A stretch of DNA of 63,117 nucleotides, counting the filler, from Pelomyxa schiedti (taxonomy: Eukaryota > Protista > Evosea): NCBI GenBank assembly GCA_020536535.1. It is 14 parts of 14 records of this genome, joined end to end, with 100 filler letters (N's around TTAATTAATTAA, not from the genome) between each part and the next. Parts side by side here need not be neighbours in the genome. Positions count along the whole stretch, not along the records: positions 12,223 to 44,198 come from JAHLWZ010000262.1; 13 more parts are not named here. One strand, 5' to 3'. This document shows positions 1 through 63,117 of the stretch, piece after piece; the first letter of the stretch is position 1, and the number at the start of each line of letters is the position of its first letter. The position numbers and the translations under genes were made by a program. Under the pieces are notes generated by a model. That model saw nothing but the letters and a program-made list of their open reading frames with translations. It did not search any database and was not told where the DNA came from.

Positions 1-2
1 AT

Positions 3-338
3 TTTAGCTCTCTGGGATTCTCTAACAACTATGGTTCCACTATTTGGAATATGACACTGATATGCACAGTTTATGGTGCTGTGCTGCTTGCATACTTTGC
101 CATCATATTTTCCTGCCCACTTTTCTGTTTCTGTCTCTGCAATTGCAGCCGTCACTGTTGCTCTGAGTGCTGCGGTCAGTGCTTGGAGAGCCTTTGCCAG
201 GGCTGCAGTCAGTGTTCAGATTGCTTGTGTCAGGCCTGCGGTCAGTGCTGCAAGTGCTTCTGTCATTGCTGTAAGGGTTGCAAGTGTGGCAAATCCCAAT
301 GTTGTACTTGTTGCACAAAACAGACACATTTACCATAA
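3..338 (+). CDS. 3' part of a membrane protein with a hydrophobic helix followed by a very Cys-rich tail
   Basis: Open frame from window start to TAA at 336-338. LICTVYGAVLLAYFAIIFS is a putative TM helix, followed by 28 Cys in about 67 residues (CC, CxC, CxxC). Confidence 0.5.
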   Translation, partial: FSSLGFSNNYGSTIWNMTLICTVYGAVLLAYFAIIFSCPLFCFCLCNCSRHCCSECCGQCLESLCQGCSQCSDCLCQACGQCCKCFCHCCKGCKCGKSQCCTCCTKQTHLP

Positions 339-400
339 CTTACACCCTGTTGTTTGTTATCGTTTTTTTGTTTTTTCCCGGTTCGGTGTGAGTTGGTGTG

Positions 401-2562
401 TTATAGCTCACCTCTTGCACGTTTTGCAAGGGTGTGGAGGGATGTGTGAAGGGCAACAGAGACGTACACCTGGTACTTGGCTGGGTCTGTTGGCGATGTG
501 GTCCTGATGGCGTTGAACCCAGCGGCCTGCGTGAGCACACTCTGCCGGATTTCCGCGATGTCCCTCTTGATGCTCTGGTCAACAACGGTGCCGTGGTCCC
601 ACACTAGGTGGTGCAGAGTCACAACCTTGGCCGGTGTGATCACTCTGTAATTGAATTGAGAAAAGGGGAGATATGGTAGGATAATATGTATGTATAAGAA
701 GAAAAGCACTTACACGGGCTTCTGAGCCGGATCGGGGTTGTATGGAAGCATGAGGTTACATGGCTGGCCGGCAATAGGAGCTGGCTCTGGTGTGAGGGTC
801 ATGTAGTCGCAAAGTGGGCTCCCGTCATCTCCAAAGAACCGGTAACCGGTTTTGTTTCCAGGAAGGCTCATTTTGCCCACATCTTCACTCAGCTTGACTC
901 GAGCTTCACCGGAGATCTGTTGGGAGTTAGACTTGGGAGCAGGACTGCATCACACACATCAACAAGCTTGAACACAGCTCCCAGTGCGGGCTGCGCCTCG
1001 CATGTCACAAGGTTTGTACCTTAACATTAGTTAGAACAGTGCATTTGAAAAGGATACCGCACCAATCCCAAAGCAATCAAGGGAGTGTCCGGACTTTTTG
1101 AGTTCCAGAAGTTTGTGTTCATTGATATCATTGCTTGCTACAATGGTGAACGTAGAGAAGTAGTCAATGTTCACAATGGTTCCAACCTCTGTTCTAGATT
1201 AGAAAAAGTGGGGAAACAAAAACCCTTACTTGTGAAGAGTGCTCTTGCTTTATTAGACAAATCAGCAAGGTCCCCAGAGTCTAATCTTATGCCTCGGGCA
1301 CGGTAGCCTGCTCTATGAAGGGCCAAAGAAACACTGAGGAAGTTTGGTACACCGGACTTGATTGTGTCATAGGTGTCAACGAGAGCGAGGAATGTCCGCG
1401 GGAATACACGGGCATATGCCGCATAGGAAATAAGTTCGCCTTGAGGGTGGTCAAATGATGAGAAGAAAGAAGTCGGAGAACATGCCTTTGTTTGTGGAGG
1501 TGAACCCCAATTCCTGCCGGCAATCAAAGCACTCTTGAATGAAATTGGGATGCTTTACTCCATTGGCATCAATAAAGGAAGTATCTGGAAGAGTTGCTTC
1601 ATCCTGAATGTTGTTGAGGTAACAAAAGATTAGAACGTGCACAAACCGTGAAAGACTGTATGAAGGCATGAGCCATCGTGCCTGAAGGACCAAAATTAAA
1701 GAAGGTGATGATGGAAAGGTCTTACCCGATATGTCACAGCCATACATAAATCCAGCAAGTACATTGGAGGTGCCGTTAACTCCTCCCATGTAGGTATATC
1801 GGCTGGCACTCATTGCTCCATCTGGACCCTGGGCTCGCCGGAGACCAAACTCTATCACAGTCTTGCCTGTTGGTGTGCCATCCATATTGATTGCCTCCGC
1901 GGCAATTACGTGACGAAGGGCATTGGTACAAACAAGGGTGGGATAGTTCACAAGGCACAGAAGTGTTGTTTCGAGCAGTTGAACAATCGCAACTGGGTTA
2001 CGGTCAAATATTCCCTCATTTTATGAAAGAAACATACGAGGCCCTTCAAGTCTCAAGAGCGGAACAGAGGGGAAGCAGAAACTGCCTTCATTCAAAGCAT
2101 ACACTTTGATGGAGTTGGTCGATGCATGTCGCAACCACTCTATAAATTCGTTGCTGCAACTGAGTGTCTTCTGAATATAGGCCAGCTGGTCAGAGGTAAA
2201 GCCCCATGTTTGGATGAAGCTTATCTTTTTACCGTCAGTGCAAAGAAGGAATAATAAGAGAAAAGATAAGTACCGCTTCTTTTAAACCAGCAAAAACAGT
2301 ATATTCACCTTTAAACGGGCACTTCCTGAAGAACAAATCAAATACAGCAGGTCTTTCATGAGTACCAGTGCAAAAATAGCCGTAAGCCTGGACGAAAACC
2401 AAGTAAATAGAGCCAAACAAAAAAAGAAATAAATATAGGAATTTGGTTTTGAAATAGCGTTATGCTTTAGTAACAGAAATTAAAGGGTGAACCGACCATG
2501 GAGAGCTGGTACAGATCTGTAAGCAGTCCGCAGGTCAACGAGTTGGCACAAACAAGAGACGA
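401..2562 (-). CDS. NAPRT: Nicotinate phosphoribosyltransferase (multi-exon); first codons lie in the displaced contig, ATG at 5256-5258
   Basis: Motifs LLTDLYQLSM|AYGYF, AVFDLFFRKCPFKGEYTVFAGL, EFGLRRAQGPDGAMSASRY, LVDTYDT, GIRLDSGDLA, KLSEDVGKMSLPG, C-terminal GEL*. Exons are separated by GT-AG introns. Confidence 0.95.
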
Positions 2563-2792
2563 NNNNNNNNNNNNNNNNNNNNNNNNNNNNNNNNNNNNNN
2601 NNNNNNNNNNNNNNNNNNNNNNNNNNNNNNNNNNNNNNNNNNNNNNNNNNNNNNNNNNNNNNAAGCAGTGGACAAAAGTTGCTCGTTTTTTTAGCTTACT
2701 TTCTTGGCTCGGAAATCGCCGTTTATCGGCTGTCCATCACAATTTTCAACACACACTCACAAACCAAAAACAAAAGCGGGGACGAGTCTACG

Positions 2793-4942
2793 ATGATGAA
2801 CAGCCGGAGGTGCGTGCGGCCTGAGGTCGTTGGTGCTCTGTGCGACATATTGACTCCATGTGCGTTGGTTAGATCTTGAGATCTCGCGTCGTTTTTCGTT
2901 TGTTGTGGGGGCCTCTTGCTGTTTTGGTTTTTTTGTCTTGTTCCCTCTGGTTTTTTACGCTTATTTTATTGTGGCGTTTAGATGTATGTTGTGAATACAT
3001 TTTTCGGTTGTCTGGCGTGAGGGAGAGAGCCGACAAGATGGTTTACGCGATTCAATCGACCACTACCAGTGACCAAGCGGCTGTCACCAAGGCCATCAGG
3101 GCCGCACTGGGTGACGCCGTGGAGCCGCACGACGTAACAAGCGCTTTCAAGCAGTATTTGAGAGGCTTGGATCAACCCATCATCCCACCTGCAAATGCTC
3201 AGGCATTCAAGGATGCATTGGGTTTGTCCCGCCTCTGCTTGTTCCCTTTCTAATGTTCCGCACCCAGAACAAAGCAGAAAGGGTGATACGGCTGAACTAG
3301 CTTCTGCTGTTGCGTCATTGCCTCCAGGTAACCGGGTTGCACTCCAAGTACTCATGAGACTTTTGTTTCAAGTGAGGTCCGGCGATTACGTATGGTTCCA
3401 AACAATTTCAAAACTCAATGCCTTAAAGTGAGGAATCTAAGTCCAACTTGATGGACGCTCGAAGTATTGGTGTTCTTGTTGGCCCATCGGTACTTCTATT
3501 CGTACTTCTAACTCCTTATTCTGATCAACACTTGAAGTTATTTCGGGAGGACCCTTCCACCGCGGCTGTTGGTGTCCGGCAACATTCTGAAATAATCACT
3601 GCTTTGATAGAGCACTTTCCAGACATTTTTGAGGTTTCATTAATCTCGTTGTTGTCTTCCATAATAACTATCTGTTCGTTTGCTAACAGAGCAACTCTGC
3701 TGAATGGGCAGAGTTTGTCGATCCGGCAACTGGAAAAACGTTCTATTCCAATAAAATTGGGAACTACACTCAATGGGATGTTCCCAAGGTTTTGAGGCCC
3801 AAAGTTACTTCTCCTCCACCCAAGACCGTGCACACAGAGGAGCAAACAGTATGTAGTGTCCCTGCTGGGCTTGTCTCCAACTTAAATACTTCAGCTTCCC
3901 ACTGGATGGACATCCATCACCGACACGGAGGGAAGACTACTGTATGTCAACACGGAAACTGGACAAACACAATGGACAAAACCAACAATGTCTACCATAC
4001 AGTCACATCGGTCTTCAGCACCTCCGCAAAAGCCATTGCCAAAGCCAGGGGGAGCACCCACTCCTCCCCCGAAGACAGGAACAACACCCACACCACCACC
4101 TAAGAGGCTGCCAACCCCACCTCCAAAAACCCTACCAAATGCCGGGCCTTCTTCACCAACATTGTCACCTGCTGAACCCGCGAGGACTGATTCCCCTCCT
4201 CCTCCACCACCTCAGCAGTCCACAACGCCACCAATTTCACCTGTAATATTACCACACCCCGAAACGGTTCGCGCCGTTTCGCCACCACCGCGATCCACAA
4301 CGCCACCGGCCTCAGCACCATCACAACATCACCATCACCATGAACATCATGTAAAAAAACCATCCACAAGCAAGTCCACAAAAGAAGTTCAACCAGCAAC
4401 AACCCCGGCAGCAACCGAACTGCCAGCAACACAACAACCAACAACAGTGGCGCCCCCAGTAGCAGAGGAACCACCCAAGACCGTAAAGGTAATGTTCATT
4501 CATTCATTCATTCCTGGCAAACACCGCTCATCATCCAAAACCCAGATATCAGGGTGGATGTTCAAAGATGGTGGAGGGAGGATGAAAGGCTGGCAGAGGA
4601 GGTGGTTTGATTTGGATCCCGACAGAAAGACACTCACTTATTCCAAGACTTCCGGCTCGGTACGATTCCCAACAACGTTCTCTTACTCAAATCTCACTTG
4701 CACCTATCTTCGCAGACAACACCCAAAGGTGTGATCACCCTCGATCAAGCCTCAGTGACAAACGAGATTGCACCCGGCAAGGAATTCTCCTTCACGTTGC
4801 GGTTGTTTTCCTTCATTTTTAACTCTTAAACTAACCGCACAACAACAGAACACCTGGCCGTGATTTCCACCTCCAGGCGTCTAGCATGCCGGACCAACAG
4901 GCTTGGATGCACGCCCTCAGGTGCGCCCTACCCAAGTCATAA
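2793..4942 (+). CDS. RhoGAP - WW - proline-rich - PH domain protein (multi-exon)
   Basis: RhoGAP motifs YIFRLSG (Arg finger), HDVTSAFKQYLRGLDQPIIP, LPPGNRVALQVLMRLL, MDARSIGVLVGPSVL. WW domain LPTGWTSITDTEGRLLYVNTETGQTQWTKP at about 3892-3985. PH domain GWMFKDGGGRMKGWQRRWF...KGVITL...WMHALR. Start position approximate. Confidence 0.9.
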
Positions 4943-5131
4943 AACTCAATAGACTCTTGCCTTCACCGTGTCATCATTTTTCTAAGTTGGTATGATACAC
5001 GAAAAAACCAACTAGGCATTCTCAAAAAAAANNNNNNNNNNNNNNNNNNNNNNNNNNNNNNNNNNNNNNNNNNNNNNNNNNNNNNNNNNNNNNNNNNNNN
5101 NNNNNNNNNNNNNNNNNNNNNNNNNNNNNNN

Positions 5132-5635
5132 GAAATAGCGTTATGCTTTAGTAACAGAAATTAAAGGGTGAACCGACCATGGAGAGCTGGTACAGATCTG
5201 TAAGCAGTCCGCAGGTCAACGAGTTGGCACAAACAAGAGACGACGTTGTCGACGACATTTATATCTGATACTGTTGTTACTGTCTGTTATACGGCAAGAT
5301 CCACCGAGTACCCACCAGGCCCTTCAAGCGACGATAATTACTTTGGTTCGTTTGTTTTTTTGTTTGATGTTTGGAAGTTACGCATTTCAGGAAATCTGAG
5401 AAGGACCTCAGAACACAATCATACCTTTGCGAGAACCATAATGGGGATTGAGGGGATGCACACTCAGGTACATCAGGGTGAAGTGATTGGTTGTTGTTTC
5501 GCTCGTTTCCCGACAAGCAGTGGACAAAAGTTGCTCGTTTTTTTAGCTTACTTTCTTGGCTCGGAAATCGCCGTTTATCGGCTGTCCATCACAATTTTCA
5601 ACACACACTCACAAACCAAAAACAAAAGCGGGGAC
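5132..5635. other. Displaced gap-filling contig: belongs inside the N gap at 2563-2662
   Basis: 5132-5243 is identical to 2451-2562 and 5515-5635 is identical to 2663-2783. The unique part 5244-5514 carries the NAPRT start (MSSTTSSLV..., ATG at 5258 on minus). Confidence 0.92.
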
Positions 5636-5735
5636 NNNNNNNNNNNNNNNNNNNNNNNNNNNNNNNNNNNNNNNNNNNNTTAATTAATTAANNNNNNNNN
5701 NNNNNNNNNNNNNNNNNNNNNNNNNNNNNNNNNNN
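5636..5735. other. Artificial scaffold-concatenation linker N44-TTAATTAATTAA-N44 (first of 13; others start at 7300, 10671, 12123, 44199, 45707, 47346, 51799, 53685, 54836, 55989, 57236, 58855)
   Basis: The same 12-mer with stops in all six frames sits centred in 100-bp N blocks, and sequence on either side is unrelated. Confidence 0.95.
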
Positions 5736-6201
5736 GACTGTGCTGTGGACACCATTGCTGCTGCTGCAGAGGCAGCAGGACAAGTCATAGCCGATGCTCA
5801 ATCCAGCAGGACATTCTTCCTTATTTTCCTGAAGTTACTCCAATACTTATGAATATGATAGGAAACAGCAAACATATGAAGGTTAGAACTTGTCTTTAAC
5901 ACAGGGTACCAATCTTGATTACTACCAACTAGACCTCTTGCAGTGTGGCCGGGCACTAAAGTGCATGGCCTCTTTGGGGAATTCAGTAGGCCGCACTTAC
6001 TTCAAGGTTCCTTTGAAATTCTTGCCTTCCAACTTTTATTTTTGTACCCCTTTTTCCCAGAGTTTATGAAGAGTGTATTAGGCGCTCTAAAAAAAGTGGG
6101 TGCCATATCCATGTACGAACTACAAGACAGCTGTTTTGAAGCGCTTACAAGCGCTGTTGAAATAATGACAGTATGTTGGACACTGCCTAAGTGTTTAACA
6201 C

Positions 6202-6480
6202 TTACCTCTGAAGGTTGATTTTGTGCCTTACTTGGAGATTGTCATGAATCAAGTACTTGAAATAATGGAATCTCCTGCTGGTGAGGTCAGTACTCTCGAA
6301 ACTTCGGCTGAAGTAACAAAAATGTTCTCTGCGCCATTTAATTCCCTTTGCAAGTTCCAGCTTGTTTCTGATGCAGCACTTGGGTAGCACAGACTCAAAG
6401 AAGCAGGAAATCTTCTCCCCATTATAACATAAGATTTCGAGAGAGAGAAGCATTGACAAATATCCTCAAGAACCAAGTTC
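6202..6480 (-). CDS. Possible exon or remnant of an ankyrin-like repeat protein
   Basis: Open frame ...VLPKCCIRNKLELAKGIKW...IHDNLQ followed by a GTAAGG donor. Neighbouring frames contain stops. Confidence 0.25.
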
Positions 6481-6856
6481 CCTGCATCAGTATAGATGAT
6501 AGCGACAGCACCAGGAGTGATGAGGACAGATATCTAAGATTATTTTAATAAAATAATTCAGCCAAATACATTGAATCGCTTTTTCTTTCCGTCTATCCGG
6601 TTAAGTGCGACGTGTCCCAAGTGGTGGGAAACAGACGCAATACTATCCAGAGCCTCAGTTGAGCGTCATGCACCCCAATCAGATGCCTGTCAATTATGTG
6701 TCTCATCAATCCAACAGAGAAAAGAACAAAAATGATCGTTGCGAAAGAACCACCAATGAGCGATGGTAGCTCACTCTTTTTATTGTTTCTTTTTTGTTAT
6801 AACTAACAAGGAGGCCACCTTTTGAACCTCTTCGTTTAGTTACCTCCAGCGTCCTT

Positions 6857-7299
6857 GTGGTTCCAACACCCACCACAGCAGTTAACACAAACGATGGTTC
6901 CACACCGACCCAGACATGTCCCCCCAACACTACGACTGAGGAGTGTGCGTCCCACCAACAACAACAACAACAACGCCGGCGGGCAGCTTCTGTCTCGCGG
7001 GCCGTTTCTACATCGATGATTGTGTGGGAGTGGGTGCTCCCCTGGCTGGTCCCAGCCCCGCTGATCCACAGCCCAAGGGGCAGCGACAGCACCACCCGCA
7101 CGAGAGTCAAATTCAAGCACACCGTGACACTGTGCGCCATCGCAGAGGCCATGTTCCCCCTCGTCGGGCGTGCGTGCAAGTCCATCGTGTCCCACTACGA
7201 GCGCTGGAGCGCGGCCGTTGGAGTCGCGGGGGAAGCAGGGAGCAGGCTGTGCGTGGGCTGGCTGCTGAGGAACAGGAGGAGAGTGGGCCCACTGGATGG
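6857..7299 (+). CDS. N-terminal fragment of a lineage-expanded family protein (paralogue of 7400-9532)
   Basis: STSMIVWEWVLPW...AIAEAMFPLV matches TSRVVWDDVIAPGW...AAAGAMFPLV in the 7580-9532 ORF. Truncated by a linker. Confidence 0.6.
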
Positions 7300-7399
7300 N
7301 NNNNNNNNNNNNNNNNNNNNNNNNNNNNNNNNNNNNNNNNNNNTTAATTAATTAANNNNNNNNNNNNNNNNNNNNNNNNNNNNNNNNNNNNNNNNNNNN

Positions 7400-9532
7400 G
7401 TGATCCCGAATTTGCTCATTGTGAACGTGGCAATGGATGGAGAGTGGACGGCGACAGGCATCAGGTGCCTGCGTATCAGATCCGCGTCAATCTTGGGGAA
7501 CTTGCGCACAATCACCTTCCACGCTTGTAAGTTGATCTCGAAGAAGCTGCCACGGTTAGGCAGCCAGTACTTAAACATCTCAATCACCTTTAAGTGAGTT
7601 GAGTGTGAAATGAAAAAAAAAACCACTTACCTCATCCATGGTGATTCCAAAGGAATCAATGAGCCACTCCACGCAGCTGGTTTTCTTTCTCAGGAGAATG
7701 CTGTACAGGAGGCTATTATGATTCCTCTTGATGTGGATGTCTTCAAGGTGGAACTGTGTGATTGCCCACTTCACGGATTTGGTTGAAAATGCTCGGAACG
7801 GTTCGCCTGTCATGCGCCTTGTGACCATCTCTCTGGTGAACAACGAACAGTCAAACAAAGTGGCAAACTTTCGCAGTTTGGCATGGCCCCATCTCAAAAA
7901 TATGCTCAGAAGAGACTCCAGGAGTTTTGTGTCTCCTGCTTGTGGTTTGCAATTGGGAAACACCTCCAGAAGGTGCAAAACAAAATTGAGACGGAAATAA
8001 CTGAGGGCAGATGTGATTGCTTTGTGAACGGAAGTGGCAGTTATTTGCTCAGGATGTGTCAGATGCTGTAGGAACCAGAGAAGCCCATCCAATCCGTCCT
8101 TGTAATCCCCAAACTCCTTGCATATTTGATCAAGCATGGCTCCAGGAGCCTCAGGGTCCGAATTCACAGCTCCCATGACACCAAATGTGCTCTCCAACCA
8201 ATTTGCAATCGCGGTGTTGTTCCAACGGAGTGCGCGTTCAAGGGAGGACTGAATTTCAGCTAGGCCCAGTTTCACCCTGGTTGAGAGCCACCGTGGAAGA
8301 CTGCTTCCACCCTTGCCTGTGGAGCACACACTCAAAAAGGTATCTTCTGTCGGAGTGAAGTGCCTTTCAGTGATGAGCCACTCCACAAAGTCCACTTCGG
8401 CAATGGACTGGCACATTTCATTCAGAGTTGATTGGCTTGGTTCCACTGGCGCAGTTGAAATCGCCCACTTCCCGATGCTTGCATTCTTCACTGAACGCAG
8501 CACATAGTCATTGATTTCCTCTTCGGGAAATTGAGCTCTCAGGTATTCACACAGTCCCACGGTGCCACGTTCATTTCTCATTGCACTTGACAGCAGGTCA
8601 CAGTCTGGTGGAAGCTTGGGGAAGTTCTCAACACACCACTTCACATTTTCAGGAACATCGCCAGTGGTGCACCAGACTGCCAGTTCTCCCTGTCCCCGCA
8701 ATGGAGACAACTTCTTCGCCAAATCGAACTCCCCTTCCACCCACTTCACAACATCCATGTTGCCGCACAGTAAACCCATCTTAAAGAATGGCAGAAGAGC
8801 CCACTTCGAGTCGTCTGCCCCGATTCCCAATGCGGAAGCGAGCCACTTTGCAGACTCGACGTTCGCCGATGCACACGCGCCCCTCGTTGCACCCCCGGCC
8901 TTCACAAGCTCCAGCACATCATTCCTCAATCCACTCGCAGAACTCTCAGGACTGGCCGGATCAACATCCCGGCACCAGTCCGGGACCGCGTAACCATCCC
9001 ATAATGACCACGGGAAAGTGCCCCCCGCGCTTTTCCCTTCCTCTCCCTCGGACCCACCTCCGAACACGCAGCGGGCAGCCTCCACGTTCCCAGAATCGCA
9101 CAGGCCGCACAACACCCACGCAGCCTCCTTGACCGTCGTCGTCGTGGTGGTGGTGGTGGCGGCGGCGGCGAGGCGCCTGCCGCGCCTGTGGTGCCGCACG
9201 ATCCACGCCACGCACGAGGGGGTGCCAGCCTTGGCCGCGGCCCACAGGGGGCGGTGGTGCGGGCGGCTCTCGGCGGCGGCGCCGCGCAGCTCGCGGGAGC
9301 AGACGAGGGCCACGAGGGGGAACATGGCCCCCGCCGCGGCGAACGCGTCCACGCCCCGGGTGTCGTGGCGTGGGGAGCGGGGCTTGGAGTGGTCGAGCCA
9401 GCCCGGCGCGATCACGTCGTCCCACACAACTCGTGATGTGTACAGGATGTGGCTGATGGACTCAAGACGTTGCCTCGTTCTGTTGTAGGATGTGGTGCAC
9501 GACCCCAACGACTGTTGTTCGTCGCCACTCAT
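7400..9532 (-). CDS. Degenerate ankyrin-repeat-like helical protein of a lineage-expanded family
   Basis: 650-aa ORF with recurrent (A/L)C..GN.(E/D)(V/A)(A/V)KW helical repeats. An intron near 7593-7630 (GTAAGT...AAAG) joins it to the exon VIEMFKYW...SKFGI, which runs into the linker. Confidence 0.75.
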
Positions 9533-9613
9533 GAGCGTTGTTGGTTTCCACTAAATGAAAACTTTGTTTGAAGGTACTTGATTGGCCAAAGAAATTTTTT
9601 CTTATGTTCTTGA

Positions 9614-10670
9614 TTGAAATATCACTCACATATATCACCCACATGGAATGTTCTCCTTGAAAACCTTTCAGTAAAAGCTGCTGTTTTGCAACAGTATCTG
9701 ACAGTATTCATAGAGAGGAATTGGCCAGTAACCGAAGAGAGTCAGGGTCTCTCAACTGCATCCTTGAAAGAACAACAAGAAGCAGGTCATACCACTTTTT
9801 CTCACACATCAAAGTGATCCACTTGGGTTTGACACTATCCTCCCAATGAACAATCCTCTCAAGCAAATGCTCCAAGATGTCTCTCCGACTGTATTCCATA
9901 GCAGTCACTATCAATTCAGAAATGAGCAAGGCGTCACCCTCTGTGGGACATTTGTTGATGATCCTGATGACATCGGCAGAGGAGTGGCCTCTTTTGATTG
10001 AACTGATGAGCATGCGAAGCCAAAAATCATCTGTAGGTAAAACAGGGTCTGGCCACTTGCGGGATAAAAACCATTCCATGGCTCTCTTAATGAAAAGTCA
10101 GCCCAATGTTACACAAGTATAAGATTGGGAATTTTGGAAATCGGCACCGGACATGCAGTTTCTGAACTCTCTGCAAACTCCCTTCTACAGAACCCAAACT
10201 GGCAGTGTAGCCATTCTGCAAACTTGCAGGGATGCACAAGTGTGAGAAATGTATGGTAGAGGAACAGTCACAATATTGTTTTGAAATTAAAAGTATGAGT
10301 TCTAGCATAAGTATATCATATAAAATATATAATAATCTTTTCTTTTTCTTGGCACGAAACTACCTCCACGTTGCCATAACGTAGGGCCGAGGCCAAAAGA
10401 ATATTGCTGCCATACTCTATGTCAGCCCTCTCCAGCCGCGAACCGACAATCAGCCCCCTGAGCAGGTCCCAGTCCTGAGCCCCAGCACACGCAGACAGGA
10501 CCTGCCTCAGTATCCACCTGCCCGTGATCCCCGGCGGGCCCGCGGGCGACTCCCTGGGCCGCAGGCACGGGGCCGCCTGCACAACCCAGCGGACCGCCCG
10601 CCTCCACCCCCTGCACACGCACTGGGCCAGCACCTCGGCCAGCCGGTCGCGGTCCGCGGCGGGGCTGTGG
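9614..10670 (-). CDS. Multi-exon ankyrin-like helical repeat protein (5' truncated)
   Basis: Exons LAQCVCRGWRRAVRWV..., LLASALRYGNVEVV, LIVTAMEYSRRDILEHLL resemble ankyrin helix-turn-helix units. Exon boundaries uncertain. Confidence 0.55.
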
Positions 10671-10770
10671 NNNNNNNNNNNNNNNNNNNNNNNNNNNNNN
10701 NNNNNNNNNNNNNNTTAATTAATTAANNNNNNNNNNNNNNNNNNNNNNNNNNNNNNNNNNNNNNNNNNNN

Positions 10771-11095
10771 TGACTGTTGGTGGCTTTGGTGGGTGTTGGA
10801 ATGAGGGGTTCTTTGGTGAAGACCCAACTGGTGTGAAGCAGGCTGTTCCCCAACAGCCACAGGTGAAAGGTGGCCACATGGGTGGTGGTGGGTCTTCCGG
10901 TTACAACCCTGGTAATATGCAGGGCGTTGGAGGAACCAAAGGAGGAGGTGGAAGTGGTGGGTCAAGCAACGCAGGAGGAGGTGGAGGTGGTGCATCGTTC
11001 ATTGAGGACAATGTGACTGGTGCACTGATAGCAGCAGCCGGTGGAGGTGGAGGGGGCGGCGGATACTGCTCCGGGGGTGGCGGTGGCGGAGGAGG
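10771..11095 (+). other. Inverted continuation of the Gly-rich domain of the adjacent minus-strand gene
   Basis: The plus frame reads TVGGFGG...GGGGGGASFIEDNVTGALIAAAGGGGGGGG, the motifs expected after KLWGAGGG...GGGGGFA, but on the opposite strand. Confidence 0.75.
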
Positions 11096-12122
11096 GGCAA
11101 ACCCTCCACCTCCACCACATGTTGCTATGTTTCCGTTTCCTCCACATCCATTGTTGCCACAACTTCCACCACCAGCACCCCACAGCTTCACGATCACCCT
11201 GCTTGTCTTCACCAATTTTGTTGGTTGGGAGAATGGTGATGACCCTACTTGTGTTACTGCACGAACAACAGCACTGTATTCTATTCCTGGCCTCAGCCCA
11301 TCAATGATCACCTGGCACGTTGTTGTTGGTGCCACCACGGTTTTTGTGGAACAGACTTTGCTCATCACATCTGCAATCTGGACCTCGTATTTTGTGACAG
11401 GAGCGCCCCTCTCAATTGCTGGATTCCACTTCACTGTGACTGTTGTGGAAGTCACAGAAACGATGTCAACACCTGTCACTTCTGCTGGTGGGCCTGTCGG
11501 GGGATGAGAATTAGTTTCATTGAATATGAATGAGAGTTTGTGTGCACACGCACCAACAAGAGATATTGAGCCAATCTTGGCAATGAGTGAGAGGATTGGC
11601 TGTGCATTGGCCACTTTCACATCAAACCTCAGAGGGTCCCACTTGGAGATTGTACCAGTGGTGAGAATCTGCCATACAAATGGTCAGGGACAAGGATGTG
11701 AAGTGGCCTACAGTCACACTTACCTTCAGAAGGCTTCGGCATTGCTGGATTGTTTCTGCAAGAAACGGCAAGTTTATTGTTGTGCCTTCTTCTTCAAGAG
11801 GCAATTCAAACCAGTGTGATGCCATCTTGATCTGTGATGATATGCGCTCCAAGTGACTCAGCCTCTCTGCTGCTTGGAAATCTTTTTTGGGTGTATGTGA
11901 CGACATTAACTTAAGAGGTTAACGAACCACAAGCAGCCTTCAACTTTGCACTGGCATCAAGCAACTCAGTTCGTTTTGTGTCAAGAGCTTCAAAAAGGCT
12001 TGTGAAAAGAGCATTGACATCATTCTCAAACTTGTGCACAATCTTTTTGTCACAGGAAGATTTATGTGAATGTCACATTGAAAGAGGGGGAGAGATGGAA
12101 CCTTGGAGTAATCGCTTGTCTC
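11096..12122 (-). CDS. Coiled-coil - fibronectin type III - glycine-rich domain protein (TRIM-like coiled coil; 5' truncated)
   Basis: KIVHKFENDVNALFTSLFEALDTKRTELL coiled coil. FN3 signature PPAEVTGVDIVSVTSTTVTVKWNP...YEVQ...GLRPGIEYSAVVRAVTQVGSSPFS. Then VIVKLWGAGGGS...GGGGGFA, the start of an ALK/LTK-type Gly-rich domain. Confidence 0.8.
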
Positions 12123-12222
12123 NNNNNNNNNNNNNNNNNNNNNNNNNNNNNNNNNNNNNNNNNNNNTTAATTAATTAANNNNNNNNNNNNNNNNNNNNNN
12201 NNNNNNNNNNNNNNNNNNNNNN

Positions 12223-13077
12223 AGGCTCTGGGGGTTGGCCGCGGTACCAATCGGGACAATGACGATGACAGAGTGGATGATGCGCGACTTGTCCGGCTCG
12301 ACAATGATGTCAAAAGAGTCCTCCATTGGCGTTCCTGGCCGGATCTTCCCGTTCAGGAAGTCAATGACGGTCACATTTCTGTAGTTGCTCTCCGAGATGC
12401 CCCATGGGTCCCAGAAGTGCAAGTTGAGGGCCCTGATCATCTCGTCGGTTGGGGATGCTCCCAAGAGGAGGTCATGCAATGTGTGGTCGGTGTAATCGCA
12501 AGTGACATGCTCCGGCATTGAGTACGCCTGGAGCGGCGAGAGCACGTCTTGACCAGAGCTGAACGAGGTTGCCAGTCCATTCAGGAAGGTGCTCATTCCA
12601 GACCCGTAACATCCCCAGACCTGTTTTTTGGGAGAGGTCAAAACAAAAAAATGAATAACGAACGAAAAGAGAAAAGCCATACAAGGATGTTGAGCTTTGT
12701 TCTTGAGGGATCAGGCAGGAACGTGCGTTCAGGAATCCACTCTGCAGCGAAACATGCTGATGACATTCGGTGTTGGAGCAACCCATGATGATTAGTGAGG
12801 GAAACTGGGATCAGGTTTCAAGTGAAACTTACCAAGGAGAAGCGTCACTGAGCCCAGGAGCTTCGCTCCCCCAACTAGGCACTCGTAATGCACCTTGGCA
12901 GGCACCAGCTCTCTGAGAACCACAGCCCTTGAGCATGGCGTCAGCGTCACTGTGGTCTGGAAGGGACATGCCATTGTGGCATCTGAAGTTGTTTTCACCA
13001 CTTCATCCAGGTAGAACCCAGGAAGAAAGTGGAGCACAGTCCCCTATATTTGGAGAGAAAATGTCAGGCCTAACCAC
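12223..13077 (-). CDS. Linker plus IFI44-like P-loop GTPase exons with degenerate Walker A (GCYGSGMS); 3' part of a vWA-IFI44 gene
   Basis: KLNILVW|GCYGSGMSTFLNGLATSF, LHFWDPWG (G3-like), IIHSVIVIVPI. Paralogous to 26989-28947 and 38600-39427. Runs into a linker. Confidence 0.7.
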
Positions 13078-13216
13078 ATGAGCCACAGGGGGGGGGGGGG
13101 GGGGGGGGGAAAAAAANNNNNNNNNNNNNNNNNNNNNNNNNNNNNNNNNNNNNNNNNNNNNNNNNNNNNNNNNNNNNNNNNNNNNNNNNNNNNNNNNNNN
13201 NNNNNNNNNNNNNNNN

Positions 13217-13922
13217 GGCAGCACACAGGGGTGGCTCATACCGTGGGCACTGTTCCAAGCACAGAGTGAGGTCGGATGGTAACGGCCAGTGACACTGGGT
13301 CAGTGAACCTCTGAAGAGCACACGGAAGTTGTGAAAAAAGAACCTCAGCTGGTGGATGACCGGCTTTTCTTGCAAGTTGCTTAAGATCTGATAGAGACCT
13401 AAGTAGGCTCTGATGATTGTCAAGCATGAAGCACATGGCACCAGGAAGAGCAACCTCAAGTTGTTTCACTGTTGTAGATCCCACAGCGGCAGCCATGATA
13501 ACCAACTTTGCCATGAGGTAAGGGATTGTTCTTACTAGAGGCAACTGACCACTTGTGACAACAAGAACCACTTGCAGGTCATTTGGATGTGAAATCGATC
13601 CAAGTTGAGAGGCACCTAATCTGAGCGCGTCTTCAAGGTTGGGTGTGTTGTGTGGGCACACTGCCCATTGGACCGGTTGCTGAACAACGTCAAAAAGTTT
13701 TTGTGCATCGTTCGTAAATGGACACGCAATCCTGACAGCAGTATCGTATTCTATAATCGTGAAATTTGTCTCATGCGCCTTGGACGATACGAACGAATGG
13801 AGCTCGTACAGTGCTAGACATATCAAATTGAAGCCACTCTGAACGTGTGAACCTACGTCCAGAAGTATTGCTAAGTTAACCCTGGGTAGAAGTACACATT
13901 CCGATACCAAAACACAGGCCAT
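13217..13922 (-). CDS. vWA-domain 5' exon of a vWA-IFI44-like gene (pair 1, divergent from giant gene A)
   Basis: NLAILLDVGSH (degenerate MIDAS), FTIIEYDTAVRIACPFT, PNLEDALRLG, VVLVVTSG form a Rossmann-like vWA pattern. The last 121 bp are the exact reverse complement of 40816-40936. Confidence 0.7.
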
Positions 13923-13950
13923 CAATTTTCGTTTCTGATCAGACCAGTAA

Positions 13951-14048
13951 TAATTATGGTCATTCACGGGAACGAGTGAGTTCAAGCTAACAGGCACCAG
14001 CCAACCGACCCACCTTATAAACCCCCTCTGTATCGTGCAAATAGTTAA
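13951..14048. repeat. ~98-bp dispersed repeat, inverted copy at 42480-42577
   Basis: A 71-bp core (13978-14048) is the exact reverse complement of 42480-42550, and the flanks are near-identical. Confidence 0.9.
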
Positions 14049-14241
14049 GACAAAGTTGTTTTATAAGCAAACATAACACATGAGAACAACAACACTATTC
14101 AGCCCACAACATCCCTCACCCAGACCACGTATCTTACCCGGTCGACCACTTCGGTGGTGCAAGATTTCTTCAGTCTGAGGGATGTTAGAGTCATTCTGAA
14201 GCAAATCTGGAAGGCCTGTTTTCTGCGTTTCGAAACAAAAA

Positions 14242-17200
14242 ATGCAGGTTCCCACACGGGTCGCTGATGCCGTAGGCATACTGAAAAACCTCGAGGCGAT
14301 GCGATTCCCACCATGCGCACAGCGAACCTTGCGACAGGTAATGTGTGTTGTCGCACTTACAAGCTTGGGTACCCCATGCGAGGGACAGCCACCTCTCACG
14401 AAGCTCTGGGAGACCCTCGTAGAACAAATCGCCAAAGAGAGACTCAACAGACCGCAGGTCGACGGTCTCCTCGCTGCGTGTCAGGCGACACTACAAGCAC
14501 CCAGTGACGCTTTGAAGGAACAGCTCAACCAACTTTACCGCCTGCTCGTCCCCTTCGACATCGAGGAGCTGCTTGACTTGCTATCGAAGACCGCGTCCAC
14601 AGCTCAGCTCGTAAACGGCCAGGACATCATCCTGCTACTAGGAGCCACCGGGTGTGGGAAGTCTACGACGATACAATACCTGTTTGGCTGCCAGATGGTC
14701 CATCAAAAGGTTACAGTTGGGGAGGGCTTCATCAACCACATTTGTGCTGCCCAAACTCCAGGTGAACTCACAGGGGTGGTGTCCAGTTTTGAGGCAAAAT
14801 CAGAGACCAGATACATCACAGCAGTTCAGGTCCAACCAAGTCTAATCCAACCTGAAGGTTATATTACTGTCGAGCCACTTTTCCTGTGTGACACACCAGG
14901 CTTCATGGACAACCGCGGACCTGAGACGGATGTTGCAAATGGGGTTGGATTTGTGCAAGCTGTGAAAACTTGCAAGTCTGTCAGGCCGTTTTTCCTCATT
15001 GACGGAAAAGGCATGGGTAGTCGACTGGACAACCTGAGGCAAATTCTTTCCGTTCTGGCTGGATTAATGCCACAACTTGAGTCTTGGACAGAATGCTTCT
15101 CCTTTGGTTTCACAAAGTTTTCACAAGAAGAAGCCACAAATATACGTGGAAACCTTGAACTTCTCAAGCGTGGATTGACACCTGAAGATTCACAAATCCC
15201 TGGTTTCAAAGCCGTTCTGAATGAGATTCTTCGGCAACACCCTGAAAAAGGTATGCAACGAACTGTGATCATCAACCCACTTGATGGGAAACCTGGTTTG
15301 GTTTTCAAAAAGATCCTTTCCCACGATGCTTTGGACGACCCAAACGAAGTCTTTCAGTTCTTCATTGCTCCTCGTTCCAATTCCGCCCTCACTGAGCAGC
15401 TGCGAAGGCTGCAACTGAATATACCAGAGGCACTCGAGAGGGGGGAATTTGCGTTGGTTTCGTTCAGGCTTGTGCAGCTGGCTAAGCTGGCCAAGGTGCT
15501 CAATAACAAAGCAGATATTCTGCACCTTCTGGAAGAGTGCAAAGAACTCACTAACAAGGAACTTGGACACCAGCTCGACGCTGGGGCACGGCAGCTTCAG
15601 GTATTGATGAAAGATGGGTACCAGGCCACCACGGCGGATCTAGATTCTTTCCTGCGGCCCCTGCAGCTCTTGAGAGGCTGTGACGAGACGCTGGGAATGC
15701 TTCACGAGGCAACAGCGGCTGAGACGCACTCGTCCAGGCTCATGAAATTCTTTTTTGAACAAGTTGCACAGCTGGTGAGAACCTTCCAGGGAGAGAAAGA
15801 TGCACTGTGTGAGGCCAACAAAGTGAGACTCGACAAGCTTGCGTTGCTTGGACCTCACTTTCCAGAGGTCAATGCGCATTTTGATGCATTGCTCGCGTCC
15901 GTTTCCACTACTGTCCAAGGTGCAGTCGCAACAGTACAGGATCTTATTGCTTCAAACCAATTCGACGAGGCACGCCAGACATGGGCGAGGCTGGAGGCTG
16001 CCTTGCAGCGTTTTGCGGTGCACGTGGGGCCAACAGTTACCTCTGAGACCTCCCCCAAGATTCGGGCCTTCTTCTTGGCCCACTTGCAGAAGAGCTCTCA
16101 AGAGGCAGATGAGTGCTTCTGCCTGCAAAGCATGACCTCTGACGTCCAGAAGATATCCGACAGTCTTCAAGTCCTTCACTCTTGCCTGCATACCTATGGC
16201 ATTGGTCAGTTATTGGATTTGAAACAGGTGGCTTCACTTAAAGAGCAGCTGGTTGTGCGACTCAGGACCCAGATTGAACTCCTCCATAACCAGATTGTTG
16301 ATCGATTTTCACAGAGCAACGAGAACTTTGTATACTCTCAATGCAAGCAAGACTTTCTAACTATCAAGGCACTTTGTGGAATACCAAATGTTCCCCGGAC
16401 TGTTGAGCAGCTTTTTGAAAAAACGAAATTCTTTGTTGTTGACCAGACTAACAATATCACAAGACAATTTTCACAAGCTGTGGATGCTCTCAAGAGGGGT
16501 GAAGTCGTGGATTTTACCCGTCTGGCACGGGGAATGAGGCTTTTGAGGGACACTGATTGGCTTGAAGAAGCAATCCCTGGGTGCTATAAATCCGCTTTAT
16601 CTGAAGTTGAAGATATAATCTCACTACAGCTGGATCAGACCGAGAGACAACTCCAAGAAATTCGCCTTGAGCTTGGAGAAGAATCAGAGTTGAAGAAGCT
16701 TGCCTCCATTGTGGGTGTTCTGCATGAAATAACCCCTCTTGAGAGGATACCACTGCCAGCCTTGCATGAGCAGAAATGCCGACTTCTGCAAAGCACGCGA
16801 GATATCCTGAAAGAGATTCTCACAATTATACAAGATACCTTCAACCTTGAGAAATACGCAGTTTCTGCTTTACACCAGGGTGTTGAGACATTACTTCTCC
16901 GAAAGAAAAACATTGAGGGCAGCAGTCCAGCCACCCTATTTTTGGCTGAGAAGGGCTATAAAGATGCCCAGGAAATCACGCGAGCCATTGAAGAGAGCAA
17001 GAACACACTCTCCACATTGACATTGTCCGCAACTGGGACTGGAATGGAGAGTGGAAATATCCAGGGATCCAGTGCAATAGGAGCTGAAGTTCTGACAAGG
17101 CAGCAAGAGCTGGCAGAAAGCATCAAAGCAAAAGAGCTGGACTTGCAGCAGTTCCAGGAGTTATCAGCCTCCAAAATTTTATCATCACAGCAGAGGCAGC

Positions 17201-20200
17201 AGCTCGGAGAACTTGGATTCAGTAGTATAGCCCGCCTTGAGAAAAGCATTGTGGATCAAGTACGGCGATGTGAGACTCTTGAAAGTCAGGGACTGCTTTA
17301 CCAGTTCGACAAAGTGGATCCTGCCAGGGCCGTGGCAGCGATATCATTCATAAAGATCCTCGGTACGCAGTTTCGCTGTGGACTCTACAACGATTTGCAC
17401 TGTGCTCAGATCAAAGAAAAGCTGGAATCGTTCCTGACAAAATACTGTGAAAATTTGGTTGTCCGCGTCCACGGAGCCCTTGACAATATTACAATCCACC
17501 TCAATGGCCAGGCTCAGTCGAAGATTTCAGACGATACTGCCACTCTCCTATCCTTGCTGCAGGAGTTGGTCGAGCTGGAGAAATACCCACTGATGATGGG
17601 GTATTTTTTTAGCAACATCAATGTTCTTGCTAGCTCCCGGGATGCTATCTCAATAATTGCAAAGGACCTAGATGCAAGCATTTCCCAGCATTCCATGAAC
17701 AAGGATGTCAGGAGTCTACAAGCAAAACTTGATATCGTGCAGGCACTGTGCCGTCTTGATGCGGTTTGCTCTAACCAGGACTCCCCCAGTTTCTCAGATT
17801 TGAGAAAAAAGTATCAACCTGAAGCACACAGAGAAATTGGCGAGACGGCTACCAACGCAATGAAGTCGTTGGACAAACGTGAGTGGCAGCAGTTGGCACT
17901 GCTTCTTCATGATATTGAATCCAGCAGTCGTGGCAATCAAGCCACACTAAACGCCATTACCAGACCAATTGAAACGAACCTCATAGACTTCTGCAATGAT
18001 ACTAAGATGAAGGCCATTCTACTTGGGCAAGAGATATCAACTGAGTGGCTTGCCTCCATAACCGACATTGTCTCCCGTCTTGATAGCATCAGGGAGGCCC
18101 TCAAATTTCTGTCCAAGTACCTTCAGCTTCCTGCAGATACTGGATCACAACCAGGTTCTACAGCACCGTCATCAAGCGCAATTCCCAGCAACCCCTACAA
18201 CGACGCCATTGAAACTACGAAGCGAGAACTGTGTCAACAAATGATGACAGCAATGAAGAGTGTTGTTGCATCCATTCACAGTTGTCATTACTTAGAGGCA
18301 AACCAAAAGATGGACGTGGTCAAAAAGGCAAAAGGGATCATGGGCTCCCCTTATCTCTCAGTGGAAGCTGCTAATTCTGTTGATAGTTTCACGGCAACTC
18401 TTTCTGAATCACTCAAGAGCCTTGAGAGATTCTACACCACGGCCGAGGTTGGTGAGTACAGCTTCAAGAACCCCCCAAAAGATGTATATGAGAGATTCAG
18501 GCAAGTGTTTGCAACCAATGCTGAGTGCAAAGAAACATGGGAGAAAATTGAGGATGTGGTACGAGATAAGTTCAGAGCCGAACTGAAGAACATTAAAGGG
18601 CTCAGGACACCAGATGAAAGGGCTTCACTGATGAGAAAAGTTGAATTGGCCCTCAACTTCCTCCCCACACACCTCTCACAGACCTTGGGGGACGAATTGG
18701 CACTTCTAAAAAAAGACTTAAAACAGGAGCAAGAGGATTTGGAGGTGCAAAGGAGCTCAGCTCTTCTTGGAGGGGATGCAGAAGAAATTGAACGAATGTG
18801 GAACACCCTTGTTGCAAGAGAGGGAAGAAGTGGAACGACGGTACGGAAGATGGGACAGGAGATCATCGAGCTGGTAAAGAAACACCAAGTTTTGATGATG
18901 GAGACGTTCCTCTCGTCTGGGGATTTGACCAGTGCTGTTGGGGAGATCAAGAAGGTGTTCTCGTTTCGTGGAATGGCGTCGGCACTGCCAGTCATCAATG
19001 TCCTCCTGAGCAACATGTGCTTCCACATCACAGCACTCCCCCCAAAGCTTTTGCCGATCCTTTCAATCCCATCGCTCACAGTAGAGTCTGACGGCGCTCT
19101 TACCAGCGCCTGGTCGCAACTTGTTACACTTCATGGCATCTGGCTATCTGAAAGCAGCAACTCCGACTTAGTTGCCGCCGTGTTTCAGACTCCCGACTTC
19201 CCTACCAAGGTCGACGAGGCCAAGGAGAATATTGTTGTGTATTTCAGGACCCTCCAGAAAAAAATGTTTACAAGCATGGAGTTGAACAACGTGGAAGGGA
19301 TTCACAGTGTGCTTGACCGAGTCAGTGCACTTACTTCGTTCTTTTCCGTGTGCCAGAAAGTGATGCCCTCCCTTTGGGGATCGTACTCAGTGGTGGTGCA
19401 AGAGGTGAAGAAGTTCTTTGCTGCCAAGACCTCGTTCATCCTTGAAGCAGACTTGTGCGCCACTGGAGTGACAGAATTCGAAAAGACACGAACTGCTTTT
19501 TATGCACTTGTGAAGTCCCATGTCGACCTTTTCCGTGAGTCGTCAGGAATTCAGAAGGCACACCCAGATCTTGCCCTCTCTGCTGAGTTACTTGCAGATA
19601 TGAACTCTTCTCTCGTCGCGAAGATCGCCAAGCTTCACGAAGATGCAATGGTGTTTGTGAATACACGGAAGGGAAGAGGAACTGTCACGGAGAAGAGGAG
19701 GTTCAATGACTGCTTCAAAAGCCTCAAGTCATTCAGGGCATCATTGCCTGGGGAGCCAATGACATCCGCTCTGGACAAGGCAATTTCAGAGATTGAGCAT
19801 GGTATCACTGGTTTGGTGGAACAAATTGACAGGGAACTGTCTATGGAAATGGCAGAAATGACAGGGGCGTCAATCCCCATTGATAGGGTAGCCATCAATC
19901 TTATCAAATTGAAACAGCTCGGTGAGGCCTTCCTCCAGTCCTCAGAGACTGTCTCTGGCCGCATTGACGAGTTCATTTCTCGCTTCAAAGGCGCCTCTGG
20001 AGCCACAGGGTGTTCAAAGCTTGCAAGCTTGCTTGTTGACGAGCCCACAGGCATTGGGGCGAGTGTCGTGCAAGACTGCCCTGCTCTGAAGCTGTCAATG
20101 GCCAACCCAGGTTGTCAAGTCCGTTGCAATACAGCCACTATCAAATACGTTCTTGAGAGGCTACGAAGCGTTGACCCAGGTGATATTGAAAAGGAGAAGC

Positions 20201-21251
20201 TGAAAAAATGTTATGATGCCTTCAGCAAGAAGTATGCAAATCTGAAAAAAGTCCACCTCAAACCGGATCTGGAGAATGGGAAGATTTCTATCCTGGCAGG
20301 AATCAAGAAAATTATAACAGGTATTCACATTGAGCATGATGAAATAGCCTCAGAAAGTGACTTGTATTCTTGCACTGCTATCAACTGGACAGGGCCAATG
20401 AATGATAGCCTTCCAGAACTTCTTGCACACATATTCATGCTGTGGACTCTGTCTCACGCGGGGAACTACTTTGAGATTGCCAGTTTCGTGATAGATGACA
20501 ATGACAAGGACAAATACCTGTACNNNNNNNNNNNNNNNNNNNNNNNNNNNNNNNNNNNNNNNNNNNNNNNNNNNNNNNNNNNNNNNNNNNNNNNNNNNNN
20601 NNNNNNNNNNNNNNNNNNNNNNNATAGCCTTCCAGAACTTCTTGCACACATATTCATGCTGTGGACTCTGTCTCACGCGGGGAACTACTTTGAGATTGCC
20701 AGTTTCGTGATAGATGACAATGACAAGGACAAATACCTGTACATCCCACACCCAGCGCAGGTTGTGGCTATACTTCGAATGCTCGGAGTCGGTTACTCCA
20801 GCCGGAAAGGACTGGGACCAATCAAGAACATGATACAGCTGGGTACTGGAGAAGGCAAGTCCGTCGTCCTTGCAGTGGCGAGTATTGTACTTGCGCTTTA
20901 CGGGATGCAGGTGAGCTGCGCCTGCTACTCGTCGTACCTGAGCGAGAGGGACTGGTCAGACTTCAAGCAGCTATTCACGATGCTCAACGTTGAGTGCCAA
21001 ATACGGTATGGCACGTTCGACGTTCTGTGTGAGGCAATACTCAACAAGAACGGCAACCTGCGGGAAGGGATCAAGAGGCTCATAACTGAAGGAATATGGC
21101 CCATAAAGATGACAGACACAGCAGTACAGCGGCCACACGTTCTGCTTGTGGATGAGATTGACGTGTTCTTCAACAAGGACTTCTACGGCAACGTGTACTC
21201 GCTATCCTCGCCGCTACAGGACCCGTGCATCATGCGGCTCACGGACTTCAT
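14242..21251 (+). CDS. Giant protein A: P-loop GTPase - long helical/coiled-coil region - SecA-like SF2 helicase (3' end missing here, probably 41037-42438)
   Basis: Intronless ORF of more than 2,200 codons. G1 LLGATGCGKSTT, G3 LCDTPGF. SecA_DEAD-like PHPAQV...IQLGTGEGKSVV...YSSYLSERD...YGTF...LLVDEIDVFF. Confidence 0.88.
20405..20742. other. False gap: 119 bp duplicated on both sides of a 100-N gap (20405-20523 = 20624-20742); same tract also at 35707-35825
   Basis: Direct sequence identity. Merging the copies restores a continuous reading frame. Confidence 0.9.
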
Positions 21252-22224
21252 NNNNNNNNNNNNNNNNNNNNNNNNNNNNNNNNNNNNNNNNNNNNNNNNN
21301 NNNNNNNNNNNNNNNNNNNNNNNNNNNNNNNNNNNNNNNNNNNNNNNNNNNCCCTAAGAAATGTGGAGAGTGTAGTCGGTTTGCTCATGTAAGGACCAAC
21401 CACACAGAAACATTACATTACATAGGTACTTCGATGATTATATATCTAACATGTATGTATTCCTACCTCTACATATGATTTATTGAGCCTATTATTGTAA
21501 CAGAACAAAACTTGAGGGTGCTCTTTTGGAAAATATGGCTAAGAAAGGACATTCAGTTGCAAGTTCCGATAATGCCTTGGGACCCCAAGAGTTTGCCACT
21601 GCATGCCTGTAAAAAGGAGCAAACCTTAGAGGCTTTTGAGCTACAAATTCGAGTAAGACCAGCGTACATAAAATAATATGTGTACTTACTTGGGTTGGAA
21701 GTGGTGGGAGAAGGACTTACGTAATTTCTCAATTGCCGCTGCCTGATACTGGATCACAAGGAAACACGCGACCCACACGTTTTTGAGAACACCTGCACCA
21801 CAGTAAGCCCAAATCCTGGACTCACACCGCTAACCATCGTACACCAGTGCCACCACCGGCATAGTCGCGCCCTTGCCCCCGGTTTTTTTGATGAAAATGG
21901 TTTTTTTGGCTTCGCTTATAAAGACACTCCGCAACATTTCCTTTCCTTAAACTTTTTAACTCCGTTCCTTAAACGTTCCTTAAACTCATTAACTCCGTTG
22001 CCTAAACGCGCCGGAAACTCTACAAGCGGGAATAAAAATTGGTTTTATCCCCGGAGGAGGGTTGAAGGGCGATATTCGGTTTTTCATTCAACTTGGAAAC
22101 TATTTTTTTAGGGTTGTTCAAATAATTTTTTCTGCCCATCTTCAAAAAAAAAAAAAAAATACAAGCAAACAAAGAGGCAAACCCGACACCCAAAAAAAGG
22201 ACTCCTCCATAACGCAACAACGGA

Positions 22225-23677
22225 ATGTCTGACTGCTACTTTGTGCTGCTGGGGGACGTTGGGTCTGGAAAATCCACACTGTTTGAGAAGATCACTGACA
22301 CAACTGGCCGCAGTTCTTCCTCCTCTACTTCTTTCTCACGTACTTCAAAGGTGTGCACAATCAATGCCTTATTTTGCTCGTTGTGCAAACACAACAATAA
22401 CAAAAAAAAATAATAACAAATAATAACAAACAATATCAAATAACAACCAAACAACAACAAAAAAAATCCAAATCACAAAAAAAAAGGTTGTACAAATGGC
22501 AAAGTACAACGTGGCTGACACCCCTGGACTGAAGTCTGGTGCTGAGAGGGTTGACCATGCCATGCACATACTATCATGCCTGGAATACCGCCCAGTGAAG
22601 TGCCTCATTGCTGTGTGCTCAATGAAGGATCGCATTGACGGAGTAATAGACTCTGTGTCAGAGCTGATAGTTCCGTTCTGGTCAGATTTTGCCCAGCACC
22701 TTGCATTGATCATCACAAAGCAGGACCTCCAGCCCCACATCTCCAAAGTTGAAGTGCAGCAACGCATGATCGAACTTGGGATCCCAAACGTGCTGGTGAC
22801 TCACAAGGCCACACCTCGACAAGAGCTCCTCCTCTTCCTCGACCAGCTGAAGGCAAGGATTCCAGGCTCTGTGTCATTCAGGGTTGCACCCACCCAACTT
22901 TACAGGTACTTCAACTTGGCTGAAGCTGACTTTGGATACATGGCTGACATGAAGACGTTTGTTGACTTCTTCAAGGACCTTGTGGCAACTGGTGAGAAGC
23001 ACCTGCTCACACTGCAGGGGAATGCCAGGAGAGACTTTGCGTTCTCCTTCAAGGCGTTCATGTCTGATCTCATGCCTCAGTTCCAGTCTGAGTTTGCTGG
23101 CAAGCATGACGTGAACGCTCCCAAGACACTTCTGTATGCCATGGAACTGCAGAAGAGGTGCCACAGAGAGCTGCTGGCAGTGAGGCGCCTGTGCAGGGAA
23201 TATGGGCTTGAGAACGACAACTCCACATACAAGAGCTGCCCTTACTGTGGCACCGTGTACGTGAAGGTGCAAGGCTGTGATGGCACCACGACATGCGGCA
23301 ACAGGCCGTCTGTGGCTGATGGTCACAGCTTCAGCATCTTTGAGTGGACATTTGAAACTGCAAGGGCAACGATATTCAGCTGGTCAAACCCAAGGAACAC
23401 AAGGGCAGTTGAGTGCTCATCTGCAGTGAACACAAGCCAGTAGTGGGGCACTGGCAGGAATGCAGAGCTTGTGAAACCTTGTGGAAGGCAAGTAGCCTGG
23501 AAGGATATGACTCCTGTTCAGCAGCCCGCAGACTGGGCCGTTATTGGTGAAGTGGCTGACACCAGGGCTCTCGAGACCCCCCTCGATGCCCAGACTGAAA
23601 GGATGTTCAAGTCCGGCACAGTTGCTATCCCAAGGACTCTTCCAGGTGTCGAAGTTGAACACAAAGGAAACCTGTGA
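22225..23677 (+). CDS. P-loop GTPase with C-terminal Cys zinc-binding motif (RBR RING2/IBR-like); in-frame TAG at 23441-23443
   Basis: G1 GDVGSGKS, intron, G3 DTPG, G4 TKQD. CPYCGTVYVKVQGCDGTTTCG, then PCGRQVAWKDM in the same frame after the TAG. Confidence 0.75.
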
Positions 23678-23994
23678 AACAAACAAAAAAACTTTCGGTG
23701 AAAAATAGTGAGCTGAATCAAAAAAACACCACGTTTCTAAAGTTTAGCTTCTGTTGGTGAATCGGGCGTAACAACAACAACAACGACAACAACAACGACG
23801 GGTTCCAGATGGTGGAGATTTGGAACGGCCAATGGAGTTTTCTCGAAAATATTAAACAATTTCTTTCTTTGCACCCCAGGGCTGTCTCTCCACCGAAGGT
23901 CATAAATATACAAATATCGTTGGAAGCGTGGCTTAGAGTCACTTGGGAGAAAACGATCGGGAGTCACCGCAACCAGTTTTACTGTGGGCACACA

Positions 23995-25400
23995 ATGAGC
24001 CAAAGCACTTCCTCTCCAAACAAGAAAGACCACCCAAACCAGCGTCCCGTCTGGTTACCAAAGGAGTTGCATGACACACTTCAAAAACTTGTGGGGAAAG
24101 GACATGTGCTTTCCCCTCAGCAGTGCTGTATGCAGTTCAACAATCACTCCCCTCTGCATCCAACAACAGTGACTCAACTTGTGACAAGCTGTTGCAAGCA
24201 AGGTGCATTCGCTGGTTGCACAACTGGTAAAGTAATTACTTTGGAGCAACTTCCAAGTAGAAGTGACATACCTAATATCAAGAGACACTGTCAGAGCTTC
24301 ACTCCTGTGTTCATTGCATACCACTCTGCTGTGGAGAATACTACAGTGTGCAGAGTGCTGAGTGTCTCTTTCACTCCACACTGCTCAGCTGAAGAACTGG
24401 CAGAACATGTTGTCTCCATGTTACACAGAGTTGATTTGGCCTCTGTACCTCCTACCACATTTATTGCAGATAATTGCTCTGGGATGCAAGGAGAAGTAGG
24501 AGGTACCATTGAGTTAGTGAGGAAAAAGTTGAGCAAAGGATTTCCCAAATCCAAGGAGTTTTAAAGTATATTAATGACCACTGTGCAAGCAACCACTGTA
24601 CTTTGAGGCAGATAGTCTATGCCATGAGAGCTTGGTTACAGAATCCTATACTTTGAGTGCAGCTATCTTTCCTTTCTGAGTTTGCTCCTTTTCAGATTTC
24701 AATGACAGAGTGGGCGGAAGCACCAGATGTTGAGCACAATTTACCAGCATTATTCAAAGCCCATCTTCTCCCTGCACATATGTATTGCTCTGTGTTACCA
24801 TCCCTGTGTTAAAAGAGTTTTTAGGTGTACTTTCGGCAAGACCAGTTAAATCAGATGTCTGAGGATTTGTCAACACACTTTCACAAAACTGATAAGTTGT
24901 CTCCCTTGGATGATGTGACACTTGGTATTGATGTGGCTAAAGCTTTCCTGGGAGCAGAGGTTCAATTGCAATTTTCACCAAGTGGAATGGTCTAAAGAAA
25001 GACTTGAGGAGGTATGTGCATGATAGCAAAGGAGGGAAGCCTGCTATTGCCCCTTACTGCTCCTTGGATAAATTTGGTAGGGAAGTCTGCTTTTCACAAC
25101 CAATTACTACACAAAAGGTGAAAAGTTCTTTTAATGAGCTAGACACAATGTTGGTGCCAGGGCCACAAATCAGCACTAGGTTATTGGAGGCCAAAGTGTG
25201 CTATAAATTGAATTCCATCAACCCCATCAAGAACTCCATTAGTTCTTCATCCAAGAATTTTCCCACACAGAAGAGCAATCTTATTGCCCTCTCTAAACAC
25301 CTCTTAGGAAACACTCAATACTCTATGGAGGAATTCACAATTGCCAAGAAATATAGTAGTTGAGCCACAGTTACCTTTCTGAACAAATCCCATCACCACT
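23995..25400 (+). mobile_element. Degenerate hAT-superfamily (ZNF862/DUF4371-like) transposase relic
   Basis: SAEELAEHVVSMLHRVDL...FIADNCSGMQGEVGG resembles the hAT TAE.I...D(G/N)AS.M.G...GV block. After a frameshift, DHCASNH approximates the CxxH motif. Multiple downstream stops. Confidence 0.5.
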
Positions 25401-26593
25401 GCTTCCTTACTACAGCCGGATAATTCCCACTTGGATGATGATGCTTCCTTAGAGCCAGGCAATTCGACGTTGGATGAGGTGGAGTATGGTCCTGATGCAG
25501 AAGATCCCTTTTGGCCTCCAGATGAACCTCCTATTGTACCACTTGTAACACTGCTCAAAAAGAAGCTTCACAATACTTGACACCTGAAACTCCCTTTATT
25601 GAGGCTCCCCAAGTGCCTCTGCCTGTCCCACAGCCTCAAATGACATCAGCTGTCACACAACCACCTCAAATGACACCAGCTGTCACACAGCCACTTCAAA
25701 TCACACATGCCTCCCAGGTCCAGCTGCCCTTACAACTTGCCACAGTTCAGGCCTCTTCCTTAAGCAGTACAGTAATTCTGCATTGGCCGTCCCAAATCAG
25801 ATTGCTGTGATTTGTGTTGGATGTACCACACACCGTCAGTGAACTGGTGTTGGTTTCTGTGGTGTTTAGTACATGGTGCGTTTGTGATGAGAATGAGGCC
25901 TTCATTCTCAAAGGGCTCTGCCATTGGTATGCACTTTGTCTCCTGCTATTTAAGTTTGTTTTATTTCGTTTTCATATTCGTTTTCGTTTTTGTTTTGTTT
26001 GGTTTTGTTTTGTTTTTTATTCTTGTTCCCACATCCACAGGTCCATGAAGATAATGATGATGAGAAGCTGGCACTATGGTAGGTTTCCATTTATCTTCTC
26101 TGTTTTTCTTTTTCGACTTCACATTTGATAACCAGGTGGTGTTTTAGATGCTAGTTGAGAGGCAGACAGGAGCAGGGAGATCTGAAGGCAGAAGCGGGCA
26201 CGCACCCAGAAGAATGTGTGTGCAGCCCATTCGAGCAGTATTCCTCTTCTTCTTTGAGTTACCCAATATACTCAAGATCCTTTCCCGCACTCAACCTGTA
26301 TGTGAGAGTGCTGGCATCGGAGCCCACTGGTATGTTTCTTCTTTTCCTCGTTTCACCTTGTCCTACATGTACCATGGTAAATCACCCTCTCCCTTTTCAT
26401 CGTCACCCCACTCAAACATAATAGGTACCCTCTGACTGACGCCGCCCAGGAGAATGGTGTGCAGCTCTGCTCTGAGTTTTCACTTTCAGTGTCCCCCCTG
26501 TATGCCCTCACTTCCACTCCAATCCTAATAAGCCCGAGGCACTCCAACCTCAGAATCACGACTTAAACCTCATAAATCGAAACAACAAACAAA

Positions 26594-26730
26594 CAAGCAA
26601 CCATACGCTGATGTTGTCTTCTTGCTTGTTTCTGAAGTCTGAGAGTGTATTCGGCTCAGTGCTGGGCAATACTCATCATAAGTTGTTTTCAAGATTATCT
26701 GGATTGCACAGGAAACAGTGGTAGTCAGTG
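26594..26730. repeat. Diverged direct duplicate of 43903-44146
   Basis: Shared blocks AAGCAACCATAC...TTGTCTTCTTGCTTGTTTCTGAAGTCTG and AAGTTGTTTTCAAGATTATCTGG...CAGGAAACAGTGGTAGTCAGTGATTC. The 26.6-kb copy lacks roughly 110 bp of the middle. Confidence 0.85.
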
Positions 26731-26988
26731 ATTCTCAATTTTTTTGCGTCACTTTGGCCTAAACAGGACTTCTAAGAAGAGGGTTCTGTGAATGGCCATA
26801 ATTAGCAGCAACTTGGCGCCCAATCATCAAAAAACCGGGCTCCCTGTGGCGAGGTGTCGCGTATGATCAAGGGGAAGCGCTATTCTATTATTTTTATCTG
26901 TTGTTTAGCACCATAGCGACAATTAGTCACCATTAGTGCTTTAGCTCTTCAAAAGGCACTCGCCACACTCCCTTTCAAGGATTTTTTT

Positions 26989-28947
26989 TCATGAGATCAA
27001 CTTGGTGAGGTGGTTTGCTCGGTGCAGTGCTGCGTGCCTGGCATTCTCGGAGGGCTGCAAGCCCTGCCTCAGGTTTGCTCTGGCTACTACCTCATTGATG
27101 ATACTGCATGTCCTTTGTCCTGACTCGGTGTGCTTCAGATGTGTAGTTCTCCAGCAGGAAGAGGTCTTCAGCCTGCATGCCAATAGAGTGCAACTTTTTG
27201 AAGATTCGAAGAAGCAAAGGGGAGCTGGCTTCATTGCAACCAAAGACAGGAGAGAAGTTGCAGACAACAATGGGCTTGTAGCCAGCGTCTACGGCCGCGC
27301 GCACGTGAACGTCAACAAAATGCTCAAAGCTGCAGCTACCTGGCAGGCCCTCCGTGAGGGGGATTACGAAAATGACTGCATCCATGGGGCACTTGGGCTT
27401 CGTTGTTCTCAACCACATTGCTGGGTAAACGTCAACCTTCGGTGTGTTGTTGGGCACTAGGCCATTGAGGAAGTCCACAATCTTAAGCTTGGTGTAGGAT
27501 CCATCCGACACTCCCCATGTGTCCCAGAACTTCAGGTTCAACCTGTTGCCAATAAAACACCCAGGAGGATGGGAACCATCAACAAAGTCCTTCATGCTCC
27601 AGCTGGAGAATGCCTGTGTCCCATTGGAAGTTGTTGGAACTGCAGAAACCAGTGAGGAACTACTGGAAAAGAGAGACGCCATCCCATTGATCAGTGAGCC
27701 TGGTGGCCACCAACGTTGTTAGAGGAAATGAACACCAGGAGTAAGGACTAACTTTTTCCGCTTCCAGAAATTCCCCACAGCAATACATTCAGGGGCTTGT
27801 ATGTGAAGAAGTCCTTCAGCATCCAGCCTATCGGTTGGAATTGGCCACAAAAAAAGCTGACATTAATACATACTTAACGACGGCAAAATTCCAACACGGA
27901 AGTCTGCATATTCGTGGGTACTGAATTCCATGAAGAGTAGTTCAGGGCACCCAGTCTTCCCAGAAAGCGGCCTCTCATTTGGCATCAGATTCAGCTCACC
28001 AGCATATTCCCCACTGATAGGTTGGGGTATCACAACCTCCATGGGAGCAAAGTGCTTGCTTCCTTTAAAGTATACTTTTGCCCCCTGTGGCGGGGGTGAA
28101 AAGCTCAGTTCAGTTGAGCATAGCTCTTTCCATAGTAACTACCTGAGCAATAGAGCCTCGGCCAACAGGTTCCAGAGAAAACCTCAACGAGAGGGGATCT
28201 GATATGAATGTGAGTCCCGCATCATGATTGTGAAAGAACGTGAGCCTTGCTGGTGCATTTTGTCTTGTTCTAGAACGCAGTTCAAAGTGAGCTCTGCAGA
28301 ACGCTTGAACTGTAGGAAGCGCTGGGGTTGCGGTGCTCAAGAGTGCCCCATCAAGTGGCACATTGCAAAATACCGCATTGGGGATGACTTGCCCTCGGCA
28401 CTGCTCTAAGAGCGCGCTGACGGTGACTACGATGGGCTGCAGGCCCTTGGCCACCTGGCTGTGTGAGAGCATTTCGCAGAGGGCGCTGAAAGCATCCGAA
28501 AACGTTTTCTTTGGTCGAGGAGATGAAGGGGATATCCCTGTTGCAACCAAAAGTTAGTTTAAGGGTGTGCCGTAACTATCATTAACTATCCAGGGACACA
28601 ATGAGCTCCGCCTTATCAGCGGTGAAGGGACACAGAATTTGAAAGTAATCGCTGAAGCAGGTCACGCATACTGGCGCACCAGTCAAGGACTCGAGGAGCG
28701 CTCGCACCAAAGAGACATGTGAGTCTGCACGACTGAAGACCTCAACACTGTTCCACGGGTCCAGGGACCAAATTTCCGTGTCTGTAGCAGCAGAACCCCC
28801 TGGATCTAGGAGGGTAAGATGAGGAGCGGTGAGGGGACAGATGAGGGCTGTTCAACTTGTTGTCACTGGTCTGTTGTCCAACAACACTACAACACAACAC
28901 GAATGTTGTCCGAGCGGAAAGACCTCTGGTATCGGTTGGAGGTACAT
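26989..28947 (-). CDS. vWA - linker - IFI44-like GTPase protein (pair 2, divergent from giant gene B)
   Basis: Predicted MYLQPIPE...CCVVVLLD (vWA beta1), VCVTCFSDYFQILCPFT, TFSDAFSALCEML. Spliced Walker A PLNVLLWGISGSGK|SSLINGMASLF, FWDTWG, MDAVIFVIP, GYKPIVV, DLFLLENYTSE...KDMQY matching the IFI44 C-terminal NY..E...D motif. Confidence 0.78.
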
Positions 28948-29678
28948 GTTTGAGTTTATTTTTTTCCTTGATTGATCAAAGATACTTTGAGAATCAGACC
29001 CCAGTGCCAATACAGTACTTTGTCAGACAAAATCGGAAGGGATATTGGTTCTGATGAAATTAATTTGAAAGAGGGCAGTCCACACATACCTACGCAATTA
29101 GATGCACTTTGGCTGGGAGTAAAGAAGGTGGATATGTCAGAATCGTAACAGAAAGGTTCAGGACTCAGCCCAGCTGGAGTGGAGTTGTTGGAGGAAAGCA
29201 GAAACAGTGTGCCTGCTTATATGATGAAGGTCTACAACCACACATAAGAGGTTCGAAAATCAGGAACATATAAGTTGTCAAAAGTAGTAAAAAAAAAAAC
29301 CTTCCATGTATTTTCCTTTGAATTGGTATTTTGAAAATACATGGAAGGTTTTTTTTTTACTACTTTTTGCCTTGTAGTTGTCTGACATCTCTATTTTTTT
29401 GAAAAGTACAAGCTGAAACAAACCTTGCCTTGTGTAGGCATACAGGGCTTTTGGATTGTTGATTTCCACACATTTGTAACCACATTTCTTTGTGTATTCA
29501 GCACGCATCACAACTTCATTGGCTTTCGTTGAGAGTGGTTTTCGCTTGTCATGGAGTGTGGGTGGTCTTCACTCAAACAAAACCCTTCATTCCGCAGTAC
29601 CTCACACCGGTCAACCTTTTTTTTTGGCAGCTTAGGCAAACTGCAAGCTGCAAAAACAAAGAGGGTGAGCGCGACGGG

Positions 29679-32600
29679 ATGGCCACGGCCAGCGGAGCAC
29701 AGCCACCGCCTACGGCAAGCGTGGCGGGGGAGCTGCGGCGGGTGGTGCGACTGGCAGAGAGGCGGGCCGCGGGGGAGGACGTGGAGGCCGAGGGAGGCGA
29801 GGCGTGGCGGGCCCTGCGAGAGCTAGCAACGGCGGAGGGGCTCTGCACTCAGCAGGCGTCGTCTGTGCTGGACGAGTGCTCGGAGCTGTGGAGGGCGGCG
29901 CCGTCGCCGCTGAGGATGGACAGGCTGAGGGAGCGGCTCGGGGCCTTGAGGCGTATGCTGGTCCCGTTCGACGTGGAAGAGCTCCTGTCGCTACTAGAGA
30001 GGGCCGCCGAGGCCGCGAGGGCCGTGGAGGGGAAGAGCGTAGTCCTGGTGCTCGGCGGCACGGGGTGCGGCAAGTCCACAACCGTGCAGTACCTCTTCGG
30101 CGCGAGGATGGCGCTGAAAGACGTGCGCGTGGAGCAGGGCGTAGTGCCACACGTTTCCGTGGAAGGGAAGCCGCCACCAGAGCTGGAACACATCGTCGCC
30201 AGCTTCGAGGCTATGTCTGAGACCAGGCACGTCGCGGTGGTGGAAGTCAACCCCGACCTCCTTGTAGGGCTGCCAGGCCTGGACACGACGGACGACGGAA
30301 GCTGCGGCAACAGGTTGTTCCTGTGTGACACGCCAGGTTTTGGTGACAGCCGCGGCCCCGAGGTCGACGTGGCCAACGCCTTCGGGCTGGTCAAGGCCCT
30401 GCAAGGGTGCCACTCGGTTTGGCCCCTCCTGCTCGTTGAGTCGACAGACATCATGGCCGAGCGGCAGCAGAAACTTAGGCAGGTACTTGCGATGCTCGAG
30501 GATCTCATCCCCACGCTGGCTCCCTACGCCTGCTGCTTCTCCTTCGGTTTCACCAAGTTCTCTGCGGAGGACAGCGCCACGATCCGGGGCCAGCTCGAGA
30601 CCCTGCAGCGTGGCCTCGTCCAGGACTCGTCATCCGGAACCGGATTCAGGGTGATGCTCAACGAGATGCTGAAGCAGCACAGTGGGCGCATATCAAAGTG
30701 TCTGGTAATCAACCCCCTGGACAGGAACCCTCGCGAGGTTTACAGGAAGGTACTGGCACATCCGCCGATAAAAGAACCAACAGAGGTGTTCCGCATCTGC
30801 ATTCCCCCAAGTTCAAAGTCCGCCTTCAGCCAGCAGATGGAGACACAGCTGTGCTGTGTTACCAGAGCCATTCAGAGGGAAGAGTTCCTGCTTGTGAGGA
30901 CCTGGGTTACCAACCTGGAAAAACTCGTGATAGCTGCAGTAGGAGAGTGGGGAGAGGTAACGCACTGGCTGACCAGGTGCAAGGACGCAGCAAGGGAGCA
31001 GCTCCAAGAGAAGGTGAACGCTGGAGCCCAGCAAGCACGGAGGTACATGGACATCAGGTCAACGAAGCCCACAGCTGAGGACCTCGACTCGCTGGTGAGG
31101 TCTTACCAGTTTCTAGATCACTGCGACAGCATCCTTTCTGATGCTCTGGGTGACCAGAAGTTCTCTCTTCAACTCGAGAGGTGCCTCGAGGAACAGGTAC
31201 TTGAAGTGCTCCACGAAAGCCTGATGGAGGGTTATGACCCCCTGTCACAGGCAAACCAAGTGTGCCTGGAAAAGCTCTTGGCACTTTGCCCGCACTTCAG
31301 AACCGCCAGAGAAACGTACCACAAGATGGTTCCCAGGGTGCATGAGAGCCTGGCCTCTGAGGTGAGCAAAGTGAAATGCTCCGTTTCCTCTGGTGACTTC
31401 GCTGGGGCTGTGCTTGGTTCCAGGTTGCTGAAGGATACACTGGTGCGATTCGAGGCCCACGTGGAACCCACCGCCGCAACGCGCAGTATCGGCCAGATCG
31501 AGTCCCATTTCCTCACCCACCTGCGGGATGTGTTTCACACCACTGAGAGGTGCTGCTGCGTTGGGGCCCACTTTGATAAGGGGAGCGAGGAGCAACTCTC
31601 TCGGGGTTTGTCCGTTCTACAGGTCTGCATCGACGCCACTCACAACGTCAAAGAGCTGGCCCAGGTCTCGGAGCAGGCATCGGACCTGAAGGGACAGCTG
31701 GTGTTCCAGATCACGACACAGATGGAGAACCTCCACACGCAGATCACACAGCAAGAAATCAAGGGGAAGCTCGATTTCTCACGCTGCAGGCAGCAGTTCC
31801 TCACGATGAAGGTGCTCTGGTCCCTGCCTTTCACTCATGCTGCCGCTACTGGTACTGCTGCCTTCACTCCACTCCAGACAACTAAGGGTGGTATCAGACA
31901 GATTTACTCCAGAACACAGAGTTTCTTTGCCACACAGGTCCACAGCCTGGTGTCAGATTTTGTGGACACCTTCGACGGCTTGCACGCGGAAGAGTCTGTC
32001 GATCTGTCACCCTTGACCCGCCGTCTGAAGCAGCTGAAATTGAACGAGTGGCTTGAGGAAGCCATCCCTGGCTGTTGCACATCTGCCATGCGTGAAGTCG
32101 AAGACTGCCTCAAGGAGCATATGGAAAGCCATGGACGATGGTTGGATGACGTTCACCTCGATGTTGACTGCAACGCAGATTTAACACAGCTCACGCCAAC
32201 GCTTCTGTTTCTGGAGGCAGTCACCCCTCTTGAGGCAATCCCACTCGCAGCCGTAGTGGAGATGAAGAAAAAGCTTCTGGAGCGCATTAGAGGACTTCTT
32301 GGCGCTGTTCTAGACGGAATCCAGGACGCCTTCGACCTTGAGAAGCACTCCCTCTCGGCGCTGCTCTGCGAGGTCGAAAACCTGAGGGCCACGAAATCCA
32401 AGATGGAGGCTGGCAGCCCTGCCTATCTGTTCCTTGCAGAGAAGGGCTACCGAGATGTCAGAGAGCTCGAGCGCGCCATCGAAGACAACAAGGGTGCCCT
32501 GTCTGCCCTGGTAGGCCCGGCGGACCTGGTGGAATCCACAAATAAAATGGAGCTCCAGTTGAAGCGTTTCCGGGAGCTGCAGGCATCGTGGGTACTCACG

Positions 32601-35600
32601 CCCCAGCAGAGGCAGCTTCTCTTGGGGCTCAAAGTCACCAGCATCGTCCGGCTCGACAGGTGCATCGAGGAGAAAGTGCGGCGTTATGAGGCATTAGATA
32701 GGCAGGGCCTGCTTTACAACTTTGACCAAGTGGACCCGAACCACGTGGTGGACTCACTCTCTTTCATGAAGGTGCTATCGAAGGAGCTCCGCTGCGGGCT
32801 ATACAACGATCTCCATTGTACCCAGATCAAAAGAAGGATAGAGGAGTTCATGACTAGATACTGTGACACTCTGGCCCAAAGGGTGTCAAGGGGGCTTGAG
32901 AATATCTCAGACAACATCCATCATGACGTGCTGCTGAAAATCTCTGCAGATGATGTGGCAGCTCTCCTGGACCTGTTACCTGAACTGAAGGAGCTGGTGA
33001 GCAACCCCACCCTGAAGCAGTTCTTTCGCGGGCACAGCAGCATGGTTGAGGAGATCAAAGCCACCCTCTCACAGATTGCCTCTTATCTGGAGCACAACAG
33101 TGAGGTATCCGTCAAAGGCATCACAACAAAACTGGCAAATGTGTCCTCTCTCTGTCCTATGGAGACCATCCTCTGGTCTGACAGCCGTCCTTTCTCTCAA
33201 TTGAGGAGGGCACTCCTAGACCAGCAGCAAGAGCAGATAAAACACAGTGCCAGAGAAGTATTTGTAGCACTGGAAAAAGACAGGTGGATGGAAGTGGGGC
33301 AATGCCTATCCGAAATCTGTGAAAGTGGAAGCCAAGCAACCATTCGGAGTTCCATGGCGCAAGTGAACACCCAGCTTCAGAGGTACTGTAATGATCTGAA
33401 AATACAAGTTTCTCAGCTCTCTCCAGAGGTCTCAGACCAGTGGTTTTCCCTGCTTTCTAACATTGGCTCTTGTCTAGACAAGTTGAAAATGGCGGTTGAA
33501 GTTCTATCAACATGCAGGTTGCCACATGACACGCCTTCAAGCTGCAGGCCAGACCCCACATCCCAGCACAGACTTGTGAAAGACATTGAGCTGGAGTGTT
33601 CTAAGTCCATTCTCAGTGCCATGGCATCCCTGGTGAGCCTTGTCTGGAAGTGTCAGTACACAGAGGCTCTGACGAAGGTGGAAATCGTCAAAAAAGCTCA
33701 GAAAGCCATTAGATCGCACCTCTCGGAAGAGGCTTCACACAGTGTTGACGATTTTGAAGTCTCCCTTCGTGCTTCGTTCCAAAGTCTGATTGACCATTAC
33801 AAATCTGTGAAGATAGTCTGTTATCATCAGATTTTTTCTCCAAAGCTTGTCTTCAAACAACTCAGTCCCACATTCTCCTCCAGCATGCTATGCAAAGAAA
33901 ACTGGGAAGCAATCGAGGATGCCATCAAGCACAGATTTCATGTTGACATTGCACAGATACAAGAAATGCAAGCTCCCTTTGAACAAAAGCAAAAATTACT
34001 GAGAGAGGTTGCTCCTTTGCACTTTCTCCCTGAAACCCTCAGTTCTCCACTTGAGAAGGAGATTTCACAGATAACTGCCTCGTTGGATGCAGAGCACAAT
34101 AGGTTGATAACTGAAAAGTTGTCAGCCTTTGAAAATGAAGATCCCCCTGAAATTTTACGAATTTGGAACACGTTACTAAGAGGAGAAGGAAGAAGTGGGC
34201 CGATGGTCCAAAATATGGAAGTGGAGATAGATAAGATATTAAGAACGATGTGTACTTTCGCAGTGACTTCTTTCTCCAGTGGTAACTTCACAGTTAGTTT
34301 TCAGAATATTAAAAAAGTATTTACACTCTCTGAGCTTCAAAGTGATATTTCAAGTATTCACATCCCAATTGATGATATGTGCTTATCTGTGCATAAGTCT
34401 CTAGAAAAGACTTTCTCTTTCTTCTCAGATCAAACTCTTTCAGTTGAACTGGATTCTACCCTTAGTGATGCCCTGGCACAAATAATTGAGCTCCACAAAG
34501 TCTGGCAGTCGTATTCTGATTTACCTGACTTTTTGAGGATCCTTATTGGCTCAGATTTCACACAGAGAGTGAATAACACAATGGAGAGCATTGGTGCCTA
34601 TTTAAGAAAACTTGAAGGGGACCTAAATTCCTGCCTGTCGTCCTTTGATGTTACTCACCTCCAAACTGTTCTGGATCGGGTTCATTCCATTCCTTTCTTT
34701 TCAACTCTTTGTCACCAAGTTGTACCTTCATTATCTTGGAAGGATTTCTATTCCTTCTGCTTGGAGAAAGTGCATGACACCCTTGAATCTGTCCGGGCCT
34801 TTATCTTGGAAGTGGAAATTTGTAATCCTTCAATATCATACCTAGATAAGGGAAGCCTTGTGTGCCAACCCATTAAGTCAAGGCTCAACTTTCTAAAACA
34901 TTTATGGACACTAAAAATTAAACACCAAGACCTTAGATTAACACCAAAAATAATTGAAGAACAAACAAGCATAGTTTTTGGTAAGATAACCAACATTTCT
35001 CAGTGCATGATTGGCATTGTAAAGGAGTATAAGCTTACAGTAAGGTTCGAGGATAAACTTGTAGCTTCAAAACTATTTCACAGCTATTTCACCAGCTTGA
35101 GGATATATGCAGAGCAGCTGGAGGAACCTTTTTGTGCATTCATACAAATGAGTGTCAATGAAGTTAAGAGAAATCTATGGGCTTTAATTGAATCTGGGAA
35201 AAAAAACCTGCAAATGCTATCAGATGTATCCAGAGTTGCAGAAGAACTCATTGCCCTTAAACAAACTGGTGAACATCTATTCTATTCTGAAGAGGTAACA
35301 ATTTTCATTGAAGCCTTCATTCAGGAGTTCAAACAACGCCATTGCAGCCTATATAAACTAGGGTGTGCATTAATTGGTGATAACTCTGGCATGGGTATTG
35401 TGGTTGCACACGACTCTTCCAGTTTGAAGGCCTTTCTCCCCCACACCAGAGTTTTTGCTCCTGAAACAAGAAGTATGGAATACATTCTTACAAAACTAGA
35501 AGGAGAGGATATTGACTCCACTCAAATTGCACAGCTTTTAGTAAAGTTTGATTCTACATACTCTAATCTACGGAGGATGTTTCTTGTGGCTGATTTAGAG

Positions 35601-38084
35601 ACAAGCCAGAGATCTGTAATCAAACTGATAAAGAATTTCTCTTTGACTACTGAGCAAAATCTCGGAGTGCCTAAAGTAGATAGGCAATGCACAGGAGAAA
35701 TGACTGATAGCCTTCCAGAACTTCTTGCACACATATTCATGCTGTGGACTCTGTCTCACGCGGGGAACTACTTTGAGATTGCCAGTTTCGTGATAGATGA
35801 CAATGACAAGGACAAATACCTGTACATTCCACACCCAGCGCAGGTTGTGGCTATACTTCGGATGCTCGGAGTTGGCTACAAAAGCAACACCAAAGTAAAG
35901 TCAGTACCGGGGCTGATCAAGAACATCATTCAGTTGCAGACAGAGGAGGGCAAGTCGGTGGTGCTTGGTGTGGTGAGCATCGTGCTGGCACTTTACGGGA
36001 TGCAAGTGACCTGTGCGTGCTATTCGTCGGACCTGTGTGAAAGGGACTGGTCAGATTTCAAGCACATGTTTTCTCTGCTGGATGTGGACCTTTACATTCA
36101 GCATGGAACGTTCGACGTTCTGTGTGAGGCAGTACTTAACAAGAATGGTGACCTGAGGGAAGGGATCAAGAGGCTCATAACTGAAGGAATATGGCCGGTG
36201 AGGGTGGAAGGTCCTGCCGAAAGGCCACACGTTCTGCTTGTGGATGAGATTGACGTGTTCTTCAACAAGGACTTCTACGGCAACGTGTACTCGCTATCCT
36301 CGCCGCTACAGGACCCGTGCATCATGCGGCTCACGGACTTCATCTGGGAAAGCAGGGCAACTGTAACAGCGGAGCAGGTGCAGGCCACGCCAGCATATAA
36401 GCAATGCGTCACCAAGCTCGGCGATTGGTCGTTCCTTGTGGATTCTGCGGTGGCCGACATGCTGCTGGCACTCAAGACATACTCGTCACACGACTACATT
36501 GTCAGCGACGGCAAGATCGGATACAAGGAACAGGATGGCGTGTCGTTCTCGGTTGTGTTTGGGTACAACACTCTGTTTGCGTATTATCACGAGGTGGACC
36601 AGGGTAACATCACCAGACCCACTCTTGAGCTGAACGTCGGCCTCATTGTGCGTGCCGGCTCGTTCTCTTATGCTGAGCTTCCAAAGAAGTTCTCGTGCAT
36701 CATGGGTGTGACTGGGACCCTTGAGCACCTCAGCCCAGTTGAGAAGGAAATCATGAGGGAGACCTACGGCATCGCAAAGGAGACTTACATCCCCTCCGTC
36801 TATGGCGAAACCCACAGGACGTTTGCTCTGAATCGGGACATCAAGATCGTTGAGAAGGAACGCCATTTCGCCGAGATCTCCGCTGAGATCAAGAGCCGCA
36901 TCCAGGGGCGCACCCCTGGCACATCCAGGGCTGTGCTTGTGTTCTTTGAGTCCAGGAAGGTACTCATGGAATTCTACCGCCTCGAGCACACAAAGTTTGT
37001 CATTCCCTTCAAAATCATCACTGAGGAGGGGAGTAGGATGCAGAGGAAGGCGCTCCTCAACAGTCCATGCCGGCCTGGGCATGTCCTCTTATTGACCTCT
37101 AGTTTGGGTCTCAGACTGGAATTTTCTTCATTTGCCAACTATGGTTTGCATGTAATCCAGACTTTTTTGTATGAAAACTGGGCTACTGAAGAACAAATTA
37201 TCAGAAGAGCAACTCACTTCTACTCAGAGGTTTCCTTCAGCATTGTATTACTGGATGAGAGTCTCCAAAGAATGGGCATGGGCCCAGCTGAGGTGCAATC
37301 AATAAGAAACTCAGAAGCTATCTACAGCACATTGATGAAGTATAGATGCCACTTCTACAACAGGGCTTGCACAGAAAATAGTAAATTCCTCGGTATCGCC
37401 TTGGTTGAGCACACTGAATTGCAGGAATTTGTTCATAGTCTCTACATAACTCAAAATTCTGAAACAGCCAAGTCGCACTTACAACAAAAGAACATCAGCA
37501 TCAACAAACACCGGAGTATCCTTGTGTGCCCAAAAGTCAAGACTCAAAAAGATCCCCCACTTGGGCAAATATGTACACTGTTACCACCAACCAAATCCCC
37601 CCTTGTTACCAAATTTCAACCAGTAATGAATAGAGTTATTATTTTGATGGTAGATGCCTCCAATAGTGCTGTTCTTGAGGATATTAAAAATTCTTTGATC
37701 TTATTTCTACTGGAGAGCCTTGAGGGAGTACTGATATGTATTATTTCTTTTTCAGAGGGTGCATACATACAGTGCCCCTTTACAAGGATTAAAACTGAAC
37801 TGATAAGTGCTACCCAAGCCAAAGACTTTTGTCACACTAAGGGAAAAGTGAATGTACTTGCAGCTTTTGAAAAGGCAAAAGCTTCAATCAGAAGCATTCC
37901 CACTGAATTTTTTTCACCATGCTTTTTTTTCATATTATCTTGTTGTGATGCCAAGATAGGTACAGACCTACAGAAGATAAAATCCCTTGTAACACATCTC
38001 TCTTTCTATCAACAGACTTTTCTAACTTATCCAGATACCTGCACAAGCGACCCTTACAGGCATTTTTCTTGGCTCCTCATCTGA
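29679..38084 (+). CDS. Giant protein B: P-loop GTPase - helical region - degenerate SecA-like helicase - vWA (2,801-aa unspliced ORF; probably extends by splicing to about 39427)
   Basis: Paralogue of A throughout: GGTGCGKSTT, LCDTPGF, VDEIDVFF, GVTGTL, VLVFFE. Walker A reads QTEEGKS and motif VI is lost. C-terminal vWA IILMVDASNS...ISFSEGAYIQCPFT. Confidence 0.88.
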   Translation: MATASGAQPPPTASVAGELRRVVRLAERRAAGEDVEAEGGEAWRALRELATAEGLCTQQASSVLDECSELWRAAPSPLRMDRLRERLGALRRMLVPFDVEELLSLLERAAEAARAVEGKSVVLVLGGTGCGKSTTVQYLFGARMALKDVRVEQGVVPHVSVEGKPPPELEHIVASFEAMSETRHVAVVEVNPDLLVGLPGLDTTDDGSCGNRLFLCDTPGFGDSRGPEVDVANAFGLVKALQGCHSVWPLLLVESTDIMAERQQKLRQVLAMLEDLIPTLAPYACCFSFGFTKFSAEDSATIRGQLETLQRGLVQDSSSGTGFRVMLNEMLKQHSGRISKCLVINPLDRNPREVYRKVLAHPPIKEPTEVFRICIPPSSKSAFSQQMETQLCCVTRAIQREEFLLVRTWVTNLEKLVIAAVGEWGEVTHWLTRCKDAAREQLQEKVNAGAQQARRYMDIRSTKPTAEDLDSLVRSYQFLDHCDSILSDALGDQKFSLQLERCLEEQVLEVLHESLMEGYDPLSQANQVCLEKLLALCPHFRTARETYHKMVPRVHESLASEVSKVKCSVSSGDFAGAVLGSRLLKDTLVRFEAHVEPTAATRSIGQIESHFLTHLRDVFHTTERCCCVGAHFDKGSEEQLSRGLSVLQVCIDATHNVKELAQVSEQASDLKGQLVFQITTQMENLHTQITQQEIKGKLDFSRCRQQFLTMKVLWSLPFTHAAATGTAAFTPLQTTKGGIRQIYSRTQSFFATQVHSLVSDFVDTFDGLHAEESVDLSPLTRRLKQLKLNEWLEEAIPGCCTSAMREVEDCLKEHMESHGRWLDDVHLDVDCNADLTQLTPTLLFLEAVTPLEAIPLAAVVEMKKKLLERIRGLLGAVLDGIQDAFDLEKHSLSALLCEVENLRATKSKMEAGSPAYLFLAEKGYRDVRELERAIEDNKGALSALVGPADLVESTNKMELQLKRFRELQASWVLTPQQRQLLLGLKVTSIVRLDRCIEEKVRRYEALDRQGLLYNFDQVDPNHVVDSLSFMKVLSKELRCGLYNDLHCTQIKRRIEEFMTRYCDTLAQRVSRGLENISDNIHHDVLLKISADDVAALLDLLPELKELVSNPTLKQFFRGHSSMVEEIKATLSQIASYLEHNSEVSVKGITTKLANVSSLCPMETILWSDSRPFSQLRRALLDQQQEQIKHSAREVFVALEKDRWMEVGQCLSEICESGSQATIRSSMAQVNTQLQRYCNDLKIQVSQLSPEVSDQWFSLLSNIGSCLDKLKMAVEVLSTCRLPHDTPSSCRPDPTSQHRLVKDIELECSKSILSAMASLVSLVWKCQYTEALTKVEIVKKAQKAIRSHLSEEASHSVDDFEVSLRASFQSLIDHYKSVKIVCYHQIFSPKLVFKQLSPTFSSSMLCKENWEAIEDAIKHRFHVDIAQIQEMQAPFEQKQKLLREVAPLHFLPETLSSPLEKEISQITASLDAEHNRLITEKLSAFENEDPPEILRIWNTLLRGEGRSGPMVQNMEVEIDKILRTMCTFAVTSFSSGNFTVSFQNIKKVFTLSELQSDISSIHIPIDDMCLSVHKSLEKTFSFFSDQTLSVELDSTLSDALAQIIELHKVWQSYSDLPDFLRILIGSDFTQRVNNTMESIGAYLRKLEGDLNSCLSSFDVTHLQTVLDRVHSIPFFSTLCHQVVPSLSWKDFYSFCLEKVHDTLESVRAFILEVEICNPSISYLDKGSLVCQPIKSRLNFLKHLWTLKIKHQDLRLTPKIIEEQTSIVFGKITNISQCMIGIVKEYKLTVRFEDKLVASKLFHSYFTSLRIYAEQLEEPFCAFIQMSVNEVKRNLWALIESGKKNLQMLSDVSRVAEELIALKQTGEHLFYSEEVTIFIEAFIQEFKQRHCSLYKLGCALIGDNSGMGIVVAHDSSSLKAFLPHTRVFAPETRSMEYILTKLEGEDIDSTQIAQLLVKFDSTYSNLRRMFLVADLETSQRSVIKLIKNFSLTTEQNLGVPKVDRQCTGEMTDSLPELLAHIFMLWTLSHAGNYFEIASFVIDDNDKDKYLYIPHPAQVVAILRMLGVGYKSNTKVKSVPGLIKNIIQLQTEEGKSVVLGVVSIVLALYGMQVTCACYSSDLCERDWSDFKHMFSLLDVDLYIQHGTFDVLCEAVLNKNGDLREGIKRLITEGIWPVRVEGPAERPHVLLVDEIDVFFNKDFYGNVYSLSSPLQDPCIMRLTDFIWESRATVTAEQVQATPAYKQCVTKLGDWSFLVDSAVADMLLALKTYSSHDYIVSDGKIGYKEQDGVSFSVVFGYNTLFAYYHEVDQGNITRPTLELNVGLIVRAGSFSYAELPKKFSCIMGVTGTLEHLSPVEKEIMRETYGIAKETYIPSVYGETHRTFALNRDIKIVEKERHFAEISAEIKSRIQGRTPGTSRAVLVFFESRKVLMEFYRLEHTKFVIPFKIITEEGSRMQRKALLNSPCRPGHVLLLTSSLGLRLEFSSFANYGLHVIQTFLYENWATEEQIIRRATHFYSEVSFSIVLLDESLQRMGMGPAEVQSIRNSEAIYSTLMKYRCHFYNRACTENSKFLGIALVEHTELQEFVHSLYITQNSETAKSHLQQKNISINKHRSILVCPKVKTQKDPPLGQICTLLPPTKSPLVTKFQPVMNRVIILMVDASNSAVLEDIKNSLILFLLESLEGVLICIISFSEGAYIQCPFTRIKTELISATQAKDFCHTKGKVNVLAAFEKAKASIRSIPTEFFSPCFFFILSCCDAKIGTDLQKIKSLVTHLSFYQQTFLTYPDTCTSDPYRHFSWLLI

Positions 38085-39427
38085 ACTTGAAATTCTCCAA
38101 AGTACACTTTCCCCACACCCAGTGTTCAAAAGGAATGACTACTTTGCCTTGCGTCACCATCTATTTGAGATAAAGCAGATTAACTGCCCATTGGAAGTAG
38201 TTTTCTGCCAAGGTATAAGTGGAGAGCTGCAGAAATCGACAGCTCCACTGCACCTTGCCATGTCAGTCTTCCCAACTGCAACAAGTCAAAATCTATCCGA
38301 GGTATGTATCTTTGAGAGTCTCCATCCTAGCTCTAACTACTAAAAGGGGGTCATCTCTTTTCAAGCACCAGGAAACTCTGAATATTATCATTCTTCCCCA
38401 GTCCCTATTGACAAAGGAATAAATCACACCAGTCCTTTCCAATCTCTAGTGAGTTTTGCTCCAACACCAAATGCCGCCAACAAGCTACTTCCTATCCCTG
38501 AGTTTATCTACTTCCAAGTCATGATTAATAGCTTTTGGTACACTGGACATACATCTCTGAATCATGGTAGGAACTGTATCTGTGGTTTTTTTTTTAACTC
38601 AAAGTCAGCCTGGTTTGCTGGTGACTTTCTTGCGGAAGAACTTACAGGAGGACCACTCAATATTATGGTATGGGGAGGACAGGGCTCAGGAAAATCTAGT
38701 TTCTTGAATGGGCTAGCAACTTCTTTTGGATTTACAGAACATGTTTTATCTCCACTGCCAGTGCACCCTTTTCCCTGCCCTGATTCAACAATGTACACAA
38801 GACATTCCATTTGGAGCCTGCAGACCTACATCGACGGCGGGGCACCGCTATTGCGGGAAATCAACATTCAGTTTTGGGATCCTTGGGGTTGGGAGCAAGA
38901 TAGTCTGGTCCCATTTGTTTCCGGGCTTGTTGACGTCGGAACTTCACAGCCACAGTTCCTCTTAAAACCCAAGAATCTCTTGCAGCAATCCCCAGATAGA
39001 ATAATTGACGAAATAATTTTGGTTGTCCCACTTTCAACAGCACTGGACAACATGAGTTATTTAGAAAACCAAGTCCAAGAAGCTCAGAACCTTGGTACAG
39101 TTTGAGCTCATATCCTTTGTTTGATAATAAAATTAGGCCTGCACCCAGTCATTGTATTCAGCTTTGTCGACCAGGTACGACAAGAAGAAGTTCAAAGCCG
39201 TGTCAAAAGAATCCTTGCTAGTCTCCACACTACTTCTGGGGATACATTTGTTCTGGCAAACTATGTCAATGAAGAAAGGAAGAGCTGGCAGAAAGACTCC
39301 CAGTACTGGTCAGTGTTGCACAGAGCGCTTCTTCATGCCACCAACTATCGTAAGTTCAAACACCCACTCTTTGGGTGCTTGTGAAATTGGCCTCCAACCA
39401 GGTTTTCAAAAAGGGCGAAGCCATTAA
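38035..39427 (+). CDS. vWA C-half, linker and IFI44-like GTPase exons; predicted spliced continuation of giant gene B
   Basis: IPAQATLTGIFLGS...FKRNDYFALRHHLF aligns with the vWA C-half of 40237-40917. LNIMVWGGQGSGKSSFLNGLATSF, QFWDPWG, IIDEIILVVP, LHPVIVFSFVD, TFVLANYVNEERKSWQKDSQYWSVLHRALLHA follow (IFI44-like). Confidence 0.75.
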
Positions 39428-40236
39428 TGTGTGGCAATTTTCGAAAAGAAGCACCCTGAAAAAGAAGGGGTCAACCTCCCACATAATTTTCTCTATTCCA
39501 CGAAATACAGGGAGAATACAAAGCCTGTAAGTGCTGTTCCATCGAGTGCGTTCGTTATTTATCAGCATAACCAACAGTCTAACAAATACCGAGTGGCGGC
39601 CTGGGGACACACTCCCAACTAAGCAACACCCTCTAATGCTCCATAAGTAACAACACAAGTGATTTGGAACTTCCAGTCTGTTTGGTACTTCTAAATATGT
39701 GTTGCACTTCCACAGTCACCAAGATTCCACATATCTGAATGATGCAAACTGGTTTGTTGGGCACAGCCGCTTTCAGCTACAGCCCATACGAATACAGGAA
39801 AAGAAATCAAATGTACTCACTATTTTACGAGTCTCCTCTGCTTTTTCTAGAATCATAGATTCATAGCATTTTTTTATATACTCCTGCTGTCTAACCATCA
39901 GCCTCAGAGGTCTCATTGCTCTTATTAAGAAAAGTAAACGACTACAATAACAATAAACCTCAAAATTCGTTCGTTTGCTTCTATCTGCAATTGTGTTTAG
40001 TGCATGGCTCCGAGAACAGCTAGGTCGTGGCACTATAGCTACCATGATGTGGATTACACTGTATTGACATCAAGTTTCTTCACACCGAATTCGTCTTGTT
40101 TCCCAAGAAACTTGTTCCCGGCCAACACCAGTCAAAACGCTTGAATAACGACCCTGATTTCACACTCATTTCCTTTTTTTTCTTCACAGTCGAACGGCAC
40201 TGGCTCATCAGTGTGCTTCAAAAAAAAAGTGTGGCA

Positions 40237-40936
40237 ATGGCACATCCCTTGTTGCACACCTTGGGGCCCACAATCGACAAGTCACTTCTCGTAGTTCTTG
40301 TCGATGTCAGCACTAGTGTCCAGACCATTAGTTCGTTCCTCCGAGCCGTTTTGGCCCAGGCAGCTGCTACTTGTAATTGGGAAATTATCGAGTATAACAC
40401 TGAAGCCAGGAGAGTCTGCACGTTCACAAATAGCTCAGAGAAGGTGCTTCTAGCAATTCAAGGATTCCATCAAATACCAGCAAGCTCTGACGGTGGTCCC
40501 AACCTTGCTGCCGCACTCAATATGGCGTCCTCTGTGGTTCTAAAAGCACCACCTCTAGCGAACATTGCTGTAATTATTATCACAGGAAGCCAGTTGTCTC
40601 CATCAGTCTCCATACCTTATAATAATCTGAGACAGTGGTTGATTCCACCACCTGCGATATTTGTGGTAACTGTTGGACCACTACCCATGGAGGGAACTGT
40701 TCGTTCCTCCTTACCTGGAGCCAGATACTTTAGACTTCAAAATTACCCCACCCTCTTGCCCTACCTGTTTACAGCCATGGGTTCTGGCAACACAGCCGAG
40801 CTGATGGATATCTCATTTTCACAACTTCCGTGTGCTCTTCAGAGGTTCACTGACCCAGTGTCACTGGCCGTTACCATCCGACCTCACTCTGTGCTTGGAA
40901 CAGTGCCCACGGTATGAGCCACCCCTGTGTGCTGCC
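40237..40936 (+). CDS. Fourth vWA paralogue (5' exon of another vWA-IFI44-like gene; continues into gap)
   Basis: LLVVLVDVSTS (intact DxSxS), WEIIEYNTEARRVCTFT, GPNLAAALNMA, VIIITGS, AIFVVTVG. The 3' 121 bp are shared with 13217-13337. Confidence 0.75.
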
Positions 40937-41036
40937 NNNNNNNNNNNNNNNNNNNNNNNNNNNNNNNNNNNNNNNNNNNNNNNNNNNNNNNNNNNNNNNN
41001 NNNNNNNNNNNNNNNNNNNNNNNNNNNNNNNNNNNN

Positions 41037-42438
41037 TCGGGACATCAAGATCGTTGAGAAGGAACGCCATTTCGCCGAGATCTCCGCTGAGATCAAGAGC
41101 CGCATCCAGGGGCGCACCCCTGGCACATCCAGGGCTGTGCTTGTGTTCTTTGAGTCCCGGGAGACCCTCCTCAACTATTACCGCCTCGAGCAGATCAACT
41201 TTGTCACTCCCTTCAACATCCTCACTGAGACAGCAAACGAAAAGGAGAAGCGAGACCTGATCAAGATGGCGAGCCGACCCGAGCAGGTAACGTTGCTGAC
41301 TCGTTGTTTTGGCCGAGGCACGGATTTCATATCCTACAGCTCGACAGTGAACGCTAATGGAGGTGTGCACGTAATTCAGACATTTTTGTCTGAGGAGCGA
41401 TCTGAGGAAGTTCAGATCATTGGCAGAACAGCTCGGCAGGGACAGGAGGGCTCGTTTAGCATGGTCCTGCTTGATGAGGATTTGGAGAAATACGACCTGC
41501 GGGCACCAGAGATAAAGGGTATACGAGACTCTGGGATTTACCATGATACCCTGGACAAGCACAGGAATGCGTTCTTTGACAGAACCTATGAAGAAAACAC
41601 CAGGTTCATCGGCGTAGCCTTGGCTGAACACAACAACTCGTTGGAGTTTGTAAACAGCCTCTTCACAGCAAACCTGGCCTCAGTCAGGACCTTCTTGGGA
41701 GAGAGAAACAAGAAGCCTGTTGTTGTCAACTCTCGCACCATTGTCTTGATGGATGCCACAGGGTCAATGAGCTCACTCCTGCAAAAGGTGAAAAATACAG
41801 TGGGCACTATGTTTGAAAGGGCCATGGCCATTCTTGAAGAGAACTCATGCAATCGGAACTGCTTCCAGCTTCAGTTTGTCGTGTACCGCGACTATGACTG
41901 TGGTGTTGACGATGTTCTGCAGACATCGTCGTGGACTTCCAATCCAGTGGAACTTCGCGACTTCATGGACAAGATAGTGGCGAAGGGTGGAGCTGACTGG
42001 GAGGAGGCCGTCGAACTGGGCCTGTGGCATGCAAATGAAGAGGCCAAGAAGATGCCAATCTCTCAGGTGATACTTATTGCTGACGCTCCAGCCAAGACCG
42101 TTGCCCAAATCACTGATTACCGCAACAGCTATGGTGGGGAGGGCATGTGGTGCAGGTCCAAGTTTGGTGCTGCCACACACTGGGAGGAACAAGCTCTCGC
42201 ACTCAATTCCCGTGGCGTGCATGTGCACTGCTTCTATATAGACAACAGGGTGGCCGAAAACTTCGGCAAGATCGCGGCTGTGGGTGGTGGACAGTGTGCT
42301 CTCTTGAACGTGAACGCTGCCTCTGGCGCTGACGATCTTACGAATTGTGTCACACAGGTAATCCTGGGGGATGTTGGACACCAGTCTGGTAAGGGAGACA
42401 CATTCATCGAGCAGTACAAGCTCAAGTATCACCTTTGA
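41037..42438 (+). CDS. C-terminal part of a giant protein (probably A): intact SecA-like helicase C-lobe plus vWA with MIDAS
   Basis: VLVFFES, LLTRCFGRGTDF, GGVHVIQTF, QIIGRTARQGQEGS. vWA IVLMDATGSM...FVVYRDYD...GGADWEEAVELGL...ILIADAP. The first 121 bp are identical to 36833-36953. Confidence 0.85.
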
Positions 42439-42946
42439 TTATCGGTCGAGACTTGTCGCGTTAAGCGAAATTTTATTTTTTAACTATTTGCACGATACAG
42501 AGGGGGTTTATAAGGTGGGTCGGTTGGCTGGTGCCTGTTAGCTTGAACTCGCTGGTTTCCGTGAATGGCCATAATTAGTCGGCTAATCATCACACCAAGA
42601 TTCCCTTAATCCTTCGCCCATCACTCCTCACATAACGAACCGAATTTTTCCTTTTTGATTCTAAAACGGAGTGCGAGAACACCACCGAGATACTACACAC
42701 ACGAAGCACAACAATCACTACATTGTGTAGTGGGTGAGAGGAAAGGAGTGGGAGAACGAGGGAGAACGCCGGAGAAGGAGGAGGTTTATATTTCCGGGTA
42801 ACCCGGAATTACTATGATTACAGTAATAATAATAATAGTGGCGTGAATAGTAGTGGTAGTAGTAATATATGTTGGTGATATTATTATATTAGGAGTAGAA
42901 GTAGTAGTAGTAGCCGGCGAATAGTAAGTAGTAGTAGTAGTCCTCT

Positions 42947-43756
42947 CTAATAATGTGCTGCCCTAGCACAGCGCCATTGTGGGACAGCAGCAGCAGCAGC
43001 AGCAGGTTGTTGCTGTGGAGGCAATATAGCTTGCTGGTAGCGCGGTGGTGGAACATACAGCAACGGTTGTGATGATGGTGATGAGGGAGTGCGTGGCACA
43101 CGTTGCTGTTGTTGTTGTTGTGCAGGAACAGTGGTGGGATGTGCTGATGATGGCGGGATAGCATGCACATACTGTGATTGCTGTGATTGCCGGTATTGTT
43201 GTGATCCTGCATGTTGCTGCTGTAGGTGTGGAGCTGTGTGCCTTGTTGGCGGTGCTGACTGATGCGACGGTTGTGGTGGTGATACAACCTGGTGGGATTG
43301 ACCCCGTTGTTGCATCAGGGGAACAGCTGGCTATGTGGTGTGTGTATTGCGGAACCCAAGAGATACTTATTGAGGTGATGGTGGTGGTGGTTCCTGGTGT
43401 GGTCTTAGTTGTTGCACTTGTGTGTGCACAACAGGGTGATGAGGTGGTGAAGAGGTTCCCCTTGGTGCTGTCGGATAGCTGTTTGGGAGATTGCGTCGGC
43501 TTATGATACTGCTGTTGCTGGCAGTTCTGGCACATCCCTTGATAAAGTTGTTGCAGCAACTGTGATTGAACCTGGGGTGCATCAGCAGCTCCCTGCTGCT
43601 GTACCACATTGTTAAGTGCAAGGTGGTGGTGGGGGTGTGGTGATGACAGTGGGCCGTGCTGCTGTCCTTGGAACTGGCAAAGTGTTGAGGGCCTGTGTTT
43701 GTGCTCGTGGCTGTCGTTGGGGTTGGGTCGCTGGGTCCGCTGCTGTTGTTGTTGTG

Positions 43757-43814
<58 letters not shown>

Positions 43815-44198
43815 ACGGCTGTGTCTATGGTGGTTGTGGTGGAGGTTCCGACTGTGGTCTTCTTGACCATGCTGTTCAGGCTAAGAGTCAGCAGTGTAAG
43901 AAGCAACCATACACTGGTGTTGTCTTCTTGCTTGTTTCTGAAGTCTGGGACTATATTCGGTTCCTTGCTCCATGCTTTGCTCTGCCGTCCTTTTGGAGTA
44001 GCTGAGCTTGATCTGATGAGTGTTGCTTCTGGTGCCAACCACCTTAGTTATAATGTGTCCTGGGCATGACTCAGCCAAAGTTGTTTTCAAGATTATCTGG
44101 GAGCTGCCTGGACTGGACAGGAAACAGTGGTAGTCAGTGATTCCAGAGAACTTCAGAAAAGAAATGCTTTTTGGGGTTTCAGGGACTTCCAAGTGAGC
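42947..44198 (-). CDS. Low-complexity Gln/Pro/Thr/Asn-rich protein (multi-exon, 5' truncated), includes (TTGCTG)n microsatellite near 43760-43810
   Basis: Frames reading QQQQQQRVP...YVPPPRYQQ and SNSNSNSN. Frame assignment between exons uncertain. Confidence 0.45.
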
Positions 44199-44899
44199 NN
44201 NNNNNNNNNNNNNNNNNNNNNNNNNNNNNNNNNNNNNNNNNNTTAATTAATTAANNNNNNNNNNNNNNNNNNNNNNNNNNNNNNNNNNNNNNNNNNNNGG
44301 TTTTGGAACAACATCTTCACACTCGCAATTGGGAGGGGCTGCACTGCAATCCACACAAGAATCGCTCAAGAAACTGAGTGTTTTGTTTGGTGTTGGGAAG
44401 GAACAAGGAAAAGAAGAAAAGGCAACCATTTGGAAAGATTAGCAAAGGCGCTTGTATCGCCATACACATATGTGCCTTCTAGATTTCTTTGGGGCACGGT
44501 TTAGATATGGAAATAAAAGGTTGCATATGCTCACAGGTAATCAAGGTATGGCAAGGTTGCCAAGCACGCGGGGATTTGTCCCGTCACAGGGGTGTATGCC
44601 AACAGCCTAAAAACAACTCTTAACTTGATGAAGGTGTGAGAAAAAAAATACAGTGATTGCAGTGCCTGCAGCGAACAAAAAGAAGTTGGAATGTCACCAG
44701 TAAAATAATTCGACTCGATTCCTCTTAAGATAGATGGAACGAAAATTAAGAGAAATTCCCAATAGAATGAGATGCGAATAAATATGAAAGGAGTTCAGTT
44801 TTAACAACTCTGAATAATACACACAATATCATGAGATTCGCATTTCTCGAAAGATCTGGTATGGTTCCAGTAAATTGGTTGTCAACCAAATAACTATTA

Positions 44900-45706
44900 T
44901 TTATTTGTGAGCCGCATTTCTGACAGGCCGACGTACATACATTTGGTAAATTGTAGAAATATCCGCAAGGTAATCGAGAATGGGACCTTGGAAGGGACTC
45001 TCCCAGAGAAAGCTAGGGAGTATATATGTAAGGAGTCAAGTGTTTTAGGGTGTACAGGGTTTGCAAGTTCACAAGATTTGACAGTTGTGGAGCAATTGTC
45101 CCTTCCATTAATATGTTGTTGACCAAGAAACTGGAGAAAAAGTTGAGAAGGAAAAAAAAACCCAGTACATACATGCTCGTCAGAGTTGTGAGAGTATAGA
45201 ATGCAGGGGGTAGTGTTCCAGAAATGTTGGAGTTTTCAATATACCTGAATATAGAGATGAGAGACGGGTTTTTGTATACTAACTGGAGCAAACATACAAG
45301 TTAGCTATCTTCCCAAAAGCTGATATGCACGATGGCAAAGATCCCTGCATTTCGAGTTCTCCTTTGAGGTCCCTTTTTTTTTTGTGGAATCAATTCGCTG
45401 TCAAAAAAAGGTAATCGCGAACAAATCTTGCAGGTGGCCGTCGGCCCAACAATAAACTCCCGAGAGTGCCACCTCACACGGAGTCGAAAATGTGCAGGGG
45501 TCACTGGTGTTCGTGTTCCACGACGTCACGCCCATGTTCTTGAACTCGCACAGGCAATCAGCCTCCAGTTGCAGTGCCGGCGAGTCATCGGCCGCCATCA
45601 CACCATCACCACCTCCACCTCCAGCAGCACCCACAATGGCGGCCACCCACCAACAACACAGCGCAAAGCGCCACCACCACCCCAGCGGAATCGTCCCGTC
45701 GCGTGT
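44900..45706 (-). CDS. Secreted/surface plant-type leucine-rich-repeat protein (LRRNT cap + LRRs)
   Basis: Hydrophobic N-terminus, cap W...SDPC...SGVYC, and LRR exons NISGTLPPAFYTLTTLTSM, MEGTIAPQLSNLVNLQTL, FSGRVPSKVPFSITL. Confidence 0.75.
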
Positions 45707-46095
45707 NNNNNNNNNNNNNNNNNNNNNNNNNNNNNNNNNNNNNNNNNNNNTTAATTAATTAANNNNNNNNNNNNNNNNNNNNNNNNNNNNNNNNNNNNNN
45801 NNNNNNCTAAATTTAATTGAGAAGTTCTGGGATGTGGTTTCAAGTCGAATCACACAGTTGCACTTGGAATTACTGACAGGTTTTACTTGGTTCTACTTCA
45901 TTCATGATCTAACTTTGCCGGGAACAGGTAAGTATGGAGTGCGGCGATGTGCGGATGTTGACGATCTAATATTCTGCTTGGAAACAACACGGATGTCACG
46001 CCATTCGCCATTCATTGCATGGTGTTGGGTTAGATTGGCTTCACTAAAACAACTTCATAAAAAAAAAGACTTTTTTCCATCACAAGTTTTGGTTT

Positions 46096-46469
46096 TCATG
46101 GTATTGTGTGTAATGGGGAGGCTCTCGTGGGCCTTGAGTCAGGCGAGTGGGGAGAGGTAATGGGAGTGCCAGAAGATGGGAGGGAGCAAGAAGAGCTATT
46201 GGGGGGACCATTATGGGGCAGGAGGGAACTGGGAGGGGGTAAGTACAAGCCAGGAGAGCTAAAAGAGCCGGAAGAGGAAGAAGAATAGGAGCCTGAAGTG
46301 GCAGCAGAGCCAGAAGGGGAAGAATAAGAGCCGGAAGATAAAGATACATCAGCACTGGTGTACACCTTTGCCAGCGCCAGGCCCCGCCAAAATTAGCCTC
46401 CCGCTGCGCCCCTTTCCCTCTCGCCTTACTCTGCTCCCGTGTTGCCTCTGCCGCCTCCGGGCGCTGCAC
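46096..46469 (-). CDS. Possible Ser/Pro-rich low-complexity exon
   Basis: Open frame SSGSYSSPSGS...PPPSS. No recognisable domain. Confidence 0.25.
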
Positions 46470-47612
46470 CGCTGGCTCTCCTTATCTCCTTTCTCTCTTC
46501 TATATACATATGTGAGTCGGAATTTTTATGTCCGGCACCCCCTGTTGTGTTAGAGACTGAGGCATGTTTCTTTCGAGATATGTTTCAGGGTCCCCTTCGT
46601 TGGAGGCGACCCGGAACAGATTTTGAAAGAAACATGTCGAAGCCCAGTAATTCCCCTCTAAACCTACGGTAAGGGCACGGTTGGAGAAAATAAAAAAACA
46701 ACCTCGTCCCAAAATCATCAGCAACCAACAACATCCTACAACAGAGTAAGCGTAAGAAAAACAACGGCTTGGGCAGAGCGAGGAGCGAAAAAACCGTAGG
46801 AGAAACGAAGGTTAACAAAAAGAAATATAAATATAATGGAAAACATGCACCTCGTCATAGTGTGTCCTCGGACGGCCTGTGTGGCTTGTGGTTTTTTTTT
46901 TTTTTTTTAATGAATCTACTGGAGATCTTTCAGAACATCACAAGTCAATGAATTGATTCACACCCTCACGAACGAGCTCTGAGTAAATCGCAGCTGTACT
47001 GTGGGCCGCGAGGGGGGATTGGTGTTGGTACTTTGGTGACTTTCCAGATTGCCTCGATCTGTCAAACAGTTTGATTAATACGAACCATGTATTGGAGAAG
47101 GGCACGTGGGCCTGTGTGCACTTCTATCTGTTGTGGCTGCGTATTGTGGGTGGTGCTCTTCATGGCGGCACCAACTTGGGGCAAGCGACACGGGGCGGGT
47201 GCGGACCTGGTTATGCTGCCTGGGGGAGTGTTTATTATGGGAACCAACGATACGACAAACCAAGGTTTGGAGTTTGGCCCTTGTTGCTGATTGTTTTGTG
47301 GAAATGAAATGAATATTTGGGTTTCTTTGAGGCACACACTTACAGNNNNNNNNNNNNNNNNNNNNNNNNNNNNNNNNNNNNNNNNNNNNTTAATTAATTA
47401 ANNNNNNNNNNNNNNNNNNNNNNNNNNNNNNNNNNNNNNNNNNNNTACAGCAGAGAGATACGGCCTAAGTAAAGAGCTCATCCACAGTGTTCTCTCTGAA
47501 TACATGGAATGGACGGTCCAATTTCCATAGGAGAGAACAACTGGCAACCAAAATTAATACTAATGGTGTTCTTCACCCTTTTGTTTTTTTTAGCCCGAAT
47601 CCTTCATCAAAA

Positions 47613-48900
47613 ATGAGTGGGAGTGGCACCCCCCAATCATCAACAACAACCACAACGACAACAACAGCAACAACAACAACAACCCACCAGCATTCGCACC
47701 TCCTCAGTTGGGCCAACCCTCTCCTACTCCCACCGCCACCAACAACAACAACAACACCAAACAACGACGTAGGCGGCACTGGATCCAGCCACGACTGCCG
47801 TTGCGTGAGAGTACACGCACACGTCGGGCAGCCGCCGCTGATTACCCATAATGGCGGGTCACAAGCCACGACGGTTGTTGTTTCGTCGGAGGTGTGGGTG
47901 ATAAGCGCGGCAGCGTACGCGGCGCCGCCGGGCACCGTCGCCTTCGCCGACCGCGTGTCCCCGGGCATGCACCTCGACAACACAGTCCTTCTCATACCGA
48001 ACTACAACTACCGCAACCACCGCCGCCGAAGCTCCCCGCGGATACCCATAAGTGACACCACCGCTGCCGCGGCGCCGCCTAATTGCAGCAATCCAATCAC
48101 CGGCCACACCTCCTCAGGCTCAACTAATGGTGCCTACAACAACGGTTCACTGGCTGCCTCCGACGACGCTGTTGTTGTTAATGCCGACGCGGCCACTGCG
48201 TCGAAAGATTACAACAGGCACCTGGGCGCTGTGGGCGACGCGGTGAGGCTCACGATCGACACTGTTGGCGACACGTTGCATTGCGTGGGGCTTGCAGCAC
48301 AGCTGGCTCTCTCGCTGTCGAGCACGTGCAGTTATCTGCGGAGGGTGTGCGACGCCGATTCTTTCTGGCACACTTTGTTCGTGTCTCATCGGGATGCGCC
48401 TGTTGTCAGTATCAGCCACCCGGTGTACAGCGACATCCGATGTGGGCTGTGGAAGACTCTGTACAAAGTCTTCTGTGCCCGAATATCACTTCGGGATGAG
48501 CACTGCCTTGCGAGGCCTCGCAATTTCTGCACTGCTGTTGTTCTCCCTGAAATTGTACCATTTTATGATGCACTTTTTGAACCGCAGGTCATTCAGGAAT
48601 TTGATGGTGTGGGTGATATATTATATAATGACACACACACACACACACTTACAAATGACCAACACTTTCGCAGTTCCTCCACATTGTCACTTTGACCATC
48701 CTGGATGTGTGGTTGCATCGCATCAAAGAAACCACAGGGTGAAGCTTCTCAGCAAGGGGAAACGATTCTGGGACATCAGTTTTGAATACGGACCACCGGG
48801 TTGCCACCGGCCACCTGTTGTTCGGCATGTCCGCAAAACAGGCAAAAACTTAGAATGCTACTTGAATGACGCAGAATGGGTTGGTGTGTGTGTGTGTGGA
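47613..48900 (+). CDS. F-box-like protein with Thr/Pro-rich N-terminus
   Basis: LALSLSSTCSYLRRVCDADSFWHTLF resembles the F-box C-terminal half, followed by WKTLYK. 3' exons uncertain. Confidence 0.55.
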
Positions 48901-49377
48901 TAAAACTCCTCTTTCTTCCTTTCCCTGACAGCCAACCTTGGTGTGAAGATATTCATGTGGATGGGAAATCATATCTCTTGCACTCCGCAACGAAGTTTTC
49001 TGCCGATTTCAATTTCGCACTGGTTTGTATTTTATGAAATTCGTTTCATTCACACTCGAATCTAGGCATATATATCTCCGGGAAGTGAAATAAAAGTGGT
49101 GCGGTTTGTAATTCCATTTAAAAGCTTCTCTAATCTCCAGAAACATTAACGGAAACAAGACAATGAATCCCACTGTAAGGCACATCTTTACCGGAGTCCC
49201 CACTCCAATTAAAGTAGATACACTTCTTGTGATCACTTTCTTGATTGGTGTGTAGACCCATCACCACGCCTTTATTATCTTAAATGGTAAATCAGAATAT
49301 ACAATGGAAGGAAATAGTATCATCACTCAAGAACGCCGCCTGAATTTCCAAGATAAAGGAGCGCCGCAATCGTCAAA

Positions 49378-50310
49378 GTGACTGGGCCTGAAAATATTGA
49401 AATTTCCGGTGCTGGCACCAGAGTGGAGTTGACTTACCCGATCCCAAAGTTGCTGTCTCCACCCGGAAAACATTTCACCTTTCAGGTTGGTTCCAATGAT
49501 CCACTGTGTGACAAACCTCCCAAAGTGGAAGCAAGAATTTTCAAATCTGGGGAAATCATCCGCATGGAGCCATATGATCATCCCTCCACCGGAAAATGGA
49601 ATTACATCAGAGACCTGAGCCCCGCTCTCATTGGCACCGAAGTCGAAGCATTTGCGCAGTATGGTCCTGAAAAGCATTCTCTCTTCAAATGCGTGGTTCC
49701 CTCTTTGACAGCGGAGCATGTTGCCATTGACAATCACCAACAGGTTCTCTTTTCTCTGCGCCTTTCCAACTGGTTTGGGAGGTATCCCGTTCTCCTGAAC
49801 GAGGTGGATGTTGTGCTTGTGAGCAGTTCGGAAAATGTACAGAAAGTAAGTTACTTGCATTCTTTGGAATGGGACATAGTTTGTATTGTTACATCTGTCC
49901 CTGCTGGAGCATACTCTGTTGTCATTTCCACCAAGGATGATGGTGAGATCATTTCACAGTTCCCAGTTGATGTTGTGCCAAAAGAACCACCGCCAACTTA
50001 CACGTGGAGCAGACTCGGAACATCCACTTGCCACATTTGCCATGACACAATCAGAACGGGGAGCCAGTGGACATGCAAGGCATGTGAATATGACCTGTGT
50101 GACAAATGCCACACTGAAGCCACCTTCACCACAACCAAGCATCCACAACATCAGCAACATCAGCAGGAGCAACAGCACCCACACCCGTTGATACGGCACA
50201 GGTTCAAGACTAAACACACACGTGTGTGCTGTGTTTGTGGTGTGGTGCTTGGTGTTGGTGACCACTGTCTGCTGCCATACCACAGACAACAGCACAGGTA
50301 TACTGCCTGA
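49378..50310 (+). CDS. Ig/filamin-like beta domains plus ZZ-type zinc finger and second Cys/His cluster
   Basis: CHICHDTIRTGSQWTCKACEYDLCDKCH is the ZZ consensus. HPHPL...CCVC follows. A beta-rich region with PAGAYSVVI precedes it. True start probably upstream. Confidence 0.7.
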   Translation: MTGPENIEISGAGTRVELTYPIPKLLSPPGKHFTFQVGSNDPLCDKPPKVEARIFKSGEIIRMEPYDHPSTGKWNYIRDLSPALIGTEVEAFAQYGPEKHSLFKCVVPSLTAEHVAIDNHQQVLFSLRLSNWFGRYPVLLNEVDVVLVSSSENVQKVSYLHSLEWDIVCIVTSVPAGAYSVVISTKDDGEIISQFPVDVVPKEPPPTYTWSRLGTSTCHICHDTIRTGSQWTCKACEYDLCDKCHTEATFTTTKHPQHQQHQQEQQHPHPLIRHRFKTKHTRVCCVCGVVLGVGDHCLLPYHRQQHRYTA

Positions 50311-50639
50311 TGTGCATCCCTCCCTCCTTGGATGCCCCTTCATTTTATCTCTTCGCAGCAAGCTTTTAACAACGAGGGAAGTTCGTCTTTCCTTTTTCTC
50401 GGCGATGCAAGAAACAAGCGTCCCACAATTTTGCAACAGGGAGTTGTGGTACTTAATCGCGATGTTTTGGATTCTGTGATTAACCTTAAAAAAAAAGGGT
50501 GAACCAAGTCTCGAGGATTCGGGACAAACACAGTGGCTCCCCTTCTCTTTTTCAATTTGGAGTCCCCGCCTCATTGTGGTCTCTCCTTTCCATAAAACAA
50601 ACTAAATTGCCTTTCCTGGTCCGGTTGTCCTCCTATTCG

Positions 50640-51798
50640 TCAGAGTTTGTCAATGAAAGTGTCCACGTTGGGGATTGAAGGAGGGAGGCACTTGTGGGAC
50701 CTGACACGTGACACCACGGCCCCACACCGCGTCGTTGTGTCGTGAGGGTCGCCTGTCATCACCGCCCAGTGATCAATGACCATCGTCACAATCTCGCATG
50801 AGCTTCCTCCCACAATGGCCGCCTTGTCTCCTCCTCCCTCACTTCCATCATCAGCACGCCGGGCAGCGGTTTCTGTTCCGCAGTTGCAACTCCGGAGTTC
50901 AGAGGGGAGACCGAAGGATTCCATCACAGGAATGTGTGCCCGGACTGTGGTGATTGTTTCCCATCCGGGTCTATGGTCCTCCCAGATGACTTGTCCTCGC
51001 CGCCGCATGATAATCGAGTAAACTGCCCCGAGGTTTGCGGTCCGGCACTGAAACAATCGTGAGGAATCATGGAAATGCGGAAATAGACCAACACACAAAC
51101 CTGGAGTTCCATGAGGTAAACTGGTTCGGCAATAGCCGGGGTTGCACTGAGAATGCACCCACAGAAACACCTCCGGGCTGCGGGAATGATTTGTCCCCCA
51201 CCTCGGTGAATGGCATCACAGTTCATAAGAACATCGCGGATGTTGATTCTGACTCCCCGGACTGGCTCATCACACAGTGGGCCTTCCTTCATTATCCATT
51301 GGAACGCACTTGTCACTGAGTCCTTGATCTCGTTGAGATACTGCACAGCCTTTGTCATATCAACAAGCAAATTGGGCCCAGTTTGTTCAGGCCCAAAGCA
51401 CCACACTTTTCGAGCATCAATTTGTTCCCAGTTGAACTGTTCAACGAGTGTGCGGGCAAGAATCCTGGGTTCCATTTTGGAGTTGATGGTGGTTCTGTTC
51501 TCAATGGCGTTGGTGAGGTCGTCTCGAAGCGGTTGGGCATTCATGTAAAGCCTGCTGTGTTTGTTGGGAGATTTGCTCAACAGAATTTTGGAGTCAGCCA
51601 GAATGGTCTCGCGAATCGATGTGACTGGTGTACCCACTCTGAGAGGAGCCGGGCAAAACAGTTCTGACAGATCGTGAAGGCACATCTCAAGGTGGAGCTC
51701 ACTTGCACACGAGATTGTGTGATCACCACTTTCCTCGATGTTGCACTGGCACAGTGGGTCTGATCTTGAAAGCCTCTTGAGACCCTCAACGAATCTTG
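50640..51798 (-). CDS. EEF2: Divergent eukaryotic elongation factor 2 paralogue, domains III-V (5' truncated, one intron near 51055-51105)
   Basis: EGLKRLSRSDP, ELHLEMCL, KSPNKHSRLYM, WCFGPEQTGPNLLVD, YLNEIKDSV, EGPLCDEPVRGVR, DAIHRGGGQIIP, EPVYLMELQ, ESFG, DHW, terminal DKL*. Confidence 0.92.
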
Positions 51799-51951
51799 NN
51801 NNNNNNNNNNNNNNNNNNNNNNNNNNNNNNNNNNNNNNNNNNTTAATTAATTAANNNNNNNNNNNNNNNNNNNNNNNNNNNNNNNNNNNNNNNNNNNNAC
51901 AACAGGGGACACCTTTTCCTTTTGTGCTAGCCACTTCCCACAGCACTTATG

Positions 51952-52062
51952 ACAGCCGCCCTTGGGGGCGGCTGTTTTGCACGTGGTTTTGATAGGACAG
52001 CCGCCCAAAAAAAATGGGCAGCTGTTTTTACAGGAACTTGACATGCAAAAAAACAGCCGCCC
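51952..52062. repeat. Cluster of five alternating-orientation copies of ACAGCCGCCC (two hairpins plus one extra arm)
   Basis: 51952-51961 pairs perfectly with 51966-51975, 51997-52006 pairs with 52016-52025 (one mismatch), and a fifth copy lies at 52053-52062. Confidence 0.8.
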
Positions 52063-53949
52063 TTTGACCCAGATATGAACTCAAAATTAGTCGCGTTGCG
52101 GTGTGTTCATGAAGTACTTGTGGGGACTTGGCAATGAAATTTCAAACGGTACTTGCCAAGCACATACTTGAAATAACAACCCTGGCACCAAGTGGCCGAA
52201 AAAAATAATCGTTGTTTGCTGCCCCATTGGCCGAACGTGATCATTGACGCAGGGGACTCGGCGGTTGTGGGATCAACACAGCGACAGTACTGTGAGCGAG
52301 TCAGAGCAATCTCAAATCACCAAGGTCTTTACCTTCTGTAATACAAATCATTGTATATATATCAAATGATATATATACAATCATCAAATCATTTGTACAA
52401 ATCAATGTACATAGATCCCAAAAAATGGCACACAATGGAAGAGTGAGGGGGGAAGCAGCTTGTGGCGGGGGCTACCGAAACCACCAGAGATCCACCAAAA
52501 ACGAAAAATTTGGATAAGGAAGGGGACGCTTTCATGCGCCTACTACTTGTGGTTCACTGTTCCTTCCACTTTCCATTTCCCCTTCTCTCTTCCTCTTCAC
52601 CTTTTGGAAACTCCCAGCATTTTGGGTGCAGAAAACAAGGTGATTATTTCCCAATTGATGGTCCTTGTACTATTCCCGGAACTGTTGTCCTTTTGCCGAT
52701 GCTGTACAGATGTGGGAAATGCTGAAGTTACCTGGTCTCATGAAAAACTCCATCTCTCCTATTGAGTGCCTGCACTTTGACTTTTTGCCAGAAATTCTTG
52801 CATCATCTCCACATTGTCCTGCTGGTTTATGAGTATATCGCGATGAGTTCAATCCTTGTCTTTTGAAGTGAGTTCTCTCCAAGCAGGTAACTCCTTAGCT
52901 CTCAATGTTGGGGAACTCTTAACCCTGATTACTCACAAGGGTACTTGATTTCCACCTTTCTGGGATCATATCACATTTAATTGAAGACAGCTTGCCAGCT
53001 TGCCACCTCAGAGGAGGTAGGTAGGTATGGATACAGCCTTCCTCACTTGCCTCACACTCACCTGGCCTGGTGAGGTAACCTTTGGTATTTGTGTCAGTCA
53101 CCAATGACCATCGTGGTTAGTAGTGCACCACAATGTGTATGTACAACACGAAGGGGTCGGGGTCTCAGTGGAGCATCAAGTGAGAACTAGTTCGCCTCCA
53201 TCCGTCAATATCACCTTTGTGAGTTGTCACAGTACACGTGACAGTGATGCTGATGCCCACATACTGCTGGAAGGTATATCTATATCTCCCAGGGGGAATG
53301 CAGAGGACAAGTGCTCAAGTCAACTTCAACTCAATTACGTAACAAAACTATAACACAATTCTGGGGACAAGTCAATGATCAGCCTGCTGGTTCTAACAAC
53401 CAAACAATACTAAGACTTCCAGTGTTCAAGAAACGTAGGAGGTACCTGTGAGGCAACTCCAAGTATATTGGCAGACCCAGATTACTACTATGGGCCAAGC
53501 TAGAACTATTGCTGTGGAACTGGAGAGGTGTGTGATTCTGCAAACACACAGGCAAACTGTGCGCAAGGCACACTCGCGAGACTCGAGACTGGACACTCAG
53601 AGGCTGAGTCATCACTTACCAAGTTCGGAAATCAAGTTCACAGAAAGATCATCGAGATACCCAAGACCTTTCCCTTGACTTTGGNNNNNNNNNNNNNNNN
53701 NNNNNNNNNNNNNNNNNNNNNNNNNNNNTTAATTAATTAANNNNNNNNNNNNNNNNNNNNNNNNNNNNNNNNNNNNNNNNNNNNGAAATTGGCAAGTCTG
53801 AGATGTGTTTCCCTTAGGAAAGTCAATCAACAAGATAAATTTGGCATGCACGCACCATGGTAAATTGAGATCCCCCTGAATTCACTCTGTAATATATACA
53901 TCAGGCGTTCTCTTGGGTAAATGAGCTGTAATTTTCGCAAGTCAGAGAT

Positions 53950-54425
53950 TAGAGTGACAGGAACAAGAACGCACTCCCTGTTCTCCTGAGTATTCCATTA
54001 AGTTGAGTGCCTGAAGATGGTTGAACGAACTCTGAGGACAGAATCAGACCCTCTGGCTGTATTAATTGACAAGTGACACACCACCAAATTCGAATCTATT
54101 TCAGCTGTCATTTGAGCAATCCTTTTGTCAACCATTGCCACAAATTCATCTCTTAGCTGTCCCAATGTATTGCGCACTTCTACTTTGGTATCTCTTGCAC
54201 TCTGTGGAAAGTTGGCACAAAGTCAGCACAAAGCACAACGGCAGCAACAGTAACAACCTTTTCCGCATAAACTGCGAGCTTTTCCACATACAATGAGACA
54301 CCTCCAACGGTGTGCGACACTAATTCACTTGTGTTTTTGCGTCGTCGGTGTGGCAGGTGCTGCATCCGCGATGATGGTGGCGAGATCTGTCGCGATGTTC
54401 TGTGTCTCTTTGGGCACGGCTCCAT
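53950..54425 (-). CDS. Possible multi-exon protein with short coiled coil
   Basis: MEPCPKRHRTS... and LRDEFVAMVDKRIAQMTAEIDSNL frames flanked by GT/AG. No family recognised. Confidence 0.3.
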
Positions 54426-54935
54426 ACTTTAAATTAAATTGTAAAGTATGGAAGGCAGCGTACTTTTTGTTGTCAACCACCTGATCGGAAAAGCCAAGGC
54501 ACCTGTCATTATGTCATCCTCTAGACACTCCTCCCCTCCACCCTTTAAACCCCTCTTTCCCTGCAGACTGTTGAATGTTAGTCCCTTTTCGAAAATCACC
54601 AAAACCACGATGTGAAGCAGAGTGGGACATGCACATGTGCGGCCGAACAAAATGTGAACGGTAGTAATCACATTTTGTTTTTTCATAGAAAAGTGGCTGG
54701 GAAAAACGATCAATGTAGGAAGTTCGAAATAAGTTGTTTGTAGACTACTCAGTGTGGTGATGATTACATTTCCTTTTTGTTTAGGGTTGGTTGGCGGGGC
54801 GGCCCCTATTGGTTTTGGTTTGTGAGTGGCTGTTGNNNNNNNNNNNNNNNNNNNNNNNNNNNNNNNNNNNNNNNNNNNNTTAATTAATTAANNNNNNNNN
54901 NNNNNNNNNNNNNNNNNNNNNNNNNNNNNNNNNNN

Positions 54936-55562
54936 CTCAAAGTAAGTCTCCCCCAGATCAGAGCACCGAAGCAACAGGTGGTTTTCATCAGGGCCCAGAA
55001 ACATAGGTTTGCAAAACTCCCACCTCCTCCCAACTGAAACAACAGTTGGCTTCCTGATGTTGTTTCCCACGCCACAGCCGCCGCCACCGCCGCACGTGCT
55101 CTTCCTCGGTATCTCAACAACCACCATCCGCGGGATGCACAGCGATACAAGCCACTTCCCATTCGACGTGTGCCCAAACCCGTCGCTGACGAACAGCGGC
55201 ACCCTCTCGCCGGTTGCTCTGTCCTGCAGCCCGAAAAGCCCGCCGGCCTCCATCCGCGCCAGGTAGTCCCGATACGCACCGTACACCAGCTCCCCGGGCC
55301 GCTCGACCCACCACCTCGCGTCGCGCGTCAGTGACAGAAGATCCGACGAAACCCCGAACGCGATCATCACCACCTGCCCTTGTTCGTTCGTCCACCTCAG
55401 CCAGTGCAGCCTCGATCTGGCCATCAGCCACGCCCACAGCACCCTCAGGACCAGCGTGCCGTCGCTTCCCATAATAATCATCTTGGTCAGGGGGCACAGC
55501 GCCCCGCACCGCGGGTGGGCCCCGGCGGCCAGGGCACCAACTTGGTCCCTCATCCTCGTCAC
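54936..55562 (-). CDS. Lineage-expanded family protein, N-terminal part
   Basis: RDQVGALAAGAHPRCGA...LWAWL...FGVSSDLLSLT. Same pattern as 58317-58854. Confidence 0.6.
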
Positions 55563-56108
55563 CGGAGTGCCGGGTGCGATGGTTACGACTTTGCCGGTGC
55601 GTTGCGTTTTTGAACAAAAAAGACTTTTTTCGATTTTTTTTTCGAACTCACCGAAACCATCAAAATCAGAAAGGAGAAAATTAAACCAAAGTCAAACGAT
55701 AAAAGGATGTGATTGGTTCTTTCCCAAGACTGTTCCAAAGGTTCAGGAAAGAAACAGAGTTGAAAGTGCTTCACATGGAGAAATGCCAGATGATCACACG
55801 AAGTGGTCTGAACAAATTGAAGGTGATGACGTGGGCACCAGAGGACTCCTCAGTCACGTGCATCTCTTTGAGGGAGGCACTTGTCTGGAACAGCAGGCCA
55901 CCTTCAACGAAAGAGTGCTTGGTTGCGATACAACTCTGTGTCCTCACTGGCTTGGTTGTGTCATTCACATCCCACACTTCATAGGTGTNNNNNNNNNNNN
56001 NNNNNNNNNNNNNNNNNNNNNNNNNNNNNNNNTTAATTAATTAANNNNNNNNNNNNNNNNNNNNNNNNNNNNNNNNNNNNNNNNNNNNAACAACAACAAA
56101 AAAAAAAG

Positions 56109-57130
56109 ATGCTCCAGCATGGTATCACATTCCTTGATTCAGAGCGTTCAAGATTCCCAATCATCTTCGCTGAACCAGAGGAACTAGAAGACAAAAAGCG
56201 TGCAGAGTTCGTTTATTCTATACTAGAATCAGGTTCTTGTCCTGCAGTGTTAATGGTGCCCTCAGCACTTTTGGCACTGTATTCAACCGGGAGAACTTCT
56301 GGCCTTGTTGTGGACTGTGGCCAAGCATACACAAGAGTAACTCCAATTTCCGAAGGTATATGAATGCTTGAATTCTTTAGTTGTCACAGTTCCATTGTAT
56401 CTTGGGTTTAAAAGCAATGAAGGTCAAGTGCTTAATACAAGTTGCAGGAAGATACTCCTGGGAGGCAGGGATATAACTCGACACCTTGAAACCTGGAATA
56501 CGCCGTTCCACCAACAAGAATATATCAAGCACAATCTGGCTTATGTTGCCCAAAACTTTGAAACTGAGGTGCAGGTATACAACAACGCATTGTGAGGGTG
56601 TACTTTTTCACTTTTTTTACAAAGGAGAAGCAACCAACTACTTATTCACTTCCTGATGGAGAAACAGTGAAACTAGGCCCCGAATTGATCCAGTTCCACA
56701 CTGCAAACCATACCCAATTTGCTGATGCCAACACAGAACGCCAGAGCCTATGTTCAAACCATCCTTGCTTGAGAGTTTCAGTTCATTTTACATTACTTGG
56801 AATCCTCCACAGGAAGGTGTCCACGGCACATGCCACAGTGCAATTCTCAGCTGCGACCCTGATCTCCAAAAAGTGATGAGCCAAAACACTGGTATTTTCG
56901 AACTCATGCATGCACCACAGTTGATTCTCTTTTTCTCTCTCCAAAAAAAAAAAAAAAAAGTTCTGGCTGGAGGAAATTCTATGTTTCCCGGATTTGCCAA
57001 GAGACTCACACAAGAAATGACCAAACTCGGCACCAAGGTTTGGTTTCCCCCTTACAATGTGAGAACCACCAACCAAATCCTTTTCCAAAGGTGAAAATAA
57101 CTGCTCACACGAACCGGGCTTTTGCCACAT
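56109..57130 (+). CDS. Divergent actin or actin-related protein (multi-exon, 5' truncated)
   Basis: ALLALYSTGRTSGLVVDCGQAYTRVTPISEG, LGGRDIT, IKHNLAYVAQNFE, YSLPDGETVKLGPE, AILSCDPDLQK, VLAGGNSMFPGFAKRL. Confidence 0.88.
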
Positions 57131-57335
57131 GGATAGGTTTCTTCTTTGCTTCATTGACTTGGGTTTTTTTTTATTTGGGGTGTTGCTGATATACCAGGAC
57201 AAACTATCAAACTAACAAGACCACACAGGTGGCTGNNNNNNNNNNNNNNNNNNNNNNNNNNNNNNNNNNNNNNNNNNNNTTAATTAATTAANNNNNNNNN
57301 NNNNNNNNNNNNNNNNNNNNNNNNNNNNNNNNNNN

Positions 57336-57851
57336 CACGTGGGCATCTCCAGAAGGCAGGTGTCAGTCAGGACTCATTCTTTCAACAACACAGGAGTTGC
57401 ATTCCAGAAAACATCCACCACATGTTTTCACACTCTATGATGGTGTCAGTGGTTGTGTCCTTGGTTCTTTCTCTGTTCCTCAACACTTGTTCTTCTGAAA
57501 ACGAAATGATAGATTCTGCTGTTTTCTGATCACTTGCTACGGAGAAATAATAATCATGGGACAGTGACGCTGTGTCATGAAGTGTGAAAACAACACAAAG
57601 TGTGAGGTTCCCAGTGTGATACACCTTGAACTGGAACGAGTCACTGCTGGATGATGAGAGCTTAGATTGTGTGAATACTTGTAAACACACGAATAGAGGG
57701 ACCCATCAGGCATCCACACCACACTCCCCCAGGGGGTTGTTGCAAACAGTGGGTCATGGAAAGTCAATGAGCCTAAGGCAAAGCTGGCAGCCAAACACAC
57801 TGCCATCATTTGTGACTTGGCCGATGTTAGTGGTTGTTGTTTGGACCTCAC
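57336..57851 (-). CDS. Lineage-expanded family protein, divergent from its paralogue at 58317
   Basis: Begins TSAKSQMMAVC, matching TSAKSQVIAVC of the 58317 ORF. Confidence 0.45.
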
Positions 57852-58316
57852 TTTGAGTTGTTGTCAACAGAGACAGTTGATTCCGCAGCCCAACTGCAAC
57901 ATTGATTCACCACAATCAATCAGAGAAAAAGACCAGATAACAAGATTAGATTGGTTCCGAACAACCGTCACCCAATTGACAAAGACTTGCAGACGTAGGG
58001 CTCGCCGGATCTGAGTGACAACCACGGCGATTTCGCGGACGGCTATTTCACAACAATCCGTTTCATTGAATGCCGCCGTTGGAACTTAGTGAAGAACAAA
58101 GAAAGAGATAATAATAAATAATCGTGGGTTCTGTTGATCTGGTACCACGCAGTGTAGTTCGAGAGGAATAGATCCTCTCGAGGAAGGATTCTGCAGACTG
58201 TTTATCAGGTGGGGTTGATATAAGTTATCTCTGAACATAACCCTAACTGGGGTGGCCAAGTGCTACGTTGGACGCCTTTTTCCAGAAAGTAATCAAAAAG
58301 TCTTCGACGGTGCTGG

Positions 58317-58854
58317 ATGGGACAGCACCAAAGCCAAACGACGACGACGGCAACAACAACTACGACTACTACGACTTCGGCCAAGTCACAAGTGATCGCT
58401 GTGTGCTGTTGCTGTGTCACAAGGTGCTCCGGAAACAGCAGTCCCACAATGCAGGAATGGGCACGCTCACCGCCCCTCATCAGGCAGTGGGCCCGCGACT
58501 GGGTGCTGTGGCCCCAGAGGGACGCCGTGTTCGAGCTGCCGGTGTGGCGCCACAACAACCCGGCAACCAGGCTGTGCCTGGCCGTCAGTGTGTCGCCGAC
58601 GCTCGGTGTTGTCACTTGGTCGGTGTTCAGGTGCGATTACTGCGTTGTGATGGGGTGCGTGGGGACCAACGCAATCCTGTGTTCGAACTTGATGCGTGCT
58701 GCTCTGGCTCTGGGCTCATCTGCGTCGACTTGCCATTTCAGAGTGATGAGCGTTGCTGGCGAAGAGGGAAGAGGCGACATCATCACGAACTGTCTGGAGC
58801 CAAGAGAGGACAAGATGGTGGCGTGGTCGTTCAAGTCTGAGTTCGAGAGGTTGC
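58317..58854 (+). CDS. Lineage-expanded family protein, N-terminal part
   Basis: TSAKSQVIAVCCCCVTRCSGNSSP...WARDWVLWPQRDAVFEL...VSVSPTLGVV. Truncated by a linker. Confidence 0.65.
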
Positions 58855-59570
58855 NNNNNNNNNNNNNNNNNNNNNNNNNNNNNNNNNNNNNNNNNNNNTT
58901 AATTAATTAANNNNNNNNNNNNNNNNNNNNNNNNNNNNNNNNNNNNNNNNNNNNAAGCTGGATACCTGTTTGTAGAAACAGCCAATGCCATAGAAGTAAG
59001 GGAGCAAAGCTCTAATACACTCGTTTTGTTGTTGGAAGTCGACGACGCAAACATCTCCCAAATTGTGTCCAAGTCGCTTTAAGAAAAAAAATAGCATTTT
59101 CTTTTGCATTCAGTCCCACCAGAGAAAGAAAGAATGGTGTTCACTAATCTAGTCCACACCAAAGGTGCGTACGAATATTCGATGTTGAATAAAATTCGAT
59201 TTGTTTTTTGACCAGTCGAATAACAGATACGGTTATGGGCACCCATGAGGCGACATCTAGTGGGGAGTGAGGATGAAGGACACCCGTTTTGTGACAACCG
59301 CTTCGGCTGTTCCCGACCATTGCACATCTCAACCTGGCGCACCCACTGGGGGCCGACCCCACCAATCACCCCCAGAAAAAGGGCTCGCAACAACAAAGGG
59401 TCCCAAGTTTCATCTCAATCACAAAGTACCAAACGCCATCGTGGAGGTTCACCTTTGGCGCACACCCAGACCTTGTCTCACAACCATACAAACTTTAACA
59501 CCTCCTCCTCCACTTTTTGTTACGTCAGGACCACCCTCAGCACTACCAGAAGGCCCCTCATCACTAAGAC

Positions 59571-60029
59571 CCTCGATAGAAGGAGGAATACCCATGCTCT
59601 TCGAAGGAAGGAGCCATAAAAAAGGAAAGCCAATACCCCTTTTGCTAGAAAGAGGAGGCATAAGGATTGCCAACACCCTCAGTAGAAGGAGGGCAATGTC
59701 CTCGATAGAAGGAGGAAGCTGGAGGAAAGCCAATGCCCCTCTGACAGAAAGAGGCGGTGTAAGGATTGCCAATGCTCCTCAATAGAAGGAGGAATATCAA
59801 GTCTCCTCGATAGAAGGAGGTAGAAGGAAATTGGGCTATTGCTCCTCAATAGAAGGAGGATGGAAAAACCACTCTTCAATAGCAGGAGGAGTTGCTCCTC
59901 GGTAGGAGGAGGTAGAAGGAAACTGGTCCTCGATAGAAGGAGGATAGGAAACCACTCTTCGATAGAAGGAGTTGCTCCTCGGCAGAAGGAGGAGGTAGGA
60001 GAAGTAAACTGCTCCTCGATAGAAGGAGG
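59571..60029. repeat. Degenerate minisatellite, about 11 copies of CTCCTC(G/A)ATAGAAGGAGG with irregular, related spacers
   Basis: Copies at about 59571, 59677, 59699, 59775, 59803, 59842, 59872, 59895, 59927, 59955, 59975, 60012. Confidence 0.85.
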
Positions 60030-60649
60030 AGAGGGACATTGAGGACCCCAGCACATGGAAACCACAGCAAAGGGACCAAGGATGAAGACGAGGAGGCAAG
60101 CACACAGGAACAGACTGTGACCAGAACAAGGGACCCCAGAGCATGGAGCAAGGGAAGAGTTGGAGCAGGGCACTCCCACGCAGCATCAAGGCTGAGCAGA
60201 ATTGAGGAGCAGGTCACAGCCCAAGAGACAGCCTCTTCTGAGGACTCTGTTGCCAACATGCAACTGGGAGCAAGAGCAGTAATGGCAGGCAATCCCACTC
60301 TGGAGGGTGAGGGAGGGCAACATTGGGAGTGACGGAAAAGGAAGCTAGTAACTGAAAGGAGGGCAGCCCAAAATTCCCAAACCACGTGCAGCACAGGAGG
60401 AGAGACATAATTCTGGCTGGCGTGAGACCCCACTAATTTAGAATGATGGGAGAGCAGGAGCCAGCTCAGACCAGGAAGCACCCATGACATACAGACACTT
60501 GTCGATTCGGTCTCATGCCAATCTGCACCGCAATCCTATTTTGCACTAATTCACGTACGCCGATCCACACCAATCTGTGCTGACTGCACCGGCAATGACC
60601 TGTCAGCCCCACTCCCTCTGGTTTGCTTTGATTTTCCTGACCGCGACAG

Positions 60650-61260
60650 TCTACTCCTGTCCACTCGGTTTCACTGCGGCTCACCCTGGTTCACCCAGAT
60701 TCACTGCGTTTCACCCCAGTTCACCCCGCTTTGCTCTGCTCAATCTGATCCACCCTGAACCGACCTGGTTCAGTTCTGGTTTTCCCCAGTGGCTCACCCA
60801 CCCATCCCAGTTTGTTGTGTTCCACCGGCTCACCCTGTTTCGCTCCATTTCGCTTCATTCCGTCCCGACCATCCAGAAGGAGACGGTATACACTGACAAT
60901 CAACACCAACCTGACGGAATACGGCAGACCAACGCTGTTTGCTCTATTCTACTCCGGCTTCCCTCTGTTTTACTCCGTTCCGCTTCGTTTTACTCCATCC
61001 CACTCCACTTTATTTGGCTCCGCTCCGCCTTCGGCTCCACTCCGCTTTACTCGCCCCGTTTCCGCCAGCTTTACTCCGCTCCGGTCCGTTTTCGCCCCGC
61101 TTTACTTCGCTCCGCTTTACTCCGCTCCGGTTCATTTTCGCCCTGCTCTACTCCGCTCCGCTCAGTTTTGCTCCCCCTTACTCCACTCTGCCCCGCTTCG
61201 CTCCGTTTTCCTTCGCCTTACTCAGCTGTACATCGCTTTACTCTATTCTGCCCCGTTTAC
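60650..61260. repeat. Degenerate 5-bp-period pyrimidine-rich satellite (TTCAC, then CTCCG/CTTTA units)
   Basis: Runs such as TTTACTCCGCTCCG recur throughout. Confidence 0.75.
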
Positions 61261-61966
61261 TTTGCCTTCTCCAACTCACTCCAATTGCGGCGATTTACAG
61301 CCGTTAAAAAATGGAGAGCAATTCCAAAGTCTCACCAGTGGCAATTCTGAAAATTGGATAGTCACTGCCACACTGGTAAACAAACAACACACAACACATC
61401 TATATACTACTAACCATGGTGTTGTGTGTGCTCAGCTTCATATCGGTATTTTAATTCACAAAAGTAACATAAGGATACATACTCGAGGAAATGGAATGGA
61501 GAATGTTGTTACTTACTGGGTGCTAGAGAGTTAGGTGGGCAGAGAAGCAAGAGAGGAATTGAAGGCAGTAAAAGCTTTTTCACAAACAATGGGCTTTTTG
61601 GAACATGCTCAGCCAAAAGATATCACAGTACTTTCCAAATTCACTCCTGAGAGCACATCATAGGGTTGTTTTGCTTGATATTCCCTTGGGTTGAGAGAGT
61701 TGTCAAGTTGCTCCAACAACTTCGCTTTCTCCATAAAGAGTAGGGTGCCAATCCTTCACTCACTCCATTTGTTGTGCTTGGGATATAGCCAAACAAAAAC
61801 AAAATCTTGCCATTACGTTAGGGATACAGGTAAACTTATGGAGTATTACTGAGGAATTTGCTCAGCATTACGAAGTTGTGCAACCTCATGTGTTGGGAGT
61901 ATGCCCTGTATGTGAAACTATGAACTCATGCAATAGTCTCGTGCTTTCGATGGGAGGGGAAGGCAC

Positions 61967-62250
61967 TCATATAAACCTCAAATTGCAGTAACACTTCGAG
62001 AAGTGATTTTGCACCTGAATCGAGCTATCAACATCAAGAAAGCACATGTTCACTGCATCATCTGCTGCGCCTTGACCCGTTTCTGGTAGGTTCTTCATAT
62101 CATCAGAAAAGTAGTGTATTGCAGTGGCGAAGCCGATACTTTCAGCCACCGCCAAGTATGGCAATGAAGATGCAGTTACAGTGACGGCACATAACGCGCA
62201 AAGGCAATTGGCATCCGCAGCAGCATCAATGACAACGAGTTGGAAGGGGC
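61967..62250 (-). CDS. Possible coding exon of unknown protein
   Basis: Non-repetitive open frame VVIDAAADANCLCALC...FSKCYCNLRFI* adjoining the microsatellite. Confidence 0.25.
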
Positions 62251-62254
62251 CGCA

Positions 62255-62840
62255 CAGCACGCACACAGCACGCACACACAGCACGCACAGCACACAGCGC
62301 ACAGCGCACACACACACACACACACACACCACACCACACCACACCACACCACACCACACCACACCACACCACACCACACCACACCACACCACACCACACC
62401 ACACCACACCACACCACACCACACCACACACACACACCACACACACAGCACACACACAGCACACACACCACACACACAGCACACACACAGCACACACACC
62501 ACACACACAGCACACACACACCACACACACAGCACACACACACCACACACACAGCACACACACACCACACACACAGCACACACACAGCACACACACAGCA
62601 CACACACCACACACACACAGCACACACACAGCACACACACCACACACACAGCACACACACACAGCACACACACAACACACACACACACGCACGCACGCAC
62701 ACAGCACGCACGCACACAGCACGCACGCACACAGCACGCTCGCACACAGCACGCACAGCACGCACAGCACGCACACACACAGCACGCACGCACACAGCAC
62801 ACACACACACAGCACACACACACACAGCACACAACACAGA
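62255..62840. repeat. Compound CA-rich microsatellite: (CA)n, (ACCAC)n, CACAG and GCAC units
   Basis: Directly visible, including a long uninterrupted ACCAC run at about 62327-62430. Confidence 0.97.
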
Positions 62841-63117
62841 CGAGAACGAGAATTAGGAGAATCCCTCATCCCCTTCGTACGAACGGTTCGCAGTCCTGCC
62901 GGGTATACTACACCCCTTCATCCCTAAACCTACTAGGAGGGAAAAAAAAAAATCGCACATCTTTTTTGGTGTTCTTGTTTTGTTTGGACTGGAATGTAGG
63001 CAGTAATCCCCTGCCACTACATCTAGTTCATTTATTCCGCTCGGTCATCGTGTGTGCAATGGACTGTGTACCGTGGGATCTTTGCTTGTGGACGATGCGG
63101 GTGTTGTGTTTGGTGCT

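Follow-up and report, generated by a model that had tools for sequence, protein, structure and literature searches.

The region of the Pelomyxa schiedti scaffold JAHLWZ010000262.1 described here is nuclear DNA in which two lineage-expanded gene families adjoin and recombine. The first encodes giant proteins of about 2,800-2,900 aa from a single exon: a GIMAP/AIG1-like G domain at the N-terminus is followed by helices over about 1,500 aa, then by a SecA-like SF2 ATPase and, at the C-terminus, by VWA_4. The second is an amoebozoan family of vWA–GTPase genes, whose products of about 500-770 aa pair a vWA domain at the N-terminus with an IFI44-like G domain at the C-terminus. In one giant the VWA_4 domain has been replaced by a whole unit of the second family, and the two are expressed as one spliced mRNA. 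Positions below count along the window, the whole stretch of 63,117 nucleotides that was analysed.

12223-13043, minus strand: unit A downstream exons; linker domain and IFI44-like G domain with degenerate P-loop (GSGMS), truncated by the scaffold end (ORF, tblastn)
13044-13241, minus strand: unit A intron with GT donor and AG acceptor; contains gap 1 (13117-13216)
13242-13997, minus strand: unit A vWA exon (vwaA); Pfam VWA, 27.2 bits
14242-20523, plus strand: N-terminal part of giant 1; 2094 aa, single exon (ORF); GIMAP/AIG1-like G domain at about 14449-15591, then a long helical region
20524-20742, no strand: assembly artefact; 100 N and a 119-bp exact repeat of 20405-20523 (self-blastn; 39 aa doubled in the ORF)
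20743-21251, plus strand: SecA_DEAD half of giant 1; motif I (GTGEGKS) and DEID box intact (Pfam, alignment)
22225-23443, plus strand: GTPase–zinc-ribbon gene (Pelo_3379); probable exon 1, 22225-22350, with P-loop; exon 2 from 22487 or 22505 to 23443
27092-28947, minus strand: unit B (Pelo_3380); 532 aa, MIDAS-less vWA and IFI44-like G domain
29676-37988, plus strand: first exon of giant 2, intronless; intact N-terminal G domain, helical region, SecA-like motor, small-type vWA from about 37611
38035-39381, plus strand: exons of unit C, joined to giant 2; vWA remainder, linker, IFI44-like G domain (GQGSGKS); NCBI model P0001
40096-40936, plus strand: unit D vWA exon (vwaC); Pfam VWA_2, 33.7 bits; DxSxS intact; ends in a 121-bp tract shared with unit A
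41037-42438, plus strand: C-terminal part of giant type; helicase-C, motifs V and VI canonical; VWA_4 (LMDATGSM) (Pfam, alignment)
42480-42577, plus strand: 98-nt duplicate of vwaA sequence (promoter plus the first 47 coding nt), lying 42 nt past the giant stop codon; ends in a stop
Small vWA domains: 13239-13997 (minus); about 28113-28947 (minus); 37611-37988 (giant 2 C-terminus); 40096-40914 (plus)
IFI44-like G domains: 12223-12680 (minus); 27095-27682 and an upstream exon (minus); 38449-39381 (plus)

Domain content and recombination of the two families

An earlier note on this DNA had counted six GTPase domains, and six are present: two in the giants, three of the IFI44-like type and one in the GTPase–zinc gene. 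The two SecA-like motors that it reported are borne out by Pfam and by alignment, and its five vWA domains comprise four small ones and one giant-type VWA_4. In both giants alignment reveals an N-terminal G domain with conserved GxTGCGKST, SETR, DTPGF and FTKF, so that the family motifs GxTGxGKST, S.TR and D[TS]PGF are represented in each. A structural model of this domain (pLDDT 85) finds its best fold matches among the GIMAP/AIG1 (IAN) GTPases, with which it shares the G1, G2 and G3 motifs. It differs from these in that TM scores stay below 0.5 and in being embedded in a 2,800-aa protein; the Pfam AIG1 profile gave no match in the Pelomyxa giants at threshold, and a Legionellales homolog reached E 8e-4, below the cut-off.

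Giant 1 (ORF 14242-20523, with 20624-21251) is a canonical family member. SecA_DEAD scores 39.3 bits in 20626-21249, against a Pfam cut-off of 24.6, and P-loop_SecA, Helicase_C and VWA_4 (33.2 bits) were matched in 41038-42435. The pieces of giant 1 on contigs 3 and 5 carry the SecA-like motifs TGEGKS, DE[VI]D, FGRGTDF and GRTARQG. Although the SecA_DEAD and P-loop_SecA signatures of the giants exceed the Pfam cut-offs, the preprotein-binding (cross-linking) and wing/scaffold domains of SecA were not detected in them with Pfam. Since the protein is a cytosolic eukaryotic giant, we regard this part as a SecA-like SF2 motor and not as a translocase subunit.

Giant 2 (ORF 29490/29676-38084) is 35% identical to giant 1. 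Its helicase motifs I, V and VI are degenerate in the alignment and a small-type vWA occupies the family's usual VWA_4 position, continuing into unit C. A spliced RNA contig of 2379 nt covers 36924-39477, with four GT..AG introns of 42-46 nt removed from unit C, and the fusion that the earlier note had proposed is therefore real and transcribed. The catalytic degeneration that it described is likewise present, in the loss of motifs I, V and VI from giant 2 and in the GSGMS P-loop of unit A.

Units A, B and C each combine a vWA and a G domain in one protein. In unit A an RNA contig joins the vwaA exon to 13043/13042, and the resulting spliced frame, GTVLHFLPGFYLDEVVKTT, matches the paralog Pelo_6043. 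The P-loop of unit B is intact and located in the upstream exon. Unit D (vwaC) had zero RNA coverage in run X3. The 98-nt copy at 42480-42577 reads as a relic of a tandem vWA unit.

The remaining gene, Pelo_3379, was correctly described as a GTPase–zinc gene: it has G1, DTPG and TKQD motifs together with a conserved CPxCG...GCDGTTTCGNR, and its homolog P0167 shares the zinc motif. Its exon model rests on in-frame GT..AG options, and its atlas score to MMR_HSR1 clusters is 0.84. A "transposase relic" placed at 23809-24564 found no support: this segment had no match in Pfam at E<=1 and none in PDB.

Rapid diversification, as the earlier note had it, is supported by several observations. Divergence among the paralogs is deep (20-50% aa identity, with synonymous sites saturated), yet they contain tracts that are 93-100% identical; one giant has exchanged its vWA domain; motifs have decayed; and a 6-kb segment recurs on another scaffold at 99.4% identity. 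Where it is measurable, pN/pS is 0.12-0.35.

Contig joins and the layout of the giants

RNA read pairs were used to join the five SPAdes contigs (k up to 121) that make up the scaffold. The assembly was made from whole-genome-amplified DNA of seven cells, with SPAdes in single-cell mode and P_RNA_scaffolder, and the four gaps differ in kind. Gap 1 lies in a T/C homopolymer within the unit A intron and is bridged by the spliced RNA contig; its true size is a few bases, and the loose end 'ACTTCTTTTTTCCCCCCCC' overlaps the end of contig 1. Gap 2 (20524-20623) conceals a 119-bp exact overlap that keeps the frame (self-blastn), and the 39-aa duplication in the scaffold is therefore artificial. Gap 3 (21252-21351) is not continuous, with nothing giant-like on its downstream side. 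Gap 4 (40937-41036) is not continuous either: DNA contigs extend from it into an intron of the unit A type, and no contig bridging it was found. vwaA and vwaC end in the same 121 bp, and 121 is the SPAdes k.

From these joins we infer that the scaffold order is partly artefactual. The segment 41037-42438 most likely belongs to giant 1 as its C-terminal end and was moved away from it by the scaffolding, as judged from an in-frame offset of 489 nt relative to contig 3 and from a DNA depth of roughly 2x over the shared tract. Giant 1 would then comprise 14242-20523, 20743-21251, about 163 aa collapsed into the contig of giant 2, and 41037-42438. In that case the two giants would be linked only putatively. 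Their linkage rests on RNA-pair joins that pass through a collapsed repeat. Of the claim that one scaffold carries two giant genes, the two long ORFs are confirmed, but their place on one scaffold is not established.

Alternatively, the apparent system could in large part consist of assembly artefact and pseudogenes, with RNA-pair misjoins, MDA chimeras and collapsed repeats as the sources in a single-cell assembly. The amplified starting material and the scaffolding method, the two discontinuous gaps, the K-to-M change in the unit A P-loop, the absence of RNA coverage over vwaC and the near-identical 6-kb copy elsewhere would all fit this explanation. We nevertheless consider it improbable, because a giant and vWA–GTPase units adjoin within a single contig twice independently, in contig 2 (7.3 kb) and in contig 4 (19.6 kb). 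In addition, identical junctions recur in separately filed runs, spliced RNA confirms two gene models and the long ORFs are intact.

Relatives and possible origin of the two families

The earlier note had called this a candidate undescribed locus. As sequences the families are already on record, under the label of hypothetical proteins or, in Swiss-Prot, of "vWA domain-containing proteins", and no functional description of the domain combination was found in the literature, as the note had also stated.

For the vWA–GTPase family there were 226 matches, with an N-terminal vWA in 20 of the 71 scanned, and the named members are all amoebozoan. The Dictyostelium proteins DDB_G0292188 and DDB_G0269482, and other amoebozoan vWA–GTPases, match the Pelomyxa units significantly in sequence and structure and have the same order of vWA, linker and IFI44-like G domain; the Pelomyxa copies differ in being shorter, in that some have a degenerate MIDAS or P-loop, and in the fusion of one copy to a giant. 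An AF2 model of the unit C G domain (pLDDT 86) has DDB_G0292188 as its top Foldseek match. Ranks 2-6 are IFI44 and IFI44L (E 9e-13 to 1e-11, TM 0.69-0.70), with the next family at 2e-6, and the protein-language-model neighbours are IFI44-like clusters. The IFI44-like assignment is thereby upheld structurally. IFI44 and IFI44L are vertebrate interferon-induced proteins; they are the best non-amoebozoan matches and share the same C-terminal G-domain fold, but identity is only 16-19% and a vWA replaces TLDc as the N-terminal partner. No TLD match was found in any unit or in the 81 relatives scanned, and among the matches scanned there was no sequence-level link to a TLDc-bearing IFI44.

Homologs of the giants with the same architecture occur among protists and in a rotifer (Adineta), and three giants are clustered on one contig of another organism. 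None of the modules and motifs of these unnamed proteins is missing from giant 1, and profile and blastp matches span the G domain and the motor. The family is also present in intracellular bacteria (Legionellales, Chlamydiae, Wolbachia), whose copies match the Pelomyxa giants in the G domain (profile E ~1e-32) as well as in the motor but have no C-terminal vWA; giant 2 departs from the family in its decayed motor and foreign C-terminus. The bacterial copies lie in genuine bacterial contexts, in housekeeping-like neighbourhoods adjoining gyrA, murG, murD and coaBC. Mis-binning may account for some of the "bacterial" MAG contigs, and the family tree is poorly resolved. Genes of this genome have 7.4 introns on average, whereas giant 2 has none over 8.3 kb and giant 1 none over 6.3 kb; unit C contains four within 1.4 kb. 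The presence of the giants in obligate intracellular bacteria and their lack of introns here suggest a transfer of the family between hosts and intracellular bacteria, in one direction or the other.

In a rival explanation, the giants would be bacterial effector-type genes acquired horizontally from endosymbionts and either domesticated or slowly decaying, with the vWA–GTPase genes as unrelated neighbours. The missing introns would be explained, as would the single exon of the Adineta copy and the bacterial homologs with the same two modules, and effectors of Amoebophilus have been noted to contain GIMAP-type GTPase and SecA-like domains (PMC3482391). Yet saturation at synonymous sites marks the paralogs as old, the ORFs are intact across 2,800 aa and transcribed, the transcript of giant 2 continues by splicing into a host-type gene, and transfer may have run in either direction; we think this explanation unlikely to be correct.

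A possible function at the host–bacterium interface

Taken as a whole, our best explanation joins two recombining families, an origin by transfer, a mechanism based on vWA, GTPase and motor, and a rearranged layout; we favour it tentatively, with less than even confidence. In this mechanism the vWA domains would bind a protein ligand, the G domains would undergo nucleotide-dependent self-assembly on a membrane or particle, like GIMAPs, septins and IRGs, and the SecA-like motor would use ATP to pull or remodel the vWA-held cargo. Midasin/Rea1, MoxR–vWA pairs and prokaryotic vWA+NTPase conflict systems follow the same logic of an NTP-driven motor with a MIDAS/vWA ligand-binding domain. Here, in contrast, the motor is SF2/SecA-like and not AAA+, and homology is confined to the vWA fold; the ternary gene set of the prokaryotic conflict systems (Kaur et al. 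2020, PMC7159879) was not seen, nor was any effector domain in the window. The likeliest arena would be the interface with intracellular bacteria, at a phagosome or symbiosome, where the proteins could serve in defence or symbiont control.

Such a role is plausible and circumstantial. The circumstantial support consists of the occurrence of the giant family in obligate intracellular bacteria and of the lack of introns in the giants of an otherwise intron-rich genome. On the other side, the only tested relative, DDB_G0292188, is induced by starvation and rapamycin and its null mutant fails to aggregate, a developmental phenotype. Further, giants are not neighbours of vWA–GTPase genes in Adineta, in metagenome contig L006 or in Pelomyxa scaffold 482, so that the linkage which the earlier note proposed to look for is absent there. 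These two observations suit another explanation, in which the families are not immune at all and are instead NTP-regulated scaffolds of ordinary cell biology, serving for instance the cytoskeleton, membrane traffic or signalling of nutrients or starvation, and clustered by tandem duplication. Purifying selection wherever it is measurable agrees with this, as does the fact that the function of IFI44 itself is unsettled. It accounts poorly for the patchy distribution and variable copy number, for motif decay and domain swapping, and for a family common to Legionellales, Chlamydiae and Wolbachia and not to free-living bacteria generally. We regard it as a serious but somewhat doubtful contender.

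A more ambitious version of the defence or symbiont-control reading, which we offer as speculative and rather unlikely, is that the giants form a hitherto unrecognised type of mechanoenzyme for cell-autonomous immunity or symbiont management, that their counterparts in the intracellular bacteria are deployed as effectors, and that this arms-race module, passed between hosts and endosymbionts, has teamed up, and in one case fused, with IFI44-like GTPases in Pelomyxa, itself a host of obligate prokaryotic endosymbionts. If this were true, the link between the IFI44-type G domain and host–microbe conflict would be pushed back to the ancestor of amoebozoans and animals.

Independently of function, these results illustrate that RNA-pair scaffolding across gene-conversion tracts can produce an apparent "locus". 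If the functional reading is correct, IFI44-type GTPases, of which the mechanism in vertebrates is not yet clear, would gain a tractable pre-metazoan context, because Dictyostelium has vWA–GTPase orthologs. A large and so far uncharacterised family of giants, combining a GTPase with an SF2 motor, would be defined as well; it is common to hosts and obligate intracellular bacteria, a form of sharing typical of molecules at the host–symbiont interface.

Contig structure and a probable reconstruction of giant 1

The locus occupies P. schiedti scaffold JAHLWZ010000262.1 (window 12223-44198, 31,976 bp). The DNA of this assembly came from seven single cells by whole-genome amplification, the assembler was SPAdes, run in single-cell mode at k values up to 121, and contigs were linked through RNA-seq read pairs by P_RNA_scaffolder (PMC8887013). 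Because of this RNA-pair scaffolding, we treat the scaffold as five contigs divided at four gaps of 100 N.

Contigs of scaffold JAHLWZ010000262.1, in window coordinates
12223-13116: contig c1
13217-20523: contig c2
20624-21251: contig c3
21352-40936: contig c4
41037-44198: contig c5

Exact identities of 119-121 bp at contig ends are k-mer overlaps, representing branch points of the assembly graph. Gap 1 lies inside an intron: a spliced contig from the RNA-type run X3 crosses it, carrying sequence specific to vwaA (the vWA exon of unit A) together with the shared 121-mer, and joins the GT donor at 13241/13240 to an acceptor before 13043. After splicing, the frame of unit A runs from ...VPT across the junction into GTVLHFLPGFYLDEVVKTT, in agreement with the paralog Pelo_6043; in DNA contigs the gap corresponds to a T/C homopolymer, a few bases past the contig ends. 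Gaps 2 and 3 were assessed by sequence overlap and homology alone, read mapping being confined to one 6-kb stretch. Gap 2 is an overlap, with 20624-20742 an exact copy of 20405-20523, and since the two sides merge in frame, the 39-aa duplication in the scaffold is artificial. Gap 3 is discontinuous, and no giant-like homology was found downstream of it. Gap 4 is also discontinuous: past 40936 DNA contigs enter the same homopolymer intron as in unit A, no contig bridges the gap, and those on the c5 side begin at 41128. Contiguous within c2 are vwaA and giant 1, head-to-head; c4 likewise joins in one contig the GTPase-zinc gene and unit B to the fusion of giant 2 with unit C and to vwaC (the vWA exon of unit D).

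Placed on giant 2, c3 reaches 36343 and c5 begins at 36833, so that 489 nt, or 163 codons in frame, lie between them, and on either side of the missing stretch identity to giant 2 rises to 90-93%. The Logan DNA contig over 36154-36953 has roughly double depth, both in sequencing run X1 (89 vs 38.7 and 67.6) and in run X2 (44 vs 26.2 and 31.4). Canonical family motifs are present in both c3 and c5. In the simplest reading, which is probably correct, giant 1 runs through c2 and c3, then a tract that has been collapsed into c4, and then c5, giving about 2,893 aa; c4 would have been placed between c3 and c5 because giant 1 RNA read pairs map to the shared tract. It is rather unlikely that 41037-42438 derives instead from a third giant copy. 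With either origin of this segment, the two giants need not be physically linked.

Domains and relatives of the giants

The second giant ORF matches an NCBI protein annotated as "helicase carboxy-terminal domain protein" (P0001) at 100%. A conserved G domain opens both giants and is followed by a helical stretch of about 1,500 residues in which no domain is recognised, by a SecA-like SF2 motor and then, in c5, by a VWA_4 domain; in giant 2 this last position is filled by a small-type vWA and an IFI44-like G domain. Motifs I, V and VI of giant 2 read QTEEGKS, LLTSSLGLRLEF and QIIRRATHFY. By sequence, the G domains match PDB entries at the level of the P-loop only. The AlphaFold model of the giant G domain (pLDDT 85) finds GIMAP/IAN proteins as its best PDB and Swiss-Prot matches (E about 1e-5), and because TM is below 0.5 we call the domain GIMAP-like rather than assign it to the GIMAP family. 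The giants are intronless in P. schiedti, where genes average 7.4 introns (PMC8887013), and the Adineta copy is likewise a single exon; unit C, by contrast, has four introns in 1.4 kb. The G+C content of giant 2 is uneven, at 0.54-0.585 in the first 4 kb (29223-33222), 0.38-0.45 further on (33223-35222) and 0.52 in the tract common to giant 1.

Homologs of 2,400-3,600 aa with the same module order occur in Adineta steineri, in MMETSP and EukProt transcriptomes and in metagenomes. On L006, a 191-kb JGI contig (Ga0606104_004), three giant SecA_DEAD genes lie within 28 kb (2665 aa, over 4351 aa, and a split copy of 1254+768 aa). When prokaryotic genomes were scanned, the motor turned up in Legionellales, Chlamydiae, Wolbachia and gammaproteobacterial MAGs. 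The Legionellales and Chlamydiae ORFs, of 2,613 and 2,340 aa, lie beside gyrA/murG-type genes and have the G domain at their N-terminus as well (profile E about 1e-32; blastp against the Pelomyxa giants 1e-12 to 1e-16). Two MAG contigs labelled Gammaproteobacteria/Pseudomonadota (L007 and L009) encode giants with 57% identity to the metagenomic protein P0003 over motor and vWA, and cluster with it in a tree; the contigs concerned may represent eukaryotic DNA binned wrongly, or else very recent transfers. In this quick tree bacterial and eukaryotic rows are intermixed, and given its weak support and several long branches we claim no direction of transfer from it. In effectors of Amoebophilus, a symbiont of amoebae, an earlier survey had recorded GIMAP-type GTPase domains and SecA-like ones (PMC3482391). 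That the locus holds transferred effector-type genes of uncertain use seems improbable to us. A functional description of the giant family was not found in the literature.

The vWA-IFI44-like units and neighboring genes

Units A, B and C each have an IFI44-like G domain, whereas of unit D there is a vWA exon only. Pfam recognised none of these three G domains, and the vWA-IFI44 unit gave no match when homologs were sought by a word-indexed search. An exhaustive search of 1.84 billion representatives with a three-sequence profile yielded 226 relatives; an N-terminal vWA was found in 20 of the 71 relatives scanned. Another profile search, with the IFI44-like domain, extended to septins (E 2.5e-7). 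Named relatives are amoebozoan throughout (other Pelomyxa loci, Acytostelium, Dictyostelium, Pellita and Nematostelium), and the Dictyostelium paralogs include DDB_G0292188 and DDB_G0269482. The G-domain model (pLDDT 86, from a 47-sequence alignment) was compared with Swiss-Prot by Foldseek, and the top match was the Dictyostelium vWA protein DDB_G0292188 (E 1.5e-14), followed by IFI44/IFI44L of human, chimpanzee and mouse (E 9e-13 to 1e-11, TM about 0.70) and then by EngB (2e-6). This ranking, with the gap in E value to EngB, upholds at the level of fold the earlier note's description of these GTPases as IFI44-like. They do not belong to the IFI44 family, since the Pelomyxa units have no TLDc domain, and no TLDc-bearing relative was seen among the scanned profile hits.

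The P-loop of unit A has a K-to-M change, and that of unit B is intact and carried by an upstream exon. The vwaC region (39485-40678) has no coverage in run X3 although both flanks are covered, and unit D may be a pseudogene or not expressed. Elsewhere in P. schiedti, scaffold JAHLWZ010000482.1 (L002) carries two tandem vWA-IFI44-like units, of 768 aa and then 377+395 aa, adjoining a chromodomain/RT_RNaseH retrotransposon, with no giant within 10 kb.

In the GTPase-zinc gene, Pelo_3379, G1 lies in a probable upstream exon with two in-frame GT..AG solutions, and the motif CPxCGxVxxKVxGCDGTTTCGNR is common to this gene and a metagenomic MMR_HSR1 protein. The 530-aa NCBI model (22496-26566) omits the P-loop exon at 22225-22350 and adds distant unsupported exons, including a doubtful one taken from part of the 23809-24564 ORF. 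This ORF had been read in the earlier note as a transposase relic, an identity that we dropped, there being no match of any kind in Pfam or PDB. The region 42900-44100 is of low complexity, with Thr/Cys/Ser-rich ORFs on both strands and a TGCTGT hexamer array at 43741-43811, and 43898-44143 shows short similarities (78-88%) to 26592-26734.

Sequence exchange, fusion and possible function

Between the two giants, identity is 20-50% across 2,000 codons, where synonymous sites are saturated; it then jumps to 93-99% at 20377-20781 and is patchy onward through the motor. Similarly, vwaA and vwaC share 38% protein identity, yet their final 121+ bp are exactly alike. The sharp switches are seen again in separately filed runs, and gene conversion fits them better than random amplification chimeras; that the locus as a whole reflects artefact plus pseudogenes is, we believe, unlikely to a similar degree as effector transfer. 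In the conversion tract dN/dS exceeds 1 (2.3 over 49 codons), a value that was discarded, as it rests on too few changes to be meaningful, and outside the tract the same check met saturated synonymous sites. The fusion of giant 2 to unit C is transcribed, since a spliced 2,379-nt contig spans both, covering 36924-39477 with four GT..AG introns removed. In c5, 42 nt past the giant-type stop codon, 42480-42577 is a 98-nt copy, terminating in a stop, of the vwaA promoter/upstream region and first 47 coding nt (13951-14048, reverse complement). It looks like the relic of a tandem vWA unit and suggests that a layout of giant followed by unit predated the fusion. A 6-kb segment (21554-27519), containing the GTPase-zinc gene, an anonymous 251-aa ORF and part of the unit B G domain, within which it breaks, is repeated at 99.4% identity between different flanks on JAHLWZ010000402.1 (L031, 9055-15031), either as a recent segmental duplication or as assembly redundancy.

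The description of the locus and its domains is secure, and what we infer about function comes from architecture. The vWA domain would clamp a ligand, the G domains would serve as switches for assembly, and the SF2 motor would carry out remodelling. The only functional datum concerns DDB_G0292188, which is induced by starvation and rapamycin and whose null does not aggregate (PMC6637605); this developmental phenotype argues against a role in conflict. So does gene order elsewhere, which did not bear out the linkage implied by the earlier note's immunity or conflict system: giants and vWA-GTPase genes are not neighbors at the loci checked (Adineta, L006 and Pelomyxa scaffold 482). A non-immune cellular role is accordingly a weaker but real contender. 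On the other side, obligate intracellular bacteria also have members of the giant family, the family is patchily distributed and lineage-expanded, with three giants also clustered on L006, paralogs exchange sequence while motifs decay, the G domains resemble IFI44 and GIMAP, and Pelomyxa harbors endosymbionts (PMC10579272). For these reasons we tentatively favor the possibility that the proteins of this locus may serve in defence or in the control of symbionts.

Follow-up and report, generated by a model that had tools for sequence, protein, structure and literature searches.

The locus lies on scaffold JAHLWZ010000262.1 of Pelomyxa schiedti, an anaerobic amoebozoan amoeba. The scaffold fills positions 12,223 to 44,198 of the window, i.e., the whole 63,117-nucleotide stretch of DNA that was analysed and along which all positions are counted. 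The plus-strand giants (family 1) encode proteins of ~3000 aa with a G-domain, a long helical region (~1600 aa), a SecA-like DEAD/Helicase_C motor and a vWA domain, and the minus-strand genes (family 2) encode a vWA domain, a beta-sandwich and an IFI44-type GTPase. In pair 1, a minus-strand ORF (13236-13997) with its first ATG at 13922 faces giant 1, whose ATG is at 14242 (+), across a spacer of 319 bp (13923-14241). In pair 2, an annotated minus-strand gene (27092-28947, ATG 28947) faces the ORF of giant 2, with its first ATG at 29679 (+), across 731 bp (28948-29678). These start codons and spacers agree with the first-pass annotation, and its reading of a vWA and IFI44-like GTPase gene divergent from a giant GTPase-SecA-like gene was supported by Pfam (VWA), Foldseek (IFI44/IFI44L) and a protein atlas (score 0.95). 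It had described the module as repeated twice. The two divergent pairs are indeed present, but the scaffold holds more than two copies, as it also carries a module fused into giant 2, a third vWA gene and a giant tail.

Giant 1 (14242-21251, +) is intron-free and contains the G-domain, the long helical region and the SecA-like DEAD N-lobe. At the gap 20524-20623, the end of the first flanking sub-contig and the start of the next are identical over 119 bp (20405-20523 = 20624-20742); once merged on this overlap, they yield a single open frame of 2263 aa; the gap is an assembly artefact and the frame is continuous. The gap at 21252-21351, where the gene is cut, is not continuous: the frame hits a stop two codons past it, and no giant-like coding sequence is present in 21352-22224. 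The giant tail (41038-42438, +), with Helicase_C, P-loop_SecA and a canonical C-terminal VWA_4 domain (Pfam PF25106, 33.2 bits, above the gathering score of 27), aligns to the extreme C-termini of giant-family members; its NCBIfam SecA matches score far under the cut-off. This tail may be the end that giant 1 lacks, or else a piece of a third giant.

The annotated start of giant 2 is at 31224 only, but its ORF opens at 29679. The first exon (29679-37988, +; 2770 aa) is one continuous ORF with no intron, and its homology to giant 1 sets in at aa 10. It encodes the G-domain (~29946-30940), the helical region, the SecA-like DEAD domain (~35706-36850) and Helicase_C (to ~37630), and ends in the start of a vWA domain with an intact MIDAS (DASNS). 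An in-frame stop lies beyond this exon at 38082-38084. The Pfam SecA_DEAD score of giant 2 is 17.8 against a cut-off of 24.6, with homologues scoring 31-39 bits, and its vWA, homologous to the other vWA copies, scores 17.1, under the gathering cut-off. When the last 800 aa of the ORF were searched by sequence against the PDB, no match was obtained. The giants run without an intron over 8.3 kb; the P. schiedti genome has an average of 7.4 introns per gene (PMC8887013).

The 3' end of giant 2 is predicted to contain four introns, short as is typical of P. schiedti, and four further exons on the plus strand (38035-38301, 38347-38565, 38608-39096 and 39139-39381, within the region 38035-39384; exon map of P0001), which encode the rest of the vWA domain, a beta-sandwich and an IFI44-like GTPase with the P-loop GSGKS. 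The ORF is continuous from the helicase into the vWA domain, and the homology turns from giant-type to module-type at aa 2650-2655. The canonical C-terminal vWA of giant 2 has been replaced by a complete vWA-IFI44 module, which begins exactly at the first vWA strand, keeps an open frame with intact MIDAS and P-loop, and has two intron positions in common with the stand-alone copy 2. The splice junctions of the fusion are predicted ones, based on the annotators' model, on homology and on a confident fold. AF2 modelled the module with a pLDDT of 36 from the single sequence and, confidently only with a 38-sequence alignment, of 86.6, with an alternating strand-helix pattern through the vWA region. 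With this model, Foldseek placed Dictyostelium Q54DL7 at rank 1 (E 4e-29) and, in the Swiss-Prot AFDB, human, mouse and chimpanzee IFI44/IFI44L at ranks 2-6 (probability 1.00, with E-values between 1.5e-14 and 1.3e-12); the G-domain matches that came after these (FZO-like, EngB) had E-values of 1e-6 or weaker. The protein atlas gave 'interferon-induced protein 44-like' at rank 2 with a score of 0.95-0.96.

Three small family-2 genes accompany the giants. Copy 1, opposite giant 1, has its vWA exon at 13239-13922 (minus strand, ATG 13922; Pfam VWA E 5e-6, PF00092 27.2 bits, above the gathering score of 23.8) with a degenerate MIDAS (DVGSH). Its 3' exons (12223-13116, minus strand; ORF 12171-12680) encode the beta-sandwich and the IFI44-like GTPase and match P0008 and P0015 at 53-64% (tblastn) and L004b at 81% identity; the contig end cuts the gene. 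The assembly gap 13117-13216 falls inside an intron, because residues 242 and 244 of the paralogue P0008 align on either side with none missing (aa 49-242 to 13760-13245, aa 244-470 to 13043-12225). The P-loop reads GSGMS, with Met instead of the Walker-A Lys, and the GTP-binding motif is not intact. The GTPase part belongs to a young five-member subfamily (SH-aLRT 99), the other four members of which do not lie beside giants; only this subfamily was used from the GTPase tree, the deep support of which is weak (SH-aLRT 82 for the P. schiedti clade).

Copy 2 (Pelo_3380, P0020, 532 aa; 27092-28947, minus strand), known from the annotation and from RNA contigs, encodes the vWA domain, the beta-sandwich and the IFI44-like GTPase in six exons (28947-28858, 28803-28588, 28535-28143, 28084-27872, 27825-27751 and 27697-27095). 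Three of its five introns are directly shown by RNA contigs (GT-AG), which fit a fourth. Its P-loop (GSGKS) is intact, and both copy 2 and the fused module carry the GTP-binding motifs GSGKS and WDxWG. The vWA of copy 2 scores 20.7 in Pfam, under the gathering cut-off, and is homologous to the other vWA copies; the MIDAS is degenerate in both copies that lie head to head with giants. Copy 3 is represented by a vWA exon (40237-40936, +; 38% to the copy-1 vWA by tblastn; MIDAS DVSTS; PF13519 (VWA_2) 34.3 bits, above the gathering score of 27) and is cut by the gap 40937-41036. It lies downstream of giant 2 and is co-directional with it; orientation on the scaffold is not uniform. The fused module, the co-directional copy 3, the artefactual gap 20524-20623, the discontinuity at the gap 21252-21351 and the unsure order of the sub-contigs are new findings of this analysis.

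The scaffold consists of SPAdes contigs (k=121) from single-cell MDA data, scaffolded with RNA read pairs. Because of this joining, the order of the sub-contigs is unsure and the neighbourhood of pairs 1 and 2 is not established by DNA. Each pair, as had been noted, lies within a gap-free contig: pair 1 in sub-contig B (13217-20523) and pair 2 in sub-contig D (21352-40936). Runs of this sample were also assembled independently in Logan, and single contigs there cross the pair-2 junction (27000-32900 in run X1, 27721-30162 in run X2). No sensible coding sequence results across the joins C-D and D-E, and contig ends have identical stretches of 119 and 121 bp in common. The latter are the 121 nt after the gap 13117-13216, which are the reverse complement of 40816-40936, so that the final 121 nt of copy 3 are identical to the copy-1 stretch.

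No shared sequence was detectable between the pair-1 and pair-2 spacers. When the spacers were compared with each other, and the two flanks of giant 2 likewise, the sole match was a 98-nt inverted repeat between 13951-14048, inside the pair-1 spacer, and 42480-42577 (96%), 42 nt past the stop codon of the giant tail. The pair-2 spacer contains a perfect palindrome at 29280-29367. All neighbouring genes in the P. schiedti genome are separated by spacers of 200-300 bp; the spacer length of the divergent pairs is the ordinary intergenic distance of this genome, and in so compact a genome the head-to-head arrangement alone is ordinary. The paralogues are as strongly diverged as the first-pass annotation had proposed, with 35% identity between the giants over ~2100 aa, ~30% between the IFI44-like parts, and no similarity detectable by tblastn between the vWA part of copy 1 and that of copy 2. 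The divergence of the giants is mosaic (~30% identity, then 80-100% from aa 2005), and among the vWA-IFI44 paralogues the vWA domains are 35-54% identical versus 63-89% for the GTPases. Two divergent pairs that stem from one duplication do not amount to two independent observations.

Searches with the giants gave 139 matches with E-values down to 1e-172. In blastp against P0002, P0003 and P0004, both aa 83-450 and aa 2000-2650 matched, i.e., the homology covers the G-domain and the motor co-linearly, and the motors of the Pelomyxa giants are 35-46% identical to those of family members. The family is widespread in protists, rotifers, cnidarians and bacteria, with a patchy distribution among ciliates, foraminifera, rotifers, Hydra and amoebae. 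No IFI44-like module was found by blastp in the retrieved family members, no vWA-IFI44 neighbour was found at the giants of the ciliate Blepharisma or of the bacterial contigs, and no P. schiedti giant was found outside JAHLWZ010000262.1. The nearest relatives of the Pelomyxa giants lie in bacterial operons, with LptF/LptG, PdxA, TraI_2 and ABC transporter genes as neighbours; one recurrent operon consists of a giant, a ~180-aa gene and a ~1350-aa G-domain gene. Homologues of these operon partners were sought in the window, and only the giants' own G-domains matched, the ~180-aa gene having no counterpart. Together with the lack of introns, the position of the nearest relatives in bacterial operons suggests that the giant gene was acquired from bacteria and then duplicated in place. 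We regard such an acquisition as likely, on the strength of nearest matches, neighbourhoods and missing introns rather than of a rooted tree. P. schiedti lives with bacterial symbionts. Bacterial contamination as the source of the giants was rejected, since their contig also carries spliced genes and their GC content is 48-50%, whereas the giant genes of two bacterial contigs, those measured, have 30-34%. PADLOC returned no meaningful defence-system match for any of the parts.

The intron-rich amoebozoan family 2 is rare, with 52 matches at E<=1e-3 among 1.84 billion representatives, and four copies sit on JAHLWZ010000262.1 alone. Elsewhere in P. schiedti, the family makes tandem arrays. None of six further modules at three other loci (L004-L006) has a giant beside it, over the whole contig at two loci and within +/-10 kb at the third. 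Of these six, one is fused to a protein kinase and a second is predicted to form a single product together with a kinase domain; another kinase gene is adjacent. Dictyostelids have the vWA-IFI44 module, and no dictyostelid giant was found among the family members listed. The beta-sandwich (~110 aa, before the G-domain) is covered by the Foldseek alignment to IFI44, which starts at IFI44 residue 8; by itself it scores only 0.46 in the atlas, and TLDc was found neither as a Pfam TLD match nor among the 50 PDB fold matches listed. A vertebrate reading suggested by the name IFI44 was rejected, as the organism is an amoebozoan. To our knowledge, amoebae have no interferon system. Literature searches gave no description of the giant family, of the vWA-IFI44 family or of the locus, and no partner or pathway for the amoebozoan IFI44 relatives.

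On balance, we consider it fairly probable that this is a real nuclear locus in which the two families are physically coupled via the vWA domain and the head-to-head orientation is an outcome of local duplication. The fusion in giant 2, with the adjacency of the genes, suggests that the two families probably work together; it argues for their functional coupling, and a functional link between them is plausible. Each giant has a family-2 gene divergent upstream, and giant 2 has swapped its terminal vWA for a family-2 module, introns kept. The vWA domain could then be the docking point between helicase giant and IFI44-like GTPase, the link being in cis within giant 2 and, for the neighbouring stand-alone proteins, a vWA-mediated association in trans. 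Such an NTP-driven assembly might serve sensing or signalling of the conflict or immunity type; its variable side would be the fast-evolving vWA and N-terminal parts, its conserved side the GTPase and the motor. The orientation itself would follow from segmental duplication in a compact genome and would not mark a conserved, obligatory bidirectional-promoter unit. Counting against the coupling are the six giant-free modules at other loci, the four relatives in the copy-1 GTPase subfamily that do not adjoin giants, the negative PADLOC result and RNA run X4, in which copy 2 but not the start of giant 2 is represented.

A possible, if doubtful, alternative is that a bacterial giant landed by accident in a vWA-IFI44 cluster and the segment was duplicated, the adjacency being neutral and the fusion a chance exon capture. 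Consistent with this, the tandem arrays elsewhere indicate that family-2 clusters exist without giants, the confinement of the giants to one scaffold means that all pairings may stem from a single event, and the copies facing giants have a degenerate MIDAS and, in copy 1, a mutated P-loop. However, chance capture does not readily account for a fusion placed exactly at the first vWA strand with its frame, motifs and fold preserved, nor neutral adjacency for an arrangement that survived divergence to ~30% identity. A vWA-based link also makes sense given that members of the giant family canonically end in a vWA domain.

The first-pass annotation had gone further and proposed an obligate, co-regulated pair. 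In paired plant NLRs such as RRS1/RPS4 and RGA4/RGA5, the genes are divergent and separated by a short spacer, and each Pelomyxa pair would likewise form a sensor/helper unit with one bidirectional promoter. Both pairs have kept short spacers despite ~30-35% identity, and the fusion in cis and the two common intron positions leave the functional link plausible, both families being able to act in one polypeptide. The obligate and co-regulated parts of the proposal were not supported. The survey of other family members revealed neither conserved pairing nor uniform orientation: the six modules at L004-L006 and the dictyostelid locus of Acytostelium lack giants, the giants of Blepharisma and of bacteria lack the module, and copy 3 points the same way as giant 2. 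The spacers have no sequence in common and are of the genome's usual length. Neither protein is an NLR; NB-ARC or STAND domains were absent, the nSTAND matches being insignificant and limited to the P-loop (E 0.02-0.03), and the copy-1 P-loop has lost its Lys. Co-expression was not seen in RNA run X4: spliced transcripts of copy 2 are present there, but the initial 3.2 kb of giant 2 is not covered (no contig over 28773-32900); this absence is weak evidence, because the contigs come from one single-cell library. We therefore find a sensor/helper unit quite unlikely. That the junctions are amplification or scaffolding chimeras, or the giants symbiont contamination, is very improbable: the single-cell MDA assembly with RNA-pair scaffolding, the senseless joins and repeated contig ends, and the intron-free giants with bacterial relatives would allow it, but both junctions lie within gap-free contigs, two separately assembled runs cross that of pair 2, the giant-2 contig carries copy 2 with its RNA-confirmed introns as well as the four predicted introns of giant 2, and the GC content differs.

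With its repeated adjacency and one vWA-domain fusion, the locus provides a concrete hypothesis, namely that vWA domains couple a helicase giant with an IFI44-like GTPase, and a likely case of the domestication of a 9-kb bacterial gene by an amoeba. A bolder reading, which we hold to be rather unlikely, takes the fusion as a Rosetta stone: IFI44-type GTPases would be the vWA-docked output arm of giant helicase sensors, in a conflict system common to eukaryotes and bacteria, the latter being its probable source. If true, the poorly understood IFI44 family would for the first time be placed in a mechanistic context and could be studied in a tractable amoebozoan model. Both IFI44 and IFI44L are well known as immune genes induced by interferon (PMC11682996).

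Among known systems, the same architecture as in the giants is found in the giant 'helicase carboxy-terminal domain' or 'SecA DEAD-like N-terminal domain' proteins of Tetrahymena, Blepharisma, Reticulomyxa, bdelloid rotifers, Hydra, Arcella and Hexamita and in the bacterial homologues. SecA/SecA2 resemble the giants in their DEAD-like motors (PF07517, PF21090; NCBIfam E ~1e-11), with no match found beyond them, and the giants are three to four times longer. A reading of the giants as SecA orthologues was rejected, the best NCBIfam equivalog score being 43.6 bits against a cut-off of 862, with only the motor sub-domain aligned. For family 2, Dictyostelium discoideum DDB_G0292188 (Q54DL7; Foldseek match over residues 16-471, phmmer 2e-29) and Acytostelium XP_012750968 have the same architecture of vWA, beta-sandwich and IFI44-like GTPase, but they are uncharacterised stand-alone genes with unrelated neighbours, and no giant partner is known in dictyostelids. 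The vertebrate proteins IFI44/IFI44L, which in Swiss-Prot come closest in fold once the amoebozoan family is set aside (E ~1e-14), have a G-domain of the same type and share the GxxGSGKS P-loop, the WD(P/T)WG switch and FLNG in the alignment consensus; unlike them, the Pelomyxa family has an N-terminal vWA and one copy fused to a giant helicase. Compared with RRS1/RPS4 and RGA4/RGA5, the locus involves other protein classes, neither paralogues nor orthologues conserve its pairing and one copy is co-directional, whereas the divergent orientation, the short spacer and the rapid divergence of the paralogues are features that it has in common with these plant pairs.

The locus analyzed here corresponds to record JAHLWZ010000262.1 of assembly GCA_020536535.1 from the anaerobic archamoeba Pelomyxa schiedti, which excludes a vertebrate origin, and adding 12222 to a record coordinate gives the window coordinate. 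Runs of N divide the locus into five sub-contigs, A (12223-13116), B (13217-20523), C (20624-21251), D (21352-40936), and E (41037-44198). The first-pass annotation described two head-to-head pairs, each made up of a gene for a vWA/IFI44-like GTPase (family 2) and a gene for a giant G-domain/SecA-like helicase, and its domain calls on both families were good. The pairs are real, with spacers of 319 bp between copy 1 and giant 1 (14242-21251, plus strand) and 731 bp between copy 2 and giant 2 (29679-39384, plus strand). Each lies, as claimed, within one gap-free sub-contig, pair 1 in B and pair 2 in D, and the junction of pair 2 is crossed by contigs of separately assembled sequencing runs of the same sample (X1, covering 27000-32900, and X2, covering 27721-30162). 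Head-to-head orientation by itself is ordinary. The locus is best read as lineage-specific coupling between a bacterial-type family of giant helicases and an amoebozoan IFI44-like family, for which the strongest evidence is a vWA-anchored fusion in giant 2 together with repeated adjacency.

The assembly was produced with SPAdes (k up to 121) from amplified single cells and then scaffolded by P_RNA_scaffolder using RNA read pairs (PMC8887013). The gap at 20524-20623 is an artefact, as the 119 nt on its left are identical to the 119 nt on its right and merging the two sides leaves a single open frame of 2263 aa. The gap at 21252-21351 truly interrupts the sequence; the frame hits a stop two codons past it, and no giant-like sequence was found in 21352-22224. 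In giant 2 numbering, giant 1 ends at residue 2221, and sub-contig E, with a giant tail at 41038-42438 (plus strand), starts at residue 2386 and reaches the canonical C-terminus of the family. This tail may be the missing end of giant 1, in which case paralogous RNA reads would have produced false C-D and D-E joins. Giant 1 would then also be flanked by the arms of a 98-nt inverted repeat (96% identity) found at 13951-14048, in the spacer of pair 1, and at 42480-42577, starting 42 nt past the stop codon of the tail. Reverse-complemented, the final 121 nt of D match the first 121 nt of B, a k=121 graph vertex implying that the vWA exons of copy 1 and copy 3, the third stand-alone family-2 gene, end in an identical stretch. 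The deposited 687-aa gene at 40237-42438 is a chimera across the gap at 40937-41036, combining the vWA exon of copy 3 with the Helicase_C/vWA tail of a giant. The gap at 13117-13216 falls within an intron of copy 1 with no residue missing: a paralogue matches 13760-13245 with its residues 49-242 and 13043-12225 with its residues 244-470.

In the giants, an MMR_HSR1/AIG1-kind G-domain is followed by about 1600 aa of helical sequence, by SecA-like DEAD and Helicase_C lobes, and finally by a vWA domain (PF25106). This last domain is canonical for the family, as it occurs in the sub-contig E tail, a bacterial member, and Tetrahymena. A SecA orthologue was ruled out (43.6 bits against a cut-off of 862). 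The open reading frame of giant 2 (29679-38081) is 100% identical to the NCBI entry 'helicase carboxy-terminal domain protein [Pelomyxa schiedti]' (P0001). Its public annotation begins at an internal Met at 31224 and omits the 515-aa N-terminal G-domain; as the frame is open from the ATG at 29679 and homology to giant 1 begins at residue 10, the true product is about 3176 aa.

At least 139 long members of the giant family were found, in ciliates, Reticulomyxa, rotifers, Hydra, Arcella, and Hexamita, and the closest relatives of the Pelomyxa giants lie on contigs with bacterial neighbour genes (LptF/LptG, PdxA, TraI_2, ABC transporters). There, a recurrent operon combines the giant with a gene of about 180 aa and a protein of about 1350 aa that also has a G-domain. 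On six bacterial contigs (L008, L009, L010, and those of proteins P0061, P0063, and P0065), a gene of 171-205 aa followed the giant in five, four of which also carried a protein of 1319-1398 aa that repeats the G-domain of the giant and has a weak CBUA0006_C match. One bacterial contig held two tandem giants adjoining a phage-type integrase gene. The Pelomyxa giants have no introns over 8.3 kb in a genome that otherwise has one every few hundred bases, which fits acquisition from bacteria; the genome-wide figure is 7.43 introns per gene (PMC8887013). The giants are nevertheless nuclear, because giant 2 is on the same gap-free contig as a gene with RNA-confirmed introns and its GC content of 48-50% is unlike the 30-34% of the giant genes on the two bacterial contigs measured.

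The spliced neighbour is copy 2 (Pelo_3380, P0020, 532 aa; 27092-28947, minus strand), which has five introns. Contigs of the single-cell RNA assembly X4 directly show three, which read as CT..AC joints on the plus strand, and end at points that would fit a fourth. In three of the four runs (the RNA run X4, X1, and X3) an extra AGCAGCAG was observed just ahead of the stop codon at 27094/27095, so the true C-terminus of the protein may differ from the deposited sequence. By Pfam, the vWA domain scored above the gathering score in copies 1 and 3 and below it in copy 2. The P-loop of copy 1 carries a Met. The homologous module fused to giant 2 was modeled by AlphaFold from a 38-sequence alignment with a pLDDT of 86.6. 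Its best Swiss-Prot fold match was the Dictyostelium vWA protein DDB_G0292188 (E 4e-29), followed by IFI44 and IFI44L of human, mouse, and chimpanzee (E about 1e-14), and the remaining G-domain matches began at E about 1e-6 or weaker. A search by protein language model likewise gave 'interferon-induced protein 44-like'. On these results, the label vWA-IFI44 is sound for the G-domain. For the beta-sandwich of about 110 residues between the vWA and the G-domain, Pfam, fold, and language-model searches gave no confirmation of a TLDc identity. Family 2 is rare, with 52 matches at E<=1e-3 among 1.84 billion representatives.

In giant 2, the likeness to the canonical giant tail ends past residue 2650, and the sequence beginning at residue 2653-2655, the precise site of the first vWA strand and MIDAS motif, resembles stand-alone family 2 instead. 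The open frame passes uninterrupted from the helicase into the vWA. Exons separated by four short predicted introns then supply the remaining vWA sequence, the beta-sandwich, and an IFI44-like G-domain whose P-loop is intact. The first predicted splice junction of the fusion lies in a confidently modeled part of the AlphaFold structure. Two of the introns coincide in the alignment with introns of copy 2, so the module was evidently copied, as DNA, from a stand-alone gene.

The pairs had been proposed to be obligate and co-regulated, a model that the wider survey does not support: the pairing is not general, and orientation is mixed. No further giants were found in P. schiedti, and every known one has family-2 sequence adjoining or inside it, with two copies divergent and upstream of giants and copy 3 co-directional and downstream of giant 2. 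The other P. schiedti modules (two in locus L004, three in L005, and one in L006) had no giant nearby, over the whole contig at two loci and within 10 kb on either side at the third. In L005 (JAHLWZ010000164.1), protein kinase genes and modules alternate, and a 1167-aa product with VWA_2, Pkinase, and G-domain joins one module to a kinase. In L006 (JAHLWZ010001357.1), the module lies within a predicted 1698-aa protein (P0012) with vWA matches and Pkinase. Protein kinase is a second partner type for the module. The Acytostelium module stands among unrelated genes, giants had no family-2 neighbour in Blepharisma and the bacterial contigs examined, and none of the 120-odd other giants retrieved contained an IFI44-like module. 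In the G-domain tree, copy 1, which is 81% identical to L004b, groups within a young subfamily (SH-aLRT 99), the remaining four members of which lie away from giants, and copy 2 and the fused copy are on long, separate branches.

Co-expression of pair 2 was likewise not supported by X4, in which spliced contigs extended over copy 2 as far as 28748 and none covered 28773-32900. This is weak evidence, as it comes from the contigs of one low-depth library and a target transcript of about 10 kb. RNA read pairs joining A to B and B to C suggest that copy 1 and giant 1 are transcribed; these joins could instead be due to paralogous read mapping. Comparison of the two spacers revealed no common sequence, and the intergenic spacers between all genes in L005 are 200-250 bp. 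A perfect palindrome (29280-29367; A10/T10 runs in the arms, 17-nt loop), the only occurrence in all sequence searched, lies mid-spacer in pair 2 and may represent a small element that inserted there or a hairpin insulating copy 2 from giant 2.

Two further annotated genes are present at the locus. Another G-domain gene (22225-26566, plus strand), annotated as 530 aa from 22496, has a P-loop (GDVGSGKST) in exon 1 and DTPG and a Cys-rich tail in exon 2 (22496-23443); it had no Pfam match and no blast similarity to the G-domain of the giants, and an ORF within its annotated span (23809-24564) also lacked a Pfam match. The 217-aa gene at 42786-43535 (minus strand) is doubtful, as it is nearly all Thr/Ile/Cys/Ala-rich low-complexity sequence.

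Divergence is uneven within both families. The giants are 20-50% identical to about residue 2005, where identity rises sharply, at the start of the SecA-like motor, to 80-100% in protein and 84-96% in nucleotides over the first motor lobe (20386-21251 versus 35688-36343), the preceding 6 kb being at most weakly alignable as DNA. This abrupt rise looks like homogenisation of the lobe by gene conversion. Among the family-2 paralogues, identity is 35-54% in the vWA parts, in contrast to 63-89% in the sandwich and GTPase parts. Immune gene clusters are known for variable recognition parts beside homogenised enzymatic parts, and by analogy the variable, recognition-like parts and homogenised enzymatic parts of this locus would resemble such clusters.

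Follow-up and report, generated by a model that had tools for sequence, protein, structure and literature searches.

SecA is regarded as a translocase of bacteria and plastids. Other bacterial proteins with motors of the SecA type are the giant SecA_DEAD proteins from Omnitrophota and Actinobacteria (bioRxiv 10.1101/2023.11.21.568195) and the secondary SecA_DEAD proteins of PVC bacteria (PMC4452313), which are thought to act unlike housekeeping SecA (bioRxiv 10.1101/2023.11.21.568195; PMC4452313). Databases also contain giant proteins named 'SecA family profile' or 'SecA DEAD-like N-terminal domain-containing'. This family is auto-annotated, yet apparently undescribed: a search of the literature on its eukaryotic members found no description or experiment, the matches being papers on bacterial SecA_DEAD proteins only.

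The locus studied here lies in the window (the whole stretch of DNA that was analysed, 63,117 nucleotides, along which all positions are counted), and its source record is a Pelomyxa schiedti scaffold of 31,976 bp. It carries two giant paralogues, A and B. Gene A is probably a single intron-less reading frame of 8,682 nt that was broken into four contigs (c1 to c4 denote the contigs of the scaffold in their linear order). Stand-alone vWA and P-loop genes neighbour A and B. The features are as follows.

14242–20523, plus strand: gene A part 1 (contig c1), aa 1–2094, open frame without stop
about 14614–15246, plus strand: GTPase-like domain, with P-loop GATGCGKS at 14641–14664 and DTPG at 14890–14901
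20524–20742, no strand: spacer of 100 N (20524–20623) and duplicate of 119 nt (20624–20742), both dropped in the join
20743–21251, plus strand: gene A part 2 (contig c2), the last 121 nt being identical to 36223–36343
20842–20862, plus strand: SecA-type Walker A, GTGEGKS, in part 2
21148–21162, plus strand: Walker B, VDEID, in part 2
21252–21351, no strand: 100-N spacer, an RNA-pair link; the end of c2 overlaps 36223–36343, not 21352 onward
29676–38084, plus strand: gene B, sister paralogue, 2,802 aa when read from its first ATG, 43% amino acid identity to A
36223–36953, plus strand: shared 731-nt tract R, assembled once, within the B contig; supplies aa 2224–2467 of A
36705–36722, plus strand: motif III, GVTGTL, inside tract R
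40937–41036, no strand: 100-N spacer, an RNA-pair link; the start of c4 overlaps 36833–36953 and the end of c3 is the reverse complement of the start of c1
41037–42438, plus strand: gene A part 4 (contig c4), the first 121 nt being identical to 36833–36953; stop codon at 42436–42438
41308–41328, plus strand: motif V, FGRGTDF, in part 4
41413–41442, plus strand: motif VI, QIIGRTARQG, in part 4
about 41719–42435, plus strand: vWA domain with DATGS at 41752–41766, in part 4

The published assembly was made with SPAdes (largest k = 121), then with P_RNA_scaffolder, which links contigs via RNA read pairs and sets 100-N spacers between them. As the links are RNA pairs, the three gaps of the scaffold are not genomic adjacencies. 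The letters on either side of 21252–21351 and of 40937–41036 are not contiguous in the genome, and the public 687-aa gene model at 40237–42438, which crosses the second of these spacers, is chimeric. Direct comparison of the letters confirmed the two exact 121-nt identities on which the preliminary description had relied, i.e. 21131–21251 with 36223–36343 and 41037–41157 with 36833–36953. Two further overlaps were found: 20405–20523 equals 20624–20742 (119 nt), a dovetail across the first gap, and 13217–13337 is the reverse complement of 40816–40936 (121 nt). Since their length is the maximum k of SPAdes, the 121-nt overlaps are overlaps of the de Bruijn graph and chance is excluded. The gap at 20524–20623 is artificial, as its flanks dovetail. 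A 493-nt contig assembled at k = 31 (run X3, A form) bridges c1 and c2; 476 nt of it match the stretch, the exact length predicted once the 119-nt overlap is collapsed. No homologue has an indel at the corresponding junction (aa 2094/2095).

The join of 14242–20523, 20743–21251, 36344–36832 and 41037–42438 gives 8,682 nt, encoding 2,893 aa and a stop with no internal stop codon, as had been proposed. The product has the six motifs then listed: GTGEGKS (aa 2128), VDEID (2230), GVTGTL (2385), FGRGTDF (2518), QIIGRTARQG (2553) and DATGS (2666). The preserved frame is by itself weak evidence, because the tract and both of its exits are homologous and share one common frame in A and B. Comparison with homologues covers the whole product: aa 22–2891 of the rejoined A align with aa 23–2905 of P0006 (2911 aa) with no indel at the joins, aa 23–2891 align with aa 137–3049 of P0004 (3054 aa), and homologue alignments reach within 2–6 residues of both termini. 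No transmembrane segment was predicted in A. Judged from its sequence, the rejoined A is a soluble protein of 2,893 aa with intact motifs.

Tract R, whose non-overlapping core in the preliminary description was 36344–36832, is identical in A and B (identity 1.00 in a codon-aligned profile, vs a background of about 0.45). It is covered by one 800-nt contig at k = 31, without any difference within R in three DNA runs; contigs discard rare variants, and a few differences between A and B inside R are possible. At 80% likeness, exactly two entries lead into R and two exits leave it (36924–36953), and the k = 31 contigs have their loose ends precisely at positions 20367 and 41230 of A, the contig that exits R running on into 41230. 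The depth over 36223–36953 fits two copies: the depth of R (44, 89 and 15.3) equals the sum of the A and B flanks (left parts, 50.5, 86.8 and 15.7) in all three runs, which come from one sample, probably the source of the assembly itself, whose single-cell amplification makes depth noisy. The right-hand exits of run X3 are twice as deep as its left-hand entries. With additive depth, two entries and two exits, 36344–36832 is indeed the collapsed two-copy segment that it had been taken for. An RNA contig has ten A-specific letters (those of 21121–21130) followed by the shared tract; the RNA run, X4, has a coverage insufficient to cross the tract and gave only two contigs (157 and 265 nt), neither on the flanks of B.

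Taken as a whole, the fragmentation of A is best explained as follows. A would have been split into four contigs because 731 nt of its ATPase domain are identical to B. SPAdes (k = 121) would have placed the identical stretch once, inside the contig of B, so that the left and right parts of A each stop 121 nt into it. The contigs would then have been joined by P_RNA_scaffolder through RNA read pairs of the A transcript, with 100 N inserted each time. The resulting linear order, which sets 19.6 kb of the B contig in the middle of A, is not the order of the genome.

The left part of A very probably pairs with 41037–42438, on the indirect evidence of depth ranks, conservation and coherence of motifs. 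The left part of A is deeper than that of B, and c4 deeper than the right part of B, in all three DNA runs; the depths of the left part of A and of c4 are nearly equal in two of them (32.4 vs 31.4 and 58.8 vs 67.6). Measured against 92 homologues, c4 scores 0.73 bits/aa and the exit of B 0.16 bits/aa: the former matches the remainder of A in conservation, the latter the remainder of B in degeneracy. As SPAdes threaded B through the tract with 2x300 and Nanopore reads, the left part of A and c4 are the leftover pair. Were the B contig mis-threaded, the left part of A would run through the tract into the degenerate C-terminus of B (36954–38084), and the left part of B into the intact 41158–42438. 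This crossed arrangement appears quite unlikely. The k-mer graph, with its two entries and two exits, by itself permits either combination, the scaffolding by RNA pairs would yield an identical order either way, and GC3 and codon usage of the four flanks cannot separate the two (within B, GC3 varies between 0.38 and 0.80). However, the crossed form would put an intact Walker A in one protein with dead motifs V and VI, and intact motifs V and VI with a degenerate Walker A; it would mate a conserved half with a divergent half in both genes; the depth ranks point to the uncrossed form in each run; and the 2x300 and Nanopore reads were available to SPAdes for threading a 731-nt repeat.

With the uncrossed pairing, the motor of A, called SecA-like in the preliminary description, is specifically so according to Pfam, to sequence searches of the PDB and to fold. 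SecA_DEAD is matched on 20626–21249 (E = 6e-10, 39.3 bits, cutoff 24.6) and P-loop_SecA on 41038–42435 (30.5 bits, cutoff 27); Helicase_C, on part 4, stays under its cutoff (20.8 bits vs 23.5). Searching the PDB with the motor sequence returned SecA chains only (E of about 1e-10). The fold was compared on a model of the homologue P0002, which is 54–57% identical to the pieces of A in the motor–vWA alignment: its top 36 PDB matches are all SecA (Z 29.6 over 511 residues), vs a Z of about 22 over about 320 residues for DEAD-box helicases. As in SecA, the motor of A is of the DEAD type with two lobes, and its motifs I, Ia, II, III, V and VI are of the SecA type. In the P0002 model, about 130 aa are inserted after motif II and before motif III, at the site of the preprotein-binding domain (PPXD) of SecA, and a long helix follows lobe 2/NBD2 (model residues 579–620). 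SecA aligns over about 190 residues more than DEAD-box helicases do, up to chain residue ~740, with no Pfam match to SecA_PP_bind or SecA_SW. Where SecA has its wing domain, A carries a vWA domain, and the C-terminus of A is this domain instead of a SEC-C tail, for which there is no Pfam match. Since the wing domain and the C-terminal tail of SecA are undetected, A is not an orthologue of SecA. It also differs in that its motor sits in a cytosolic protein of about 2,900 aa with GTPase and vWA domains, in a eukaryotic organism, and in that it has no transmembrane segment and implies no SecY-type partner. A resembles the giant bacterial SecA_DEAD proteins in its SecA-type motor, apparently without the scaffold or wing domain, and in its very large size (bioRxiv 10.1101/2023.11.21.568195; PMC4452313). 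In contrast to A, those proteins are membrane-anchored by many transmembrane helices and linked to secretion; A has none of these helices and carries GTPase and vWA domains instead.

Both of the other domains previously assigned to A are present. The N-terminal GTPase-like domain is recognized from its fold and from its conserved G1, switch-I Thr and DxxG, which are invariant in 47 homologue sequences. A model of aa 1–500 (pLDDT 88) has GIMAP7 (E = 4e-5), GBP1 and Toc34 as its best PDB matches. A shares with these septin- and dynamin-related TRAFAC GTPases the P-loop, the switch-I Thr and DTPG, but TM-scores are low (0.25–0.5). Pfam finds no family at E < 0.01 in the first 2,094 aa, only a generic P-loop at E < 5. 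The G4 motif [NT]KxD is replaced by FTKFS in both A and B, in which T and K are conserved and the Asp is absent; without this guanine-specifying residue, the guanine specificity of A is uncertain. A helical region of about 1,700 aa without recognized domain follows; the ESM Atlas holds no credible relative of it (best score 0.64). The C-terminal vWA domain is supported by Pfam VWA_4 (33.2 bits, cutoff 27), by the MIDAS-type motif DATGS (a variant of DxTxS) together with a later conserved Asp, and by a solved vWA domain among the fold matches. The roles then ascribed to these domains, i.e. a GTPase sensor and a substrate-binding vWA, may apply.

The proteins of the family (about 2,900–3,100 aa) have the same order of domains: the GIMAP/GBP-like P-loop GTPase at the N-terminus is followed by a long helical region, then by the SecA-type motor, with the vWA at the C-terminus. 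Conservation across 45 sequences is 90% or higher in the motifs TGEGKS, DExD, GVTGTL, FGRGTDF, QIxGRTARQG and DxTxS, and A has every motif invariant in the family. The database giants and A are alike in end-to-end architecture and length, with 30–43% identity over the whole protein and the invariant motor and MIDAS residues in common, but some of them bear U-box, GBP, jacalin or ABC/AAA domains in addition, which are absent from A. As the preliminary description stated, relatives occur in ciliates (Blepharisma, Tetrahymena) and other microbial eukaryotes; they were also found in rotifers (Adineta, Rotaria, Brachionus), Hydra, foraminifera (Reticulomyxa), diplomonads (Hexamita) and Arcella, and in one clade on contigs of bacteria of intracellular type.

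The presence of close relatives on bacterial contigs raises the alternative that the scaffold belongs to a bacterium living with the amoeba and not to the nuclear genome of the latter. Pelomyxa has many prokaryotic symbionts, and both giant ORFs are devoid of introns, vs 7.4 introns per gene in the genome. However, A and B are sisters and fall outside the bacterial clade, the scaffold passed the decontamination of the authors of the assembly, and its contigs are linked through RNA-seq pairs from single-cell cDNA. The region of about 8 kb between A and B is poor in long ORFs and no bacterial housekeeping gene was observed. A bacterial origin is therefore highly improbable.

A is a new member of this family that had not been modelled before: in the protein database, A has no long model, nor is there a transcript-derived protein spanning the tract, and residues 1400–2094 of A, used as query, returned only the model of B. 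That A ends elsewhere, 41037–42438 belonging to a third, otherwise unassembled paralogue or fragment, is barely credible: single-cell assemblies are incomplete and c4 is attached only via a 121-nt overlap and RNA pairs, but just two contigs enter and two leave the tract at 80% likeness, the depth of the tract is that of two copies, not three, and no other P. schiedti protein in the database is more than 50% identical to the product of c4.

Gene B is the sister of A with 100% support, on a branch twice as long. Its GTPase motifs are retained; it departs from the family at Walker A, which reads QTEEGKS, and has lost its MIDAS site as well as motifs V and VI. The NCBI model P0001 begins at 31224, i.e. 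without the N-terminal 516 aa, and extends to 39384 via predicted introns. On its residues, B is a diverged sister with a motor and a MIDAS site predicted to be dead, and may be a motor-dead partner, a decoy or a decaying copy. It contains an A-like patch, delimited by blastn and a codon-aligned profile.

35688–37025, plus strand: mosaic A-like patch within B, a gene-conversion tract of about 1.3 kb

Its identity to A is 96% at 35688–35825, 84% overall at 35707–36343, 100% in R and 91% at 36833–37025; identity at third positions goes from 0.46–0.80 to 1.00, then to 0.38. The 731-nt identity would result from a recent gene conversion, from A to B, nested in an older converted patch of about 1.3 kb. 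The proposal that B lacks the tract, its contig being a chimera threaded through sequence of A without any gene conversion, can almost be discarded: single-cell amplification generates chimeras and the tract, at 0.93 bits/aa, is far more family-like than the remainder of B, but one k = 121 contig has B-specific letters (36197–36222 and 36954 onward) directly beside the tract, the B flanks, assembled on their own at k = 31, share 30 nt with either end of the tract contig, the tract is as deep as both genes together, and graded flanks of 74–85% are the expected look of an older conversion.

From its domain composition, A may be a translocase or an unfoldase. Its GTPase domain would place the protein on a target through nucleotide-dependent assembly, the SecA-like motor would grip a polypeptide in the cytosol and pull on it at the expense of ATP, without a membrane channel, and the metal site of the vWA would hold a ligand. 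PADLOC defence models, run on the pieces of A and the small neighbouring genes, gave only marginal P-loop/helicase matches (E > 0.002). It can be imagined, as an unlikely scenario, that the family consists of cytosolic, channel-independent SecA-type polypeptide pullers gated by a GIMAP/GBP-like GTPase, which would serve cell-autonomous defence or the control of intracellular bacteria. Exchange would have taken place between Legionellales/Coxiella-like intracellular bacteria, the carriers of U-box-tagged versions, and protists or small animals; in Pelomyxa, whose cell is full of endosymbionts, the intact A and the motor-dead B, the latter still patched by gene conversion, would then be an active/decoy pair, with the neighbouring vWA and P-loop genes as co-workers.

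The spacers of the P. schiedti assembly are RNA-pair links, which can wrap the contigs of one gene around another. Such misplacement arises when paralogues have an identical tract, and it is likely elsewhere, in other assemblies made with P_RNA_scaffolder too. Here, the repair recovers a gene for a 2,893-aa protein that had no long model in the protein database. A is one of a large family of eukaryotic giants, widely scattered, whose motor is truly SecA-like, and the pair formed by A and B offers a natural contrast, one live motor vs one dead. A cytosolic SecA-like motor in one chain with a vWA domain and an immune-type GTPase would be a reasonable first biochemical target.

Positions 12223-44198 correspond to one Pelomyxa schiedti scaffold of 31,976 bp (record JAHLWZ010000262.1 of GCA_020536535.1), made of five contigs with four 100-N spacers between them:

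12223-13116, contig c0
13217-20523, contig c1
20624-21251, contig c2
21352-40936, contig c3
41037-44198, contig c4

The assembly of this anaerobic amoeba was obtained from amplified single cells by SPAdes --sc (k up to 121), using Illumina HiSeq, MiSeq 2x300 and Nanopore reads together (genome paper). The end of c0 (13075-13116) is of low complexity, and many offset self-matches at 43690-43910, near the right end of the scaffold, mark a repeat that is either tandem with a short period or of low complexity.

The two 121-nt identities of the preliminary description (21131-21251 with 36223-36343 and 41037-41157 with 36833-36953) are both exact. Self-comparison added two others: the last 119 nt of c1 are the first 119 nt of c2, and the first 121 nt of c1 (13217-13337) are the reverse complement of the last 121 nt of c3 (40816-40936). 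Overlaps of 121 nt are expected, as this is exactly the length that neighbouring edges have in common in a de Bruijn graph built at k=121. The proposed join of gene A (14242-20523, 20743-21251, 36344-36832 and 41037-42438) does yield 8,682 nt, an uninterrupted frame for 2,893 aa, and its translation contains all six motifs that had been named. At the gap 20524-20623 the two flanks overlap by these 119 nt, and the true sequence is c1 followed directly by c2 with the duplicate removed. In the DNA run X3, a 493-nt k=31 contig of the A form opens with 17 letters equal to A's 20380-20396 and follows the window for a further 476 nt, to the place matching A's 21091, a length accounted for precisely by 20397-20523 plus 20743-21091. 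The eight homologues compared are all free of indels at this join (aa 2094/2095).

Neither of the gaps 21252-21351 and 40937-41036 is a genomic adjacency: the end of c2 runs on into 36223 onward and the start of c4 follows 36953, both places being within c3. The RNA-pair scaffolder joins two contigs on the strength of RNA read pairs that align uniquely to each of them; the link is kept when the implied intron is below a maximum, and 100 N are inserted otherwise (PMC5834899). Given a transcript of gene A, the order c2-c3-c4 would be its expected output: according to the published method, read pairs that reach from c2 or c4 into the tract common to A and its paralogue B (36223-36953) would tie either contig to c3, since the tract exists in the assembly only there. 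This assembly artefact is ordinary and explained.

The copy number of the tract was assessed on Logan k=31 contigs from three DNA runs of one sample (X1-X3) and one RNA run, placed on 35600-37400 at 80% likeness. One 800-nt contig spans 36157-36953; its 13 differences from the window all lie at 36197-36222, where it carries A's version, and none within 36223-36953.

Depth of the contigs at the tract in three DNA runs
Tract contig: X1 44; X2 89; X3 15.3
A's left contig: X1 32.4; X2 58.8; X3 8.97
B's left contig: X1 18.1; X2 28; X3 6.71
Two left contigs summed: X1 50.5; X2 86.8; X3 15.7
Exit into B: X1 26.2; X2 38.7; X3 18.6
Exit into c4: X1 31.4; X2 67.6; X3 22.2

In all three runs, the depth of the tract matches the sum of its two entries, which is the doubling that the preliminary description had itself put forward as a check. 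Exactly two contigs leave at 36924-36953. One is B; the other shows 18 differences up to 37025, then a loose end whose only occurrence in the window lies in c4, at 41230. No third branch was seen at the tract among the k=31 contigs at 80% likeness. With two-copy depth and two exits, the shared core is indeed a collapsed segment.

Among the k=31 contigs of the runs examined, none crosses the tract from flank to flank, and the evidence for which left side continues into which right side is indirect. In all three runs, the sequence entering it in A (A-left) is deeper than that of B (B-left) and c4 is deeper than B's own exit (B-right, 36954-38084), A-left being close to c4 in two of them. The c4 product scores 0.73 bits/aa against 92 homologues (411 aligned residues) and B's exit 0.16, while whole-length identity to the homologous giant protein P0002 is 40% for A and 30% for B; the conserved right half thus suits the conserved gene. 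Walker A is intact in A-left, as are motifs V and VI and the MIDAS site in c4; the Walker A of B-left is QTEEGKS, and B-right is devoid of motifs V, VI and MIDAS. SPAdes took B through the tract using long-insert and Nanopore data and, as there are two copies, A-left and c4 are the remaining pair. The joined A and its full-length relatives align collinearly up to a few residues from either terminus (aa 22-2891 against aa 23-2905 of the 2911 of P0006). GC3 and codon usage did not discriminate between pairings. The join of A-left, tract and c4 is very probably correct, and the reconstruction of gene A is well supported. Its sequence was found in the RNA library, across the c2-tract junction.

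A and B proteins are 43% identical. In a tree built on the N-terminal domain, a region untouched by conversion, they are sister paralogues with a support of 100% and the B branch is twice as long.

Codon-aligned nucleotide identity of A and B (overall; third position)
Most of gene: ~0.45; ~0.3
B ~35640-36250: 0.73-0.85; 0.46-0.80
B 36252-36850: 1.00; 1.00
B 36852-37001: 0.90; 0.86
B past 37002: 0.56; 0.38-0.46

On this alignment, B is a nested gene-conversion mosaic, with a very recent 731-nt core within an older patch of ~1.3 kb. The converted patch (0.93 bits/aa) is far more family-like than the remainder of B, so that A was probably the donor and conversion would have run from A to B.

The reading of A as a SecA-like protein coupled to a GTPase and a vWA domain is supported at domain level by Pfam, PDB matches and models. 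Pfam detects SecA_DEAD on c2 and both P-loop_SecA and VWA_4 on c4 above threshold; Helicase_C on c4 scores 20.8 bits, under its 23.5 cutoff. A sequence search of all PDB chains with P0002's equivalent of the C-terminal third found only SecA and SecA2, at motifs I/Ia and V/VI. This part of P0002 was modelled by AlphaFold (pLDDT 83) from a 45-sequence alignment including the pieces of A (54-57% identity). The top 36 Foldseek matches of the model are SecA (E 7e-18 to 4e-10), the next class being at 4e-8. In VIA-align, SecA reaches Z 29.6 over 511 residues and DEAD-box helicases Z ~22 over ~320, a difference in length indicating that more than the bare motor is in common. The model carries a ~130-aa insertion at the site of the SecA preprotein-binding domain (motifs II-III), and a long helix after lobe 2, then the vWA domain; the wing domain and C-terminal tail of SecA were not detected. 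The model of A aa 1-500 (pLDDT 88) matches GIMAP7, GBP1, Toc34 and dynamin-like GTPases, and the P-loop, switch-I Thr and DTPG of this domain are invariant in 47 sequences. The G4 position of A is TKFS, with no Asp, so the guanine specificity of its predicted GTPase domain is not established. No domain or relative matched the ~1,700-aa middle region of A, and no transmembrane segment was found in A.

Smaller genes and a repeat surround the giant genes:

13239-13997 (-), stand-alone vWA-domain gene, divergent, upstream of A
40096-40914 (+), stand-alone vWA-domain gene, ~2 kb downstream of B
12225-12620 (-), small P-loop NTPase-like ORF
27095-27682 (-), small P-loop NTPase-like ORF
38449-39102 (+), small P-loop NTPase-like ORF
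13951-14048, inverted-repeat copy covering the start of the vWA gene upstream of A
42480-42577, inverted-repeat copy, 42 nt past A's stop

The two vWA genes (Pfam VWA/VWA_2) are 38-39% identical, their last ~100 coding nt and 19 nt past the stop being identical (13217-13337, reverse complement of 40816-40936); this common end, where both contigs terminate, forms a second tract that has been collapsed or converted. The three P-loop ORFs, 28-35% identical paralogues, adjoin the giant genes and have weak dynamin/IIGP/septin-type P-loop matches only. The inverted repeat (98 nt, 96% identity; ~140 nt with weaker similarity) flanks the rejoined gene A and may be the edge of a segmental duplication. 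Both giant ORFs (14242-21251, 29676-38084) have no introns over > 8 kb, the reported genome average being 7.4 per gene; within B, GC3 lies anywhere between 0.38 and 0.80. The public NCBI model of B (31224-39384, 2,661 aa) omits the first 516 codons after the frame's first ATG, hence the GTPase domain, and fuses the third P-loop ORF to the C-terminus via predicted short introns. A 687-aa public model (40237-42438) fuses the small vWA gene and A's C-terminal piece over a 100-N spacer, and a search of the protein database found no model of A as long as ~1,150 aa or more.

Relatives of 2,000-3,600 aa with the layout of A are found in bdelloid and monogonont rotifers, Hydra, Reticulomyxa, Arcella, Hexamita, Chrysophaeum and many metagenomes, as well as in ciliates (Blepharisma and Tetrahymena), as the preliminary description had indicated. 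A clade (P0004-P0012, some with a U-box), outside which A and B fall in the tree, lies on bacterial contigs that also have genes for ribosomal proteins and for rRNA methylase, and a gene of a Coxiella family. Two such contigs carry full-length relatives among housekeeping genes: L002 (10001-19141; 3,046 aa, U-box) and L003 (618-9353; 2,911 aa). On L003 and its 142-kb twin, the relative is followed by two genes, one of 171 aa and one of 1,398 aa, the latter ending in a Coxiella-family domain at its C-terminus. This distribution suggests that the family moved between eukaryotes and intracellular bacteria. UniProt and NCBI labels of the relatives are automatic (e.g. "SecA family profile domain-containing protein"), and a full-text literature search of limited scope found no paper on the eukaryotic family, only SecA_DEAD in bacterial giant proteins. 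A is a new member of an uncharacterised family already in databases.

Taken as a whole, A keeps intact catalytic residues and B has lost them. A would be a soluble machine coupling GTPase-driven assembly, ligand binding by vWA and SecA-type ATP-driven polypeptide clamping, and would work without a membrane channel. PADLOC gave no support for a defence role. A role of the family in defence or symbiont control is suggested only by circumstance: the GIMAP/GBP-like fold, the lineage-specific expansions, the U-box, GBP and jacalin domains added in some relatives, the apparent exchange with intracellular bacteria and the retention in frame of a dead-motor paralogue, B.

Follow-up and report, generated by a model that had tools for sequence, protein, structure and literature searches.

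An in-frame fusion of a giant GTPase-helicase gene with a vWA/IFI44-type GTPase module in the amoeba Pelomyxa schiedti

Introduction

IFI44 and IFI44L are prominent interferon-stimulated genes whose biochemical mechanism is poorly understood. The locus described here indicates that an IFI44-type G domain exists in Amoebozoa, with a vWA domain ahead of it, and that a giant GTPase-helicase has captured it in one species. The family of this giant is patchily distributed and is also found in Legionella-like bacteria. The amoebozoan proteins that carry this module are free-standing (about 500–770 aa) or bear C-terminal zinc ribbons, and none is joined to a giant helicase. We compared Dictyostelium DDB_G0292188 (Q54DL7), Acytostelium XP_012750968 and Pelomyxa Pelo_3380, Pelo_6043 and Pelo_17473, the last of which differs by a second vWA domain plus a kinase.

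Giant-family members compared here come from Tetrahymena (annotated 'helicase carboxy-terminal domain protein'), a rotifer and Blepharisma ('SecA family profile domain-containing protein') and Hydra (LOC136085801); Legionella fallonii lfa2470, listed in the literature as 'SecA DEAD-like' among eukaryote-like genes, is probably another. The C-terminal slot of the family is variable and holds VWA_4, VWA, U-box, C2 or AAA domains. Our literature search found no description of the giant family, of the amoebozoan vWA/IFI44-like proteins or of their fusion, and helicases are unmentioned in the P. schiedti genome paper.

We analysed a window of 63,117 nt from the P. schiedti assembly GCA_020536535.1, in which the piece bearing the gene of interest, gene B, derives from scaffold JAHLWZ010000262.1. 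Gene B is a genuine lineage-specific fusion in this anaerobic amoeba.

Results

Gene B belongs to the giant family and has lost helicase motifs

An ORF at 29490–38084 ends at a stop codon at 38082–38084; the spliced ORF runs from the ATG at 29679 to a TGA at 39382–39384 and is predicted to encode 3176 aa, which bears out the expectation of an in-frame spliced product of more than 3,000 aa. GenBank model P0001 (2661 aa), which was made independently, corresponds to residues 516–3176 of this product: it starts at 31224 and shares the tail, and the N-terminal GTPase is all that it omits. The fusion is thus already encoded in P0001 and is not a new gene model. The domain order, an N-terminal GTPase, a long helical region, a SecA-like helicase with dead motifs, a vWA domain, a beta-sandwich and an IFI44-type GTPase, matches the combination that had been proposed for a single ORF (GTPase, dead helicase, vWA, second GTPase).

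29679–37988, + strand: gene B exon 1, an intronless 8.3-kb coding run from the first ATG (ORF calls, public-record gene calls)
29946–30926, + strand: N-terminal TRAFAC-type GTPase domain of the giant family, common to 62 of 85 family members (blastp)
35796–37526, + strand: SecA-like SF2 helicase core with decayed motifs (weak Pfam SecA_DEAD match, family motif alignment)

The N-terminal GTPase has G1 (GGTGCGKST, 30054–30080) and G3 (DTPG, 30321–30347) motifs. Pfam, NCBIfam and PADLOC scans gave no match above curated cut-offs for it, and PADLOC and NCBIfam had no usable match for gene B or its tail; MMR_HSR1 is above the Pfam threshold in the relatives P0006 and P0012. Gene B resembles the giant family in this GTPase, in a helical region of about 1,700 aa, in its SecA_DEAD and P-loop_SecA lobes and in 35–44% identity over the helicase. 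The same two Pfam families match the motor lobes as in the bacterial SecA translocase ATPase. However, gene B scores below the Pfam thresholds and is without preprotein-binding or C-terminal translocase domains; it is not a SecA member, and its context is that of a cytosolic eukaryotic giant protein.

Helicase motif II is kept (DEID, 36234–36263, versus DEVD in the family), whereas motifs I (QTEEGKS, 35928–35957, versus GTGEGKS), V (LGLRLEF, 37092–37124, versus FGRGTDF) and VI (RRATHFY, 37194–37223, versus GRTARQG) are destroyed in gene B and nearly invariant in aligned relatives. The dead motifs lie in a body patch as well as in the tail. By its sequence, gene B is a giant-family member by descent and a predicted catalytically degenerate one. 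Paralogue A and the fragment at 41037 keep every helicase motif that they cover:

14242–21251, + strand: giant paralogue A, motifs I and II intact, broken by scaffolder gaps
41037–42438, + strand: canonical giant C-terminus, motifs V and VI intact, with a vWA_4 domain
36224–36953, + strand: identical tract of 730 nt, shared with paralogue A and its C-terminal fragment

The fragment is probably the displaced end of gene A, a placement that we favour over a third giant gene 'C' at 41037, which was dropped. The identical tract reflects either gene conversion or a repeat that has been collapsed. The linkage of the gene B body to its tail spans it, and the k=31 Logan contigs, which break at 36924–36953, cannot phase it. 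The assembly could therefore have mispaired the bodies and tails, in which case the fusion tail (from 36954) would be genuine but part of giant body A, and the canonical tail at 41037–42438 part of B; in a variant, this tail is a truncated partial duplicate lacking a full giant body. This would fit the identity of the tract in both copies, an 800-nt Logan contig that has A's version at 36197–36222 with a depth of about the sum of two copies, and a scaffold with RNA-scaffolder joins at repeats. Nevertheless, 21352–40936 is free of gaps in the original assembly, which was built with k up to 121, read pairs and Nanopore reads, and the simplest match for the gene B-specific patch with its dead motif I is the tail in which V and VI are dead, just as intact A best fits the intact tail. 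We regard mispairing as very unlikely, and under either pairing the module in the tail remains joined to some 190 codons of giant-type helicase.

The helicase-to-GTPase tail is transcribed and spliced

Splicing was assessed in k=31 Logan contigs from two runs (X3, X4) of one sample. One spliced contig of 2379 nt extends without a mismatch from the helicase region (36924) to about 39477, in blocks 36924–37988, 38035–38301, 38347–38566, 38609–39094 and 39137–39477. The transcript thus crosses the fusion junction, and four tail introns are removed.

37989–38034, + strand: intron 1, 46 nt, phase 0, GT..AG (GTAACA...TATCCAG), with a CTAAC branch-like site
38035–38301, + strand: exon 2, completing the vWA domain and beginning the beta-sandwich
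38302–38346, + strand: intron 2, 45 nt, phase 0, GT..AG
38347–38566, + strand: exon 3, beta-sandwich linker domain
38567–38608, + strand: intron 3, 42 nt, phase 1, GT..AG, joints in X3 and X4
38609–39094, + strand: exon 4, first part of the IFI44-type G domain
39095–39136, + strand: intron 4, 42 nt, phase 1, GT..AG, gene B-specific, joints in X3 and X4
39137–39384, + strand: coding part of exon 5, end of the G domain and TGA stop at 39382–39384
39385–39477, + strand: 3' UTR; RNA contig and depth stop at about 39477, some 95 nt past the stop codon

Intron 1, a 46-nt phase-0 intron that had been postulated to bypass the stop at 38082–38084, is spliced out in the X3 contig, and in X4 the sequence at the loose ends, 37988 and 38035, continues into the first and last letters of the opposite exon. 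Spliced joints were likewise found across 38300–38620, and the spliced contig continues past 38084 to about 39477. The three further introns, which the original prediction had not delimited, all keep the frame. Of its fusion span, 37520–39427, the fusion itself held up and the end did not, the stop lying at 39382–39384 and not at 39427.

Run X3 also contains the gene B-specific patch 36000–36186, and RNA depth is 18.6 on the tail versus 6.7 on this patch. The excess is compatible with 3' bias and also with an internal start. We therefore considered that gene B might yield two products, with a shorter transcript, initiated within the 3' part of the gene, yielding most of the vWA/IFI44-like module from a separate start (ATG 37626), and the read-through fusion minor or untranslated. 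This ATG is in frame and directly precedes the first vWA strand, as in P0094 (MVILVD start), and the depth ratio points the same way. However, Smart-seq2 libraries are 3'-biased (PMC8887013), the spliced contig runs at least 700 nt upstream of the ATG through helicase-coding sequence with no stop or break, and a ribosome translating gene B would continue into the module. We hold the two-product reading to be very unlikely.

Giant-type similarity ends in the first strand of the canonical vWA_4 domain

37506–37625, + strand: fusion junction; KHRSILV (37506–37526), the last giant-type residues, then 33 codons without a homologue
37626–37988, + strand: first part of the captured vWA domain, with an in-frame ATG at its start (alignment A1, AF2 model, vWA fold matches)

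As had been noticed, gene B parallels the giant C-terminus at 41037–42438 (46% identity over 273 aa) up to KHRSILV, the equivalent of NSRTIVL; this point is the first strand of the canonical vWA_4 domain. ORF B then crosses the junction without a stop into a vWA domain of the neighbouring free-standing vWA-GTPase subtype. This second vWA begins at MNRVIILMVDASNS (37626), about 33 unmatched codons past KHRSILV, which are possibly the former 5' leader of the captured gene. Its MIDAS motif (DASNS) is intact, and the CPFT motif (37767–37784), common to P0089, P0087, P0094 and P0092, agrees with the proposed switch of vWA subtype. Removal of intron 1 restores the family strand as predicted: KSL, joined to IPAQATLTGIFLGS, aligns with LxPxPxIIGIGVG.

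DNA-like contigs of runs X1 and X2 cover 36924–40845 unspliced with 0 mismatches. As the junction at 37.5 kb is found both in these and in the spliced RNA contigs, a complete assembly or MDA chimera at 37520 was rejected.

The tail is collinear with free-standing amoebozoan proteins

27092–28947, − strand: P0089 (Pelo_3380), free-standing vWA/IFI44-like GTPase paralogue, 532 aa, 5 introns, head to head with gene B
12225–13997, − strand: second free-standing vWA/IFI44-like GTPase gene, truncated by a gap and by the piece edge; giant A lies head to head with it

The amoebozoan vWA/beta-sandwich/GTPase proteins are collinear with the gene B tail from end to end and have the same domain order (alignments A1, A2). 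Shared motifs are LAWxAGDF, WGxxGSGKS, WDPWG and DNYxxE, the tail has every one of the invariant family columns (N, G, G, G, K, D, W, G, G, P, I, N, Y, D), and hmmsearch over the tail gave 2e-99. Q54DL7 is its best fold match (whole module, E 5.8e-27; G domain, TM 0.81). The tail differs from these relatives in a 5-residue deletion after G3 and in altered residues at the aligned HVT and NFxN positions.

Intron positions 2 and 3 are common to gene B and its Pelomyxa paralogues. Intron 2 corresponds in position and phase to intron 3 of P0089 and the first intron of P0087, and intron 3 to intron 4 of P0089, with a P0087 intron at the same aligned position; intron 1 is specific to gene B, and neither P0087 nor P0089 has it. 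We also considered and rejected a vWA-GTPase gene on the + strand just downstream of 42438, as only a 98-nt, 96%-identical inverted copy of 13951–14048 is found there, followed by low-complexity sequence.

The terminal G domain is of IFI44 type by predicted fold

The linker is followed, as proposed, by an intact G domain with G1 (GGQGSGKSS, 38674–38700) and G3 (WDPWG, 38872–38889), so that the GxxxxGKS and DxxG motifs of IFI44 are present. A separate model of this domain (pLDDT 82.7) was searched with Foldseek against AFDB Swiss-Prot. Ranks 2–6 were all IFI44 or IFI44L (TM by query 0.73–0.77, E about 1e-12), and the next GTPase family had E values of 1e-6 or weaker and TM of at most 0.52. The human, chimpanzee and mouse proteins match the G domain over its full length, with query residues 3–245 against IFI44 155–423. 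Our modelling thus indicates that the fold is specifically of IFI44 type. The beta-rich domain ahead of the G domain aligns with IFI44 from about residue 48–62 on, with a whole-module TM below 0.5, and a whole-module search against PDB returned vWA domains only.

Sequence searches were less specific. In the tail, Pfam TLDc, the domain ahead of the G domain in IFI44, had no match, and neither the G domain nor the beta-sandwich matched Pfam, NCBIfam or PADLOC above curated cut-offs. An exhaustive phmmer search of 1.84 billion representatives with the exon 4 sequence yielded only 17 hits; ten of these were traced to their source names and were Pelomyxa, Acytostelium, Nematostelium or environmental proteins, none annotated as IFI44. 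An Atlas feature search for IFI44 homology gave a weak lead (0.88). Gene B further differs from IFI44 in the vWA domain ahead of the module, which IFI44 lacks, and in its setting: here the module ends a predicted protein of 3176 aa, and the amoeba has no interferon system.

Discussion

We consider it probable that gene B is a chimeric gene that arose by DNA-level loss and in-frame joining and that, transcribed and spliced, it specifies a predicted nucleotide-switch scaffold. A deletion or illegitimate recombination would have removed the giant paralogue's own vWA_4 domain from the first strand on and brought the giant ORF into frame with the leader and start of a vWA/beta-sandwich/IFI44-type GTPase gene on the same strand. 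The captured gene would have retained its own introns, including the two old ones common with paralogues. Gene B thereby differs from its family in that a whole vWA/IFI44-like gene replaces the usual C-terminal domain (VWA_4, VWA, U-box, C2). The P-loop and DxxG motif of each of its two GTPases are kept, as is the vWA MIDAS; the helicase ATPase motifs I, V and VI are lost. Its protein would most likely be a nucleotide-switch scaffold, in which the pseudo-helicase and long helical body may form a binding or sensing platform and the vWA domain and IFI44-type GTPase the end for interaction and output. Its probable context is a gene cluster for cell-autonomous conflict or immunity that evolves fast.

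Decay rather than new function is possible, because the helicase is dead and the tail keeps 63% of family-conserved positions. On this account gene B would be a transcribed but functionless young chimera that arose by accident where a cluster rearranges and undergoes gene conversion, a paralogue heading to pseudogene whose ORF is open only because the event is recent. The near-invariance elsewhere of the destroyed motifs, the rank of the tail as the most divergent family member at conserved positions, the unique architecture and a cluster with mosaic identical tracts and partial copies would all be expected of such a gene. Yet the ORF of 3176 codons with its four correctly spliced in-frame introns is intact, and the sequence still has its two P-loops, its two DxxG motifs, the MIDAS and every invariant family column. 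A and B are old paralogues (37% identity), which implies that the 1,900-aa body of gene B has long been kept open; synonymous sites are saturated (pS 0.72–0.87), so that Nei-Gojobori dN/dS was uninformative for A against B and for the two helicase C-termini. The free-standing sister P0089 is similarly divergent (67% of family-conserved positions kept), so that the divergence is a trait of the subtype and not of the fusion. We judge a functionless chimera to be unlikely.

The original prediction also took the fusion to imply that the two families act together, and this is not established. The vWA/IFI44-like module is absent from all 85 other giant-family proteins, which places the fusion in 1 of 86. 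At neither of two other loci (Acytostelium L001, Pelomyxa L002) does a giant gene lie within 10 kb of the vWA-GTPase genes, and two bacterial giants have other neighbours. This "Rosetta stone" argument rests on a single locus, because none of the 85 other giants carries the module and no giant neighbour occurs at the two other loci. The head-to-head pairs in the window are copies of one arrangement in one rearranging cluster and not independent, and the fusion sits in the one paralogue with decayed helicase motifs. As a sign of joint working of the two families the fusion therefore counts weakly. That it reflects, together with the two head-to-head pairs, a real partnership, a two-component cell-autonomous defence module of amoebae in which B, as a pseudo-helicase adaptor or decoy, hard-wires the two components, seems to us decidedly unlikely; if true, IFI44 would gain a pre-metazoan origin and a concrete partner class.

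Should the physical link reflect function, gene B would point to a candidate partner and to an architecture amenable to experiment, in which a GTPase forms the output of a pseudo-helicase scaffold. If the link is nonfunctional, the locus nonetheless provides a clean case, backed by RNA, of two genes fused by deletion where a cluster of paralogues rearranges. Errors in the public gene models for scaffold JAHLWZ010000262.1 also come to light here.

Spliced gene model of the B fusion

Giant B and its paralogue giant A, both GTPase-helicases, lie on record JAHLWZ010000262.1 (assembly GCA_020536535.1; 31,976 nt; here the piece), alongside vWA-GTPase genes related to the module fused to the C-terminus of B:

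12225-13997, minus strand: free-standing vWA-GTPase gene, head to head with giant A
14242-21251, plus strand: giant A
27092-28947, minus strand: free-standing vWA-GTPase gene P0089 (Pelo_3380), head to head with giant B
29679-39384, plus strand: giant B
35928-35957: QTEEGKS patch
37506-37526: KHRSILV junction
40237-40936, plus strand: partial vWA gene
41037-42438: canonical giant C-terminus

The alignment of B with the canonical C-terminus (the 41037 fragment; 46% identity) ends at KHRSILV/NSRTIVL, where the original prediction had put it; these residues form the first strand of the canonical vWA_4 domain. The junction reads KHRSILVCPK..., and after 33 codons without homologue the predicted switch to the other vWA subtype follows, the new domain starting at MNRVIILMVDASNS (37626) and carrying a CPFT motif common to the vWA-GTPase proteins P0089, P0087, P0094 and P0092. 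The first intron (37989-38034; 46 nt, GT..AG, phase 0) was found as described, and the joint of exons 1 and 2 reads ...KIKSLIPAQATL.... Three downstream introns that had been left undelimited are now bounded by a spliced contig, and the gene end, formerly placed at 39427, moves to a stop codon at 39382-39384. The spliced ORF from ATG 29679 encodes 3176 aa, in line with the anticipated protein of more than 3,000 aa.

The top database match of giant ORF B is a Pelomyxa schiedti GenBank protein, 'helicase carboxy-terminal domain protein' (P0001; 2661 aa), which corresponds exactly to residues 516-3176 of our model; the public annotation therefore already includes the fusion tail. The public model starts at 31224 and lacks just the N-terminal 515 aa; no gene is called on 29679-31223. 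An open reading frame nevertheless runs from ATG 29679. Because the missing codons encode a GTPase domain common to 62 of 85 family members, we prefer the longer model. The B gene model is thus already public, while the searchable literature contains no discussion of the gene.

RNA and DNA contig support

Four public runs from one sample (X1-X4) contain the stretch. In X1 and X2, 36924-40845 is represented by a 3922-nt contig that keeps the introns, shows no mismatch and crosses the intergenic region; its behaviour is DNA-like. In X3, a 2379-nt contig with 0 mismatches joins 36924-37988, 38035-38301, 38347-38566, 38609-39094 and 39137-39477, all four skipped pieces having GT..AG borders, and depth drops to zero past about 39477. 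The joints of introns 3 and 4 were seen again in X4, in which loose ends at 37988 and 38035 read into the neighbouring exon, confirming intron 1. Termination after 38084, a retained intron and an unsupported junction were looked for, and none of the three was seen in the contigs, which lose rare variants. These results support the B gene structure and confirm the fusion: B is an in-frame, transcribed and spliced ORF. The captured vWA starts at the very position, 37626, of an ATG from which the module might be made as a separate product; the spliced X3 contig begins upstream of this codon and runs through it, and we regard separate production as quite unlikely. At 38663, just upstream of the P-loop coding region, one base is missing in a low-depth X4 contig (3.95x), which either reflects a frameshifted variant or contains an error of sequencing or assembly.

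The tail is a vWA/IFI44-type GTPase module

An exhaustive phmmer search with exon 4 returned 17 proteins only; the ten whose origin was looked up are from Pelomyxa, Acytostelium, Nematostelium and environmental sources. Of the matches scanned, most carry a vWA at the N-terminus and, near residue 300, a P-loop domain. In alignments, the tail is collinear with the matched proteins from end to end and keeps every invariant residue. We modelled the whole module (vWA, beta-sandwich and GTPase; AF2, pLDDT 77.6), and a fold search returned Dictyostelium Q54DL7 first (E 5.8e-27) and five IFI44/IFI44L proteins next. For the G domain alone (pLDDT 82.7, pTM 0.85), Q54DL7 reached a TM of 0.81 and IFI44/IFI44L 0.73-0.77 (E about 1e-12), whereas all other GTPases gave E values of 1e-6 or weaker; the nearest PDB structures were IRG, mitofusin or GIMAP-type GTPases (6e-6 or weaker). 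Because IFI44 and IFI44L come directly after Q54DL7 among the fold matches and other GTPases fall far behind, the label 'IFI44-like' is justified for the predicted fold, not for the sequence.

Introns of P0089 match introns 2 and 3 of B in both position and phase, and the alignment places introns of P0087 at these two sites as well, which argues that a family member supplied the module in the form of genomic DNA. The module has other fusion partners: in Pelo_17473 (P0094, 1698 aa), a vWA/IFI44-like GTPase is followed by a long helical region, a second vWA and a protein kinase. In the Pelomyxa genome, it apparently acts as a mobile building block.

The body belongs to a giant GTPase-helicase family

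Relatives of B are proteins of 2,000-3,500 aa in ciliates, bdelloid rotifers, Hydra, Reticulomyxa, Arcella and Hexamita, ordered as a variable N-terminus, a GTPase, a long helical region, a SecA-like helicase and a variable C-terminal domain (VWA_4, VWA, U-box, C2 or AAA). Helicase motifs I, II, V and VI are near-invariant across the family alignment. B reads QTEEGKS, DEID, LGLRLEF and RRATHFY at these motifs, so that three of four are destroyed and the description as a dead helicase holds; giant A and the 41037 fragment retain theirs.

A published list of eukaryote-like genes includes a 'SecA DEAD-like' gene from Legionella fallonii (PMC4256840). Two giant-family relatives (39% identity) lie on compact bacterial-looking contigs (L003 230-14140 and L004 811-13601), one with 29% GC and LptF/LptG and PLA1 neighbours, the other with ankyrin and patatin neighbours. 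After each giant come a conserved protein of about 185 aa and then one of 1,000-1,300 aa; in L003 the larger protein opens with a homologue of the N-terminal GTPase of the giants. The giant ORFs (14242-21251 and 29679-37988) are without introns over 7-8 kb, against a genome average of 7.4 introns per gene (PMC8887013), and the attached module has four within 1.4 kb. This contrast would fit a giant family acquired by horizontal transfer or retroposition.

Assembly and phasing of A and B

The genome is a single-cell SPAdes assembly of Illumina and Nanopore reads, scaffolded with P_RNA_scaffolder, with RNA obtained by Smart-seq2 (PMC8887013). Because of this scaffolding, we read the four 100-N runs in the piece (13117, 20524, 21252 and 40937) as RNA-scaffolder joins, at least one of which has the same contig end on either side (20405-20523 = 20624-20742). 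Across the join at 40937-41036, a public 687-aa gene at 40237-42438 (VWA, P-loop_SecA and VWA_4 matches) bridges the partial vWA gene and the giant C-terminus, and is almost certainly an artefact. Inverted short copies, 96% identical (13217-13350/40799-40936 and 13951-14048/42480-42577), connect the left with the right end of the piece; they lie beside gaps or gene ends and add to the evidence for rearrangement or repeat-driven scaffolding. A long low-complexity stretch at 42700-44198, with frame-dependent runs of poly-V, poly-C, poly-L or poly-Q, gives several mechanical ORFs on both strands and no recognisable gene.

With 37% identity across 1,999 aligned codons and saturated synonymous sites, A and B are old paralogues. 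Nevertheless, B 35699-35860 and 36224-36953 are 100% identical to A (20397-21251) or the 41037 fragment (41037-41157), and dead motif I sits between these tracts in a B-specific stretch (35867-36222). A Logan contig over 36157-36953, with a depth of about the sum of two copies, has A's version at 36197-36222 (PIKMTDTAVQ in place of the window's PVRVEGPAE, as in the X1-X3 Logan contigs); B's version was probably popped as a bubble. The tracts and this contig point to recent gene conversion in the cluster or collapse of the tracts in assembly, and make the 41037 fragment most likely A's own C-terminus, probably put elsewhere by the scaffolder. The contig ends in A overlap by 119 nt at 20524, so that A is probably contiguous across its 'gaps'; A continues identical to B 36224-36953 (stretches compared: 20405-20742, 21079-21251 and 41037-41157).

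Because the tracts are identical, the link from body to tail in B crosses a 730-nt perfect repeat and is unphased. A mispairing of giant body and fusion tail in assembly would exploit this repeat, and we consider it very improbable: parsimony favours the arrangement in the window, in which dead motif I pairs with dead motifs V and VI, and the tail contig by itself links the module to some 190 codons of giant-type helicase. We infer that the fusion itself arose by a deletion, which cut B at the first strand of its vWA_4 and brought it up against the leader of a vWA/IFI44-like gene lying in tandem.

Functional implications of the fusion

The original prediction took the fusion to imply that the two families act together. 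The structure stood; joint action is a weak possibility, resting on one lineage-specific event in the catalytically degenerate paralogue B. An HMM of the IFI44-like part matched only B among 86 giant-family proteins, and within 10 kb of vWA-GTPase genes there was no giant, either in Acytostelium or at another Pelomyxa locus. The head-to-head pairs in the window are copies of a single arrangement. An imperfect 88-nt palindrome (29280-29367; 83% self-complementary) lies between P0089 (minus strand) and B (plus strand), whose divergent intergenic region measures 731 nt.

That B is a young chimera without function is a minority reading to which we give some weight, the fusion being a single event in a degenerate gene. 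P-loops and DxxG motifs of both G domains and the MIDAS motif are intact as judged from sequence, and the transcript is spliced in frame. On the reading that we favour, which argues by analogy with the immune role of IFI44, the family's patchy, transfer-prone distribution and its variable C-terminal slot, the B protein probably serves as a scaffold with a GTP switch and belongs to a conflict-type gene family.
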